NCBI GenBank assembly: GCA_963847185.1
Contig: CAWJYV010000010.1
Span: 96,001 to 160,000, forward strand
DNA: 64,000 nt
Direction: 5' to 3'
Origin: an uncultured Methanosarcinaceae archaeon
GTDB taxonomy: Archaea > Halobacteriota > Methanosarcinia > Methanosarcinales > Methanosarcinaceae
Program-made: the position numbers and the translations under genes
The notes under the pieces: generated by a model
Told to the model about the DNA's origin: nothing
Databases searched by the model: none
The model's input: the letters and a program-made list of their open reading frames with translations, nothing else
Part shown: piece after piece, positions 1-64,000 of the stretch
Layout: each line of letters begins with the position of its first letter
Position numbering within the stretch: position 1 is the stretch's first letter

Positions 1-11
1 GGAAATTTCAC

Positions 12-815
12 ATGGCAACCCAGGACATATCGATACCTTCTCTTATATTGTGCTTTTTATTGCTTGCAGTCCCTCTGGTAATCAGTTATATAATAAAACT
101 GGATGTTACTGAGAAGACCATTAGATCTGTTACGCGCATGACAGTCCAGCTTGTTCTCGTAGGCATGTTTTTAACTTTTGTCTTCGACCTCAACAGCGGA
201 ATTTTGAACCTTGCATGGTTACTGGGGATGGTTATAGTTGCAAGTTATACAAGTATACGCGATGTAGAGCTTAAAATGGACAAACTCTTTCTTCCGATTA
301 TTCTTTCCTTTACGGCAGCAAATTTAAGTGTACTCCTTTATTTCAACAAATTTGTGCTTGACCTTGAAAACCTTCTTGAAGCCCGTTACCTTATTCCGAT
401 AGGGGGTATGATTCTCGGAAATTCTCTTAGGGGTAACGTAGTGGGCGTAGGAGAGTTTTATGCGGATATCCGAAGAAACGAAAACAGATACCTCTATAAT
501 CTCTCGCTTGGGGCCAGCAGGTACGAAGCTCTTTTGCCCTACATTCGTAAGTGTCTGCGCTCGGCGCTCCGGCCTACTCTTTCGAATATAGCAACAGTAG
601 GCATCGTTTTTCTCCCCGGAATGATGACAGGACAAATCCTCGGAGGCGCAAGTCCGCTTCTCGCAATCAAATACCAGATATCCATAATGATTGCTATTTA
701 TGTATCTACAACAATGAGTACGACTTTTAGCATTCTGACTTCAATTCAGGCCGCTTTTGATGAATTCGGGCTTGTAAGAAAGGATATATACAGGGAAAAA
801 GGGAAGAAAAAATAA
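12..815 (+). CDS. ABC transporter permease, UPF0014 (YbbM/FetB-like) family
   Basis: Multi-TM ORF with RMTVQL, YLIPIGGMILGNS and LPGMMTGQILGGASPLLAIKYQI motifs typical of UPF0014. Confidence 0.85.
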   Translation: MATQDISIPSLILCFLLLAVPLVISYIIKLDVTEKTIRSVTRMTVQLVLVGMFLTFVFDLNSGILNLAWLLGMVIVASYTSIRDVELKMDKLFLPIILSFTAANLSVLLYFNKFVLDLENLLEARYLIPIGGMILGNSLRGNVVGVGEFYADIRRNENRYLYNLSLGASRYEALLPYIRKCLRSALRPTLSNIATVGIVFLPGMMTGQILGGASPLLAIKYQISIMIAIYVSTTMSTTFSILTSIQAAFDEFGLVRKDIYREKGKKK

Positions 816-919
816 CCCAGGGAAAAACGAGAGGAATAACATAAGGAAAAAGAGAAGAAGAATAACCTAGGTAAAAGGGGAAAAAGAATAAAAATGGATC
901 AGAATCTTTGGTCTACGGG

Positions 920-1312
920 TCAGGCATATCCTGTGATATCCTGCCCTATAGGAGTACTTTTTCTTATGCAATCTTCTCCATATTTAACCATATTCTCAAC
1001 CGCATTTTTTAATATGGAAGGATAGATTTGGCCTACCTGTTCCCACACAGGCCTTCCATGGCAGAAAAACTTGAAAGTAGGTGTGCCCTGAACTCCATAC
1101 CTTTCTGCAGTCCAGGGATTTGATGCAATATTTATCCGGGCAAAAACTGCCGAGTTTTTAAACTCTTCTGCGTAATTCGCAAAATAAGGTTCCATTGCTT
1201 TACAATAAGGGCAGGTGGGGCTGTAAAACATCACAATAACTGGTTTTTTAGACTCTTCTACCAACTTTCCCCAGCTCGTATCTTCGACTTCGACTATATT
1301 GCTTCCGTTCAA
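920..1312 (-). CDS. Thioredoxin family protein
   Basis: FYSPTCPYC CxxC motif, YGVQGTPTF cis-Pro motif; TTG start after GGGGG SD. Confidence 0.9.
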   Translation of the reverse strand: MNGSNIVEVEDTSWGKLVEESKKPVIVMFYSPTCPYCKAMEPYFANYAEEFKNSAVFARINIASNPWTAERYGVQGTPTFKFFCHGRPVWEQVGQIYPSILKNAVENMVKYGEDCIRKSTPIGQDITGYA

Positions 1313-1767
1313 TCACTTACCCCCAGGATATTGTAGAATAGAATTTTGGAGTTTTTGCATCAATACTTTAACCTAAATACTTAATTATTTATTGTGCTTA
1401 AACCAATGACTTTGAGCCTTATAATTCATTCGTACCTCAAGAGTTCTCTAAAATCATTGTGTTTCATAGAGTTTTGTAATATCATTTATGTCTCATAGAG
1501 TTAAAGTTCACGCCACTCCAAATTAGCCGCTTAAGAATTCTTTTTTTCAAATAGAGAATAGATGGTTATAAATAAGCAAGAAAGATAAGAGAAAGTAAAA
1601 AAACTGTGAACAGAACTAAAAATCAGTTCTGTTTTTCCTGATACAATAAAAATAAATATACTGGAACCTGCTAATCTAACAAAATTAATAAGCACAGGTT
1701 AATAGTGAAACAAATCTTATAATTAATGCTTCCTGGAATTTTTATCTTGATTATTTTATCCCGACTA

Positions 1768-2199
1768 TTAATCTGAATCTTCAGTCTCAGGGCTCATGAT
1801 CTCTTTAAAACATTCACAACATATGTACTTATCATTAAGGCACGTTTCTTTGAAATCTACTACTGGACCACCCGGCTTTGTGGTTGCTTCTCTAAATACA
1901 TAGAACTTTTCGTGAAATTCAATCGGTTGACCACATCTCGAACATATGAAGGGAGGATTCTCAACAGAATCAATCGCACACTCAATGCATATCAGATCTG
2001 ACTTATCTCCGTGAACATCTCTGAACTTTATCGGTTTCATATCCATACTGGTGTCCACAACCAGCACGTCTTCCAGAAGCTCCCGACCACAGATATTACA
2101 ATACTCTTTCATTGTGTCGCCTCCTTTCTCCAGAGGATTCTTCACAAAACCCAATACTGAGCCCACAAGAGGCTTCATTGTTTCCGTGTTTGCACTCAA
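1768..2199 (-). CDS. Cys-rich hypothetical protein, four CxxC pairs (double zinc-ribbon-like); alternative start at 2112
   Basis: CNIC, CIEC, CSRC, CCEC; both TTG at 2199 (AGGGGA) and ATG at 2112 (GGAGG) have SD motifs. Confidence 0.7.
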   Translation of the reverse strand: MSANTETMKPLVGSVLGFVKNPLEKGGDTMKEYCNICGRELLEDVLVVDTSMDMKPIKFRDVHGDKSDLICIECAIDSVENPPFICSRCGQPIEFHEKFYVFREATTKPGGPVVDFKETCLNDKYICCECFKEIMSPETEDSD

Positions 2200-2259
2200 T
2201 TGTATTCCCCTTTTCAGCTTATTTAATTCATACCAAACCGGCTACTCAAGCAAGATATC

Positions 2260-2358
2260 TTCCGATTCAGTAAATTTAACACCATTGAGTTGCGTTTTTC
2301 ACCCGGCCGGCGTCTAGCCGCCAGCTTCGGTCTTGAGAAGATAGACCCAGAGTCGGAA
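2260..2358 (-). ncRNA. Candidate structured leader RNA (four-way junction)
   Basis: Closing stem 2260-2268/2350-2358 encloses three hairpins, upstream of the Cys-rich gene; folded by eye only. Confidence 0.4.
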
Positions 2359-2736
2359 AAGCAAACAATGAATAGACACACTATAATACTGTATTCATTT
2401 TTTTTAATTGTTGCCTCAGAAATACTTTCCGCATTAGAATTTAAAGATGTTAGAAAACATTTGAAGAAGGCTTTTTGAATCGCTTTCTAGCCTCTGGTTT
2501 TAACTTCCCTATGCAAATATACGCTTTAAAACTATATACAATTGTTGATTTTAATCAAAAATAATTGAATAATCACAATGTGGATAATAAATAAAAGAAA
2601 AATTAAGTCCGGTGAAGGGAGAAAGCTGTATTAAAAATTATTTAAATTTAAAATGAAGTGAAACAAAGAACTTTATTGATCAAGAATCAATAATACATAA
2701 GAAGGGTAAAAAGACCACTCAGAAGGATTCGAAAAA

Positions 2737-3492
2737 ATGCTTAAGCAAAGATTTGTACTGGATACGACAGCATTAACGGACCTTCAGACGCGTGAGGTCA
2801 TGGGATATACATCCCTTTGCGAGGGGATGAAGGCTATTCTTGACCTTATAGCTGATGCTCGCCTGCAGTTCGGGATAAGCTGTTACGTACCCTATCCCTC
2901 AGTTTACAAGGAAATGTATGAGTTTGCAAGCCGCAACGGCTGTGATAGAGAAGTTATAGCCAAGATAGATACCTGGCTTGTAAAGAAATCTCCTGACCGT
3001 TACAGAGTATACGTAACTTCTCAGATCTTTCAGGAATATGTAAGTTATATGAGGGAGAGGATCAATCGGGGTATGGGAGTTGCAGAGGATGCTATATGGG
3101 AGGCAGCCACTGAATGCCTTTTTATGGAAAATCCGCAAAACAAGAAGAAGGAGTACAGGGAAGAGGTTGAAAGAGAAGTAATTGGAGGAATTATTGGCAA
3201 ATTCCGGAACAAATATCGAGCTGCCCTGAGATATGGAATTCTTGACAGCGCTCCTGATATTGATGTCCTGATTCTTGCCAAAGAGCTTGACGCAGCAGTT
3301 GTTGCAAGTGATTATGGGATTGAAAAATGGGCAGAACAGCTTGGGGTCCGCTTTGTGCCTGCAAATACATTCCCTATGATGATAAAAGAATACCTCAAGC
3401 ATCTTCCGGAAAAAGACAGAGAAAAAGAACTAGAGACTGAGAGCGAGGATAAAAAGAAAACAGGGTCTTCGGATGAGCTAGAATTCATTTAA
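2737..3492 (+). CDS. RNA-free ribonuclease P (HARP, PIN domain, UPF0278)
   Basis: RFVLDTT PIN N-terminus, [21 protein letters not shown] and ASDYGI motifs. Confidence 0.85.
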
Positions 3493-3599
3493 TAAATCTG
3501 GCGGCTTTTTAACCAAAGATTCTAAAACAGGACTTCTAAAATAGAACTTCTAAAATAGAGTGCTAAAATAGAGAATAATAATATCTGGGGGGTAAGATT

Positions 3600-4832
3600 T
3601 TGAGAAACATTGTTATCGAAGAGTTGAAAGCTTCAGAAGTTTATAACCAGAAGGTTGAAGTTGTTGAGAGAAAAGGGCTGGGACATCCGGACTATATATG
3701 TGATGCCATTATGGAGCAGGTTTCAGTAAACCTCAACCAGAAATATCTTGACACATTTGGAAACATCCTGCACTATAACGTAGACAAAGGGATGCTTATT
3801 GCAGGAGAAGTGGAAGGAAAATTCGGGGGGGGCAGGATAGTAAACCCTATGACATTGATCTTTGGAGACCGGGCAACCTTTGGAGCAAAAGGGGTTGAAA
3901 TTGATGTTCCCGGCCTTGCCGTTGACACTGCAAAGGAATGGTTTTCGGAAAATCTCCGTTTTGTAGATCCTGACAATTTTTCATATCAAGTAGAACTGAA
4001 AAGAGGTTCTGCAGAATTAACTGATATATTCACAAGAGGAGGAGAGATTCTCGGGGCAAATGATACCTCAGCAGCTGTAGGATATGCACCTCTCAGTCCT
4101 ACTGAAAGGCTTGTGTTCGAACTCGAGCGCTACCTGAATTCAAGGACGTTCAAAAAAGAGTATCCCGAATCCGGAGAGGACATAAAAGTCATGGGTCTCA
4201 GGCACAGGGAGGATATGCATCTGACAGTGGCAATGCCGCTTGTGGACAGATTTGTTGAATCTGAACAAGACTACTTTAAAAAGAAGATAGAACTGCATGA
4301 GCAGATGGAGAAATTTGCTGCCGAGTTTGCGGAAAAAGCAAGGGCTGAAATTGAGAAATGTATGTGTTTAAAACCTGCAGTCTCCATGAACACACTTGAT
4401 ATGCCGGGAAGGGGAATGCAGGGAATCTATACTACTGTTACTGGCACCTCCGCAGAAGATGCAGACTCCGGGCAAGTAGGACGTGGAAACCGCGTAAATG
4501 GAATAATCCCTTTAAATCGACCGGTTAGCAGTGAAGCCGCAGCAGGGAAAAACCCTGTAAGCCACATTGGAAAGATCTACAACCTTCTTTCCCACAGGAT
4601 TGCGGCCAGAATCTACGACCAGGTACCTGATGTCTCTGAGGTCTATGTCTGGCTTTTGAGCGAAATCGGGACTCCAATTGACCAGCCTCAGATTGCAACT
4701 GCACAGTTAATAATGAAAAAAGGGTCTTTAAAAGATGTGGAAAAAGAAGCAACCGAAGTAATAGAAAGAGAGCTTGAGAATATACAGGCCTTCACAAAGG
4801 AACTGATTGCAGGAAAGTGTCCTATTTGCTAA
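3600..4832 (+). CDS. mat: S-adenosylmethionine synthetase, archaeal type
   Basis: [50 protein letters not shown] motifs. Confidence 0.95.
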
Positions 4833-5056
4833 GGAATGATTCAAATATAATATCAAGGGGTTTTGTTGCCAAGAATGGTTATTAGGGGAAATGGAACTAT
4901 AGATCAATTCCCAAACTGAAATTTATAAGTTCTATTTTCATCATTCCTAAAGAATTAATTCCAGAAATATTTCGTTATCATGTGAACTGGAAAGAAGTTC
5001 ACCCTGGAGTTGCCTGAAAAAATTTAGAAATTGTTTGGAGAACTTAAAAATAAAGC

Positions 5057-5926
5057 TCATGCTCCTGCAATGAAAGAGAGAAGAGCAAAAAACATTGCGA
5101 TTTTAAACATCTTTGAAGATTTTGTGGGATTGTTGCGGACAAGAATCTGGTAGATGGCTGCCAAGAAACCCAGGTCTGCCAGAAGAACAATGTAAAGATA
5201 GCGCAGGCCAAGTATTGACATAAGGTAAGGAAGAGGGCTTAAAAGTACGGCAAGGAACCCGATCAACACTGCAAGATAGCTCGCTTTTTTCACCCCTATC
5301 CTGATCGGAAGAGTATCTGCCCCTTCAATTTTATCTCCTTCCATGTCTTCAATATCCTTTACAATCTCCCTGGCAGTGATAGCAAGAGCCGCAAGCAAGA
5401 AAAGCACAAAAAGAGCCCGGAGACCCCCAAACCCAAAAACAGAGGCTCCAAACAGGAAAGTAGAGCCTGTAAGGTAACCTATGCTCAAGTTTCCCAAAAG
5501 GGGAGTACCTTTGAGTGTTTTTGCATAGAAAATTAGCAAAAGGGAGTTAAAAAGGGCAATAGCCCCGCAAACTGAGTTAATTGAGAAGGCCAGAAGTGTA
5601 CCCAAGCCAAACAGGAGGCAGGAAAAATAAAGAGCTTCCTTTAATTTCACCCTTCCTGAAGGAATTGGTCTCTCAGGACGGTTGATAGAATCTATCCTGA
5701 TATCAAAATAGTCATTAATAGAATTTCCCGCACCCGAAACCAGAAATACTACCAGAAATACAAAGCTTGAATCAGGGAAAGGGAAATTTTCCGGATGATA
5801 CGAGTCGATATTCCCGGATGTAAGGATATTAAAAGCTATGAGTGTTCCTATCACGGCTGCAAAACCTGCCATCAGGCAGTTGCCGTATCTCATCAGTTCC
5901 AGGTATGTACGCACTTTTGAAGGCAT
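5057..5926 (-). CDS. Digeranylgeranylglyceryl phosphate synthase (UbiA family)
   Basis: [21 protein letters not shown] and [13 protein letters not shown] Asp-rich motifs, multi-TM. Confidence 0.9.
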
Positions 5927-5976
5927 CAGAAGAAAGCAGCATTATAAAGTATTAAAAGTATCGGATCTTTTCCTCT

Positions 5977-6127
5977 CGAATTGCGCCTCGCCCGAATTGC
6001 GCCTCGGGATCACAGGAAATCAGAGATTTTCTGGGAGTTGCAATGTAACCGCAACAGTACGCAGTCCTTTTCGCTGCGCTCAAGAGGACAAATTTATTGT
6101 TCAGAATCCCGAGTTTCGCTTCGGGAG
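5977..6127. repeat. Cluster of short palindromic intergenic repeat modules
   Basis: Direct repeat CGAATTGCGCCTCG (5977, 5993); hairpins GTTGC/GCAAC 6037-6055, GTCCT/AGGAC 6064-6089, TCCCGA/TCGGGA 6107-6126. Confidence 0.55.
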
Positions 6128-6469
6128 CGCGAGGTCCGTTTTGAATTGAGAATTGGAACCAGAAAAATCATAGATCTTCTTTTAGCTTCGGTATGATTGC
6201 AACATATATTGTTCTTTTATCTTCAAGTCAAGAGAGTTAATTTACAGAGTTTCAACTCTTCTTCTTTTCATTGTTTTATATCTGTCTTTAAAATAATTTT
6301 AGATATATTCAAAGGACAAAGTATTAATGTCTTGGACCAAAATTTAATGAAAAAACACTCACAGTAAGTTCCTAAATTTTGTTTCCATGAATTATATTAT
6401 AGTATGTAAATAACTTATTGATACACCAGAGATTTATGTTTACAAAAGTGCTGGCGGAGGCCAATAAAA

Positions 6470-7878
6470 ATGAAAACGAATTTTTTTAGGTCTTTAATTT
6501 TTGTAATATTCATCATGCTAATAATTGTTGGAAGAGCTCCTGGGATGGCATCTGCTGCAAATGATATTGATATCGGAAGTTCTGATACAGGCACTAATGA
6601 AGTTACAGATACAGGAGATAGCTCGGGAGACGACTCGGGAAATGACTCGGGAGATGACTCAGGAGATGACTCAGGAGATGACTCAGGAGATGACTCAGGA
6701 GATGACTCAGGAGATGACTCAGGAGACGACTCGGGAAATGACTCAGGAGATGACTCAGGAGATGACTCGGGAGATGACTCAGGAGATGACTCAGGAGATG
6801 ACTCGGGAGATGACTCAGGAGATGACTCAGGAGACGACTCGGGAAATGACTCGGGAAATGACTCAGGGGATGACTCGGGAGATGACTCAGGAGATGACTC
6901 GGAGACGACTCGGGAAATGACTCGGGAAATGACTCGGGAAATGACTCAGGAGACGACTCGGGAAATGACTCAGGAGATGACTCAGGAGATGACTCAGGAG
7001 ACGACTCAAAAGATAATTCAGGGGACAGTTCAAAAGAGAACTCTGGAGACAACTCAAAAGAGAACTCTGGAGACAACTCAAAAGACAACTCAGGAGATAA
7101 CTCATCGGGAAATGGCTCTGGAGACAACTCAGGAGATAGCTTGTCGGGAAATGGCTCTGGAGACAACTCAGGAGATGATGACGATGACGACAGCATAGAA
7201 AAAGAAGCTTCCATAGAGCCAGCCAGCAATATCGCTGTCAAGGAGCTTGCCACTAGGCATGTGATTAGTGGGTATCCTGTGAGATTCGATTTTGTAGAAA
7301 ATGTCACAGATGTTACAGGTATTGGATTTGATCCAAAAAAGACTTTCAGGAAAACGACAACAATTGTAGAGATGCTTAAAGGAAACTCTACTCTTGTTTC
7401 AACAATTCCTCCAGGCAAAGTATATAAATACTTGAATATCTGGGTGGGAGAAAAAGGAGCAGGACTTCCCACTTCCCTTAAAAATGGATATGTGGAGTTC
7501 AAAGTTGAAAAAACATGGATTAAAAAGAATAATGTAAGTGAGTCTCAGATAACTCTTCAATGGAACGATAAAAGTTGGGAACCCCTTTACACGGAGAAAG
7601 TAGGAGAAGATGAGAGTTATGTCTACTTTAAGTCAAAAGTTACAGGTTTTTCCTTCTTTGCAATAACAGAATACGCTGATGGAAAAGTTCAGTCCGAAGG
7701 AGTACATGAGACTCTGATAAAACTGAAAAGTGAAGGAGAGTTAGCTCTGAGCGCAAATGCGGAAAAAGGGAGTAGCATAATAAAGGATCCAAAAGGAAAA
7801 GCTAAAATACTTATGGCAGTTTCCCTTCCGCTGTTTATGATTGGTGTAGGATACAGTGTATGGAAGAAAAAGATCTGA
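6470..7878 (+). pseudogene. Surface protein with signal peptide, GDDS repeat, PGF-pre-PGF domain and C-terminal TM; single frameshift near 6900
   Basis: Repeat unit at 6900 lacks one base; frame from 6901 reads GDDSGNDS...DDDDDSIEKE and continues into ORF 7141-7878. Confidence 0.8.
6620..7010 (+). repeat. 12-bp tandem repeat (GGAGATGACTCA/G, about 30 copies) encoding GDDS/GNDS
   Basis: Directly visible tandem array; degenerates into KENSGDNS repeats up to about 7180. Confidence 0.95.
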
Positions 7879-8016
7879 AAAATATTATCATCTAATGGAA
7901 AACAAGTGAGAATATTCTCACTTAATCCACTTTATTAACTGATTTAATTAACTTATATTAAGAGGGACTTAACAGAAAAAGAAAAGAATAAAAGGTTCAA
8001 ATGCTTGTTTAAATGC

Positions 8017-8931
8017 TTATCTTAATTTTACTGCAAGCATTCTGTCAAGCGCCTCTTTTGCCCTGATTCTGATACCTTCAGGAACAGTTACTATCTGCTG
8101 CATCTTTTCAAGGGAAGCCAGGACTTTTTCAAGATTAACCATTTTCATGCTCGGACAGCAGGCAAATTCAGAGATGCAGTAGTATTTCTTTTCCGGAGCT
8201 GCTTTCAAAAGCCCGTGGATAAGTCCGCATTCCGTACCTATAATGAATTCCTGTGCAGGAGAATTTTTTGCGTACATTATCATTCCTCTAGTGCTTGCGA
8301 TGTGGTCTGCTAGTTCCAGAACTTCGGGGCGGCACTCAGGATGGGCAATAAATCTGGCATCAGGATGCTTTTCCTTCATTTTCAGGACATCTTCTTTCAG
8401 AATTTGATGGTGCGTAGGGCAATGACCTTCCCAGGGGATAATTTTTTTGTCAGTTCGAGCTGCGACATAAGCAGCCAGGTTTTTGTCAGGCACAAAGATA
8501 ATCTCATCTGCATCCAGAGAATTTACTACTTGCACTGCATTCGCAGACGTGCAGCATATATAAGACTCTGCTTTGATAACTGCCGAGCTGTTAACATAGG
8601 AAACAACCAGAGCATCGGGATGCTTTTCTTTTTCTTTTTTAAGGCCACCTACATCTACCATGTCAGCCATAGGGCAGGTAGCATCAATTTCAGGCAGGAG
8701 GACGGTTTTATTTGGACTGATAATTGCCGCACTTTCTCCCATAAAATGGACTCCGCAAAAAACAATAACATCCGCACTCTGGCGGACAGCCTCTTGACTC
8801 AGACCTAAGGAGTCTCCTACAAAATCTGCAATGTCCTGAACTTCAGGACGGGAATAGTAATGAGCAAGAATAACTGCATTTCGCCTTAACTTCAATTCTT
8901 TGATCCTTTCTATAAGCTCTGCTTGCTGCAT
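8017..8931 (-). CDS. nadA: Quinolinate synthase
   Basis: [36 protein letters not shown] motifs. Confidence 0.95.
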
Positions 8932-9263
8932 GGGACCACCATAAACGTGTTTAAGGAAGACCTGAATGAGATTATCATGAGGTCAGAATCAAAATAACCT
9001 GATATTTATTATATATTGCTTTGTGTGTTTTTCCGTAGAGACATTTTTATAAGCACATTGATAAGAAACGTACCAATGTAAACAGCTACAGGCTCTTTGT
9101 ACACATACTATTGTCTAGAGAACGTACCTGTTAACTCATCCGCACTATATATTGTTTGTGAACCCCGAAGCTTTGTCAGCAGAATTTCACTTAATTCTTA
9201 GCAAATTACTTTGATTTTGCTGTAATTGCTACTTTTGAAAGAAAAAGACACAAAATATTCCTT

Positions 9264-9622
9264 GAGGTGATCCCAAAACTCAAAATTGCATCACTAAATC
9301 TAGTGCTTCGATTCCAAAATAAATTCCTTATTTAATAGGAAATTCGTGATTAATGGGTAGATTCAAAAGTCAGGTTTTATGAACATACTTCGGAATCGCA
9401 GTACTAGTATTCCAAATTATAAATATATAGGACTTACGCGGTTGAACTGAATAATCAACAGCCTCAAACCTTCAACTGTCTAAAACATTGATTTATTAGT
9501 GATGTCTATGATACTGATTTTGAACCTCAAGTGCGTAAGTCTTAAATATAGTTTCTGATTGTGAAAAAACAGTTCTGAAAATTTTGCAGACTTGCGGATT
9601 GAAATGGTTTTGGGATGAGCTC
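9264..9622. mobile_element. MITE-like element containing a nested second MITE
   Basis: Imperfect TIR GAGGTGATCCCAAAAC (9264-9279) / GTTTTGGGATGAGCTC (9607-9622); no ORF. Confidence 0.6.
9428..9544. mobile_element. Short MITE (TAGGACTTACGC-type ends)
   Basis: TIR TAGGACTTACGC / GCGTAAGTCTTA (11/12 match) flanked by AATATA on both sides. Confidence 0.7.
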
Positions 9623-9632
9623 ATGGATAATA

Positions 9633-9992
9633 TTATTCACTGATCCAAGTCTTTGCTTTATCAAATTCATTATTACTGAAAACTCTCACCTGAACAGGAA
9701 TAATGAATTTAAACACATTGACAGAATCATTTATCCAGTGAACATCAGAAACAACCGCAACCTTCTCGAATGAAAATGTATGCCATGATACCTTTGCATC
9801 TTCTAGGTAAGCATCGAGTGCATAATGCATAAAATCTTTGTTCAATTGATAAAGCATGCGAATCTTCTTGTACCTTTGCAGTTTGTCTTTCATTGCAGGA
9901 ATTAGTACAGTGTCGTAGTCTTCTCCTGTTATCGTTCCACTCCCAATAATACCAAGAACATTGTCTGGCAACCCTTGCATAAGTTCCATCAT
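9633..9992 (-). CDS. SpoIIAA-like (STAS/SEC14) protein
   Basis: G.ITGEDY..LIP, FEKVAVVSDVHW, VRVF...A..WI pattern; ATG at 9992 follows GGAGGG. Confidence 0.8.
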   Translation of the reverse strand: MMELMQGLPDNVLGIIGSGTITGEDYDTVLIPAMKDKLQRYKKIRMLYQLNKDFMHYALDAYLEDAKVSWHTFSFEKVAVVSDVHWINDSVNVFKFIIPVQVRVFSNNEFDKAKTWISE

Positions 9993-10344
9993 AATATTTC
10001 CCTCCAAAAGACACAATGCCAAAATCTAGTGATGAGATTAAAATTAAAAATCACTAGATTTCGAAAATGGTCACAATTCTTTGAATGCTACCTATTAATT
10101 GATGCCGATAAATCTCGAATATTGAGTTTACTTGAAAACTCAATTCATTTTGGAAATTCAATATTTCAATCAGAAAATGCAAAAATCACTAGATTTTGGA
10201 ACTGAGTCCTCCAAAGCTAGAAATTATTCTAATAATATCCACAGGCAAATGAAAGTACTTTTCTCCTTACTTTTTTTGACTGTTGATGTCATCATTACCA
10301 TAGGCAGGAATTTTTTCAATAACACATGTATGAAGCTAAGAAAT

Positions 10345-10505
10345 AAGCGTAGCTTCTTGTAACCCTCTACATACCTAACACGCACATATACCTAGAAGCC
10401 ATGTACAAAGGCCAAGGATATCGCTTGGGATAAGGACAGGTAGTCCGGCTCAGGATAGTGCGGAAACTATTAGTGTGAGAGCCGGATCTTTGCCGAGGCT
10501 TAGAA
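10345..10505 (+). ncRNA. Candidate small RNA, copy A
   Basis: Multibranched pairing (AAGCC/GGCTT, CAAAG/CTTTG, CCAAG/CTTGG, TCCGGCTC/GAGCCGGA); shares a 35-nt motif with 13791; strand inferred. Confidence 0.45.
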
Positions 10506-10584
10506 ACGATTATATCCCGAAAACAAGTAAATATTTAAATACAAGTTAAGAAATTTTAGCTTCCCTGCTCATCATTATTCAGAC

Positions 10585-10875
10585 TTAATCTATCATCTGA
10601 TTGATTTTATTGTAAAAATCTATTATCACATTTGTTGCCTCATTTTCCATGTTCAGCTGGAAAGTTCGGAGTTGCTTTCCCAAGAGTTTTTCTCGGACAA
10701 CGCCTGATGCTATCAAAGGGGTGACAACTCTTGATACACTGGCGTGAGACAATCCAGTTTCTTCAGCTATTCCTGAAAGGTAAGTTGGCTCGTTCTGTTT
10801 TTCGATCAAGTTCTTGAGGACTGTCATCTGTGCAGTTTTTCCGAAGATTTTCTCCATTGGATCCATTGATATCAT
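10585..10875 (-). CDS. Winged helix-turn-helix transcriptional regulator
   Basis: YLSGIAEETGLSHASVSRVVTPLIASGVV HTH plus wing. Confidence 0.8.
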   Translation of the reverse strand: MISMDPMEKIFGKTAQMTVLKNLIEKQNEPTYLSGIAEETGLSHASVSRVVTPLIASGVVREKLLGKQLRTFQLNMENEATNVIIDFYNKINQMID

Positions 10876-11146
10876 CTCAGAGGTGGCTATTCTCTATAAG
10901 AGCGTGCCTTAAAATTAAATTTGAATCTATAATTGGGATAGGTCTTATTCATTTGAACTGAAAAAGAATAGCATTAAACAATCAAATGCCTAAAATACAA
11001 ATATAAACCATGATATTACTATGTTTTATAGATGGTATTTTTGCGGCGCTGAAAGAAGCGCCGCTAACTATACCCTGAATAGTTAGTGCATTTTTCGGGT
11101 TGGAAAATTTTCCCTTGAATTTGAAGAAGATATAATTTTTGCGGCT

Positions 11147-11227
11147 TTACCAGCATTGGATGTATCTGAACCATGTCATGGTATAATTCCAGCTACTTAT
11201 ACACAAGTATTCATACAATATATACAT
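11147..11227 (-). CDS. Possible 26-aa small protein (MYILYEYLCISSWNYTMTWFRYIQCW)
   Basis: GGAGG SD 8 nt before ATG; lies in a 1.1-kb intergenic gap. Confidence 0.3.
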   Translation of the reverse strand: MYILYEYLCISSWNYTMTWFRYIQCW

Positions 11228-11954
11228 TGAAATTTCCTCCACTCTTTTAACGTATTTTGTTCATGCTCATCTTTGTAGATATTTTAAAAGAAGATGGATT
11301 ATTTTGAAGTCGTGTGTACTATTCCTCTTTGTTAAACTCTTAATCAAACCTCCTATTTTGTACTAACTATGGTTATTTTACGGAAATATTTTTAACAATT
11401 ATCTCTCCTGAGTATACTCATTTTCATCTTGAGGTAAATATATCTCAAATTTCGTGGAAAATAAGTATATGTGATTATATAATCTAAAGTTATATAAGTA
11501 AAATAGAATACATTCTCCTTAATAATAATCATTTGATATAATTTTTGGAATTTTTTACTTTATTGTCTCTTATAATGGGTACTTTTAACTAATAGGGAAT
11601 TATTTAATCAATATTAACTTTATTGTGGAAAAAATAGGTCTAATTGATAGTTGATGAAAAAAGAAAAAACGTAATCAGTAATTGATAATTTACGAAAATA
11701 ATTCAGAAACATTTGTCCATTGTATCTTAACTTTATATCGTCAAATTAACTCATTTTTGCAGATATCGCAACCCATTTCCACCTAAAAAACCGGATCTTG
11801 AGTATTAGACCCTTCATAAGAAATAATACATTTTTAATATTTTATGTCTTAACCGAATCCAAATGAGTACATACTATACATACATTTATCGTTATTGGGT
11901 ATTATACACACCTGATAAAGCTAATAAAAGTATATAAAAAATGATGGTGGAAGT

Positions 11955-12830
11955 ATGGAACTCACTTCGATTCAAAAAGATATCATTATTGCGTTAATCA
12001 ACTTGCAGAGGCAAAAAGACAGATCAATTAAGGGGGAAGAAATTGCCGAGGTTATCCAACGCAATCCTGGAACTGTTCGCAATCAGATGCAATTGTTAAA
12101 AGCTCTGGGTTTAGTGGAAGGGGTCCCGGGACCAAAAGGAGGATACAAACCCACAGGAGCTGCGTATGACACTTTGCGCATCCAGCAACTTAACAATGAA
12201 TCAGCGGTTCCAATTTATAAAAATGATCTCGTAGTTAATGGTGCTACAGCTGCCGAAATAAGCTTTACGACAGTAAGAAATCCAGAAGCCTGCAATGGAG
12301 TCATCCGCGTACTAGGAAACACAAAGGACTTTTTGATGGGCGATAAAATTCAGATTGGTCCGACTCCTGTGAATCGCCTGATAATCCGAGGAGAAGTTAT
12401 AGGAAGGGATGATACCAGTAATTCTATTCTCTTCAATATTACCGAAATGATATCTCTCCCTAAAAAACACGTTAAACACTATATGAAATATCCTCCTTTG
12501 CTTGTGAACCTGAATGCCAGTATTCAGGAAGCAACGAGACTTTTTATAAGAAACAATGTTCATGGTGCTCCTGTTGATAACAATGGAAAAATAGTAGGGA
12601 TAGTTACTTACACAGATATCGCCAACGCCATTGCCCAAGGAAAACCGAATGTAAAAGTAAAAGATATCATGACGAAAGAACTTATTACCGTTGATGGGGA
12701 CATGCAACTCTACGACGTAGTAAAGCTCTTCCATAAATATAGTATAGAAAGGCTTATTGTAACAATCAACGGCGTACCTAAAGGAACTCTGTCAAAGACC
12801 GAAGTCCTGAATGAACTTGCAATTTACTGA
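11955..12830 (+). CDS. HTH plus CBS-domain transcriptional regulator
   Basis: IKGEEIAEVIQRNPGTVRNQMQLLKALGLVEGVPGPKGGY N-terminus; C-terminal CBS pair. Confidence 0.85.
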   Translation: MELTSIQKDIIIALINLQRQKDRSIKGEEIAEVIQRNPGTVRNQMQLLKALGLVEGVPGPKGGYKPTGAAYDTLRIQQLNNESAVPIYKNDLVVNGATAAEISFTTVRNPEACNGVIRVLGNTKDFLMGDKIQIGPTPVNRLIIRGEVIGRDDTSNSILFNITEMISLPKKHVKHYMKYPPLLVNLNASIQEATRLFIRNNVHGAPVDNNGKIVGIVTYTDIANAIAQGKPNVKVKDIMTKELITVDGDMQLYDVVKLFHKYSIERLIVTINGVPKGTLSKTEVLNELAIY

Positions 12831-13247
12831 GATTAAGATTGTGGTCGCATCTATCATTTAAGGCGTATACCAGTTATATTTCTCAACATAAGCCCATCTA
12901 GAATCTAATCAAAAAAGCCGAAGCTATCGGATAAGGAAAGTTATTAAGGACACCAAGCATGAAGGCCTTGCCTGTCGAAGGACCAGCTGCACATCAGGGA
13001 TGAGCAGATAGAAAAGTCTTAGATGGGAATATGATAAACAGGCGGTCCATATTAAATGTTTTTTCCATAATGGGTAATGGGCATGAGTTATTGAAAAACA
13101 TAAGCATAAGAATCTCTCTGCATTTCCTCAAATTCGGGAGATGTACTCGCTTTTTCGGAATTGATCAATAACTCACGGACACGGACCCCATAATGGTGAT
13201 CCTGAAAAGGATTGTCAGCATCGTGGAGTTAACCTGTTTGAAATCCT

Positions 13248-13646
13248 TCACTTTGAGTGATTGAGAGAGGCTTGTCTGCTCATCACTTTCAGCTTCTTGA
13301 TAGCAGAGATGGTTGCCTGAGATTCTTTGTAAATCTTGTCTTCGTAATAGCTTATGATTTCGTCAACTGGAGCCGCAAGAGAATAAATCTTCATCGGCCG
13401 CCCTTTTCCAGGCTTTTTTTCCGAGCGTACACTGATCCAGGATTGGTTGTGCATTAACCTTATTGCAATACTTACTTCGGGCTGCCTTAATCCGGTGCTG
13501 ATTTCAATTTCACGGGATGAAGCTTCGTCTACATTCATAAGATATGCCATGGTTGTAGCGACATTTCTTGACATGCTGAGATTCCTTAACGTTTCAATAA
13601 AAGTATAGTCTTCTTCATCCAATATTTTTACTTCCAAGTTTTTTAT
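13248..13646 (-). CDS. ArsR-like wHTH transcriptional regulator; start ATA 13646 or TTG 13637
   Basis: SREIEISTGLRQPEVSIA and KKPGKGRPMKIYSL motifs; GAGGGG SD precedes ATA. Confidence 0.85.
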   Translation of the reverse strand: MKNLEVKILDEEDYTFIETLRNLSMSRNVATTMAYLMNVDEASSREIEISTGLRQPEVSIAIRLMHNQSWISVRSEKKPGKGRPMKIYSLAAPVDEIISYYEDKIYKESQATISAIKKLKVMSRQASLNHSK

Positions 13647-13789
13647 GATAACCCCTCGATATTTCTAGTTTTATGGATAATTTGTCAGCTTAAAAGATAC
13701 TTTTATTACTCATTAAAGTTAAGGATACTTTATAAACGTTTTCAAATTATATGCACTTACATGAGATAACCTTGATCCGTACTGTAGCT

Positions 13790-13880
13790 GACTAGAAGCT
13801 ACGTACAAAGCCAAGGCTATCGCCCGTAGCCAGATGGACAAAATATACCCGGACGGCTCCACAACACAACTAAAACGAAT
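13790..13880 (+). ncRNA. Candidate small RNA, copy B
   Basis: CTAGAAGCtAcGTACAAAGCCAAGGcTATCGC matches 10392-10424; GGCTA/TAGCC hairpin; TTTATAAA box near 13729. Confidence 0.4.
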
Positions 13881-13898
13881 ACGAATGGGCCAAGTTTC

Positions 13899-14300
13899 TT
13901 ACCGTCTGACCTCGATTTCAAAACCGTTCTCTTTTGCAACATTGCTCATAAAATCCAATAATAAAAAACGGTGACAACGTTCTCCACATTCAGGACCTTC
14001 GTGGCTCACAAGAAAAATGTCATTTGATTGTGCTCTTTTGGCTGTTCGAAGGATTGCCACGCTGGGGACATGCGGTTGCATTTCCTCCAAGAATTGAAGT
14101 GTGAATTGCTCCCAGTCATCTTTTGTCCTTTGACTCTTGTTATAGTTGGCAATTAGTTTCTTGCTTGGGACTAAAGAATACTCGCGGTAACTGTATTTGC
14201 ATAACGGTTTGTCACGCATAACAGCAACGAACTCTGCGTTTGGGTGTGATTGTCTTATATTTTCAACATTTGCTGCATAAGTTTGGGATAACATTTTCAC
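13899..14300 (-). CDS. DUF488-like protein
   Basis: LVPSKKL, WEQFTLQFLEEM, ERCHR motifs. Confidence 0.65.
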   Translation of the reverse strand: MKMLSQTYAANVENIRQSHPNAEFVAVMRDKPLCKYSYREYSLVPSKKLIANYNKSQRTKDDWEQFTLQFLEEMQPHVPSVAILRTAKRAQSNDIFLVSHEGPECGERCHRFLLLDFMSNVAKENGFEIEVRR

Positions 14301-14689
14301 ATCTCTTTTTTGTTTTCAATGTCTTTTTCCTTTATCGTGCCCTAGATATTTGCTTAGTGTATAAGTATAATTCTCTTCGAGTATTGAAGCTGACGCAAAT
14401 ACGAGACTAAGTGAATACTTCGTGTCAGCACGTACGGGACTCTCCTAGACGTCCCAGATCTGGAACGTCTATATGCTTAAGGTTCAGGCTTCTGGGATAA
14501 TTGTGGAAGGGTGGTGCAGTAGATCTATCCTGAAGGCGCATACCCCCATACCTAACCAGAAACATTTTCTACAAAGATAGTGTTTGACTTGATAAAGTCT
14601 CCTGTTATTTGTTTCACCATCTCAAATTTAGATGGATAAAATTATACTTCGCGGTATACGTGAAAAAGAAATATGGCAAAGTTAAGATA

Positions 14690-15200
14690 GTATCTTGTTA
14701 TTTTGTGATTATTAGCAACTCGGGTTATGTACAGTATTTGTTTTTACTAAAAACTGTCTAACACTGGGGCTAAATAGGTAGATTTATACATTATAAATCA
14801 GGAGAATATTCATCTGTTTCTGACACTTCCACATTCTTCATCATATTTTCATTTACTTTATCGCATTGTTCAGCTGCACGGGCTAACCATAGTTTTACAC
14901 TGGCAGATTGTACCCTTAAAACATCAGCAATTGTTTCAATAATCATTCCTTTCATAGACATTCTCAGAGCTAATTCGATAGTGTTCTCATCTTTGCGAAG
15001 ATCATGATAAAAAGTGCCTGTATGGTCGCAAAAGGATTTGCCGCATTGATGGCAAAGATACCTTCTTGTTTTATTCCCACGACTTATGTAAATGCCATTT
15101 CCAGTAACATTGCCCTGATTAGTAAGGCCATAGAGCTTACAGTCTTTCTTAGGACAGGAAACGTCAAAAATTGTGGTTTTGGACCTCTTTTCCCCAGAGA
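14690..15200 (-). pseudogene. Degraded IS1-family transposase remnant
   Basis: Reads GKRGPKPQF/(shift)CPKKDCKLYG...RRYLCHQCGKSFCDHTGTFYHDLRK...ALRMSMKGM; frameshifted, lacks start; left boundary approximate. Confidence 0.7.
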
Positions 15201-15708
15201 GATCTATATCTAATGGTTAATATATAATTCCAATCGAATAAAAATTGACCATCTTTATTTTTGATTTTTTTCAATTCCTTTGGTTTTGTAATTATATTAA
15301 ATTTCGATACTGTTTTGATAAATTAATGGTCAATTACTTTTCTTTTATATCTTATCTATATTTATAATGAATCTTGCATTTTTCAGGATAACTATAAAAA
15401 TATATTAATTTATTGATTTGTAGTTCCAGTGCCTTATTTATTTGTGATTATTAATGAGATTTCCTTAATAATGTATTAATGGATAAAGAAAACAGTTCTT
15501 GCCATGTCTGTCCTTATTAAGTTCATATCTTTATTACTACACATATGATGATAATGTGAATCGATGCTGATTCATTCTATATGATACTATTTAAACACGT
15601 TTCTGAAAGTTCCCCGGGGTATAAAGTGGAATGAATTCCAATAAACAGAGAAATCTTTTTACCTTTTTTCGTAAATTAAATATTTTTACAATAATATTAA
15701 TCTCCACC

Positions 15709-15750
15709 AATATGTTTATATTGTACTTGCAATTAATTTCTAATTAATTA
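15709..15750 (+). promoter_or_regulatory. TATA-containing promoter motif shared by the surface-protein genes
   Basis: TTATATTG..TTG.A.TTAAT recurs at about 22228 and 25186, and more loosely at 19505. Confidence 0.5.
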
Positions 15751-15798
15751 TATGAAGTTACATTTGCATTTTCTTTGATTTCTATGGAGGAATTTGAC

Positions 15799-18700
15799 AT
15801 AAATCGAGTAAGACTTTTATTACTAGCTTTTTTAATCTTTACACTAAGTTCCTTTGTCGGGTCGGCTGCGACATATACAGTAGCCGCCGATGGAACTGGA
15901 AACTATGCAACAATACAAGCTGCAATAAATAACGCGGCTTCAGGCGATGTAATCATTGTACAACCTGGAACGTATTATGAGAACATTGATCTAAGCCGAG
16001 TTAGCGTAGAACTCAGATCAGCATCTGGTAACCCTGACAATACAATTATTGCGTCCAACAATACGCTCAAAAATGTGATCTCTGTTGTATCCAGAGCTGA
16101 TGTGAAAATTCAAGGTTTTACAATTAGTGGAGCTGCAGTAGATTACTCAGGAATCCGTTTAACTGGATGTAGAAACTGTGTAATTGAAAATAACAAATTT
16201 ATAGATAATGGAATGGGAGTGTTCGTAGATTCTTCTACATCTTGTACAGTACGCAACAACGTAGCTACCAGAAATGTAGGCGAATCTGGTAGAGGAATTA
16301 ATGTTGAAAGATCTCCTCTTACTACCGTTTCCGGCAACACAATTTCAAACCAGAGGTTTGGGATTTATTTTACTAACTCAGATAGTAATACTGTATCAGG
16401 AAATACAGTAAGTCACAGTGCAGGTAATGGTATCCATCTGGAAGGCACAACAAATACTGTTCTGGAAGGAAACAATGCAAATTCGAACGGGAACAAAGGA
16501 ATCTATCTGGCTGGCTCCAGTAATAAAAACATTGTGAGAGGTAATACAGTTTCCTCTAATGCAGGAAATGGAATTGACCTGGAGAGATCTTCTGGATGCA
16601 CAGTTTCTGGTAATACAGTCTCAGGTAATTCTACAGTAAACAATACTCATGGTATATTCCTGAACACCTGTAATGATAATTACGTGCAGAACAATGACGT
16701 TGGGACCTGTGATTACGGAATAGCTATGAGATTTTCCCAAAATAACACTGTGACAAGTAACAATGCCCATGACAACGACAGAGGCATTTTCGTAGCTTAT
16801 CAATCTACCAAAAATACAATTTCAGGTAATAAGGCAACGTCCAGCAGCATAACTGGTATTGTCGTAACGCTCGCAGCCAATAATATTGTTGTAGAGAACA
16901 ATGAAGTAAGCTCAAACCTAGGTACTGGTATATCACTTGACAATACAACAAGTGACAGAGTATCCAAGAACACAATAACCCAAAATGGTAAAGGTATTTT
17001 TTCAGGTGCGCTATCCAGCGGAAATATAATTTCAGAGAATACTCTGGACCGTAATACCGGCGATGGTATGCGGTTTGAAAGTTCCACTGATAACGATATT
17101 CTCTACAACGTCGTCAGTTCAAGCAACGGCAACGGAATATTTTTCGCAAGCTCAAGTAACAATAATGATGTAATCGGCAATACACTAAAAAACAGCAAGG
17201 TAGGTATCGAGTTAAGATACTCAAATGGAACTAAAATTTATCAAAACACTGTAACCGAAAATACTGGATCTGGAATTGCGCTCACGGTTTCCACGAATAA
17301 TACTATTTTCAAGAACACAGCTTTTAGCAATGTCGAAGGTATTACTCTCAACTCGTCTGAAAGCAACAACATATCCAGTAATAGCGTAAGTTTAAACAGT
17401 AATGGTATCTATCTATGTCCCAGAAGCTATTATAACCTGATTTATAACAACTATTTCAATAACCCCTACAATACCGATGTCAGAAATAATAGAAGCTACT
17501 GGTACATAGCAAAGACCAAAGGCAAAAATGTTATGGGTGGGCCAAATCTTGGAGGTAATTTCTGGGGAAGTCCGTCAGGTATGGGTTTCTCAGAGACTAA
17601 TCCAGATGCAGATGGTGACGGTATCATTGATTCTCAATTCACTTCAGCTAATGGTAACGTCGTAGACCTGTACCCACTCTTCCCTATGGAAGTTCCAATT
17701 CCACGTTTCATCTCCAGTTCTACGAGCGGATATGCTCCTCTCTTCGTGCAGTTCACTGATTCTTCACGAAATGCACTTTCATGGAGCTGGAACTTTGGAG
17801 ATGGAAATACTTCAACTCGAGAAAAATCCAAACCACACATACATCACTCCAGGAACCTATACCGTTACACTTGCAGCAACCAACGCTAACGACACTGTCT
17901 TCACAAGTCAAATAATAAGCGTACAGAAATTTATAATTCTTCCTGTGGCCGACTTCAGCGCCAGTGCAACGAGTGGCGATGCTCCTCTTACTGTGCAGTT
18001 CACTGACATTTCACAAAATGCAGTAGCATGGAGCTGGAACTTCGGAGATGGATCTACTTCTGCCGAAAAGAGTCCGGCACACACTTTCAATTCAGCAGGA
18101 ACTTATACTGTCAGTCTGGTAGCAGGTAATGAAAATGGAACTTCTCCAATACCGAAAACTGCTACAATAACTGTAACGACAGCAAGTAGCTCAAGTGGTG
18201 GAGGCAGCAGTGGTGGTCACAGCAGCAGCGGCAGCAGCGGTGGAAGCAGTAGTGGCGGAAGCGGTGGCGGTGGCGGTTCTCCCGAGTCTTCAAAGAACGT
18301 TAAAGTAAAGGAACTTTGTCAGGTCTTCATTACAAGTGGAAAAGCTGTGAAGTTTGATTTTACAAAGAATGCAACTGCTATTGTAAATTTGAACTTTGAT
18401 TCAAAGAAGACTGTTGGCAAGACAACAACTATTGTTGAAATGCTCAAAAACAAGTCCACGCTTACTCCGGAGACACCTGAAGGCGAGGTTTACAATTACC
18501 TCAATATCTGGGTTGGAAACGGAGGGTATGGAAGTGACGAAAACAATCTCGAAAACGCAGTCATAAACTTCAGAGTTGAAAAATCCTGGGTACAGGATAA
18601 AGGTATTGACCAGAGTTCAATAGTCCTGAACAGGTATAATGAAAAGAAATGGAATGAACTTACAACGACCCTTTCAGGAGAAGATGGCACATATCTCTAT

Positions 18701-18955
18701 TTCAAGGCCGAAGCCCCGGGATTCTCTCCGTTTGCAATAACAGGCGAGTTAACAGCAAAGGAAGCTGTGACTGAAACACAGCCTGAAACTGAGGACAATG
18801 AAGAAAACACCGGAAGTACAGCAGCAAATACTGAACAGGAGTCTGAGAATAAACAAGAAACAAGCACTCCTGAGAAAACTTCAAGTGCTCCTGGCTTTGA
18901 AATGATTTATGGAGTTGCTGGATTGCTTTCTGTATTTCTTCACAAAAGAAAATAA
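15799..18955 (+). pseudogene. NosD/CASH beta-helix, PKD, PGF-pre-PGF, PGF-CTERM surface protein split by a frameshift near 17818
   Basis: WNFGDGNTST continues as EKNPNHTY in the other frame; APGFEMIYGVAGLLSVFLHKRK sorting signal; start ATG 15784 or ATA 15799. Confidence 0.85.
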
Positions 18956-19004
18956 AAAAATGAACTGAAATATAAAGCAAAATTTCATTACGGAAGAAAT
19001 AAAG

Positions 19005-19027
19005 GATGAAGATTCAATACCTTCATC
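19005..19027 (+). terminator. GATGAAG/CTTCATC hairpin followed by T-rich tract
   Basis: Related hairpins follow the paralogs at 21752-21774 and 24901-24923. Confidence 0.55.
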
Positions 19028-19585
19028 ATGTTTTCTTTACTTTTTTTATTTTTTGTCGGACGTGAGTTACTGAAAACCATGAGTACAGAGATCTTTTCTA
19101 TTTTTCCTCAAATGCCGTATCGTACTTGTCTTTTTCAGGTTTATCTAATGATTTTCGTCCAGACCTTTTCTAAGTTTTTCTCCCCTTTTTAAGTTTTTCT
19201 TTCCCCTTTTCTAAGTTTTTCTCCCCTTTTCTAAGTTTTTCTCCCTGGTTCTAAAATAATTTTCAAGAACATAATTTTAAAAAGAAACTTTATTAAGCTC
19301 AATTTCTTTGAAATCTGTTAAAGTAATAAATCTTTTTCTGCATCAAGGTGATTTACAGGGATTAAGTGCAAACATTATTCTTTCATAATCTGAGTTTAAA
19401 TATCAAAAGAAAGAGCCTATATAGTTTCTTTCAATAAACTCTTTGTTGATTATTGTTTTTCATATATTTTTATGTCTTTTTTTTGATATTATTCTAATTC
19501 AATATATTTATATGATTTAATGTTTAATTTGTAATTTATTAATTTAAATTTAAATAATAACTTATATAGAATGCGGGGGATGTAA

Positions 19586-21655
19586 ATAAACAGATATATC
19601 ACTTTAGCGGTAGCTTTTCTTATTTTAGCAATAAGCTCGAGTACAGGGACTGCAGCCGAGATTTTAGTTCAGCCAGGAGGATCAATACAGGCCGCAGTAA
19701 ATAATGCAAGTCCGGGAGATGAAATAGTCATAAGTTCCGGAAACTATACCGAAAATATCGTTATAACAAAGGATAATCTCGTAATCAGATCAGCGTCCGG
19801 AAGCCCTGAAGACACAATAATTGTGTCGAATAATAATGCTACGGATGTTTTCCGTATAGAAGCGGACGGCATCACAATCAAGGGACTCAGTATTGCAGGA
19901 GCTGCGATTGAAAAGTCAGCACTTTATCTTCTTTCATCCAATAACTGTACCATAGAAAATAATTTGATTCTTAATGACGCGCTTGGTGTATACTTAAAGA
20001 ATTCTATGTACAATAATATTCTCAACAATACGATAACAGAAGGCAGAAGAGCAGTTAACGTTGAAAGATCTAACTATAACACGATTCAGGACAATATTAT
20101 TTTAAAGCAGAGATACGGAGTTTACGTTTTCAACTCTGAAGGAAACAAACTATCAGGAAATATAATAAGTGAGAGTTCCAGTCATGGTATTGTTCTGGAC
20201 ACCTGTAGCAAGAACAGCCTTGAAGATAATGCAGCAAACTCAAACGGAGATTACGGCATTTTCCTTAAGTCTTCCGGTAATAATGATCTGACAAATAACA
20301 CTGCGGATTCAAACGTATTTTATGGTATCGGACTACTTGATTCGAGTAATAACAATATGGTCAATAATACAGCAGCCAATAATAATAGAGGTATTTTCCT
20401 GTTGAGATCAGGTGAAAGTACGCTTTTCGGTAATGTGATTTCGAATAATGGGGAAGGAATAAGGCTTTCATCGTCAGCAAATAGCGACATCTCAGAGAAT
20501 ACTGTCTCTGACAGTAATGTCTCAGGTATTTCTCTAATGAATTCTGCTAACTGTACTCTCGATGAGAACACGCTGTTAAATGATACTCTAGGGATAGATC
20601 TGGTTTTTTCCAACAACAGCAATGTCTTTAATAATACTCTCCATGAAGGCGGAAGGGGAATTAACCTGCGGGATGCGAGTTACAATACCCTGTCAAACAA
20701 TACTGCTCTGAACAACAAGAATGGAATTTACCTCCAGCGTTCACAGTGGAATATTTTCTCAAATAATACGGCAGGTTCAAACTATATCCACGGTATCGTC
20801 CTGGCAAATTCCAGTGATAACAGCTTTACAGACATCATTGTAAACTCGAACGAAGGTCATGGAATTTATCTAAGTAACTCGAGTAGCAATACTTTGAGTA
20901 ATTGCACGGTTTCCGGTAATGGTAGAGGTGTTTATATGACAACATCTGGTGCAAATACTCTATCAAACAACACAATTCAGAATAATAGAGAATACGGGCT
21001 CTTGCTGTATTATTCAGCAGGGAATAAGATTTCCGGAAATGAAATCTCAAATAGCGGAAGTGGCATTCACCTGATTACCTGTGACGGAAATATCATTTCA
21101 GGAAACACTATTATTTCAAACAGTATTTCCGGCATTTTCATAAGCTCTACAAGCAGCAATAATATTGTCTTTGATAATTACTTCAGTAACTTCTTTAATA
21201 CAGATCTTAAAGAGGGAAGTTTCGGTAATGTGTGGAATACAACAAAAACCGAAGGTACGAATATCGTAGGCGGTCCCTTTATCGGCGGGAACTTCTGGGG
21301 AAAACCTGATGGTTCAGGATTTTCACAAAGCGCAACAGATGTAGACGGGGACGGCATTGCTGATTCAGTCTACGATCTCAAGAACAACTATACAGATTTC
21401 CTGCCTCTTGTGGGTGGTTTTGAATCAGAGGTGTCCGCAACTCCTGTACAAAAACTCAATACCAGTGAAACGGGAACAGGGATAAACGAAACAGAAGCAG
21501 GCGAAATTGAAGAAGGCATCAGCGAAACAGAACCAGAAAGTATGGAAGAGAGCAACAACGAGACAGAAGCAGGTGAAATGGAAGAAGGCACCAATGAAAC
21601 AGAACCAGAAGGTATGGAAGAGGGTACTAACGAAACAGAATCAAATAAAATGTGA
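19586..21655 (+). CDS. Secreted NosD/CASH beta-helix protein with acidic C-terminal repeats; ATA start
   Basis: Open frame from ATA 19586 encodes a signal peptide and VQPGGSIQAAVNNA homologous to paralogs; in-frame TAA at 19583. Confidence 0.85.
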   Translation: MNRYITLAVAFLILAISSSTGTAAEILVQPGGSIQAAVNNASPGDEIVISSGNYTENIVITKDNLVIRSASGSPEDTIIVSNNNATDVFRIEADGITIKGLSIAGAAIEKSALYLLSSNNCTIENNLILNDALGVYLKNSMYNNILNNTITEGRRAVNVERSNYNTIQDNIILKQRYGVYVFNSEGNKLSGNIISESSSHGIVLDTCSKNSLEDNAANSNGDYGIFLKSSGNNDLTNNTADSNVFYGIGLLDSSNNNMVNNTAANNNRGIFLLRSGESTLFGNVISNNGEGIRLSSSANSDISENTVSDSNVSGISLMNSANCTLDENTLLNDTLGIDLVFSNNSNVFNNTLHEGGRGINLRDASYNTLSNNTALNNKNGIYLQRSQWNIFSNNTAGSNYIHGIVLANSSDNSFTDIIVNSNEGHGIYLSNSSSNTLSNCTVSGNGRGVYMTTSGANTLSNNTIQNNREYGLLLYYSAGNKISGNEISNSGSGIHLITCDGNIISGNTIISNSISGIFISSTSSNNIVFDNYFSNFFNTDLKEGSFGNVWNTTKTEGTNIVGGPFIGGNFWGKPDGSGFSQSATDVDGDGIADSVYDLKNNYTDFLPLVGGFESEVSATPVQKLNTSETGTGINETEAGEIEEGISETEPESMEESNNETEAGEMEEGTNETEPEGMEEGTNETESNKM

Positions 21656-22308
21656 GTTACCGTGAAACGAAAACAAGAATCAGTAAAATTGATATAAAGT
21701 TTGATTTCACAAAAGATTTATAAAATCTACAAAAACGCATTGAAAATCTGTGGTGAAGGATCACCTCCTTCATCCTTATTTTGTTTTTCTGTTCTTCTTT
21801 TTCTGTTCTCCTTTTTTAATTCTTTTTTTAATTCTTTCTTCTCATTTTTATGGGCACAAAAAATGTCCTTAGAGACAAAAATTTGGGAAATTTGCTGATT
21901 TTTCAAGGATACTTTTATAGCATATTAATACCATTCTTATTAACTATATTTCATTAGTTAACAGCGTTATTCACCTTTTTGAGGTGGAACTAAATTTTCT
22001 AAATTAAGAATATATTTTTGTTTCAGGTAGATGAATAAATGCAAACCACAGAGGTGAAATAAATCAGGTTTTATAATAATTGGTATCTTGAAGCTTAGTT
22101 ATATGATGATAATTTGAACGGCAGAACATTAAAATTTCTGAACCAATTTCCGAAGGGAATTCAGACAAATTAATGGTAAATATTTTTTCGCCTTTCCAAT
22201 TTTGTCTAAGTTTTTCTTAACCAAAATAATTATATTGTTTTGCATTTAATCTCTAATTTACTAGAAGAAGTATATGTGTAATTTTTACTTTTATATTGGG
22301 GAATTCAA

Positions 22309-24810
22309 ATGAATAAATTAATTATCTTGCTGATGGCTATACTCATTTTTGCATCAATTTCTGGGATCGGAACCGCAGCTGAACATGCTGTTTCGCCAGG
22401 AAATTCGATACAGACTACAGTGAACAGTGCGAGTCCAGGCGATGTAATTATCGTCAAGCCCGGAACTTATACCGAAAATGTCCGAATTACTACGCCAAAT
22501 TTAGTAGTCAAGTCAGAGTCCGGAAAGTCCCAAGATACAATAATTAAAACTGCAAGTGCAAGAGGATTCGATGTGGCAGCCAATGGTGTGACAATTAGCG
22601 GGTTCAAAGTTGAATCCGGAGAATCAGGCATACGTCTGGTTGGATGCAGTGGCTGCTCAATCACTAATAATGACCTTTCGAGTAATGATTATGGGATATT
22701 TCTGAATATTTCGAATTCCAATAAAATCTCGGGAAACACAGCAAATTTGAACAGTTTGTTTGGGATTTATCTCCTGAGCTCTGGACAAAATAATATCTCA
22801 TACAATAATGTAAATTCTAATCAAAGAGGGATTAATTCTATAACTTCAAATAACAATCAAATTATTGGCAATATTGCTTCGAACAACAGTGCTTATGGAA
22901 TGTGGATTTCGCAATCACATGATAACAGTATTTCAGGGAATACAGTTAGCGAATCCGGTGGCAATAACGGAAGAGGCGGGGGCGGAGGTATTCATTTCAA
23001 TTCTTCCAGCAGGAACGCAATCACCGGAAATACTGTCGCTTTTAACATCGGCTCAGGCTTTTTCGAGTGCCCGGGTTGTCATAATAACGTCGTGTACAAT
23101 AATTACGTAAACAATACCTACAATGCTAATATTAACACCAGGGATACTACCTGGTATTTAAATCCAACTTCAGGTACAAACATTGTCGGTGGACCATATA
23201 TAGGGGGCAATTTCTGGGGAACTCCTGCAGGAACAGGTTTTTCGAATACAGCACAGGATCTGAATAAAGACGGCATTGCGGATACAGGTTACAGTGTATC
23301 TAACATTACTGACAATTATCCGCTTGTAGTTGGAGAATCATACTTACCTGCTATAAAGCCTGTTGCAAACTTCAATACAAATGTCACCAGCGGTTATGCT
23401 CCTCTTACTGTCCAGTTTAATGACCTTTCATCGAATGTCGTAGAGAGAAACTGGGACTTTGGAGACGGAAGTAATTCAACCGAGCAGCGCCCGGTGAACA
23501 CTTATTATTCAGCAGGAAATTATACGGTTAACCTGACTGTAGCAAATCAAAATGGTATGAATTCAAAACTTGTCACGATAACTGTTTTGAGAAAGCCTGT
23601 TGCAAATTTCAGTGTCAATGTAACCAAGGGTCCTGCTCCTCTTGCTGTTCAGTTTACAGATCTCTCGCAGAATGCAGTTTCGTGGAGCTGGGATTTTAAC
23701 AATGACGGAGTGCCGGAGGCTATTGACCAGAATCCCGTTAATCAATACACAACTCCAGGAAATTATACCGTTAAGCTGATAGTAAGCAACGAAAATGGCA
23801 ATAATTCGACAACTCAAAAAATAATCGTGCAGGATCCAAAGGATCTTCCTGTAGCGAATTTCGGCACAAATGTCACCAGCGGTTATGCTCCTCTTGCTGT
23901 CCAGTTTACAGACCTTTCGCAAAATTCAATAGGAAGAGGCTGGGATTTCAATAACGACTGGCAGGGTGATTCAGGTGATGCAGCTCCTGTTTACGTGTTT
24001 ACAGAGCCAGGATCCTATAATGTTAACCTTGTTGCAATCAATGAGAACGGAACCGCCACAAAAACTACTACAATAATAGTATTAGAGGAAAGATCAAGTG
24101 GTGGAAGCAGCAGCGGTGGAAGCGGTGGTGGTTCTCCCGAGTCTTCAAAGAACGTTAAAGTAAAGGAACTTTGTCAGGTCTTCATTACAAGTGGAAAAGC
24201 TGTGAAGTTTGATTTTACAAAGAATGCAACTGCTATTGTAAATTTGAACTTTGATGCCAAGAAGACTGTTGGTAAGACAACAACCATTGTTGAAATGCTT
24301 AAAAACAAATCCACGCTTACTCCGGAGACGCCTGAAGGCGAGGTTTACAATTACCTCAATATCTGGGTTGGAAACGGAGGATATGGAAGTGATGAAGATA
24401 ATCTCGAAAACGCAGTCATAAATTTCAGAGTTGAAAAATCCTGGGTAAAAGATAAAGGTATTGACCAGAGTTCAATAGTCCTGAACAGGTACAATGAAAA
24501 GAAATGGAATGAACTTACAACCTGCCTTTCAGGAGAAGATGATAAATACCTTTATTTCAAAGCCGAAACAGCTGGATTCTCTCCGTTTGCAATAACTTCC
24601 AAAACCGCAGAAAAACAAACTGATGTTGAGATAAAGCCAGAAAACGCCGACGATAAAGAAAACACAGGAAATACCGCAGCAGACGTTGAGCAACAGCCTG
24701 AGAATAAAGAAAACACAAGCACTGCAGAGGAAATTCCAAGTGAGCCTGGCTTTGAAGTGATTTATGGAGTTGCTGGACTGCTTGCTGTATTTCTACATAA
24801 AAGAAAATAA
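22309..24810 (+). CDS. NosD beta-helix, 3 PKD, PGF-pre-PGF, PGF-CTERM surface protein
   Basis: Signal peptide, GGNFWG.P.G.GFS motif, WDF.DG PKD motifs, EPGFEVIYGVAGLLAVFLHKRK. Confidence 0.9.
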   Translation: MNKLIILLMAILIFASISGIGTAAEHAVSPGNSIQTTVNSASPGDVIIVKPGTYTENVRITTPNLVVKSESGKSQDTIIKTASARGFDVAANGVTISGFKVESGESGIRLVGCSGCSITNNDLSSNDYGIFLNISNSNKISGNTANLNSLFGIYLLSSGQNNISYNNVNSNQRGINSITSNNNQIIGNIASNNSAYGMWISQSHDNSISGNTVSESGGNNGRGGGGGIHFNSSSRNAITGNTVAFNIGSGFFECPGCHNNVVYNNYVNNTYNANINTRDTTWYLNPTSGTNIVGGPYIGGNFWGTPAGTGFSNTAQDLNKDGIADTGYSVSNITDNYPLVVGESYLPAIKPVANFNTNVTSGYAPLTVQFNDLSSNVVERNWDFGDGSNSTEQRPVNTYYSAGNYTVNLTVANQNGMNSKLVTITVLRKPVANFSVNVTKGPAPLAVQFTDLSQNAVSWSWDFNNDGVPEAIDQNPVNQYTTPGNYTVKLIVSNENGNNSTTQKIIVQDPKDLPVANFGTNVTSGYAPLAVQFTDLSQNSIGRGWDFNNDWQGDSGDAAPVYVFTEPGSYNVNLVAINENGTATKTTTIIVLEERSSGGSSSGGSGGGSPESSKNVKVKELCQVFITSGKAVKFDFTKNATAIVNLNFDAKKTVGKTTTIVEMLKNKSTLTPETPEGEVYNYLNIWVGNGGYGSDEDNLENAVINFRVEKSWVKDKGIDQSSIVLNRYNEKKWNELTTCLSGEDDKYLYFKAETAGFSPFAITSKTAEKQTDVEIKPENADDKENTGNTAADVEQQPENKENTSTAEEIPSEPGFEVIYGVAGLLAVFLHKRK

Positions 24811-25377
24811 ATGTATATAATGAGCATTTTTGACAGAAAAACCAATACGGAAAAGATGATTTGATTACAGAAAATATGTTCGATTAAAAAAAGATGATCA
24901 GATGAAGATTCGATGTCTTCATCTTATCTTACGCTTTTTTACTTTTATCCGGAAGTTTTAAATTATTTTCAGGAAGCATTTTGAGCTTGTTTTAGCTATT
25001 GGATTTTTACATTTCTTATTTTTGTATAATGATCCTCATTTCACAGATATACATAGAGACACTTTTTTGCAGATTTGCTCTGTTTTATCTGTTGGAAATG
25101 AGCTCGATTTTAAGTTAATTCCATACTGAGGAAAACTGTAACGTTTTCGTGAACTTCTTTAGAAAATTGTTTTTTAACCAGTATATTTATATTGTTTTGT
25201 ACTTAATTTTCCCACTTCACAAGTGATATTACAAATTGTTTAAATTAAACAAGCTTACATATAAACGCACACAGCTTACTTAGTCACTATTTATGTTTGC
25301 ATTAAACACATTTTTTAAAATCGAATTGATATGGCAGAAATTTAAAATCGCCTTCCTTAGTGAATGGAGGAATTGAA

Positions 25378-26769
25378 ATAAACAAATTAATTATTTCATT
25401 GTTAATTTTTCTCATTTTATTATTAAGCTCAGGTATTAGCACGGCAGCTGAGATTTTTGTTCAGCCGGGAGATTCGATACAGGCTGCTGTGAATAATGCG
25501 GTTACAAATGATGTAATTATCGTAAAACCCGGGAACTATAATGACAATATCAAAATAACCGTACATAATCTGACAATAAAGTCCGAATCCGGTAACCCTG
25601 TAGATACAGTGATTATTGCTAAAGACCCTGCTTTAGATGTTTTTACTGTAGAATCAACTAAAGTTACAATTAACGGGTTTAAGATTGAAGGAGCCAGTCT
25701 TAATCATTCAGGAATATATATGAATCAGTGCAAGAACTGCACTGTTGAGAATAACAGACTTTTGGAAAACTTCGTTGGGGTATATCTGAAAAATTCAGAG
25801 AATAACCTGATTCATGACAATTTGGTTGGTAAAGCTGATCACGGTATTGTCCTTGATCATTCTAACTATAATACGGTTTCAGATAACAGAGCCTCGAAAA
25901 ACAGATACGGAATTTATCTCCCAAATTCTAACAAAAATCTTGTAACAACTAATACTCTTTCAGAAAACAAAGATTATGGAATCCTGTTCTCAACTGCAGT
26001 TGGCAACACCCTCTCCGAAAACGAGGCATTTGATAACGGTAGAGGCGTTCATTTTGGCAATTCTGATGAGAATACGATTTCGAACAACAGGATTTATTCG
26101 AATAAAGTTTACGGGCTTTTCATCTGCCCAAGAAGCGATAAAAATCTGGTCTTCAACAATTATTTCAACAATACTGTTAATGCCCTCCCGAATAATGGGA
26201 CAGATAATTCCTATAATATGGAGAAAACCTCAGGTGAAAATATTGCCGGTGGTCCTTATCTTGCAGGAAACTTCTGGGCATTACCCAATGGTACAGGCTT
26301 TTCGGAAACTGCAGTTGATGCGAATGGAGACGGCATTGCAGATGAGAAATTTAAGATTGAAGTAAATAGCAGCTATATTGATTACCTGCCCCTTGTAGCA
26401 ATTAAACATACAGAGTCAATTCTTCCTGCTGCAAACTTCAGCGCAAATACTACAGGTGGTCCTGCTCCTCTTTATGTTACGTTTACCGACCTTTCGGGAA
26501 ATGAAACTGGAAGAAACTGGGATTTTGAAAGCGACGGAAACATTGATTCTGAAGAGGAAAGTCCGGTTCACAAATATCCAGATCCCGGAATCTACACTGT
26601 AAATCTTACAGCTAGTAATGAAAACGGAACTGCCTCTAAAAATATAATAATAAGTGTAACAGCAGAAAGTGCAGAGACAAAGCAAAATGGAATTATGAAT
26701 ATGCCGGGTTTTGAATTGGTTTACGAAGTTATTGGCCTGCTTGCAGTCTTCCTGTACATCAGAAACTAA
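25378..26769 (+). CDS. NosD beta-helix, PKD, PGF-CTERM surface protein; start ATA 25378 or GTG 25360
   Basis: ATA AAC AAA TTA ATT aligns with ATG AAT AAA TTA ATT of the 22309 paralog; MPGFELVYEVIGLLAVFLYIRN. Confidence 0.88.
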   Translation: MNKLIISLLIFLILLLSSGISTAAEIFVQPGDSIQAAVNNAVTNDVIIVKPGNYNDNIKITVHNLTIKSESGNPVDTVIIAKDPALDVFTVESTKVTINGFKIEGASLNHSGIYMNQCKNCTVENNRLLENFVGVYLKNSENNLIHDNLVGKADHGIVLDHSNYNTVSDNRASKNRYGIYLPNSNKNLVTTNTLSENKDYGILFSTAVGNTLSENEAFDNGRGVHFGNSDENTISNNRIYSNKVYGLFICPRSDKNLVFNNYFNNTVNALPNNGTDNSYNMEKTSGENIAGGPYLAGNFWALPNGTGFSETAVDANGDGIADEKFKIEVNSSYIDYLPLVAIKHTESILPAANFSANTTGGPAPLYVTFTDLSGNETGRNWDFESDGNIDSEEESPVHKYPDPGIYTVNLTASNENGTASKNIIISVTAESAETKQNGIMNMPGFELVYEVIGLLAVFLYIRN

Positions 26770-26882
26770 AAAGAATATCGGAAGAGTGAAAGCGCATTAG
26801 ATAAATGGAAAAAATGTATAGAAAACTAAAAGGTTGCAACTAACTCTGAAAAAAGAATTTTAACCATGAAGAAGGGATTTTC

Positions 26883-27539
26883 ATAAGGTCATGGGAAGCT
26901 TTTGATAGATATGCGGATGAATACGACTCCTGGTACGAGCGGTATAAACCTGCATATGAATCCGAACTCCTTGCTCTTAGAAAATTTCTTCCCGAAAACC
27001 TAGAAAAATTAAAAGCCCTTGAAATCGGAATTGGAACTGGCAGGTTTGCATATTCTCTTGGAATAGGATTTGGCCTTGAACCTTCAGGGTCTATGGCAAA
27101 AATAGCAAAAAAACGAGGTATTGAAACAGTTCTCGGTGTTGCCGAATTCCTGCCATTCAAAAAACAGAAATTTGACCTTATTTTGATTGTTACTGCAATT
27201 GCCTTTTTTAATGAGCCTGCCCAGGCACTCAGAGAAACGTTCAGGATCTTAAAGCCAGGAGGACAACTTATTTCAGGCATACTGGATAGAGACAGCCCTC
27301 TAGGTAGTATTCTCGATTCAGGGAAAAATTCAAGCAAATTCTCTTATGGGGCTCATTTTCTTTCAGCGACAGAAGTATCTATATTCTTGCAGGAAGCCGG
27401 ATTTGAAAATATTGAAGTCTGCCAGACTCTTTTCAGGCAGCCTGAGAAAATCGAAAACATTGAATTTCCGGAAAAAGGACATGGGAAAGGAATTCTTGCA
27501 GTGCTTTCTGTCAGAAAGCCTGCTAGAGAGCCTCAATGA
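26883..27539 (+). CDS. Class I SAM-dependent methyltransferase; non-canonical start
   Basis: Open frame upstream of ATG 27093 holds FDRYADEYDSWY and motif I LEIGIGTGRF; in-frame TGA at 26847. Confidence 0.8.
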   Translation: MRSWEAFDRYADEYDSWYERYKPAYESELLALRKFLPENLEKLKALEIGIGTGRFAYSLGIGFGLEPSGSMAKIAKKRGIETVLGVAEFLPFKKQKFDLILIVTAIAFFNEPAQALRETFRILKPGGQLISGILDRDSPLGSILDSGKNSSKFSYGAHFLSATEVSIFLQEAGFENIEVCQTLFRQPEKIENIEFPEKGHGKGILAVLSVRKPAREPQ

Positions 27540-27602
27540 TAGGTTTAAACTGAAAACTAAAGCTCTTATCTGGAAATCAAAGCTCTTAACCGAAATTGAT
27601 GG

Positions 27603-27917
27603 CTAAATACAGTGTTTTCTTCTGATTTCCTTCAGTCTTTTCTTTCCTGTAGCTACAATGGATATCAGTTCAGAGTAGGAATTTTCTGAAAGTTCATTTC
27701 CCGGAGCAAGTGAATAAAGTTTTTTTCCGTCAGAATATAGAAGAATCCCATTCCAGGCTGCAAAGTGAGAACCTGATAAATATTCACAGGGCAGCTCCCA
27801 TTTGGATTTTACATTTTCAAAGCCCTCGAAACTGTAGAAAATAGTCCCGTTTTTGAAGATTTTTGTAAATTCCAACAGTATCTCAGCCATACTTTCATCC
27901 AATTTGCAGTTAAACAA
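27603..27917 (-). CDS. Hypothetical protein
   Basis: ORF fills the gap downstream of fwdD; no recognised motif. Confidence 0.4.
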   Translation of the reverse strand: MFNCKLDESMAEILLEFTKIFKNGTIFYSFEGFENVKSKWELPCEYLSGSHFAAWNGILLYSDGKKLYSLAPGNELSENSYSELISIVATGKKRLKEIRRKHCI

Positions 27918-27999
27918 GCCGTGAAAAAAGGAAAATAAGATATTTTTGCCGTTTTTAAGGAAATTTTTAAGGAATTTATTGAATTTACTGGAAAAGAAT

Positions 28000-28398
28000 C
28001 TAAAACGTGAGTTCAGTTATTTTTTCCTCTTTTGCACTGGTAACAGTTACAGAGATATCCTTGAATTTAGGTATCCCCGTACCCCCGGTTTCGTCCGAGA
28101 CCAGCATATTGGACAAGGGACTTTTAGGCATATATGCGATTCCCCTGTGAGGAGTCTCGTATCCGGATTCATCTGCTTTTACCACAACTCTTCCGAAGGA
28201 GTTTTTCAAGATGACAGTGTCACCTTTCTTCACGTTCAGCTGTTTGAGATCGGCAGGGTCCAGTTTTATAACGGCAGACAGGTCCCTGTACTCTTCTCCA
28301 AAGCGGTCTTCGAGCATAGCCTTATCCTGAAAGATGTCCCTGTAAGTTATGATTTTGACTTTTATCTCGGGAGCTGCAAGAAATGATCCGAAATCCAT
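28000..28398 (-). CDS. fwdD: Formylmethanofuran dehydrogenase subunit D-like (molybdopterin dinucleotide-binding)
   Basis: LDPADLKQL..KKGD.V, GIAYMP, ETGGTGIPKFK; overlaps the fwdB stop. Confidence 0.85.
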   Translation of the reverse strand: MDFGSFLAAPEIKVKIITYRDIFQDKAMLEDRFGEEYRDLSAVIKLDPADLKQLNVKKGDTVILKNSFGRVVVKADESGYETPHRGIAYMPKSPLSNMLVSDETGGTGIPKFKDISVTVTSAKEEKITELTF

Positions 28399-29642
28399 TA
28401 GAGGGCCTCCGTTATTTTTCTGAGAATAACTTCATCAGACGGGTGATTTGTCTCAATAACCGGTTTAAAGCTCACTTTAACCCCGTCCATGCGTGTGGCA
28501 CTCCCATCTGCTTCTACTCCGCTGATTGCGGTATTGATGTAGACCTTTGAGTTTCTGGAGGTCAGGGTTTCGTACGGGTCAATTGTGATAACAGGAATTT
28601 CCAGCAGGTTTTTTGCAATAGTCCCTGGGAGAATTGAAAGAGGGTCAGAACCAATAATCAGGGCTGCATCCACGGTTTTTGCTTTAAGAGATTCAACAAT
28701 CGAATACTCGGGTCCGTGCTTTACAGTATCATTTTCGAATTTTACGCTGTTTACGTATCCTGTTTCTGCAAAGAGATTTTCGTTAAAGCCCATTGTATTA
28801 TAGTTTCCTACCATTGGCAGAAGGTGGAAATTTGCTTTTTCGTTCAGGATCTTCATAAGCCGGAAAAGAGGCTCGAGGTTTTCAAGCGAGTAGATTAGCC
28901 CCCTTCCTACAAAAATGACCCCAAATTTTGCTCCTTTAAGGATATTTGCCAGCTCAAGGATTCTCTTAGGGGGGAAATTGTAAGAAGTCTTGGGAAGCTT
29001 TCCTGAAATCCCTGCAATTATGGCATCGATAAATTCCGTGTCTCCTTTAGGAGGAACCTGGAAGAAATAGTTCCCGCAGATTTTTGCAGTATGTGACTTC
29101 CGGACATCTACTGCAATTGATGTCCTTTCTTCTTCCCAGCCCCGCTGCTTTTCACTTCCTCTGGGAAAGTAAGAATATTTCGAAAGAAGGCGAGGATGGG
29201 AATCCGAAGGGTCTGTTCCCCAATATATAATAACATCAGCTTTATTCCTTACATCGTCCAGGGTGCAGGTTTTGATCTTTTCATGAATAAGGGCCTCAGC
29301 CAAACTGCCCAGACAAAAAGAAGAGGTATCGTCAAGAGTAGCGTTGATTTTTTTTGCAAGCTTGATTGCTATTTTCTGGGCTTCATTGGTGGAAGCTCCA
29401 AGCCCGAAGATCAGAGGGTTTTTTGCATTTTTCAGGATTGCTGCAGCTTCACTTATTGCGGTTGCCTCATCGACAGACTTGTTGTCTACCTGAAAAGTTG
29501 CTTCTCCCTTGCTTTCTTTCATGTGGGCTACCCCTATTCTGCAGGCTGTATGAACTTTATTTATTCTGTTCTTTTCAGCTTCGGCCTCTATATCGTCGCA
29601 GAGAAGTCCGCAGCCTGTGCAAACATGATAGTTTTTCTCCAT
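28398..29642 (-). CDS. fwdB: Formylmethanofuran dehydrogenase subunit B paralog
   Basis: CTGCGLLCDD...C 4Fe-4S motif, VRNKADVIIYWG.DP..SHPR, GVEADGSATRMDGV. Confidence 0.88.
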   Translation of the reverse strand: MEKNYHVCTGCGLLCDDIEAEAEKNRINKVHTACRIGVAHMKESKGEATFQVDNKSVDEATAISEAAAILKNAKNPLIFGLGASTNEAQKIAIKLAKKINATLDDTSSFCLGSLAEALIHEKIKTCTLDDVRNKADVIIYWGTDPSDSHPRLLSKYSYFPRGSEKQRGWEEERTSIAVDVRKSHTAKICGNYFFQVPPKGDTEFIDAIIAGISGKLPKTSYNFPPKRILELANILKGAKFGVIFVGRGLIYSLENLEPLFRLMKILNEKANFHLLPMVGNYNTMGFNENLFAETGYVNSVKFENDTVKHGPEYSIVESLKAKTVDAALIIGSDPLSILPGTIAKNLLEIPVITIDPYETLTSRNSKVYINTAISGVEADGSATRMDGVKVSFKPVIETNHPSDEVILRKITEAL

Positions 29643-29652
29643 ATCCGCTTCC

Positions 29653-30117
29653 TCACACGAATTCTATTGCCTCTACAGGGCAGGTTACTATACAGCCATT
29701 ACATAGAATTTTGTTCTTTCCAAAACGCCGGCATTCACCTACATTCTGGGCTTTTACAATGCCGTCTTCTATGACCAGGATTAGCTTATTAATATTCTTG
29801 GGAGCATTTCCCGAGCCTACTCCATAAGGATCATTTGCTACATTAGGAGGACAGGCAACTACACAATTTCCGCATCCGAAACAAAGGTCCTCATGCACTA
29901 TAAGACCTGTTTCGGTTGCACCTTCGGACGGTTTGAAGAGGTCGCTTATTTTTTCGTAGTTTTCTTTATATTTCGGCTCTTCCTTCAGGGGGGGGCAGTC
30001 CTCAGGTATGAGCTCGCGGGCCATGAGGGCTACTGCAAAAGCCATACATGAAGTTTTTCCGCATTTTTTGCAGTTAGTTTTTGGAAGCATCTGATAGAGT
30101 TCCATTGCATTTGTCAT
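29653..30117 (-). CDS. Fe-S protein, FwdG-like, with an N-terminal RnfB/AcsC-type FeS domain
   Basis: LPKTNCKKCGKTSCMAFA..CPPL plus two ferredoxin-type Cys motifs. Confidence 0.8.
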   Translation of the reverse strand: MTNAMELYQMLPKTNCKKCGKTSCMAFAVALMARELIPEDCPPLKEEPKYKENYEKISDLFKPSEGATETGLIVHEDLCFGCGNCVVACPPNVANDPYGVGSGNAPKNINKLILVIEDGIVKAQNVGECRRFGKNKILCNGCIVTCPVEAIEFV

Positions 30118-30539
30118 TCCAGGTCACCCTTGAGTCAAATTTTATTTTTGTGTCAGCTTTTATTAAAGAATATGCAGGTTATTAAAGAGTATGTAAGTTA
30201 AATATACAGGTTAAATAGATGGTTACTAAGCAAAATTAAGAGTATCACTGAAAACACAGGTAAAATAACCTTCAGCTAGAATGTATCTAAGTAATCTACC
30301 TTAAACTCTTGCTTTTTAGTTTTCAGTATTATTTTTAGATTGCAGCAGGATACTATGCAAATCTATTTAATTAATTTAAGTCCTCACACTTAGATTTCCG
30401 AAACTAATAGCTTTCATGGTTTCCAGAATATCGGAGATCAGGTTTTCCTGGAAATAAAGTTTCCTGACAGATTAATTTCCCTGATCCCAGAAAACAATTT
30501 TTAAAACCTTTTACAGGCAGTTGAATAATACGAATTAAT

Positions 30540-30821
30540 TTAATTCGCTTTAAAGAAAAGTTCACAGTGGCAGTTTCCATCTTTCTCGATTTCTTCTTTG
30601 TGGTAGATGCAGGGGCATACTATCTTTTTATCCTCCTGTTCATCTCCGGTAACTATCCTGCAGGGACAGTAACGCCTTCCGAATTTTTCCTGCTTAATTG
30701 CAAGCCCATCAAGCACATAATCAAGGGCTTCTTTATCAGGATTAAGCCTGTAGCCTGCTTTACTTGCATATTTCTCAGTCCATTCGTACATTTTCTGTTT
30801 TAAATTCTGATGTTCGGTCAT
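30540..30821 (-). CDS. Ferredoxin-thioredoxin reductase catalytic subunit-like
   Basis: CPC, CPC, CHC motifs; ATG 30821 follows GGAG. Confidence 0.9.
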   Translation of the reverse strand: MTEHQNLKQKMYEWTEKYASKAGYRLNPDKEALDYVLDGLAIKQEKFGRRYCPCRIVTGDEQEDKKIVCPCIYHKEEIEKDGNCHCELFFKAN

Positions 30822-31820
30822 ACAAAAACTCCGTTTGCTTGTGAATTGGAATAGTCCTGAATTATCTGTGATAGACAAGGGTAGAATATTTACTGAAAAC
30901 AAAAATTTTTTAACTTCCTTGTATAATTCTTTAATTTCCTTGTATATTTGTAGTGATAACTTAAATCTAAAGTGCAACTTATAATTTTGGTTAAATTAGT
31001 TTTAAAAGATATACCTTTCTACAGGATTTATCTCGCCCACTACTTTATAAGTAATTTCTATCAAGTATTCTTTTCGAAAGTTTCCTTTAAATAAGTTTAC
31101 AGATTACGAATTAGGTTTTCAAACTATATATTAATTAATGGTAAATAAAACTGGTTCAAAGACACTGAAACTTTATATAAATGAAAGTGTGGGTAAAAGT
31201 CTGTCAATAATCCGATGTCCATGTTTTGAAAATTATTATGAACCTCTAAGAATCATTATGAAATATCCCAGTTAATTTTGTTTGTATGTAGAAGAACCAG
31301 AAAGTTAATATGCTTTAATTATTAATTCTAATATATAAATTAAATGTTATTGATTGTACCTGAGTAAGCCCTATCTTTAAATTTCATTTCATCAAACAGC
31401 ATGCATGTATTCAGCTTAAAGACAGAAGAGTTGTTAAAATGCCTTTTTTGTAGCCAAAATCAGATTTAAATAAAATTCTGGTAAAACCTTATGAGATAAA
31501 GGTTTTGATTTTGCACAAAACGTCTATATTTTTATTCAGTTCAGGAGAAAGAATATAGAGATACATGAATAAAGCAAATTAAGAATCTGGAAATAGGTAA
31601 TTTCGTTTTCAGGTCGAAAAAAGGTCTTTATGAATATTTACATAACTTTCGACTTTTCTGTATGGCAGAAATGCCTGGAAGTATATTTCCTAATTTGTTC
31701 TGATTATCGTTCAAAAATATAATTTACCATTATAACTCACAGACTGTATAATATAACGAAATCCAAATCATATCACGAAAGATTGCACACTTGAGTCATC
31801 AATATTAAGGAGTCACCAAT

Positions 31821-34223
31821 ATGAGAATCGGAGTCTATGTTTGCCACTGCGGGCTGAATATTGCAGGAGTAATAGACGTGGCAGCCCTTGAGGATATGGC
31901 AACTAAACTGGAAGATGTGGTGCTTGCCCGGGAAGTACAGTTTCTATGTTCCGATTCCGGACAGGAAGGCATCATCAAGGATATAAAAGAAAATAAAATC
32001 GACAGGGTCGTGATAGCTGCCTGCTCCCCAAGGCTGCACGAAAAGACCTTCAGGCACGTTATGGAGAAAGCCGGCCTGAATCCTTATCTTATGGAAATGG
32101 TAAATATCAGGGAGCAGTGTTCCTGGGTACACGCACATGATCCCCAGATGGCAACCCAGAAGGCTTTCGATCTTATCAGGATGGGAGTTGCAAAGGCCAG
32201 ATTCCTGAAAGAGCTGAATGCAACAAGTTCGAAAGCCAGCAAAAATGTTCTCATTATAGGAGGAGGAGTTGCAGGAATCGAGGCAGCTCTTAACCTTGCA
32301 GAATCCGGTTTTCCTGTAACCCTGGTGGAAAGAGAATCTACAATAGGAGGCAAAATGGCCCTGATGAATGAGGTCTTTCCAACAAATGACTGTTCTATCT
32401 GCGTGCTTGCTCCTAAAATGACGGAAGTCCAGAACCACCCTAATATCAAGCTTTACACATACTCCGAGGTCACCGATATCTCAGGCTCCGTAGGGAAATT
32501 CCACGTAAGAGTCAAACGCAAACCCAGATTCGTGCTTGAAGACAAATGCAAGGGCTGCATTGACCTCTGCTCGGCTGTCTGTCCTGTGGAAATTGAAAAT
32601 CCCATGAATTACGGGATTGGAAAGACGAGAGCCATATACATGCCAATTCCCCAGTCCGTTCCGCAGGTAGTGCTCATTGACCCTGATCATTGCGTTGGCT
32701 GCGGGCTCTGTATGCAGGCCTGTCCCGCAGATGCTGTTGATTACGAACAGAAGCCCGAAGAAATTGAGTTTGAAGCAGGTGCGGTAATCGTTTCAACAGG
32801 TTATCAGCTCTTTGATGCGTCAAGGAAAAAGGAATACGGATTTGGGAAGTATCCGGACGTAATTACGAACATGCAACTTGAACGCATGCTTAACTCCGCA
32901 GGGCCTACAGGAGGAAGAGTCCTTGTGCCTTCTACAGGCAAGCCTCCAAAAAGTGTAGCATTTATCCAGTGTGTAGGTTCAAGGGACAAAACTGTTGGAA
33001 ACGAGCACTGTTCAAGAGTCTGTTGCATGGCAGCCCTCAAGAACTCCCAGATGATCATGGAGCGCTACCCTGATACTGATATCACTATCCACTATATTGA
33101 TATCAGGGCTGCAGGCGAGATGTATGAAGAATATTACGTAAGGACTCAGGGAATGGGAGTGGACTTTATCCGCGGCAAGGTTGCAGAAATTTATGCTGCT
33201 GACGACGGGAGACCGGTAGTCCGTTATGAAAATACCCTTGAGTGCCGGGTCGAAGAAGAGGTTCACGACCTTGTTGTACTTTCAACAGGCTACGAGCCCA
33301 GCAAAGCCGCAGAGGGCATAGCCAGGATGTTAAACCTTGCACGGAGGCCGGACAGGTTCTTTGCAAGTGCCCACCCGAAAATGCGTCCTGTCGAAGCCCC
33401 TGTAAGCGGGGTTTTCCTGGCAGGCTGTGCTTCAGGACCTAAAGAAATTCAGGTTTCGATTGCCCAGGGCAGCGCATGTGCCGCCAAAGCTATGCAGCTG
33501 CTCGGCACAGGAGAGCTTGAAGCGGATCCAATGGGCGCGCATGTTGATTCTGAAAAGTGCATTGGGTGCAGAACATGTGTTGAAGTCTGCAAATTCGGAA
33601 AGATCAGTATTCAGGATAAAAAGGCTGTTGTGGATGAGGTCTCATGTCATGGCTGCGGAGACTGCAGTGCCGCATGCCCTGTAGGGGCAATCCAGATGCG
33701 AAACTTCGAAAACGAACAGATCCTTGCCCAGGTTCGAGCTGCAACTGCTCAGAAGTCCCAGTGTCCATTTATTGTAGCATTTCTCTGCAACTGGTGCAGC
33801 TATGCCTGCGCAGACCTGACAGGGATGTCCAGGCTCCATTACCCTACAAATATCCGGGTAATCCGTACGATGTGTTCTGCAAGGGTAAACCCAGAATTCG
33901 TGCTTGAAGCCCTTAAAGGAGGAGCTGACGGAGTACTTGTTGCAGGCTGCAGGATGGACGAGTGTCACTATATCCATGGGAATTTTGACGCGAAAAAACG
34001 GATGGACGTTTTAAAGGAAGTTGTAAAGGAAATAGGGCTTGATCCAAAAAGGCTCCGAACCCTCTGGATCTCTGCTGCCGAAGGAGAACGGTTCTCGAAC
34101 ACGATAACTGAATTTGTGCATGAACTTGAAGAAATAGGGCCAATAGGAACCGAGCTGATGCAGAAAGAAACCGGGGATGAAGTTGAACAAGAAACCACCG
34201 AATTTGAGGAGGTGGCACAGTGA
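31821..34223 (+). CDS. hdrA: Heterodisulfide reductase subunit A fused to an MvhD domain (HdrA2-type)
   Basis: RIGVYVCHCG, NIREQCSWVH, GGGVAG FAD motif, CSRVCC; C-terminal FLCNWCSY...MCSARV...GC...CHY MvhD. Confidence 0.95.
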   Translation: MRIGVYVCHCGLNIAGVIDVAALEDMATKLEDVVLAREVQFLCSDSGQEGIIKDIKENKIDRVVIAACSPRLHEKTFRHVMEKAGLNPYLMEMVNIREQCSWVHAHDPQMATQKAFDLIRMGVAKARFLKELNATSSKASKNVLIIGGGVAGIEAALNLAESGFPVTLVERESTIGGKMALMNEVFPTNDCSICVLAPKMTEVQNHPNIKLYTYSEVTDISGSVGKFHVRVKRKPRFVLEDKCKGCIDLCSAVCPVEIENPMNYGIGKTRAIYMPIPQSVPQVVLIDPDHCVGCGLCMQACPADAVDYEQKPEEIEFEAGAVIVSTGYQLFDASRKKEYGFGKYPDVITNMQLERMLNSAGPTGGRVLVPSTGKPPKSVAFIQCVGSRDKTVGNEHCSRVCCMAALKNSQMIMERYPDTDITIHYIDIRAAGEMYEEYYVRTQGMGVDFIRGKVAEIYAADDGRPVVRYENTLECRVEEEVHDLVVLSTGYEPSKAAEGIARMLNLARRPDRFFASAHPKMRPVEAPVSGVFLAGCASGPKEIQVSIAQGSACAAKAMQLLGTGELEADPMGAHVDSEKCIGCRTCVEVCKFGKISIQDKKAVVDEVSCHGCGDCSAACPVGAIQMRNFENEQILAQVRAATAQKSQCPFIVAFLCNWCSYACADLTGMSRLHYPTNIRVIRTMCSARVNPEFVLEALKGGADGVLVAGCRMDECHYIHGNFDAKKRMDVLKEVVKEIGLDPKRLRTLWISAAEGERFSNTITEFVHELEEIGPIGTELMQKETGDEVEQETTEFEEVAQ

Positions 34224-35710
34224 GCGAGGAGCATCCTGAACAGGAAACTCACGTATGCAAAGGGTGCTGCGAAGCCTGTGAAGCTGAATCGGAAAATCCT
34301 GAGACCGGAGAAACCTTAACCGAAGATTTGGAACTTGAGAAATTTAAACTGGAGGGGTTTGAATCCGAAAAACCCGAAACTGCAGTGTCTGAAAACAGTG
34401 AAAACGAAAATCAGGAAAAAATCACAGTTACCAACAGTATGGATCTGCAGGGTTCCCATTTTCTCTATACTCAGGCAACCGAGAAGTCCATCAAGACTCT
34501 GGACTACGACTATAAACGCTGTAACGGCTGCGGAATCTGTGTGGAAATCTGTCCCACAAAAGCTCTTGAACTCGGGCCTGTACACGAAATCGCAACCGGA
34601 CTCGATGCACCTGCTGTGATGATGGACCTTGAGAAATGCACCTTCTGCAGGATGTGCTCAAACCTTTGCCCTGTCCATGCCATTACCTTTGAGGCTGTGG
34701 GAGAGGTTCCTGATGAGAAAAAGTATCCAAAATATGACACTTATGTGAATATCAATGAGAAATGCCTTCCCTGTGCTCTCTGTGAAGGGGCCTGCCCGCA
34801 GGACGCAATCGAAGTTGAGTTTACTTTCCCGAAAAAAGAAGAAATAGCACCTTTCAAAGAAGGGGTGGAAGGAGAGATAGAAATTGATACTGAGAAGTGC
34901 AATTTCTGCGGGATCTGTGCCCGCTTCTGTGACGCTTTTCTCCTGCTTGAGCGCGAGCCAACACCTGAAAATCCTGTGCCATTTGAGCAGCTCTTCGTTG
35001 ATGAGGATAAATGTGACTACTGCGTGCTCTGCCAGGACATCTGCCCTGAGGAAGCAATAAAAGTCAAAGGGGAACGCCCCTGTGAAGCCCCTAAAGTTGA
35101 AGGAAAAGTCAAGGTAGACGAGCTTAAGTGTACGCAGTGCGCCCGCTGCAAAGCTGTCTGTCCCTACGAAGCTGTAGAGCTTCAAAAACCCATGGAAGGA
35201 GAACTGAGCCTTATTGAAGTTAACCTTAAAGAGTGCGACCCCCAGGGCTGTCGCGGCTGCTTTAACGTATGTCCCTCGAATCTCTGGTATGTGCCAACTG
35301 ACCCCAATGACCCGCGCAAGATTGCTTTTGCTGAGGATTTCTGCACATACTGCGGAGCCTGCGTAAAGGCCTGCCATCTGGCAGCTATCAATGTGGAAAG
35401 AACCGATATCCATCACACCGAAATTCCCGACACTCCCTGGGCTGCCCAGTGGAAGGACGCAATCGAGTCCCTGAAAACAGGAGTCAGAAAAGGAGTTGAT
35501 AGGGCTGTATTCAGGGAAACCGAGACTTTTAAAGCTCAGAAGTTTATGGGCGTGGAGTTTCCGTGTGTTAACGAAGAAATGCTTTCAGCCGTGCAGGCAA
35601 AGATAGATGCCTTGATGCCAGCTCTCAGGAGTGCAAAGGTCAGGAAACTCTGGGAAACTGACTCCCCGGAAAATGCCGCAGCAGCCGTGAAAAAGAAAAT
35701 TGAAGGCTGA
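34220..35710 (+). CDS. Polyferredoxin (MvhB/FwdF-like)
   Basis: Eight CxxCxxCxxxC(P)-type motifs; GTGA overlap with hdrA. Confidence 0.9.
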   Translation: MSEEHPEQETHVCKGCCEACEAESENPETGETLTEDLELEKFKLEGFESEKPETAVSENSENENQEKITVTNSMDLQGSHFLYTQATEKSIKTLDYDYKRCNGCGICVEICPTKALELGPVHEIATGLDAPAVMMDLEKCTFCRMCSNLCPVHAITFEAVGEVPDEKKYPKYDTYVNINEKCLPCALCEGACPQDAIEVEFTFPKKEEIAPFKEGVEGEIEIDTEKCNFCGICARFCDAFLLLEREPTPENPVPFEQLFVDEDKCDYCVLCQDICPEEAIKVKGERPCEAPKVEGKVKVDELKCTQCARCKAVCPYEAVELQKPMEGELSLIEVNLKECDPQGCRGCFNVCPSNLWYVPTDPNDPRKIAFAEDFCTYCGACVKACHLAAINVERTDIHHTEIPDTPWAAQWKDAIESLKTGVRKGVDRAVFRETETFKAQKFMGVEFPCVNEEMLSAVQAKIDALMPALRSAKVRKLWETDSPENAAAAVKKKIEG

Positions 35711-35908
35711 AAGGCAAAATAATAACGAAAAAACTAAATAAAAGAAATCTAAGAAAGGAAAATGAACAAATTTGAACTCTAGAGGCTGGAGTCATATTTT
35801 TTCCCTGAAATCGGCCTCAGAGCTCATATTTCTCCTTAATCTCATATTTCTCCTTAATATTTACACATTTACTTAAAATTTGTACTTTCCTCAAGACTCG
35901 CACTTTCT

Positions 35909-36361
35909 TTAAGGCTTACGCTTTTCTCTTACAACTATAACCGGCACTTTTGAGTGACGTGTAACGTTTCCTGCAACACTGCCCAAAAGCAGCCGGTCAA
36001 GCCCTGTTTTTCCAAGAGTACCCATAACAATTATGTCCATTCCATTTTCTTCTGCGTACCTGATAAGCTCATCTGCAGGATGTCCTTCGAGCAGGACGGA
36101 TTCTACAGTGACCCCTTCCATCTTTCCTATGCCTTTTATATAATTCAGAGCCTCGTATCCTTCTGTTCTCAACGATTCATACACTCTTTTCCAATCAAAA
36201 TCCACAGCTTTGGAAGAAAAGTAATCTTTTGGTATCACATATACAGCATAAATCGTTCCTCTGCTCAATTTGGCAAGCTCGATCCCGTAATTTGCAGCAA
36301 GCCTTGAGCAGACCGATCCATCAGTTGCAACCATTATTTTCTTAAAACTAATGTTTCCCAT
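35909..36361 (-). CDS. Universal stress protein
   Basis: KKIMVATDGS and GTLGKTGLDRLLLGSVA motifs. Confidence 0.92.
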   Translation of the reverse strand: MGNISFKKIMVATDGSVCSRLAANYGIELAKLSRGTIYAVYVIPKDYFSSKAVDFDWKRVYESLRTEGYEALNYIKGIGKMEGVTVESVLLEGHPADELIRYAEENGMDIIVMGTLGKTGLDRLLLGSVAGNVTRHSKVPVIVVREKRKP

Positions 36362-36612
36362 ATAGAATCCCTGATTACTTTATCTGCCTGCATTAATATA
36401 ATATCATCGAGATTCAGGAAGTGAACTTTTCTTATTGAATGGAGGTTGCAGGTCATGCCTTAATGTAACCTGGCACTATGATGGGTAAAGCCTTTAAGAA
36501 TATCTGGATCGCTTTCAGAGAGAAGTTTCCACGCACGATAAATTTCCGCCCCTTTATATCTCGATGTTGCTTGATGAAGAAAAGGGTAGTGATGTGAAAG
36601 GAGGCCAAATTA

Positions 36613-36861
36613 TTGCTTCCGGAGAAGCTGCAACTGATTCAAAACTATAATCCAAAAACTATACTTCTATATATGGGAGGAAATTATTGTATAATCATGG
36701 CAGGCTTTCTTGGGAATTTCCTCTCCGGTTTGAGACAAAATATTCCATATTTAAAAGACCACGATGTAAGTTCAGAAGTAGTTATCGGAATATTTATGCA
36801 TTTGTTCATTTTCCTTTGCTTTATCATCTTATTTTACTTGCTGGTAAGAAAATTCATGTGA
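36613..36861 (+). CDS. Small membrane protein; start may be 36697
   Basis: C-terminal hydrophobic helix; GGAGG 8 nt before TTG. Confidence 0.45.
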   Translation: MLPEKLQLIQNYNPKTILLYMGGNYCIIMAGFLGNFLSGLRQNIPYLKDHDVSSEVVIGIFMHLFIFLCFIILFYLLVRKFM

Positions 36862-37025
36862 CTTTGAAAGGCGGCGATTTAGAGCCTGCCTGAAACTTCA
36901 TATTTTCCCGTCAATTTTCGCTATGAAAACAGTGTCTATGGCTGACCAGGTTACGCTGCCAGCTGCTCATACGGAAATCCATTTTTATTCGAAAGCAGGC
37001 TCTTCGATTTGGACTCAATTACACC

Positions 37026-37108
37026 AGTGTCGCGTCAGCGATAAAATATCGTATAAATCCAATTACGACCATTCAGAATTTTTCAATCCTGATGATTGAC
37101 GCGACACT
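37026..37108. mobile_element. Very short MITE-like element
   Basis: Perfect 12-bp IR AGTGTCGCGTCA / TGACGCGACACT. Confidence 0.6.
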
Positions 37109-37241
37109 TGAACTGGGCCTTATTATTCTTTTGGCTCTATGCGCTTTTCTTCTGCATTTGTATTGTGATATAGTGACATTGACATTTGGTACGGTAAAAA
37201 ATAATATGTTTTCAGGCGCTTGCACAATTGTCCTGAACTTT

Positions 37242-37664
37242 TTAAAATGTCAATAATTGCTGTTTTATATCTGGCAAAGAAAAATGGCCATGTACCAGGA
37301 GCCATTTGTTTTCTCGTTTCTCAAGAATCTTTGTAACTCTAGCTGGGAAAAATAGATTATATCCTTTTATTTTTGCTTTGAACATAGAGTCAATGGCCAC
37401 CCAGGCCACCGTACCAGCGGCTGAAACAGAAATTTTATTGTACTCAAGAGACAAAGTCTCGGTTTGAGCCCAATCACGTTCAAGCTGGGTTTGAATCTCC
37501 TTCAAGCCTACCCTCTTCTCATCTGCTTCGGTACCATATATAATAACATCAGCATCTGGCGCAATAAGGGACATTACACCTCTCATGTCGCGTTTCGTAT
37601 AACTCTCGGCAAATTTTTCCAGAAAAGCCATAACCGCTTTTTCGGTCAGATTATCTGCTTTCAT
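37242..37664 (-). CDS. SnoaL/NTF2-like protein, paralog 1
   Basis: Aligns to 37915-38331; W.lvHgHFS C-terminus; start set by paralog alignment. Confidence 0.85.
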   Translation of the reverse strand: MKADNLTEKAVMAFLEKFAESYTKRDMRGVMSLIAPDADVIIYGTEADEKRVGLKEIQTQLERDWAQTETLSLEYNKISVSAAGTVAWVAIDSMFKAKIKGYNLFFPARVTKILEKRENKWLLVHGHFSLPDIKQQLLTF

Positions 37665-37914
37665 TCTGTTTTTTCTCCGCAAAGATAAACTAATATATAA
37701 TTGACAGTTTAAGAGTTGAAATACTACTTCTTACTAAAGATATTAAGTATATTATAATGTTTGTATGTAAATTATTTTATTATGTCATATCGGAAAACCT
37801 GAATAAGTTACTGGGATAGAAAATACAGAAAATAAGGGTAATAAGTAAAAAGTAAAAAAGTAGTAAGTAAAAAATATAAGAGTCGAATCTATTTTTGATT
37901 CACAAAAGGATTAT

Positions 37915-38331
37915 TTAATCAAAGAATTGACTCTGATCAGGGAAAGAAAAGTGGCCCTGTACTATTAGCCATTTGTCCCCACGCTTTTCAAAGACCTTTG
38001 TGACCCTGGCCTGAAATTTCGTCTTTTTTCCGTCAATCTTCGCTCTAAAAACAGCATCTATGGCTACCCAGGCTACATCGCCGGCGGCAGAAATGGAAGT
38101 CCAGTTGTACTCAAGAGCAGGTTCTTCAATTTGAGACCAATCACGCTCGAACTGAGCCTTTATTTTCTCCGGCCCTACACATTTCTCATCCGCACCGGTG
38201 CCGTACATAACTACATCTGCATCAGGTGCAATAAGAGACATTGCACTTTTCAAATCGCGTTTAGCATAACTCTCGGCAAACTTTTCCAGAACATCCCTTA
38301 CTGCTTTTTCGGTTTCACTATCTGCTTTCAT
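37915..38331 (-). CDS. SnoaL/NTF2-like protein, paralog 2
   Basis: APDADVVMYGTGADE, AAGDVAWV, KRGDKWLIVQGHFS. Confidence 0.85.
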   Translation of the reverse strand: MKADSETEKAVRDVLEKFAESYAKRDLKSAMSLIAPDADVVMYGTGADEKCVGPEKIKAQFERDWSQIEEPALEYNWTSISAAGDVAWVAIDAVFRAKIDGKKTKFQARVTKVFEKRGDKWLIVQGHFSFPDQSQFFD

Positions 38332-38890
38332 TATATCTTCCTCAAAATAATAACCTATTCATAATGACAGTCTAAGAATTTAAAGATATTTCTTTTTTTA
38401 ATTTTGGTATATGTAATTTCACAAGATAAGATTTAGAGTCATTTCATGGCTAGTTATCACAAAAATAACTTTTTTAGCCAGAAATTGATTTGAAATATTG
38501 CATTTTTTTCTGTTTATGTTCTATTTGTGTTCTGTTTGTATTCTGTTTGTGTTCTGTTAATAGATACCTTTATACATCCTACCGCACCTTTTACATTAAG
38601 TTTCTTACTGATTATTACCGATAACTGTTAATGAAGCACCTAAAAGAGCTAAGAGAGGAATCAAGCGCAGAAGAAAGTTTGAAGGAAAAATACAAAATAA
38701 CGAGCCGATGGACTTAAAACTGAAGGAAGAACAAAAAGAAGCGGATTCTAAAGAATTGGGAAGAATTTAAAAAGAATTAACGGTAATTAAGGAAAATTCA
38801 AGAGAATTAAGGATAATTAATGAAATAAAGATTATAATAAAAAATTAAAGAGGATTTTAACGCGCTTCCTGCTTAGATTCGGGTGAAAAT

Positions 38891-40792
38891 ATGGAAAAAT
38901 ACGATTATAGTGAACTAGGGCTGAAAGCCGGGCTTGAAATTCACCAGCAGCTGGATTCGAAGAAGAAACTTTTCTGCAGGTGTCCGACTCTGATCAGGGA
39001 TATCGGGGATTCTAATTTTGAGTTTTTCAGGTATCTCAGGGCTACGGAAAGTGAGATGGGAGAAAAGGACAGGGCTGCGGTAGAGCAGACAAAGGTCAGG
39101 AGGAAGTATATCTATAAGGCTTATGACACGACCTGTCTTATAGAAAACGATGAAGAGCCTCCGAGAGAACTCAACGTGGAAGCTTTGGATATTTCCCTTG
39201 GGGTTGCAAAACTTTTCCATATGAAACCTGTAGACCAGATGCATGTCATGAGGAAAATAGTAGTCGACGGGTCTAACACAAGCGGTTTTCAAAGGACAGC
39301 TTTTCTTGCAAGCGATGGATATATAGAAACATCTGAAGGTCGTTGCGGGATTGACAGCCTGTGTGTGGAAGAGGAAGCTGCTCAGAAAATTGAGGAAATA
39401 GGGGATTCAATCATTTATTCCCTGGACAGGCTTGGAATTCCGCTTGTGGAAATTGCGACTGCCCCGGATATTAAAACTCCTCGTCACGCAAGAGAGGTTG
39501 CTGAACATATAGGGATGATCCTCAGGTCGACAGGGAAAGTAAAGAGAGGACTTGGCACAATCAGGCAGGACGTGAATATCTCGATTGCCAGAGGTGCAAG
39601 GGTGGAAATAAAGGGAGTACAGGCCCTTGACCTAATAGAAGATATTGTCCGCAGGGAAGTTGAAAGGCAGCTGAATCTTCTTTTTATCAGGCAGGATCTT
39701 ATGGAAAGAAAGGCCTTTGTCTGTGAAGAGATCTATGATGTAACAGGCCTGTTCATTGATACAAAGTCCAAAGTTCTTCAGAAAGGTGTAAAGAAAGGAG
39801 CAATTCTTGCTGCTCTCCTCAGAAAGTTCAATGGACTTGTTGGCAAAGAAGTCCAGCCCGGAAGAAGGCTCGGGACCGAATTTTCGGACAGGGCGAAGAC
39901 TGCAGGAGTAGGAGGAGTTTTTCATACGGATGAACTTCCTAATTATGGAATCACGGAAAAGGAAGTTAAGGCCCTGAGAGACGCCATTGGTGCAGGTCCC
40001 GATGACGCCATAATAATGGTTTCGGACGAACCTGAGAAATCCAGGCTCGCAATTGAAGCGGTTATTGCGAGGGCTAAAGAAGCTCTCGAAGGAATCCCTG
40101 AAGAAACCCGAAAAGCCCTTCCTGATGGAAATACAGCTTATATGCGCCCCCTACCAGGCGCTGCAAGGATGTACCCTGAAACCGATGTTCCTCAGGTAGA
40201 GATTTCTCAGGAATATTTTGATTCGATTGAAACTCCCGAGCTCCTGACGGACAGAGCAAAGCGTTTTACCACGGAAAACGGGCTGAATAAAGAGCTCGCA
40301 GAAAAAATAGCTTACTCAAAGTATCTTCCCCTTTTTGAAAACCTTATCGAGATCTACAGGAAAGACGAAAACGTAAATTCAACTTTGATTGCCAGGACTC
40401 TTGTAGGGCTCGTTCCTGAACTCCGAAGAAACGGAGTTGAAACCGATGAACTTTCAGATGAACATTTCAAAGGGCTTTTTGCGGCTATTTCAAATCAGGA
40501 AATTGCAAAAGAAGCTATTCAGGACCTTTTGACTGCTCTTGCAAAAGAGCCTGAATTGAGTACGCAGGAAGCGGTATCAAAACTCGGGCTCAGTGCCTTT
40601 GACCCTGAGGAAGTCGAGAATTTCATCAAAAAAATGGTTCGTGAAAAAGGAGATTTTATTAAGGAGAAAGGTCCTGCAGCCCTGGGTCCTTTGATGGGAA
40701 TTGTCATGAAGGAGTATAGAGGTACTGTAGACGGGAAAATTCTCAGCCATATGTTGAAAAAAGAGATAGATAATTTTATTAATCAGGGATAA
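38891..40792 (+). CDS. gatE: Glutamyl-tRNA(Gln) amidotransferase subunit E
   Basis: [44 protein letters not shown]. Confidence 0.97.
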
Positions 40793-41417
40793 ACTCCTGC
40801 TTTTTTCTTCTTTTTTACTTTTTTCTCTATTTCATTTCTTATTCTCTATTTCATTTTTCCTTTTCTCTATTCATTTCTTTTTCTCTATTCATTTCTCCTT
40901 TTTTCTCTCTCTTCTTATCTATCCTTTCCAAGGAGATAAAAAGAATATAATTTAAAGATCAGGTGGTTTATAGAAATATATATCACTACGTTTCATTTTT
41001 TCTTTTCAAAAATAATTAATAGTTAAAAGTGAGGATTTAAGGCTTTGGTATTGTGCGTAAAAAGAAATATTTTTATACATGCCAATTCTATTGAATTCAT
41101 TATTATAAAACGGTCTATATAACGGTCATCTGCAAAACATTCTGTCTTATCTTCCAGCTATGAAATAAATCTGCATAGTCTGTATCTGGAAGATAGCAAT
41201 TTGAATAAGTGATACAAACTGTCTGAATTTCAAAAATTAAATATACTTCATCAAATGTAAATATTAAATATATTATGTAATTCCAGGCCTGACTGTAGCA
41301 CTTTCTGGTTCTGGCTCGGTGCTGCCAAAAATAGTTTAAAACCCCCAATTCTCTAATCACAAAAGAGATGTGGAAGTTCCAGAGCAAAAATACAAAATAA
41401 TACTAAGGAGATTCCTT

Positions 41418-41804
41418 ATGAAAGTACTGCTTGTAGACGACGACCCCTTGTTTTTGGAGTTATCTCAAACCTTTCTGGAAGTTTTCCACCATATAGCCTC
41501 TGATACTGTGGACTCTGCCAGGGAAGCGCTCCAGAAGCTGGAGAAGGACTCCTATGATGTCGTAATTTCGGATTATGATATGCCTTTCATGGATGGGATC
41601 ACCTTCCTGAGGACAATCCGTAATAAAAGTATCAATATTCCTTTTATCCTGTTTACGGGAGTAAGCAAAGATGAAGTTATACATCAGGCAATAGAAAACG
41701 GTGTAAATTCTTTTATTCAAAAAATAGGAGATCCAAAAGCCCAGTATTCCGAATTATCAAAGAGTATCTGGCAGGTTGTAAGTGGTAGCAGTTCAATTTG
41801 CTAA
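41418..41804 (+). CDS. Single-domain response regulator (REC)
   Basis: VLLVDDD, SDYDMPFMDG, ILFTG, FIQK; AGGAG SD before ATG 41418. Confidence 0.9.
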   Translation: MKVLLVDDDPLFLELSQTFLEVFHHIASDTVDSAREALQKLEKDSYDVVISDYDMPFMDGITFLRTIRNKSINIPFILFTGVSKDEVIHQAIENGVNSFIQKIGDPKAQYSELSKSIWQVVSGSSSIC

Positions 41805-42083
41805 AAAGCGAAAACTGTTTTAATATTATAATAGCTGGTAAGTTAGGTAAACTATAGTGTGTCATTTATTTCTCTAATTTTTTGACTTTTCCTTTGAAAT
41901 CCATTTTTAATCTGATTTTTGATGTACTATAATTTTTTATTATATTATGCGGGGCTGATTATTCAACTGCTTTTAAAACACAATATTTAAACTGGATGAC
42001 AGTTTTATTCATGAAATTACTGTGTCATAACTTTATACTATAGTTAACTCAAAAGGGTTATAAAAAATTACAAACTGATCCCT

Positions 42084-43604
42084 ATGCACGTGAAAACTCA
42101 GCAAATCCTTAAGGTCTTCGAAGAAATCAATAAAATTCCGCGCTGTTCGAAGCACGAAGAAAAGCTTTCATTCTGGCTGCAGGAATGGGGCAGATCCAGA
42201 GGCTTTGAAGTGAAAGCCGATGCTTTAAATAATGTCCTCATCAAAGTCCCTGCAACTCAGGGATATGAAGACTCTCCAATACTGGTTCTGCAGGGGCATA
42301 TGGACATGGTCTGCGCAAAGAGTAAGGATTCAGAGCATGATTTTTCAAGAGATCCTATAAAATGTGCCTATGATGGGGACTGGCTGAGAGGAGACGGGAC
42401 TTCTCTTGGTGCAGATAATGGGATTGCACTGGCAATCGGGCTTGTACTTTCAGAAGCCGGAAAAAATGGGGAAATAGAGCATCCTCCACTTGAACTTCTC
42501 TTTACTGTAGATGAAGAGACAGGTTTAACAGGAGCATCCGGGTTTGAAGCCGGGTTTATTGAAGGTAAGCTGCTTCTTAACCTGGACTCTGAAGAAGAAG
42601 GGGTCTTCATAGCAGGATGTGCTGGCGGGCAGAATTCACTTATTATCCTGCCTGTTGAGTGGGAACTGTTCGATTATGAAAAAGAAGGTGGGTTTGATCT
42701 TTTCAGGCTCCTGGTTGAGGGGCTGGAAGGAGGCCATTCGGGAGTTGAAATCCACAGGCAGAGAGCAAATGCAATCCAGTTGCTTATCCGGACTCTGGCT
42801 GAATTAAAAATGAAAATTGGGGCAGAAAGCATCAGGCTTGTTCTGTTAAGCGGGGGAAGTGTCCATAACGCAATCCCTGATTCCTCAGAAGCATTTGTTG
42901 TACTTCATAAGAGCAAAATAGAAAAAGCTGAAGAAATAGTGTCTGAGCTCTGGAAGACCTTTATAGCTGAATATGCAAAAACTGACTCAGAACTCATTTT
43001 GAACTTCAAAGAGATTGATGTAAAAGCAGTTTTTGAAACTTCAGGAGGTAAAATTCTCAGGAAAGAGGTGCCCGATGACAGGGTTTTTTCTTTAAAAACT
43101 GAAGAAAAATTTATAGGGCTTCTCCTTGGAATGCCTCATGGGGTTTACAGATTATCGGATGTTATTTCCGGCTTTGTTGAAACTTCAAATAACCTGGCAA
43201 CTGTAAGGACAACGGAAAAGGAAGTGAAAATAGTATCAAGCCAGCGCAGTTCGCATATGTCCCGATTGGCTGAAATTACTGGAAAAATTGAAGCTGTGGC
43301 AAAGCTGGCAGGCGCAAAGGTTGAGCATGAGCCAGGATATTCTTCCTGGGAACCTGATCTTGAATCAGGGCTGCTTTCGAGATGCAAACACGTCTATACG
43401 GAAACCTTTGGGAAAGAGCCGAAAGTAGATGTAGTGCACGCAGGGCTCGAGTGTGGAGTAATCGGCTCAAAATGCATGGGTATGGAAATGGTTTCTTTCG
43501 GGCCGACAATCGAAGATCCCCACTCGCCTGCAGAAAAGATTTTTATCCCTTCCATTGAAAAGATCTGGATTTTCTTGGTAAACTTGCTGAAAAGCTATAA
43601 ATGA
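42084..43604 (+). CDS. pepD: Aminoacyl-histidine dipeptidase (M20C)
   Basis: LQGHMDMV, LGADNGI, TVDEETG, NLDSEEEG, GGHSG, HAGLECG. Confidence 0.92.
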   Translation: MHVKTQQILKVFEEINKIPRCSKHEEKLSFWLQEWGRSRGFEVKADALNNVLIKVPATQGYEDSPILVLQGHMDMVCAKSKDSEHDFSRDPIKCAYDGDWLRGDGTSLGADNGIALAIGLVLSEAGKNGEIEHPPLELLFTVDEETGLTGASGFEAGFIEGKLLLNLDSEEEGVFIAGCAGGQNSLIILPVEWELFDYEKEGGFDLFRLLVEGLEGGHSGVEIHRQRANAIQLLIRTLAELKMKIGAESIRLVLLSGGSVHNAIPDSSEAFVVLHKSKIEKAEEIVSELWKTFIAEYAKTDSELILNFKEIDVKAVFETSGGKILRKEVPDDRVFSLKTEEKFIGLLLGMPHGVYRLSDVISGFVETSNNLATVRTTEKEVKIVSSQRSSHMSRLAEITGKIEAVAKLAGAKVEHEPGYSSWEPDLESGLLSRCKHVYTETFGKEPKVDVVHAGLECGVIGSKCMGMEMVSFGPTIEDPHSPAEKIFIPSIEKIWIFLVNLLKSYK

Positions 43605-43711
43605 TTAAAAGTTACTGTTACAGAAGAATTTAAAAAGTCGTAGAATAATTTAGAAAGTGGTCTAAAAAGTATGGTGAACTGCAAAGAGGAGGGTAATTGA
43701 TAATTCTGAGT

Positions 43712-44275
43712 TCAGTCTCCTTTTTTGCTTGGTAACCAGCTCGATTTACTGTCCGTGGGAACCACCTCTCCTATGGCTGTCAGGCATTCCCCCTCCTCAT
43801 TACTATTCTTAGCTATGTGAGAACGCACCTTCATGAAGTAAGCCAGAGCTGCAATTGGTAAGGCATACCCTACTCCATAAACAGCCAGGTTTACCTCTTG
43901 CGGTTCGAAGATCACGCTCAAGAAATTAACTCCCAGCACAACAACCGTGAGCCCGACAAGGTTTAACTCCAGTTCCTCAATGTCATTTATTTTCAGCCAT
44001 CCCGGTAAAGGGAGCGGCTGGATAAATAACTGGTAGAGCCCGAAAGAGGTGAGGAAAAGTACTGTGCCGACTAAGAAAAGATGGACAGTTTCCACAATTT
44101 CAACAATGATATTAGCCTCTGTCTCTGTCTCTGACACTCCTATAATCAGTTTTCCCATGAAGTGAACAATGTCAATGCCGCCTTTAATAAACAGAGCACA
44201 AGCAGCAATCGCCAGCCCTATTACCGGAATCAGTACGAAGAACCGAATTCCCGCAATAAATCTTACAACTTTCAT
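43712..44275 (-). CDS. YqhA/UPF0114 membrane protein
   Basis: LFLVGTVLFLTSFGLYQLFI, PGWLKINDIEEL pattern. Confidence 0.8.
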   Translation of the reverse strand: MKVVRFIAGIRFFVLIPVIGLAIAACALFIKGGIDIVHFMGKLIIGVSETETEANIIVEIVETVHLFLVGTVLFLTSFGLYQLFIQPLPLPGWLKINDIEELELNLVGLTVVVLGVNFLSVIFEPQEVNLAVYGVGYALPIAALAYFMKVRSHIAKNSNEEGECLTAIGEVVPTDSKSSWLPSKKGD

Positions 44276-44440
44276 TGGCAGACTCCTTTTTGCTTTGTCT
44301 TTCTGTTTCTACTCATTGCAAGCCTGTGTTGCACAAGGACATCTTGTAAGCCGATAAAATCCCTGTGATTAACGTCTTCTACGTCGATGTTAGAAGACAA
44401 GGGTATCCGAATAATATTGTGCTTACGGTAACTCCCACGC

Positions 44441-45931
44441 TCATGTGCTTCCAATTCCCTGCAAAAGCTTGTCCATTACCTGATCGACAGTAAAGCTAGC
44501 CGCTTTTTGACGTGGAGGATACTCTTTAAATGTTTCCAAAAAATCTCCCACAACACTCTGGGCAGGTACTAATAAGAAGGCGTGATTAAGCAACCAGTCG
44601 TAGTAAGTATTTGAGGTCTGATCCGCCCTCTCATAAGGATCTGTACGCAGATTGAATATTTTTGGTACTCGCAGCGGGACAAAAGGTTCAGCCCAGACCT
44701 GTAGTGTACCGATAGCACGCTGTTCCATAAAGACCATTTTCCAGTTGTCGTACCTGAGAGCTACCAGGTCTCCATCGTCGGAGAAGTAAAAGAACTCGAT
44801 ACGCGGGGATTTCTTCTCCTTTCCGATAAGATAGGGAAGCAAGTTATAGCCGTCAAGGTGCACCTTAAAATTTTTGTCTCCTGCTTCGTAGCCTTTTTTG
44901 GCTTTTTCCTTGATATCCGGCTCTCCGGCTGCTGCAAGTAAAGTTGGCAGCCAATCAAGGTGGCTTACTATCTCATTAGAAACCATGCCTGACGGAATCT
45001 TGCCAGGCCAGCGTACTACCTCAGGAACACGGAAAGCACCTTCCCAGCAAGAGTTTTTCTCATTGCGGAACGGGGTCATGGCTGCATCTGGCCAGGTATT
45101 CATATGGGGTCCGTTGTCAGTGCTGTAGAGAACGATAGTGTCTTCTGCAATGCCAAGTTCGTCCAGCAAATTCAAAAGTACCCCCACCTGCCGATCATGT
45201 TCGATCATGCCGTCATGGTATTCTGACTGCCAGCGCCCAGACTGTCCCCTTATCCTCTCCGGAATATGGACTCTAAAGTGCATCCAGGTAGTATTGAACC
45301 AGACAAAGAACGGCTTTCCAGCTTCATGCTGCCGCTTGATGAAATCTATGGTTGATCCCAAAAACTCCAGATCTACGGTTTCCATGCGTTTTCTGGTCAG
45401 CGGGCCGGTGTCTTCGATGCGGCCGTCGGCGTAGCTGTGGATTACTCCCCTGGGGCCATAGTTCTTTCGGAAATCTGGAAAATCCTTCTCAGGTGGATAG
45501 TCGGGATTTTCCGGTTCTTCTTCGGCATTGAGGTGATAGAGATTGCCGTAGAATTCGTCAAATCCGTGATTTGTGGGCAGGTATTCGTCCCTGTCTCCGA
45601 AATGATTCTTCCCAAACTGGCCTGTGGCATAGCCCAGTGATTTAAGCAGTTCGGCGATTGTCGGGTCCTCTGGCTGAATTCCTATTTTGGCCCCCGGCAT
45701 TCCTACCTTGCTTAATCCTGTACGGAAAACACTCTGTCCTGTAATGAACGCTGCCCTGCCGGCAGTACAGCTCTGCTCCCCATAAGAGTCCGTAAATCTG
45801 ATACCTTCGTTAGCTATCCGGTCAATGTTGGGAGTTCTGTATCCCATCAACCCGTCGCTGTAGCAACTGAGGTTGCTAATGCCAATGTCATCTCCCCAGA
45901 TAACCAGTATATTTGGTTTCTTTTCTATCAC
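44441..45931 (-). CDS. Arylsulfatase (Cys-type formylglycine sulfatase)
   Basis: KPNILVIWGDDIG, SCTAGRAAFITG (CxAxR), GKNHFG, STDNG. Confidence 0.93.
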   Translation of the reverse strand: MIEKKPNILVIWGDDIGISNLSCYSDGLMGYRTPNIDRIANEGIRFTDSYGEQSCTAGRAAFITGQSVFRTGLSKVGMPGAKIGIQPEDPTIAELLKSLGYATGQFGKNHFGDRDEYLPTNHGFDEFYGNLYHLNAEEEPENPDYPPEKDFPDFRKNYGPRGVIHSYADGRIEDTGPLTRKRMETVDLEFLGSTIDFIKRQHEAGKPFFVWFNTTWMHFRVHIPERIRGQSGRWQSEYHDGMIEHDRQVGVLLNLLDELGIAEDTIVLYSTDNGPHMNTWPDAAMTPFRNEKNSCWEGAFRVPEVVRWPGKIPSGMVSNEIVSHLDWLPTLLAAAGEPDIKEKAKKGYEAGDKNFKVHLDGYNLLPYLIGKEKKSPRIEFFYFSDDGDLVALRYDNWKMVFMEQRAIGTLQVWAEPFVPLRVPKIFNLRTDPYERADQTSNTYYDWLLNHAFLLVPAQSVVGDFLETFKEYPPRQKAASFTVDQVMDKLLQGIGST

Positions 45932-46062
45932 TTTTAGCCCCCTTTGATATTGGTTGATATCTCGAATATTGTCAGGATATCAGTCAGTAATTCTAAGCAT
46001 CTTTGCGATGCTGATAGAGCAAAATATGGATTCTTTCTCCTCTGCTCCCCTCTTTATTTCTT

Positions 46063-47421
46063 TCAAAATCGCACAACAGTTCCGGACTGCAACTGAGCTC
46101 TATTATTTATCTGCTTCTGGCCCTTCTTTTCAGGTTCTTTTTTACTGCCGTGACAGCGTTTGAACTTGAGTCCGCTACCACAGGGACATGGATTATTGTG
46201 TCCGGCCCTGCCAAATGTGTCTTCAAGGGCCAGGACTCGCATTACCTCTGATGCCGGGTAGCCCCTGTGTATCAGGCCTGCCATAATCTCCATAGGAAAG
46301 TTAATATGTCGGAAGAAAGCTTTCCAGCCCTTACAGAGGTAGTTCAGACCGGGTTCCCCTGCAGAAGTTGTCATAAAGCGGTTTTTTGGACATTCTCCCC
46401 TACAGGCAAAAAGAACATCGCATTCGCGGCATACCTGGGGCAGGGCATCTCTTTTATCCTGCCCGAACCTGTACTGCTTTTTCAAAGCGGCAAGTTCCCC
46501 TATCCCTTTCTCCATGATATTGCCCAGCAGGTAGTCCGGCTCTACAAAATGGTCGCATGAATAGAGATCCCCGTTGTGCTCCAGAGCAAGCCCCATACCG
46601 CATGTTTCCTCGAAAACACACATGCCTGAGGGCATCCCAAGCCATCTGCGTGCAGAAGCTTCAAAGGTCTGTACGAAGACCCTGCCTACATCATTTCTCA
46701 CCCACTCGTCGAAAACCTGGTTCAGGAAATTTCCAAGCTGTTCAGGCAGTACTGAACGATCTGAAACCCTGTCCCCTTTCTGGTAAAGGGTATATCCTTC
46801 CTCATCTATTCGCTCTACAACCGGAATAAACTGAATCCAGTCTGTTCCTGTTTCATCCCGCAGGAAGCGATAGACTTCCAGCGGATAGTCAGCATTGACC
46901 CGGTTGACTGTAGTCAGGACATTATACTCCACGCCGTGTTTTTGCAGCAGGCGAAGTCCTCGCATTACCCGCTCGAAAGTCCCCTCCCCTTTTTTGTCCA
47001 CCCGGTAGGCATCGTGCAGTTCACGTGGGCCGTCGATGCTTATCCCGACGAGAAAGTTGTTTTTCTTAAGGAACCGGCACCATTTTTCGTCCAGCAGCGT
47101 GCCATTGGTTTGCATTGTGTTCTCAAATGTCATGCCCGGTTTTCTGTACTTTTCCTGCAGTTCTATAGCACGCCTGTAAAAGTCAATGCCCATAAGAGTG
47201 GGCTCACCCCCCTGCCAGGCAACTGTTACCTGCAGGCTGCGGTGGGCTGCAATAAGTTGACAGATGAAGTTTTCCAGTACTTCGTCTGACATACGGAACC
47301 TGCTTCCGGAATAGAGCAGTTCTTTGTTGAGAAAAAAACAGTAGGAACAGGCCAGGTTGCATATCGCTCCGGTAGGTTTTGCCAGCACGTGGATTCTGGC
47401 TGGCAGATGGTTTTGTGTCAT
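46063..47421 (-). CDS. Anaerobic sulfatase-maturating enzyme (radical SAM/SPASM) with C-terminal SEC-C motif
   Basis: CNLACSYC, WQGGEPTL, YSCDH, SPASM cysteines, PCPCGSGLKFKRCHG. Confidence 0.93.
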   Translation of the reverse strand: MTQNHLPARIHVLAKPTGAICNLACSYCFFLNKELLYSGSRFRMSDEVLENFICQLIAAHRSLQVTVAWQGGEPTLMGIDFYRRAIELQEKYRKPGMTFENTMQTNGTLLDEKWCRFLKKNNFLVGISIDGPRELHDAYRVDKKGEGTFERVMRGLRLLQKHGVEYNVLTTVNRVNADYPLEVYRFLRDETGTDWIQFIPVVERIDEEGYTLYQKGDRVSDRSVLPEQLGNFLNQVFDEWVRNDVGRVFVQTFEASARRWLGMPSGMCVFEETCGMGLALEHNGDLYSCDHFVEPDYLLGNIMEKGIGELAALKKQYRFGQDKRDALPQVCRECDVLFACRGECPKNRFMTTSAGEPGLNYLCKGWKAFFRHINFPMEIMAGLIHRGYPASEVMRVLALEDTFGRAGHNNPCPCGSGLKFKRCHGSKKEPEKKGQKQINNRAQLQSGTVVRF

Positions 47422-47429
47422 TCAGTATT

Positions 47430-47855
47430 TTCTCCCTGCATTGGAATGACCTGATTCCTTGATCAGTTTGCCTCTCACATTCACGGTCACACTATAGATT
47501 TTCCTGTGAACCAAAAGGAGGCTGGTAGTCAGGTGTTAACGGTGCTCCATAAGCTGAGTCGCATGTGCTTCCACTGGTTAGCCCGAGCAGGAGTGAAATA
47601 CAGCGCGGTAGTATGCATGTTGTTGTAAGCGAGCCTCCCGCGCCAGACTATCAGGTTAAATGTCTGCATAGGGCTGCCATAGCATCCAAGTTGTCCAAAT
47701 CCCATATCGTCCGGCACAATGAACAGTATATTGGGAGCACCCTTCTTAACACATAGCGTCCCCGGCCAGGCTAGTTCAGACTGATCCACCGTATGCCCGA
47801 TTAAGCCAGGAAAGTGGCTCTTGGTTTGTATTCTTTCGATGACATTTATGTCCAT
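47430..47855 (-). pseudogene. Internally deleted second arylsulfatase gene
   Basis: GAPNILFIVPDDMGFGQLGCYGS N-terminus, broken active-site motif, followed directly by a C-terminal-like FTGKIYSVTV segment. Confidence 0.7.
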
Positions 47856-48014
47856 TTTGAAATTTCATGATGAATGTATCAAAGTAAAAATGGGTAAAGG
47901 AACTGATTCTTCGCTCCTTTCCCTGCATTTATTTATATTCAGAAACAGTCGTTCTTATCTTACAGCCGATTTCCGGAAAATTTGTTTCCTTAAAGGTGGT
48001 TTTTCGGTCAAGGG

Positions 48015-48521
48015 TCAGTATGCAGGCGCTGTTTCTTCTTCGGCAAATGCAGCACGTAGTTTGTCTTCTTCTTCCTTGGACAGGTTGGAGGCAATGAGTT
48101 CAAACTTCATTCCCCTTGCAGCTTCTGCAACCTTATCCTTTACGGCAGCACTGGTCATCAAGAAGAGGGCTGATGTGCCTTCTGTCACTTTGCTGCGGAC
48201 AGATCTTATGAAATCGTCACTAATCCCCACATCTGCCATAGAACCACTCATTGCTCCCAATGATGCTCCAACGACCAGCCCAAATATTGGAATAAAGAAT
48301 ATCAGGCCAAATAGCATACCCCAAAAGGCCCCACTAAGTGCACCTACTCCGGTCATACTGGATAATTGTTTAGTTTTTGGCTTCTTTTTTCCTTCGGGCC
48401 AGCTGACTATGGCTGCATCATGCAGGGTAATCAGTTGTCTCTTATTCAGATCTTCAATCACATGAAGTGCCTTTTCAGCACCATCAGCAGTTTCGAACTT
48501 CAGGACTGTTAAAGTTGCCAT
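48015..48521 (-). CDS. DUF1269 family membrane protein
   Basis: LHDAAIVSWP.GKKKPKT, GAFWGMLFGLIFF, DVGISDDFI, GTSALF. Confidence 0.85.
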   Translation of the reverse strand: MATLTVLKFETADGAEKALHVIEDLNKRQLITLHDAAIVSWPEGKKKPKTKQLSSMTGVGALSGAFWGMLFGLIFFIPIFGLVVGASLGAMSGSMADVGISDDFIRSVRSKVTEGTSALFLMTSAAVKDKVAEAARGMKFELIASNLSKEEEDKLRAAFAEEETAPAY

Positions 48522-49645
48522 TACTCGAATCTCCTTTTCTGTTTTCAGATTTGTTTCTCGTTTATCATGACAGCTCTCAGATCAAGAAGGAATGTCGTAA
48601 CTATCGTTTTTAATCTTTAACCGGAAAGCGTGTGAATCAGGAAGAGTCGAAATAAGTCATCTCATTAGCTTCTGAAATGTGTCTTTTGTCCACCAGAATT
48701 CTGTAGCTATTTTGCAACTGGAAATTCTGGGGAAGCAGATCTCAGGTCCGCATATTTTTTTCAACGGGTAGCCGAAGATAATTTTTTTGTGACCGAAAAT
48801 CAGGCATATTTAATTTTTCGCCCCTCAGAGCACAATTCACTATACTCGGAAATTCGGGCATAGTCAGTATAATCCGGGAAGGAAAGTGATACTTTATAAT
48901 CTTCTTCTCCCATCACTCACTCAAGCTGCTAATGAAAATCTGTCAGGTGTCAGGATGAAATGGCGAAAATCAACATCTCAGGCCTTTACCCGACCAGTTT
49001 TGATATTATTGACCCCCCATCTTTTAATGAACCGCGCATTTTATCTAGAGTTAGCAGTCCAATAATTACTATTGTATATTTAGATTTTTATGTATATTAT
49101 ACTATACTTATCTCACAGTTTCATCAGGTTCACTATTCTATGAGCTTCAGGGCCTTTGGAGTGCAGTAATCTATCCTTAAACAGATATCTAAAAACCCAA
49201 ATTATTTTCTCAGTAGAATACTTGGCAATGTTAACTTTAAATTAAAATGGATATTTTCCCTAAATCCGGGCACAAATCGGTTTTAGAGTGAAATATTTTA
49301 TTCCACTTGCCCGACTAAAATTTCAGGCCTTCACAATTTTTACTGCTATCTATTTTCAATTTAACGTAATTTATTGGACTTTTATGCAGGAGGTGAAAGC
49401 AACTATATGGTGTATTTAAAGGGAAAATAATTATAGAATTAATAAGAAAAAGAAGTCAGAAATACAGATAAAAGAATAGTTATGTACAGTCTATCTCAGC
49501 ATACTTTACCTTACAGCAGAGTTTTTTACAGAGTAAAATTAGCTATTTGAGTAAACTAATGATTTATATAACTTAAGATTATGCCCGAATTCTGAAACTG
49601 AATGTTTAAATGGCTAATTTTCGAAAACGATTTGTTTTGCAGTTT

Positions 49646-49840
49646 TTAATAGATTTCCTTAACCCTTCCAACCTGCCCATCCGTTAATTGAACCTTTATC
49701 CCATGCGGATGGGTTGAGGAATTGGTTAATATTCTCTTCACAACGCCTTGAGTGATTTTTCCGGTTCTCTGATCTTGTTTTAAGACAATTCCTACGTTTA
49801 ACCCTTCTTTGATGTTTGATCTTACATTGCCGTTATTCAT
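49646..49840 (-). CDS. YwbE (DUF2196) family protein
   Basis: IVLKQDQRTG, ILTNSSTHPHGIKV.L.DGQVGRV. Confidence 0.88.
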   Translation of the reverse strand: MNNGNVRSNIKEGLNVGIVLKQDQRTGKITQGVVKRILTNSSTHPHGIKVQLTDGQVGRVKEIY

Positions 49841-50069
49841 GGCAGAAGGTAAATTTTGGATTATATAAACATGTGCTTTTGAAAAAAATTAAATTTTGAA
49901 TTTGATGAATATACAGCCGTACTCGGTATCTGGGACCTTCTTGTCCCGCTTGCGAAGCTGACCGGCTTTTCCTATTAGCAGAATATGGAGAGAAAAAGCA
50001 GGTATAAAAAATATATGAGGAGTATTCGATTCTTTCTTCCCAATCAGAGAAATGATTAGACAAAAAAAT

Positions 50070-50811
50070 GGCATTGGTATCTAAATACTGATATATATAT
50101 TATGAGAACTTATATCTCTTGATGAACTGCCCAAGATGTAAGAGTCTCGATCACATAAAGAATGGTAAAGTTAATGGCCGTCAACGCTACAAATGCTCTG
50201 ATTGTGGATATAATTATTCAGTAGAGCTAAAATCAACTGCTAGCTCCCCCTCTGTTAAGAGACAGGCTTTACAACTCTATCTTGAAGGATTAGGATTTCG
50301 GTCAATAGGGCGTTTTTTGGGAGTAAGTCATGTTTCTATCCAAAAATGGATAAAGAAATTTGGTCAGGAGTTAGAAGAACTAAAAAGCGAAAATGAGATC
50401 TCTATTGTTGAAATGGATGAGATGTACACTTACATCGGTAACAAAAAAAATATTGCTGGATCTGGATTGCTGTTGATAGAGTTGGGAAAAAGTTCATCAA
50501 CTGCTCTTTTGGCAGCAGAGGGACAGAAACTGGACAAAATCTCTGGGAAAAGTTAAAGGAAAAAGAGATTGAAAAAGTGATGACTGATCACTGGAGGGCA
50601 TATGCAGAGTTCGTTCCAGATAAAATTCATACTCAATCAAAAGCAGAAACGTATACTGTTGAAGGATATAACAGCATATTTAGACACTTTCTGGCAAGAT
50701 TGAGAAGAAAGACAAAGTGTTATACTAAGAGTCTTGAAATGCTAAAGTACTCAGTTCTTCTCTTAATGAAATACAGAAATAATGAGTTAACTATATTTAG
50801 TTAACAATACC
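50070..50811 (+). mobile_element. Intact IS1-family insertion sequence
   Basis: TIR GGCATTGGTATCTAAATA vs GGTATTGTTAACTAAATA (rc of right end); 8-bp target duplication AAAAAAAT at 50062-50069 and 50812-50819. Confidence 0.9.
50119..50804 (+). CDS. IS1 transposase (InsA/InsB joined by a -1 frameshift at A8, 50443-50450)
   Basis: Zn finger CPRC..CSDC, HTH, DEMYTYIG; -1 frame gives YCWIWIAVDR...TDHWRAY...VEGYN..RHFLARLRR. Confidence 0.9.
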
Positions 50812-51214
50812 AAAAAAATTACTCTACAGATATCAATTTTAATATTTTCGACGGGTACCTTTCCCTGTATTTTATATTGAACCTCTTTTTGTTATCATTA
50901 CAGGAAAAAACTGGCCTCTATGTAGTCGGTGAGAGTTTTGGTACCCAAATCAAAGCCAAAATATCTTTGAAGTCTGAAAATCTAGTTCAAAAACGCCAAA
51001 AAGAACAAAAACAAGCTTGAAAACAAGTTAGAATGAGATAAATGAACTATAGAAATATAAACTCGATAATGAAACACGAAAAAATTAAAAGCAGAAAGAA
51101 TCAAATTTAACACTTCAAAACTGATTTTTAGAGTTACAATTTTAAATTTAATTCCTAGAAAATGTCAATAACCATTTTCCTCCTGCCTGCGAGCTCTTAA
51201 ATCTAGTTTTTTCC

Positions 51215-51553
51215 TCACGAACCTTTGCATTCATCTATGAATTTTGTTATTTCCCGATCTGCGGTTTGACAGGTGATGAAAAAAGGTTTTCCCGTAATTG
51301 TGAGAGTAAGACTGGACTTCCCATCCCAATCGAAATTCCCGGTAATACCTTTTCCCGAAAGTTCTCCTTTGTTTCCAGGCGGAACATCGATGCCGTAGTC
51401 CTGAAGCTTTGTCTTCATGCATTCAAAAGTATCTGATGTGATACCGGAAACCGTTACAGGTTCACAGGCATTCCTAGAAATCTGTGCCTGAGCAAATCCA
51501 GGAGAAAAAACTAAGCAGGTCAATAGCAGAGAAAAAATCACTTTTATATTCAT
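51215..51553 (-). CDS. Small secreted protein with 4 conserved Cys, paralog 1
   Basis: Signal peptide ending AQA; strong similarity to 51643-51981. Confidence 0.8.
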   Translation of the reverse strand: MNIKVIFSLLLTCLVFSPGFAQAQISRNACEPVTVSGITSDTFECMKTKLQDYGIDVPPGNKGELSGKGITGNFDWDGKSSLTLTITGKPFFITCQTADREITKFIDECKGS

Positions 51554-51642
51554 TTTTTACTCCCCATACAAATTTAGCCTTCTTCATGAAAAAAACTTAA
51601 TATTTACCTTTTCTAAACTCTTCAAATTTTTTCTCAATTTTT

Positions 51643-51981
51643 TTACGAACCTTTGCATTCGTCTACGAATAGTATTAGTTTCTCGTCTGCGGTTTCACAG
51701 CTGACCAGAGGTGGTCTTTCCTTGACTTCGATAGTAAGCTCGGATTTACCGTCCCACGCGAATTTTGCAACAATCCCTTTTCCCGAAAGTTTTCCTTCGT
51801 TTCCTTGCGGAACTTCAATGCCATAATTTTGAAGTTTTGTCTTCATGCACTCAAAAGCCTGAGGTGTAACATTAATAAACTTTATAGGTTTACAAATGTC
51901 CTCTCCATTCTGTGCTTGAGCGAGTCCAAGAGAGAGAATCAAGCAGACAGACAGCAGAGAAATTACCAATTTTGTATTCAT
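51643..51981 (-). CDS. Small secreted protein with 4 conserved Cys, paralog 2
   Basis: Shares FECMKTKLQ.YGI.VP.GN.G.LSGKGI...F.WDGKS and DECKGS with paralog 1. Confidence 0.8.
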   Translation of the reverse strand: MNTKLVISLLSVCLILSLGLAQAQNGEDICKPIKFINVTPQAFECMKTKLQNYGIEVPQGNEGKLSGKGIVAKFAWDGKSELTIEVKERPPLVSCETADEKLILFVDECKGS

Positions 51982-52267
51982 TCTTCACTTCCCCCCATGT
52001 GCAAATTCGGCCATAGGCAGGCCAAGTTAAACACGCAATTAAATAAAGACAAATTAAAGTAAAAAATTAAATACGTGTTAATTATAATGTAGATTATATA
52101 AATTGCTGGTTATATATAATTAATCTTTGTTAACTATGGGGTTTAGTGTGATTTACTAAATTAATACGAGTTTTAAGAATACAAGCCTGCCTTTACATTA
52201 ATATTCAAATTGTTTACCCTCAATTTTCAATCCCTTATCTGGAATTCCCTGATGAGAGTCAATCAAG

Positions 52268-53689
52268 TTATTTTGTAACAGCTTCCGCATCAGGGATTTT
52301 TTCCATAATTTCTTCTTTTTTTGACCCATCAATATATGGAACAAGTGAAGAAAAAGCCTGAACCTGTCTATATCTGGATTCAATCCCCACCGCCAGCTCA
52401 AGAGCTTTCTCAAGAACTTCTTTTTGCCTGGATCCGTCAAGATGCTGGATTATAAATGAAAGAGCTTCAGGTCTCATATCTTTATCTTTAAGGTTGAAAG
52501 CCAGTTGAAGAGCTTCTTCTATGGCTTCTTCTTTTCTTTGCCCGCTCAGATACGGGATAATTAAAGAAAAAGACTCTATCTTTAAATAATCGGATTGAAT
52601 TCCTGAGATAATCTCAAGAGCTTTGTCCAGAATTTTTTCATTTTTTGAACCGTACACATGAGGGACAAGAGAGGATAGAATCTGAAACTTTGCATCATCA
52701 TATTTAATAAAGAATGTACAGGCAAAGATATTTTCAAGAAGCCTTTCCTTTCCCTTTCCTCTGAGGTGCGGCAAGAGTGAAGAAAGAACTGCAGCTCTTT
52801 CATCTTCATCCTGAATATTGGCGGCAGAATAGAGGGCTTTTTCTATGAGCTCTGTTCTTCCAGGACCATCCAGGTAAGGAATAAGCAGAGAAAGGGCATG
52901 GGACCTTAAATCACCGTATTCAATTCTGGAAGCAAATTCAAGGGCTTTTTCCAGATATTCTTCTTTTTCCGGTCCCTCAAGCTGAGAGATAAGCGAGAGA
53001 GTTGTCTGGAGTTTTTGAGCCTCACCTTGCCCTTTAAATTTCATTTCTGCAATTTTTGCCATTCGAATGCTGCTGGGACTGCCATCAGTTACAATTCCTT
53101 GATTAAGTTGAACGTGCGTGTATTGACTCCGAAGATTTCTAATATTTATACCGTTTTCACTTGCAACTCCCAGATCAGAATTTATCTTATTAGCATTCGG
53201 AATTTCGAACTGCTCTAAATCCTTAGCAACACTTTTTGCCAGAAATCCTTCAAGCAGCTTATTAAATTCCTCAAATATTTTATTTTTATCAGTTGAGTTT
53301 TGTGCTACAAGCCTGACAGAACTCTCTTGTGATAGAATTTTCTGTGTTACCTCATCTTCCATAAAAGACGAAACTCCTATAGCTAAATCAGGATCCTGTT
53401 CAAGCAGTTTCAAAATTTCCTGAACCATAACCTGTTTTACCTCAGGATCATAGGGTGCAACAACCATATTACCTGCGGCTTCTCGTAATTCAGGCGTTTT
53501 TCTTGAATATAACTTTTCCCATAATTTTCTCTTGCGTTTCCATATATCATGCCCTATTTTTTTGACAGCTTCCTCAGCCGCCTTTTTAGATCCGATTACA
53601 AGATAAGGGATTACAGGTTCGATGAAATCTGTCACTTGTTGTGCAAGTTGCTTCATTATTATGTCCTGTTGCTGCATTGTTTCACCCAT
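52268..53689 (-). CDS. Helical N-terminal domain plus about six 38-aa HEAT/TPR-like repeats
   Basis: Repeats EKALE.A..I.....R..ALS.L.P.LDG; no Walker motifs. Confidence 0.8.
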   Translation of the reverse strand: MGETMQQQDIIMKQLAQQVTDFIEPVIPYLVIGSKKAAEEAVKKIGHDIWKRKRKLWEKLYSRKTPELREAAGNMVVAPYDPEVKQVMVQEILKLLEQDPDLAIGVSSFMEDEVTQKILSQESSVRLVAQNSTDKNKIFEEFNKLLEGFLAKSVAKDLEQFEIPNANKINSDLGVASENGINIRNLRSQYTHVQLNQGIVTDGSPSSIRMAKIAEMKFKGQGEAQKLQTTLSLISQLEGPEKEEYLEKALEFASRIEYGDLRSHALSLLIPYLDGPGRTELIEKALYSAANIQDEDERAAVLSSLLPHLRGKGKERLLENIFACTFFIKYDDAKFQILSSLVPHVYGSKNEKILDKALEIISGIQSDYLKIESFSLIIPYLSGQRKEEAIEEALQLAFNLKDKDMRPEALSFIIQHLDGSRQKEVLEKALELAVGIESRYRQVQAFSSLVPYIDGSKKEEIMEKIPDAEAVTK

Positions 53690-54039
53690 CTCCTAACGAG
53701 ATACTTCATATTATACGTCCTTTTTTATTTAGTCCCAGAATACATTGATGAAAGGAATACACACTATCATATCCGAATAGAAAATATATACATCAAAGCA
53801 TATATAAAATTCAGCAGACAATCCTGAATATGGCAGAATCAAAAATTCTGAAAATAATAAAATTTAAATTTGAAACAATATAGTAAAATAATATAGAAAG
53901 AATAACCACAAGAGATGAAATTCATAATTTAAAAGGTAGTCTCGAAAATAAATTTTTCGAAATTATTATCATCTGGACTTACCAATATGCTGTAACACTA
54001 ATAAATATTTTACACATTCGTCAATGTTTTGTACATTCA

Positions 54040-55740
54040 TTAATATTTTCTACATTTTCCTTTTATGAAAATTACAGAAACCCCGGGGAAGGTAAGTTTT
54101 TTCCGAATGATTTCCGAAAGCTCGGGATTGAAGATCTCTTTTTCTTCGTTAAATCTTATTTCCTTTTCACTTCCAGCCCTGTCCTGTATATTTTCTTCAC
54201 TGGCACCAACATCGAAAACTAAGACGTCAGAGGTTATTGCTTCTACCACTTTCCTGAGATCAGGAACCTCCTGCCCTCCTGTCATAGCTGCAACCTCATT
54301 CTGGAGTATTAATACAAGCACATCGAACCCTGCAGTCGAAGCGCTGATGAGCCCCAGGATTCCCGAATGCGCCAGGGCAAAGTCCCCGATCACAGCTATA
54401 CCCTTTTTCTCAAAACCACAGGCAACAGAGATTGCAGAGCCAAGGGCAAAGCTTACATCAACTGCTGCTAGGGGCTCAGGAGCACTTCGGACTGAACAGC
54501 CCATATCGCCTGCAATTCTCACGTCAAGTGTGCTGAGGAAGTGATAAAGTGAAAGATAAGGACAATCGTCGCAGATGGTAGTTCGTTCGGCTTTGAGGAC
54601 AGCAGTGCCCGCAGGTTTCAAAATCTCCTCTTCCTCAATGTGCTCAAGGGCAAACTCGAGATCCTCAGGCCTGATCTGCCCGTAGGGGAGGTGACCTGTT
54701 TTTTTCCCATAGACATTCCCTGCGATTCTGATCTGTTCTTCTATAAAAGGTTCGGATTCCTCAACCACGAGAATTTTTTGATTAAATTCCAGAAAAGCCT
54801 TTATTTTTTCAAGGGGAAGCGGGTTTACAAGAGAAAGGGAAAGATGAGAGACTACAGAATAGAGCTCCTGACTTTTTCTGGCTTCTTGATTACTAAGACT
54901 CTCCTGATTTTTAAGATTCCATTGGCTTTCAAAATTTCCTTCGCTTTCAATGTCCTGCTTTCTCAACATATTTTCTACGATTGAGGACATAAAGCCCGAG
55001 GAAATGATTCCTACCCGTCCGTGGTTTGAACCGGATTCTTTCTCTTTATTGGTATGTTTTCTTCCATTTCCCGGTCTATTCAGGTCAGTATTTTCAGCTT
55101 CTGCCTCAAGTAAAGGATAGGCTCTGGAATGGAAAAGCTGGTGCTTTTCAAACATCCGATTTTTCCAGATTGATCGGTCAAATTCAGGATGAGGAGCAGA
55201 GGCTTCCGGAAGGCGCTTTATTTTTCCTTTACTTTTTTCCAGATCTGCTGTGACCCTGAGGAGAACTGGAGTCCTCGTCTCTTCCGAAAGCTCGTAAGCC
55301 CTTCTTAAAGCCCTGTATGCAGTATCCTGATCAGTCGGATCAAACACAGCTATTTCTGCAATCTTTCCATACCAGCGAGAGTCCTGTTCATTCTGAGAAC
55401 CTTTTGCGCCAGGATCGTCGCCTGCAATTATAACAAGACCAGCTCCTATTGTATGTGTAACCGAGGTTATAAGGGGGTCCGAAAGCAGGTTCATTCCAAC
55501 GTGCTTTACAAGAACAAGGGCTCTTTTTCCTGAAATCGATGCTCCGAGAGCTATTTCCAGGGCAACTTTTTCATTTGTGAACCATTTGGCTCTGTAGGCA
55601 TGATAGTTTTTTTCCAAAAATAGTTCCATCAGGGAGGTAATAGGATACCCGGGAACGCCTGTAACCAAACTGACGTCACTGTCAAGTGCTGCAAGGTAGA
55701 GGGCCTGGAATCCGGTATATTCCTCTGTTTCTTCTTTCAA
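54040..55740 (-). CDS. TPP-dependent 2-oxoacid oxidoreductase alpha-like (IorA-like), no adjacent beta subunit
   Basis: GVPGYP, NEKVALE, KHVGMN, SQNEQDSR, GDMGC, IGDF..HSG, AMTGGQ. Confidence 0.85.
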   Translation of the reverse strand: MKEETEEYTGFQALYLAALDSDVSLVTGVPGYPITSLMELFLEKNYHAYRAKWFTNEKVALEIALGASISGKRALVLVKHVGMNLLSDPLITSVTHTIGAGLVIIAGDDPGAKGSQNEQDSRWYGKIAEIAVFDPTDQDTAYRALRRAYELSEETRTPVLLRVTADLEKSKGKIKRLPEASAPHPEFDRSIWKNRMFEKHQLFHSRAYPLLEAEAENTDLNRPGNGRKHTNKEKESGSNHGRVGIISSGFMSSIVENMLRKQDIESEGNFESQWNLKNQESLSNQEARKSQELYSVVSHLSLSLVNPLPLEKIKAFLEFNQKILVVEESEPFIEEQIRIAGNVYGKKTGHLPYGQIRPEDLEFALEHIEEEEILKPAGTAVLKAERTTICDDCPYLSLYHFLSTLDVRIAGDMGCSVRSAPEPLAAVDVSFALGSAISVACGFEKKGIAVIGDFALAHSGILGLISASTAGFDVLVLILQNEVAAMTGGQEVPDLRKVVEAITSDVLVFDVGASEENIQDRAGSEKEIRFNEEKEIFNPELSEIIRKKLTFPGVSVIFIKGKCRKY

Positions 55741-55794
55741 GCTTATCCCCGATTTTTAACTTGTATAAAGCCTTTATTAAGAACTAAGTCTTTT

Positions 55795-56781
55795 TTAAGA
55801 GCTGCTTTCAGTTTTTTCCATGCTAAATGGTTTTATTTCAGTACCTGGAACGATAGATTCTTCAGGCCTTCCGAACCAGGGAAGGGAAGCAAGTGCACCA
55901 ATTACCCCGTTGCCGTCCAGCAGAACTTCCACGCCGTTTTCTTCTGCACATTTCAGAGCATCGGCTTTCGAGACCCTTTCAGTCCTGCAGCGGTTACTGT
56001 ATCCATACATCCCTTTTGCGTAAAAATCAGACAGAACAACCATTCCTGTCTGGCCTGAAGCACTATATTTTTGAAGTGCCCTTTTGAACGCTTTTGTGAG
56101 CCTGGATTTAGCATTCTGATCCACACAGCCAAACTCAAGCACTGTAGACATGCAATTCTGGGTTTTTTCCGGGACCGGGAAGAGCTGGACAAGAGAATGA
56201 GAAAGATAAACGGCTTCAGGACAGTCAATTTCCTTTGCGATATTATGTGTCAGGGTCCATGTAGCTCCCGTATCTTTAGAATCCGTATCATCTATACCTA
56301 TCAGGACACGGTCTCTTCGAGGAACTACAATTGTTCCTCTGGCGCATTTTTCTCCTCCTGATTCGGAAATATTATAGCTAAGAACTCCATCAGCAAAAGC
56401 TCTACAACGAGTTGCGCCCACGCCTCCGCCCCCTAAACCAGCATATGTAATTTCAACTTCATCTCCTTGAACGATAACAGATTCAATACCTGCAGCTGCC
56501 ACCGAGGCCTTTAATTCAAGTTTTGAGGTTCCGGTTTTCATGAAATAACGGATCATATTTCCGTTTGAATGGGCCTTCAGCACAAGGGGAGCTTTCGAAT
56601 AATGGTAGAGGGACCAGGCAGCTCCGCTGTAGCAGTTGGAATGCTCAATAACCTCAGCATACTCATTTTTCGCGTCACAGACTGCATAAATACCCCTGTA
56701 AGGTACGGTATAAGGGTCATCCAGAGTTATTTCTTCAATATCTCTGTTGTCCAGAGCACAGGCGTTTATATGTTTTGTAAT
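55795..56781 (-). CDS. Methanogenesis marker protein 11 (TiaS-related IGIDDTD domain); probable ATT start
   Basis: Open frame upstream of 56583 encodes DPYTVPYRGIYAVCD...EHSNCYSGAAW; YAGLGGGGVGA; IGIDDTDS; GGAGGT 6 nt before ATT. Confidence 0.85.
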   Translation of the reverse strand: MTKHINACALDNRDIEEITLDDPYTVPYRGIYAVCDAKNEYAEVIEHSNCYSGAAWSLYHYSKAPLVLKAHSNGNMIRYFMKTGTSKLELKASVAAAGIESVIVQGDEVEITYAGLGGGGVGATRCRAFADGVLSYNISESGGEKCARGTIVVPRRDRVLIGIDDTDSKDTGATWTLTHNIAKEIDCPEAVYLSHSLVQLFPVPEKTQNCMSTVLEFGCVDQNAKSRLTKAFKRALQKYSASGQTGMVVLSDFYAKGMYGYSNRCRTERVSKADALKCAEENGVEVLLDGNGVIGALASLPWFGRPEESIVPGTEIKPFSMEKTESSS

Positions 56782-56936
56782 TAGAAGACCTCCTTCTTAA
56801 GAGGAATAGGAAGTGAGAAGGATATTCATTTGATTGAAAAGCCCATCTCTTATACATTATATACAGATATGTTATAGTAAATTAAGATCTCAAGTCGTTT
56901 TACTCAATTTACATATTGAGTTAATTTTAAAAGTTC

Positions 56937-56988
56937 AAGAGTTAGAATCTGACGCTACGATTTAAGAGTTAGAATCTGACGCTACGAT
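56937..56988. repeat. Tandem duplication of 25 bp (AAGAGTTAGAATCTGACGCTACGAT), period 27
   Basis: Exact copies at 56937 and 56964. Confidence 0.9.
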
Positions 56989-57759
56989 ATTAGATTGGCT
57001 TATAAATATAAATCCTTCGCAAAATAAGAGATATGCATATCTAGTATCCATGCAGAAGTACACAGAGTGGGTTGGAAAAATGGGTCGTGGGTATAAGTTA
57101 TCGATCAAGTCCGAAAAAGTGAGTACATTTCCTTTATATTGGGAAAATGTAGAGAGATTTTTATGCTTACAATTTTCAATGACTAATTCCCACCACCAAG
57201 AAGTAAGCTTATAGTGAAAACAGATGCCCTGCTAGCAAACGAAATTTAATACAAAATTTCACTTGACTATACTATTCCTGACTGAATAAAAGAGATTAGA
57301 ATTATCCGGAATGGGTAAACCGGATATTTGAAAAACATTCAAGCTCCCTCATGCGTTTGAAGTTGTTCTATACTAGCAGCTTAAACCCTGAGACTGGAGT
57401 TACTCCCGAGCTTCGGGAGGAAACATATTAAATCAATTTTCTTCTTGATATCCAGCTTGCCTCATAATGATAATGCCAGAATTTGTCCAAAACGTTTTTA
57501 TATTTAGTCACTGAGGTACTTCACCGAAAATTTGGGGGAAGGCTCAAAGATATTGAATAAGTGAGTTTCTTTCAAGTTTTAAGAAAAACGCTAATTCAAT
57601 GTGCTCAGCTGTCATTGGGATAGCTAAATTGCTTACAATGCTTTGAGTTAGTAGAGCTCAAGTAGGTTTTGTGAGCAGCACATAAAAACAGATTACCAGC
57701 TTCGAGAAAAGGACTCACCCAAAGTCTGTCGAATGCTATATTACAGTTACAAAGGTGGA

Positions 57760-58100
57760 TAAACCCTGAATCCGCCTTTTATAATTCAACGCAGAATCTT
57801 ACCCAAGATTCACCCTAATCCCTGAGATTCCAGGGTTAAACCTAAAGTCCAACCTGCGATCCACAGGGGTCCTCCCAGATTCAACCCAGGGTCCCACTTC
57901 GATTACTATACTCGACAAACCCAGTTCAGATTCGAAGTCAGGACTCAATCCAGGATTCACCCAAAATCCTACCTCGAATTATTCTAGATTTGACCCAATA
58001 TCTAGGTTCGAATTCAGGATTTATTCAGGATCCAACACCGAATCCCAATCTGGAAATTGACCCTGGATCCAATCGAAGATCTACCTCCGATCCAATCCAA
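57760..58100. repeat. Degenerate approximately 12-bp periodic tract (ACCCARGATTCA-like)
   Basis: Recurring ACCC/ATCC...GATTC/AATCC units without a long ORF. Confidence 0.45.
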
Positions 58101-58505
58101 AAGGCCGTTAAATTATGCAGATTGTTAGAGAGAAACCCCCGATAGACCTTGTCTTCAAAGTTAGCTCATGGGCACTCAGACAAGAAGTTGAGCAAAAAGA
58201 CAGAAACACTGATTCATTTGAAATTTACAGCTGTTTAAAGGAATTCGAAACAGCAAACTTTGAAACCCGAAACCCTAAAATGAGATTTTTAGTTCCACTC
58301 AGTCCCAGTACCCTATCTGGGGATATATGTAAGGTTGAAGAGTCAGGTTTAGATTTTCTGCATGTTGCAGAGAACAACTCTTTAGATTCTAATCTTAAAT
58401 TGACCGAAGATAGCTTGCAAATTTTTACTGGCTTGGAGACAAAATCCTGCTCCTGCTGGTTAGCCCTGGAAAACAGGAATTAAGGGCGTAAAAACGGGTG
58501 TTAAC

Positions 58506-60050
58506 ATGCCAGTTAACCAATCGGTCAATAGGATAGTTTCAGGTTCCACTGTAATACTTGCAGGAACCTTTATCGGAATGCTTTTAGACATCCTTATTAA
58601 AAAAGTACTTACATCCCATCTCTCCCCATCAGACTTTGGTGTATATTCCCTTGCACTTACAGTTATTTCAATTACAGGTGCAGTTGCAACTCTTGGACTC
58701 AATGAAGGAGTGCCAAGATATATTGCGTTTTTCAGGGGCAGAAATGAGGATCAAAAAATACATGAGCTTATAATATCAGCCATAATTATGGGCTTGCTTA
58801 CAGGCTTGCTTGCTATCCTTGTCTCACCATCATTGTTTCACAGTCTAGCAGGAGAGGGATTTGATACACAGGGGAAAATTTTTTCCGTAGTCAAAATCCT
58901 AGTGTTTGCAGTTCCTTTCACCATACTCCTGAATCTGACAGTAGCCATCTACAGGGGATTCGACCATACAAATGTAAATATGTACTTCTACAATATTATA
59001 AGGCCAGTCTCTCTGCTCGGATTTGCTTCAGCTGCCGTATTCGTCGGAGTTTCATTAAAAGGAGTCGTACTTGCAGATTTACTTTCAATGGTCTTTACCT
59101 TTGGTATAATGGCTCTATACTTTATAAAGAGACCACCAATTAAAACGGAATGGAAGCTTAAATTCAGCGAGCCCACAAAGCAGCTAATAAGATATTCATT
59201 CCCGCTCTTGATAACTGCAACTCTGCTGAATCTCATGAGCTGGATAGATACCATAATGCTTGGCTACTTCAAATCAGCTGAAGTAGTTGGAGTTTACAAT
59301 GCAGTATACCCTATTGTTGGGTTTCTGTCCCTGGTAATAGCTTCCATGGGTTTTGTGTACGTTCCTGTGGCTTCAAAGCTCTGGGGTCTTAATAACACTG
59401 AACCAATTGGCTCTATTTACGCAGTAATGACCAAGTGGTGCTTCCTGCTTACATTCCCAATCTTTGCACTGGTGTTCGTGTATCCTGAGTTTCTTATCAC
59501 GAAACTCTACGGAGCTCAATATGTAGGTGGTGCTACTGCCCTGCGCATCCTTGCTATGGGATTCATAGCAAATTCATACTTCGGATTTAACTACCATACT
59601 TTATTAGCGTCTGGAGATTCGGATTTCCTGATGAGATGTTCGGTAGCAAGTGCAGGACTTAACGTCATTATTAACTTCATGCTGATACCTGAGTATGGCA
59701 TGGTAGGTGCAGCTATAGGGACTGCCGTATCATATGCATCTATCGAAGTCTTAATGACTTTAAGAGCCTGGAGAAAGCAGAAAATGCATCCCTTTACTTC
59801 AATGTACAGGAAATTAACTGCTGTTTGTATTTTCATGGTTGTATCCATGCTTGCAGCGAAAAACGTGCTTATGCTTACAGGGGCAATCTGGGAGTACGTA
59901 ACTTTCATAGTTGTGTATTTCCTAATTGTTCAGCGTACCAATATACTGGACAAAGTTGAAATGGATATGATAGGAGATCTCCGAAAGCTCATTAGGCAAA
60001 ATGTAAGTACTTCCATCCCAAAGACACTTAAACACTTGAATCATGACTAA
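58506..60050 (+). CDS. Polysaccharide flippase (Wzx/MOP family)
   Basis: LSPSDFGVYSL, LGLNEGVPRY, IDTIMLGYF, VGVYNA, LIPEYGMVGAA; about 14 TM. Confidence 0.9.
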   Translation: MPVNQSVNRIVSGSTVILAGTFIGMLLDILIKKVLTSHLSPSDFGVYSLALTVISITGAVATLGLNEGVPRYIAFFRGRNEDQKIHELIISAIIMGLLTGLLAILVSPSLFHSLAGEGFDTQGKIFSVVKILVFAVPFTILLNLTVAIYRGFDHTNVNMYFYNIIRPVSLLGFASAAVFVGVSLKGVVLADLLSMVFTFGIMALYFIKRPPIKTEWKLKFSEPTKQLIRYSFPLLITATLLNLMSWIDTIMLGYFKSAEVVGVYNAVYPIVGFLSLVIASMGFVYVPVASKLWGLNNTEPIGSIYAVMTKWCFLLTFPIFALVFVYPEFLITKLYGAQYVGGATALRILAMGFIANSYFGFNYHTLLASGDSDFLMRCSVASAGLNVIINFMLIPEYGMVGAAIGTAVSYASIEVLMTLRAWRKQKMHPFTSMYRKLTAVCIFMVVSMLAAKNVLMLTGAIWEYVTFIVVYFLIVQRTNILDKVEMDMIGDLRKLIRQNVSTSIPKTLKHLNHD

Positions 60051-60130
60051 CTGCCGTAATTAACAACGGCATATCTCTTTTAGAGATGCCGACATTTGAT
60101 TTTTTTACTTATTCTAACTGAAGAGACTTA

Positions 60131-60258
60131 AGGCCTATCCTAAAAGTGGTTACTTGCTGTAACTTTCACAATTTTCAATATGTAAAACCAAAGGACTACT
60201 CTGAGATTATGTGCTGATTGTGACTTTTCAACATGCCACTGACTTTTCGGATAGGCTT
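60131..60258. mobile_element. MITE-like element
   Basis: Imperfect TIR AGGCCTATCCTAAAAGT / ACTTTTCGGATAGGCTT; no ORF. Confidence 0.6.
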
Positions 60259-60626
60259 TTATATGTAAATGCAATTTTGAGAACAGAACTTGCTTCCTAA
60301 ATTTCGGATAGATTCATTGAGTTTAATATTCCTCTCTTATATAAAAAACTCAAAACTTATTTTCTTATACTAAAATGACTTGATGCAAATAGTATCAACC
60401 TCATAGTTTTCTTCTTTTTTACCTACTCATAATCGTCGAAGTTTATACTATATTTAGTTCTGTTTTGCCCCAGCTTTACAATTTTTATCCTGTGGAGTTA
60501 AATGCCAGCAGTTTACTGAATTTTTATTTTCATTTATACTCCATTCTTTGCGGAAAAAACAATTTTTGAAAAAATTTAATAAGAGATGATTAATAAAAGT
60601 TCAATACATTATAAGCTAGGGGAAAC

Positions 60627-61457
60627 ATGAGCCGGGAGTACATAGCAAATTTGGTTATCAAAACAGTAAAGGAATGGCTGGAAGACGATGCAATGACTTA
60701 TAGCGCCGCGCTGGCATTTTATTTTGTATTAAGTATTCCTGCTCTATTGTTATTCTCGGTATCTATAGGAAGCATTTTTTTGAAATCGGAAAATATCCAG
60801 AGCACAATACTCGATAACCTGCATGGAGTTGTTGATGAGAGAGTAATAAATATGGTGGTCTTGCTTTTCGAAAGTATTCCGGAAATTAACTCTCTTTCGA
60901 TAAGTGCATTAATAGGTCTTATACTTCTTCTCTGGAGTGCAAGCAACATCTTCAGGCAACTGAGAAATTTTCTTGAGAGAGCCTGGGATATTAAGCCTGC
61001 TGAATCCAGAGGTGTCAGAGATTTCATAAAAAACACGATCATATCTTTCATTTTTGTCATCACTTTTGGCGGGCTACTGATAATAAGTATAATTGTCGAG
61101 GGAGTTATATACATGAGCTCAAGCCTTTTTCATGAAATTTTGCCATTCTCACCTTTAATAGCTAATTATGCAGGTTCCATAGCCAGTTTCCTGATTCTTG
61201 TTTTCTTTTTCATGCTTGTATACAGAGTTCTTCCTAATACAAAACTTGATTTCAAAGCTGTTTTTGTAGGATCGCTTGTAACAGTAATACTTATAACAAT
61301 AGGAAAATATGCCGTTGGACTTTTTTTCACATACAGTAACCCTACAAGCGTTTATGGTGCAGTAGGATCGATAATAGGATTATTTCTTTTAATTTTTTAT
61401 TCTTCAATCATGATGACAATTGGTGCAGAGTTCACAAAAGTTTATTCAGAATCTTAG
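60627..61457 (+). CDS. YihY/virulence factor BrkB family membrane protein
   Basis: SAALAFYFVLS.P, LLWSAS, YGAVGSII, GAEF. Confidence 0.9.
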   Translation: MSREYIANLVIKTVKEWLEDDAMTYSAALAFYFVLSIPALLLFSVSIGSIFLKSENIQSTILDNLHGVVDERVINMVVLLFESIPEINSLSISALIGLILLLWSASNIFRQLRNFLERAWDIKPAESRGVRDFIKNTIISFIFVITFGGLLIISIIVEGVIYMSSSLFHEILPFSPLIANYAGSIASFLILVFFFMLVYRVLPNTKLDFKAVFVGSLVTVILITIGKYAVGLFFTYSNPTSVYGAVGSIIGLFLLIFYSSIMMTIGAEFTKVYSES

Positions 61458-61847
61458 AGGCCGTCTTAAGATTCAAACCATTTCTACACCTGGATTGGAC
61501 ATTGTTGCTTTTAAATTCAGACTGCAAATTCATTATACAGGACTTGCTTTCTCGATGTATAAAATCAAATACATTAAATAATGGCAGTGTGTAGATTTTT
61601 CTGTAAAATCACAATTTCAAAAAGTTGCTGAGTAGAAAATTACATATCGGAAGATCAATTGTTCTCATCTTACACAAAAAATTGACTTCAAATTTACAGC
61701 AAATTCACTACACTGCCGAATAACTATTGTAAGAACTTTTATATCTTTTGAAAATAATATATAATGTGTACGCGAAAATTATATGTTAATAATGAGTTTC
61801 TGAAAGGCTTTCTGTCTGATTGTCTTTTATATAGAGGGGGAAAATAT

Positions 61848-62318
61848 ACGGATTTCAAAAAATTGTTTAAGAATAAAAGTGGAGTATCACCTGTTCTTGG
61901 TGTCATTATGATGCTTGCAATAACTGCAATCCTCGTTGCAATAGGTGTATCAAGCGTTGCCAACATGGAGCCTACCTCTTCTTTATCGGGGGTAAGTATT
62001 GGAATTGCAGCAAATTCTACTGCTACTGACACTGCCCCCGCATCTGTAAAACTCGAACACCTTGATGGGGCTCCGATTGAATTTGGAGACTCAACATTAA
62101 CGAAAGTTACAGCGTCTCTTAATGGAGGCGAGACTGTTATAATTAACGCTACCTGTATTAACACTTTGAGTATAGGTGATGTCAGGATACTTCCTTTAAC
62201 ATCGGATGGCACTACAAACGCTTTTGGAAAAGGCCCGGTGTCTGGTGATACTGCCACTATTAAAATTATCGATCTGAAGGCAAATCAAATCATAAGCGAC
62301 AGCGATGTTATGTTCTGA
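61848..62318 (+). CDS. Archaeal type IV pilin-like protein (DUF1628); ACG at the expected start position
   Basis: KSG/VSPVLGVIMMLAITAIL class III signal, LEHLDG; GGGGG SD 7 nt before ACG. Confidence 0.75.
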   Translation, partial: TDFKKLFKNKSGVSPVLGVIMMLAITAILVAIGVSSVANMEPTSSLSGVSIGIAANSTATDTAPASVKLEHLDGAPIEFGDSTLTKVTASLNGGETVIINATCINTLSIGDVRILPLTSDGTTNAFGKGPVSGDTATIKIIDLKANQIISDSDVMF

Positions 62319-62850
62319 ACATAATTTATCCGTAAACAGGTGCCGAAAAAGGTGCCATGACATTTCAGACGGAACTCGAATCAAGCCAGTAAACTGTATA
62401 TAATCTGCATCTCTCTTACATGCACAAAAGCCACATGGCAAAGCCGAAGATGAGGGTATATGTGTACCTGCTCAGTTTGTCTTGAAGAAGGAGAAGAAGA
62501 GGTATGCAATGTTTTTGACACAGTAGACAGAGGGATTGTGTTTGTGGACGATTTGAACTGGAAAGGTGTAGAAAATTGGAATTCTCTTTTATATTCAATA
62601 TTGGGGGAGAGTATATCCCAAGAAACATGCTTCATGGAAGCGTGATGTATAATCCTGTGGAAATAGTTAAAAATTATGGGATATACTGGAATTAAGTTTT
62701 CTTTCGTCAGTGACCTATTTGATTGGATAATAGGCTCACTGATTCAGAAGAGCAGGGTAGCAATCACTAAAAAACGGGCTCTAAGGCAGTAACCCATGTA
62801 AGAGTAACAAGGAATGTTACTAATGATTGAACTGTATAATCCGCAAACTC

Positions 62851-63213
62851 TTAAACAGTTTCAACGCCTATCCTCTGCACCTGTGTTGCTGTCTGCAATG
62901 CTGCGTGACGAGCCTGGATGATTGTTTTTGCAGTGCAGATTGACTTAACTGCATCAATGCAAATGTTCAGGTTGCTACCTAATTCATTTACAGCGTCCTG
63001 TTGTTCAGGATCGTGAATTCCATCATCAATTTCAATCACGATTTTTTCCATCTCTGTCACAAGTGTATTGATTATCGAATCGCAGGCTTCTAATGTGTGA
63101 TATTGCTGGTCTCTGCACGACAATATATCCTCAGAAAACTGCAGTTTTTTCATGTTTTTGCCAGCGACAGCAACTATAAAGTGGACTTCCTCAAGACTGC
63201 ACATCATTACCAC
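62851..63213 (-). CDS. Hypothetical helical protein
   Basis: GAGGAG SD near start; no known motif. Confidence 0.5.
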   Translation of the reverse strand: MVMMCSLEEVHFIVAVAGKNMKKLQFSEDILSCRDQQYHTLEACDSIINTLVTEMEKIVIEIDDGIHDPEQQDAVNELGSNLNICIDAVKSICTAKTIIQARHAALQTATQVQRIGVETV

Positions 63214-63651
63214 TCCTCAATTTTTATATTTAAAGTGCTATCTGAAAATTTTGTTTACAAATGCACTTCTTCATATGACCGATTTATAAGAATTATCAAC
63301 TAAGCCTAAATATAGTCGTTCATGAATATAAACATACTTATATAATATTTTTGAACTATGATGATGAAAAATAGAAACACCGATGGGTAAGGGGATAAGC
63401 AAACATTAGCCCACTAGCCAAACTGATGCAGGTGTGATGCTATTGTCCAGTTGTGGTATCTCACTATACATACTGATCAGTTCACTGGATTATATGTCTA
63501 TATTCTTTTCTTAACGGGCTCATTTCTTTGATTTCCCCCTGCATTAACCCTCATAATTTTTTTCTCTCAAAATTTTAAGTGGAAATTGTTAAAACAGTCT
63601 TGAGTGTTTTATTAGTTTCCAGTAAATGTTCATTACTCATCTGAAGAATAA

Positions 63652-64000
63652 TCAGGGGGAGATTTTCAGTAGAAAACCTGTCAATATGAGGGCTAAAACT
63701 ACCATAGCAATAATACTTCCGGCAGATTTTATTGAAATCCCTGTTTGCAGGCTCTGTCTCCAGCCTGATATTTTGGAATATATATTTGACTCAGATTTAG
63801 ATCCCTCTTCGAGGTCAGTTATTGGTTTGATTGCAGGATTGGATACAGGGTTTCCATTTTTGTCTTTTGAATTTGCAGAAGTTCTGGACTTATTTCTTGC
63901 ATAAGGTATTGTCTTGATACGGCAGTTGTTCATTTGTTTTGAAGAGTCATCAATGATATTCTGAAGAGGCCCTTCAATATTTTTTGCAATTTCATTCAGT
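63652..64000 (-). CDS. C-terminal part of a membrane-anchored hypothetical protein (runs off window)
   Basis: Frame open to the window edge; C-terminal TM helix. Confidence 0.55.
   Translation of the reverse strand, partial: LNEIAKNIEGPLQNIIDDSSKQMNNCRIKTIPYARNKSRTSANSKDKNGNPVSNPAIKPITDLEEGSKSESNIYSKISGWRQSLQTGISIKSAGSIIAMVVLALILTGFLLKISP

Follow-up and report, generated by a model that had tools for sequence, protein, structure and literature searches.

Probable Shine-Dalgarno-led translation starts at ATA, ATT and ACG codons in Methanosarcina

Start regions of seven genes in the window

The window, a 64,000-nucleotide stretch of DNA, comes from a Methanosarcina-like genome (G000), in which tRNA-Pyl was found and whose top protein matches bear the name Methanosarcina. 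A sequence-only reading had assigned near-cognate start codons to seven genes of the window, and on direct reading all seven codons were found where it had placed them. The Shine-Dalgarno (SD) motifs it had put 5-8 nt upstream are GGAGG, GGGGG or GAGGGG at six of the sites; the one at 26883, AAGGGA, is weaker. Duplex energies with the 16S tail lie between -6.5 and -11.8 kcal/mol at the sites.

Three of the codons belong to forward-strand genes for surface proteins. The first, a NosD/beta-helix gene (15799..17889; Pfam NosD and Beta_helix), has ATA at 15799-15801, 8 nt after GGAGG (15786-15790), and an in-frame ATG 5 codons upstream overlaps the SD. In the G000 assembly its frame is broken at an A-run (17813-17817), likely a homopolymer miscount, and continues in the open reading frame 17732..18955. 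A second NosD/beta-helix gene (19586..21655) has ATA at 19586-19588 directly after a TAA and 6 nt after GGGGG (19575-19579); its first canonical start is GTG 19823, 79 codons downstream. Read from ATA, its product opens with INRYITLAVAFLILAISSSTGTAAE, by eye a putative signal peptide. The third gene is of NosD/PKD type (25378..26769). Its ATA (25378-25380) lies 7 nt after GGAGG (25366-25370), with an in-frame GTG 6 codons upstream, and the product, as read from the translation, has the C-terminal tail PGFELVY..LLAVFL, which resembles the PGF-CTERM of paralog 22309; a Pfam search matched PGF-CTERM on that paralog and gave no PGF-CTERM score for the 25378 product. The paralog itself (22309..24810, forward strand), which served as comparison copy, had been described as ATG-started, and a canonical ATG does occupy the homologous position. 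Because the surface-protein ATA sites are in paralogs, they represent fewer than three independent events.

The remaining four genes are of diverse function. A class I SAM-dependent methyltransferase gene (26883..27539, forward strand; Pfam Methyltransf_11) has ATA at 26883-26885 behind AAGGGA, with AAGGG ending 6 nt before the codon, and the conserved N-terminus begins at this ATA; a stop precedes it at 26847-49, and no canonical start comes before ATG 27093, 70 codons downstream. The gene for methanogenesis marker protein 11 (mmp11; 55795..56781, reverse strand; TIGR03280, 393 bits), a single-copy core gene, has ATT at 56781-56779, 7 nt after GGAGG (56793-56789) within AAGGAGGT. A stop lies at 56799-97, and GTG 56583, 66 codons downstream, is the first canonical start. 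In a paralog of the MreA-family regulators (13248..13646, reverse strand; NCBIfam NF053756, 151.9 bits), ATA (13646-13644) occupies the ancestral ATG position 5 nt after GAGGGG (13657-13652), and an alternative in-frame TTG follows 3 codons downstream. An archaeal type IV pilin-like gene (61848..62318, forward strand; Pfam Pilin_N) likewise has ACG (61848-61850) at the ancestral ATG position, 7 nt after GGGGG (61836-61840), with an in-frame ATG 28 codons upstream and a TTG 5 codons downstream.

Canonical starts had been said to be missing ahead of the conserved N-termini at 19586, 26883 and 56781. This is borne out in G000, where no in-frame canonical codon at these genes gives the conserved N-terminus and the first ATG, GTG or TTG comes 66-79 codons downstream. 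In G000 an in-frame canonical codon lies close to each of the other four sites (13646, 15799, 25378 and 61848). At 15799 and 25378 these codons are unconserved, so that across orthologs these two genes also have no usable canonical start, whereas 13646 and 61848 are ambiguous in this respect because of the TTG or ATG close by.

Conservation in the genus and genome-wide frequency

Our comparison took in up to 30 loci from 40 genomes sampled within the genus. Within this set, orthologs hold the identical codon, or have ATG exchanged for it at exactly that position. The alignments proposed by the sequence-only reading show genus-wide conservation at five of the seven sites (15799, 19586, 25378, 26883 and 56781, with 26883 toggling between codons), and the other two, 13646 (ATA) and 61848 (ACG), face ATG in relatives and are recent replacements of it. 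The SD, too, is conserved in orthologs.

Conservation is strictest in mmp11, whose start codon is ATT in 30/30 genus loci, a count that leaves out 4 further genomes of the same search, each with an in-frame stop. The reading frame is open in all 30 loci, and the protein aligns from residue 1 with 82-96% identity. No base of codons 1-5 varies, codons 6-10 are almost invariant, and variation in codons 16-25 falls chiefly in third positions. Among the surface proteins, the 15799 family has ATA in 23/23 genus rows; the 19586 family has ATA in 26 of 29 rows (ATT, ATC and ATG in one each), with a stop immediately 5' of the start codon at 17/29 loci; and the 25378 family has ATA in 16 of 20 rows, ATT in 1 and ATG in 3, the ATG rows being more distantly related (46-52% identity). 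The methyltransferase start is the most changeable, with ATA in 10 of 19 rows, ATG in 6, and ATT, ACG and CTG in 1 each. On the 19-row tree it must have changed state 5 times or more, ATA being present in both major clades, and by eye a G-rich SD-like motif precedes the start codon in all 19 rows. Protein identities across methyltransferase and mmp11 orthologs are 61-96%. At the two recent sites, the aligned MreA-family codon is ATG in 28 of 30 genus rows and ATA in 2 (G000 and G046), and the pilin codon is ATG in 36 of 38 rows, paralogs counted, and ACG in 2 (G000 and its closest relative, G009). Outside the seven genes, ftr, single-copy in G000, starts with ATA in five species (G000, G009, G016, G024 and G042); its start codon is ATG in G017 and at 28 loci from outside the genus.

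The genome-wide scan for SD plus near-cognate codon that had been suggested was run between G000 and 2.0 Mb of one congener (1169 ortholog pairs). In this two-genome scan, 70/1169 pairs share an aligned SD and near-cognate codon, 739 pairs being without a shared SD site and hence outside the classification. Control sets of 7 other codons, drawn at random 200 times, gave a mean of 21.1 pairs (s.d. 6.7, maximum 47), so that about 21 of the 70 are expected by chance. Ranked by pairs, the top four of 58 codons are ATA (17), CTG (15), ACG (15) and ATT (14). Under a strict rule the 7 near-cognate codons yielded 18 pairs (10 same-codon, 7 near-cognate versus canonical and 1 mixed), whereas the 51 other codons, for which the mixed class is uncounted, yielded 10 same-codon pairs and no codon-versus-canonical pairs. 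In G000 alone, ATA is associated with the SD (odds ratio 3.1, p = 2e-4). From these comparisons we estimate that near-cognate starts occur in 1.5-4% of ortholog pairs.

Among sites all pre-selected for an SD core, the SD is not longer or stronger at near-cognate than at ATG, GTG or TTG sites: mean duplex energies are -8.86 kcal/mol (n=57) and -8.89 kcal/mol (n=360), respectively (Mann-Whitney p=0.51), and the longest SD match averages 4.61 versus 4.97 nt. With equal energies, the pattern of S. aureus, in which a stronger SD offsets a weak codon, is not seen here.

Together, conservation of the codons across the genus and the genome-wide excess of SD/near-cognate pairs support the earlier claim that the seven cases are not random, and the comparative evidence likewise upholds routine SD-led near-cognate initiation in this lineage. 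In this methanogen and its relatives, ATA, ATT, ACG or CTG very probably serves as start codon in a few of every hundred ordinary genes, core genes of the methane pathway included. We regard it as highly likely that these codons are real SD-led starts at which initiator tRNA would place methionine, and that this is a genus-wide trait.

Near-cognate starts behind a ribosome-binding site would lead automatic gene finders to shorten such proteins. Public records agree with the predicted truncation: Methanosarcina entries for mmp11 and Ftr are of scattered and mostly shortened length, with mmp11 at 241-350 aa versus 294-303 aa in 5 named entries of other genera, and Methanosarcina-like Ftr at 249, 263, 275, 278 and 292 aa versus 297.

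Competing explanations

Translation might instead begin at a canonical codon downstream or upstream, the near-cognate codon being an ordinary Ile, Thr or Leu codon or untranslated. In-frame canonical codons do lie close to four of the sites in G000. In mmp11, an in-frame upstream canonical start is present at 10/30 loci and absent at 20/30; the NCBI call for M. mazei uses such a codon, giving 346 aa, and outside the genus the mmp11 protein begins roughly 15 residues later, at MKEIEL.... Against this, the alternatives are not conserved: the ATG overlapping the SD at 15799 occurs in just 14/23 rows, the GTG of 25378 in only 6/20, and the TTG near 61848 is missing in G009, the upstream frame of the pilin gene also differing between the two ACG genomes. 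Upstream starts are excluded in many loci by directly adjoining stops (12/30 for mmp11), and downstream starts would delete putative signal peptides (by eye), the GKGGVGKT P-loop of C3:17034 or MEINGVEIEDT, the conserved start of Ftr. The conserved SD spacing of 5-8 nt fits the near-cognate codon and not these alternatives. We consider initiation elsewhere improbable.

Slightly less probable still is that ATA, ATT and ACG are inactivating mutations of ATG in silent genes or decaying pseudogenes. The recent cases, 13646 and 61848, do belong to multi-copy families (11 MreA-type and 3 pilin matches in G000), gene 15799 is frameshifted in the G000 assembly, and single orthologs of the methyltransferase (G013) and of 25378 (G002) have in-frame stops. 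However, the codon is kept in up to 30/30 species with open frames and, in mmp11, high protein identity; ftr and mmp11 are single-copy core genes; and the methyltransferase gene persists while its start toggles among ATG, ATA, ATT, ACG and CTG. We rejected pseudogene formation through start-codon loss because the frames are open (all mmp11 loci read, and 18/19 for the methyltransferase), the frameshift of 15799 in G000 being the exception.

RNA editing (A-to-I, turning AUA into AUI) or an initiator tRNA modified at C34 could make the codon cognate. ATA is the commonest near-cognate codon, and G000 has a tRNA-Ile2(CAU) system, in which modification of C34 lets CAU read AUA. Yet ATT, ACG and CTG are nearly as common, so a single editing or modification event cannot explain all of the sites. 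No extra initiator-like tRNA was found in G000, and an RNA-library contig over 19586 has no listed change at the codon, which argues weakly in the same direction. We consider this explanation very unlikely.

Sequencing or assembly error masking a true ATG has a negligible chance: no support for it was found at the start codons, the likely miscount at 17813-17817 showing an imperfect assembly; up to 30 genomes, assembled independently, have the same codons; and, among the matches listed (1106 others lie outside these), two environmental DNA contigs (X1 and X5) and the RNA-library contig (X19) spanning 19586 show no difference at 19586-19588.

Proposed mechanism and comparison with known systems

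Under SD-led initiation at near-cognate codons, the SD 5-8 nt upstream would pair with the 16S rRNA tail (...GGAUCACCUCCU) and anchor the small ribosomal subunit, and the ordinary initiator Met-tRNA (anticodon CAU) would be accepted on a codon with one mismatched position: the third base in AUA, AUU and AUC, the second in ACG and the first in CUG. Methionine would thus be inserted at the near-cognate codon and the N-terminus kept whole, whether it carries a signal peptide, a P-loop or the beginning of a conserved domain. Decoding by initiator tRNA, with methionine as first residue, is inferred. The normal machinery is present in G000: a tRNA(CAU) of initiator type, with A1..U72 ends and three G-C anticodon-stem pairs by eye, occurs in two copies, and there is no tRNA with a UAU anticodon. 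In evolution, near-cognate codons and ATG would replace each other repeatedly, some near-cognate starts becoming fixed in the genus (mmp11 ATT, surface-protein ATA) and some residing on core genes such as ftr.

An autoregulated weak start of infC type was rejected. Profile matches (Pfam/NCBIfam type) reveal no initiation factor among the seven genes, so that no product is the discriminating factor, and aIF1 (PF01253), which is present in G000, starts at an ordinary ATG. A broader and tentative proposal, which we hold to be rather doubtful, is that a relaxed start-codon repertoire is a Methanosarcina trait, with near-neutral drift among at least 5 codons and altered stringency of aIF1, aIF2 or initiator tRNA. 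If so, AUA, AUU, ACG and CUG would be adequate for highly expressed Ftr and for essential genes across the genus, and the stringency of the checkpoint would be altered, as opposed to gene-by-gene down-tuning.

Genetic work on methanogenesis relies mainly on Methanosarcina species. Should ATA, ATT, ACG or CTG be the start codon in 1.5-4% of their genes, dozens of N-termini per genome would be misannotated, with signal peptides of surface proteins lost and Ftr and Mmp11 shortened, and the errors would spread to protein databases and structural models, to the design of knock-outs and to the search spaces of proteomics. The genus would also offer a tractable archaeal system for how a eukaryote-like initiation apparatus and SD pairing set start-codon stringency. 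Regulatory use of weak codons would become testable, with mmp11, for its ATT and its conserved leader, as one candidate.

The mechanism belongs to an established type, exemplified by infC, pcnB and S. aureus ccpN. In E. coli, infC (IF3) and pcnB have AUU start codons led by an SD, and the chromosomal near-cognate cases, about two in number, are tied to autoregulation by IF3. As there, the codon lies at normal SD spacing and would be read by initiator tRNA, and the mmp11 start, an ATT with a highly conserved leader, is similar in design to infC. Unlike E. coli, Methanosarcina would use such codons in dozens of genes, with archaeal aIF1, aIF1A and aIF2 and no autoregulatory loop evident.

Near-cognate initiation in eukaryotes (CUG, ACG, AUU and others) is policed by eIF1. 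It relies on scanning with no SD, and mostly yields uORFs or N-terminal extensions beside an AUG form. The repertoire here likewise includes ACG and CUG, and archaeal initiation factors are homologous to the eukaryotic ones; unlike in eukaryotes, the near-cognate codon here would be SD-led and the sole start of the main ORF. Related work on eukaryotes includes PMC7075259 and PMC4705826.

For Methanosarcina itself, our literature search found no published frequency of near-cognate starts, and the portions of an M. mazei Ribo-seq study available to us report only ATG, GTG, TTG and CTG starts (PMC11456600). A bacterial parallel comes from S. aureus and B. subtilis, where extended SD motifs precede the starts of infC (AUA), ccpN (AUA), cvfC1 (AUU) and citZ (AUA) (PMC13009471, Nat Commun 2026, which also cites the E. 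coli infC and pcnB cases as its refs 73 and 75). In S. aureus reporter tests in poor (RPMI) medium, AUA and AUU starts reached about 10% of the signal from AUG (PMC13009471). As in Methanosarcina, these AUA and AUU starts are conserved among relatives, SD-dependent and overlooked by annotation. From what that source gives, the bacteria have four sites per genome, in contrast to the estimated 1.5-4% of ortholog pairs in Methanosarcina; their SDs are extended, whereas near-cognate SD strength in Methanosarcina equals that of canonical genes; and Methanosarcina, unlike the S. aureus and B. subtilis set, would also use ACG and CTG.

Near-cognate codons in the window and their orthologs

The source genome (4.04 Mb in 10 contigs, with the window at C10:96001-160000) contains tRNA-Pyl, and its proteins are 88-93% identical to public entries named Methanosarcina; on these two grounds we treated it as a Methanosarcina species. 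The sequence-only reading had proposed seven near-cognate start codons behind Shine-Dalgarno (SD) sequences, and direct reading found every one of them in place: ATA in an MreA-family regulator (13646), three NosD/beta-helix surface proteins (15799, 19586 and 25378) and a class I SAM methyltransferase (26883), ATT in methanogenesis marker protein 11 (mmp11; 56781) and ACG in an archaeal pilin-like protein (61848). The proposed spacing of 5-8 nt holds at all seven, as do the proposed SD motifs (GGAGG, GGGGG or GAGGGG) except at the methyltransferase, which has a weaker AAGGGA. At sites 19586, 26883 and 56781, indeed, the first in-frame ATG, GTG or TTG after the upstream stop comes only 66-79 codons into the ORF, and a fourth surface-protein paralog (22309) starts at ATG, as had been reported. 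The remaining four sites each have a canonical codon close by: TTG at +3 (13646), ATG at -5, overlapping the SD (15799), GTG at -6 (25378), and TTG at +5 with ATG at -28 (61848).

We searched 40 other genomes of the genus and, for each gene, aligned as many as 30 loci at the homologous codon (38 rows for the pilin), counting the locus of the genome under study. ATT stood in all 30 mmp11 rows and ATA in all 23 rows of the 15799 family; the 19586 family had ATA in 26 of 29 rows, with ATT, ATC and ATG once each. In the 25378 family, 16 of 20 rows had ATA, one ATT and three ATG, the last being the most distant members (46-52% identity). The 19 methyltransferase rows comprised ATA (10), ATG (6) and single cases of ATT, ACG and CTG, every row showing by eye a G-rich SD-like motif upstream; on a maximum-likelihood tree the start codon changed state at least five times, and ATA occurred in both major clades. 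Relatives mostly had ATG at 13646 (28 of 30 rows, with ATA in two) and at the pilin (36 of 38 rows); the two ACG pilin rows were the genome under study and its closest relative, G009, with upstream sequences in different frames. Judged by these alignments, the five sites are old and conserved, and the other two are recent substitutions falling exactly on an ancestral ATG.

Several local features accompany these genes. The MreA-family regulator is multi-copy, with 11 matches at E <= 1e-20 in the genome under study, several at 80-89% identity, and 2-9 in most congeners. A six-codon out-of-frame mini-ORF (ATG to TAA; 26866-26886) ends overlapping the methyltransferase ATA (ATAA) and is missing from the closest ortholog; an in-frame ATG-TAA pair (19580-19585) lies directly 5' of the ATA at 19586, is common only to this genome and G009, and lacks its ATG in other rows. 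Being poorly shared, both are probably incidental. In-frame stop codons interrupt one methyltransferase ortholog (L013, in G013; TAA at codon 5) and one ortholog of 25378 (L127, in G002; TAG in the region of the signal peptide). In each case the cause is either an error or isolated pseudogenization; in Methanosarcina, TAG can also be read as pyrrolysine.

Pseudogenization through loss of the start codon is possible for the 15799 copy, which is frameshifted. At a run of five A (17813-17817), a +1 frameshift splits the surface gene at 15799..17889 from an ORF at 17732..18955. An RNA-library contig from a related environmental strain (X18) is one base shorter at 17817, which would join the two ORFs in a single frame, with the PKD-domain reading restored (...EKNPNHTYITPGTYTV...). 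The split reflects either a miscounted homopolymer in the assembly or a genuine pseudogene. At 13646 and 61848, the two recent substitutions, start loss is conceivable; for the conserved sites it is excluded. Translation might instead begin at alternative canonical codons, but these are not conserved and stops rule out many of them. The ATG overlapping the SD was found in only 14 of 23 rows of the 15799 family, and the upstream GTG in only 6 of 20 rows of the 25378 family. A stop lies immediately 5' of the start codon in 17 of 29 rows of the 19586 family and in 12 of 30 mmp11 loci, and 20 of the 30 mmp11 loci have no upstream canonical codon. As to whether the region before the first canonical codon is coding, the stretch that follows ATA in the surface proteins resembles, by eye, a signal peptide.

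The methanogenesis genes mmp11 and ftr

The mmp11 product could be aligned from residue 1 at 82-96% identity, and AAGGAGG upstream of the start was kept across rows. Variability in codons 16-25 was 0.07, 0.06 and 0.29 at codon positions 1, 2 and 3; such variation, mainly at the third position, is as expected of coding sequence. The leader and first codons (56779-56840, minus strand; loci L021-L050) are unusually conserved: codons 1-5 do not vary at any of their three positions, and codons 6-10 hardly vary. In an RNAalifold consensus of 27 distinct sequences, which showed no covariation, the GGAGG SD can pair with a CCUCC(C) box lying some 27 nt upstream; the leader folded alone as a single sequence was not significantly stable (z = -0.30). 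The leader could be a candidate SD-sequestering control element.

Outside the window, a near-cognate codon also occurs in ftr, the single-copy gene for formylmethanofuran:tetrahydromethanopterin formyltransferase (Ftr), a core methanogenesis enzyme. Of 30 loci sampled over the order, 29, that of the congener G017 among them, have ATG at the position where the genome under study has ATA. When five congener genomes were queried, G041 yielded no row and the four others, all close congeners (G009, G016, G024 and G042), also had ATA, with proteins 92-99% identical and divergent upstream sequence. That the gene of a core enzyme stays open and this well conserved argues strongly that its ATA would support adequate initiation, and suggests that near-cognate codons need not be severe brakes.

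Public annotations bear out the prediction that gene callers truncate such genes. Among Methanosarcina-like Ftr entries, clusters of 275 aa number at least 12 and those of 263 aa at least 7; the length in ATG-starting species is 297 aa. Among the matches listed, mmp11 entries at least 82% identical to the query, several named Methanosarcina, scatter from 241 to 350 aa, and N-termini differ among the nine inspected; the NCBI M. mazei entry (346 aa) is called from an ATG farther upstream, with the SD read as coding. Entries of other genera among the listed matches are mostly 294-303 aa, and the five inspected begin MKEIEL, MKEVEL, MRDIEL or MRLSDP.

Genome-wide frequency of probable near-cognate starts

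An initial scan of the genome, unfiltered for coding potential, looked for an SD, a codon and a long ORF; its signal was weak (31 ATA sites versus 21 with a mis-spaced SD), and filtered and comparative scans superseded it. In a single-genome scan, TGG (OR 5.3) and TCA (OR 3.5) were also enriched behind SDs in coding-like extensions; they may be the +2/+3 codons neighboring true near-cognate starts, as in the methyltransferase (ATA AGG TCA TGG). We then compared stop-to-stop ORFs with those of the congener G048, using its first 2.0 Mb (of 3.13 Mb). Of 2238 reciprocal best pairs, 941 were removed for low coding score or short alignment; low score or overlap as shadow ORFs removed a further 128. 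In each of the 1169 pairs left, the search covered ±15 codons around the point where conservation begins.

A genome-wide excess was evident. At aligned positions where both genomes have an SD, 360 of the 1169 pairs had ATG, GTG or TTG in both, and 70 had near-cognate or canonical codons in both with at least one near-cognate, compared with a mean of 21.1 pairs (sd 6.7, maximum 47) for 200 random sets of seven other codons; 739 pairs had no shared SD site and hence went unclassified. Taken singly, the top four of 58 codons were ATA (17), CTG (15), ACG (15) and ATT (14), followed by GAA (12), TTT (10) and AAA (9). Under a strict rule, which allowed no canonical codon between the upstream stop and +9 codons, the seven near-cognates gave 18 pairs: 10 sharing the codon, 7 matching a near-cognate with a canonical codon, and 1 mixed. 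For the 51 other codons, the first two classes held 10 and 0. Sites near-cognate in the genome under study and canonical in G048 numbered 16, and the reverse 13; this near equality places the trait in the genus. Roughly estimated, probable near-cognate starts account for between 1.5% (strict rule) and 4% (excess above the control sets) of ortholog pairs, or about a tenth of genes with a recognizable shared SD.

In the genome-wide list, near-cognate codons stand before recognizable N-termini, one of which, IKIAITGKGGVGKTT, has a P-loop 7 residues in. ACG starts seem about as common as ATA in this genome. ACG directly behind an SD is conserved with G048 in three genes (C1:256430 and the C8:418732 and C7:167687 regions), in two of them immediately 3' of a stop codon. 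By eye, one product, opening SKVYFADLR and carrying two C-x2-C-x2-C-x3-CP motifs, is ferredoxin-like, and another, containing LVTGLDCADCAAKVEK, is heavy-metal-ATPase-like; the remaining gene is a small ORF.

Translation apparatus and relation to known systems

The 3' end of the 16S rRNA, ...GGAUCACCUCCU, gives AGGAGGUGAUCC as the ideal SD. Judged from sequence, an initiator-type tRNA(CAU) is encoded twice in tandem, and there are also a tRNA-Ile2(CAU) and an elongator tRNA-Met whose gene has an intron. Special decoding machinery was rejected: the tRNA set contained no UAU-anticodon tRNA and no third initiator-like tRNA, and aIF1 is present and starts at a normal ATG. From its genes, the translation apparatus looks ordinary. 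On the ARAGORN list, tRNA-Cys(GCA) has an unusually high copy number relative to other tRNAs, with ten genes (C1:147043-148817, C1:218650, C2:49490 and C8:1424-2517), of which eight form two four-gene clusters. Editing or special decoding that renders the codons cognate would not explain four different codons. Sequencing error is excluded, as independent assemblies show the same near-cognate codons.

A literature search without most subscription journals and supplements found no papers on ATA, ATT or ACG starts in Methanosarcina or methanogens, and the parts consulted of an M. mazei Ribo-seq study mention only ATG, GTG, TTG and CTG starts (PMC11456600). Public runs matching the window DNA are metagenome or metatranscriptome contigs (shares of at most 0.24), uninformative on starts, strand and translation. 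The type of mechanism is already known; its use in Methanosarcina or methanogens was absent from the literature searched. Near-cognate starts carry practical weight for annotating a model genus, and their conceptual interest is moderate.

The simplest reading of the seven sites is that initiator tRNA would pair with the near-cognate codon despite a single mismatch, a pairing that SD anchoring would stabilize. SD-anchored initiation with a single mismatch is established for bacterial infC and pcnB. In S. aureus, non-canonical starts were shown for infC, ccpN, cvfC1 and citZ; in a poor medium (RPMI), reporters reached about 10% of the AUG level (PMC13009471). A stronger or extended SD at near-cognate sites was rejected here, since their SDs are no stronger than those at canonical starts. 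Unlike at infC, pcnB and the S. aureus sites, the repertoire here also takes in ACG and CTG, starts that are typical of eukaryote-type initiation.
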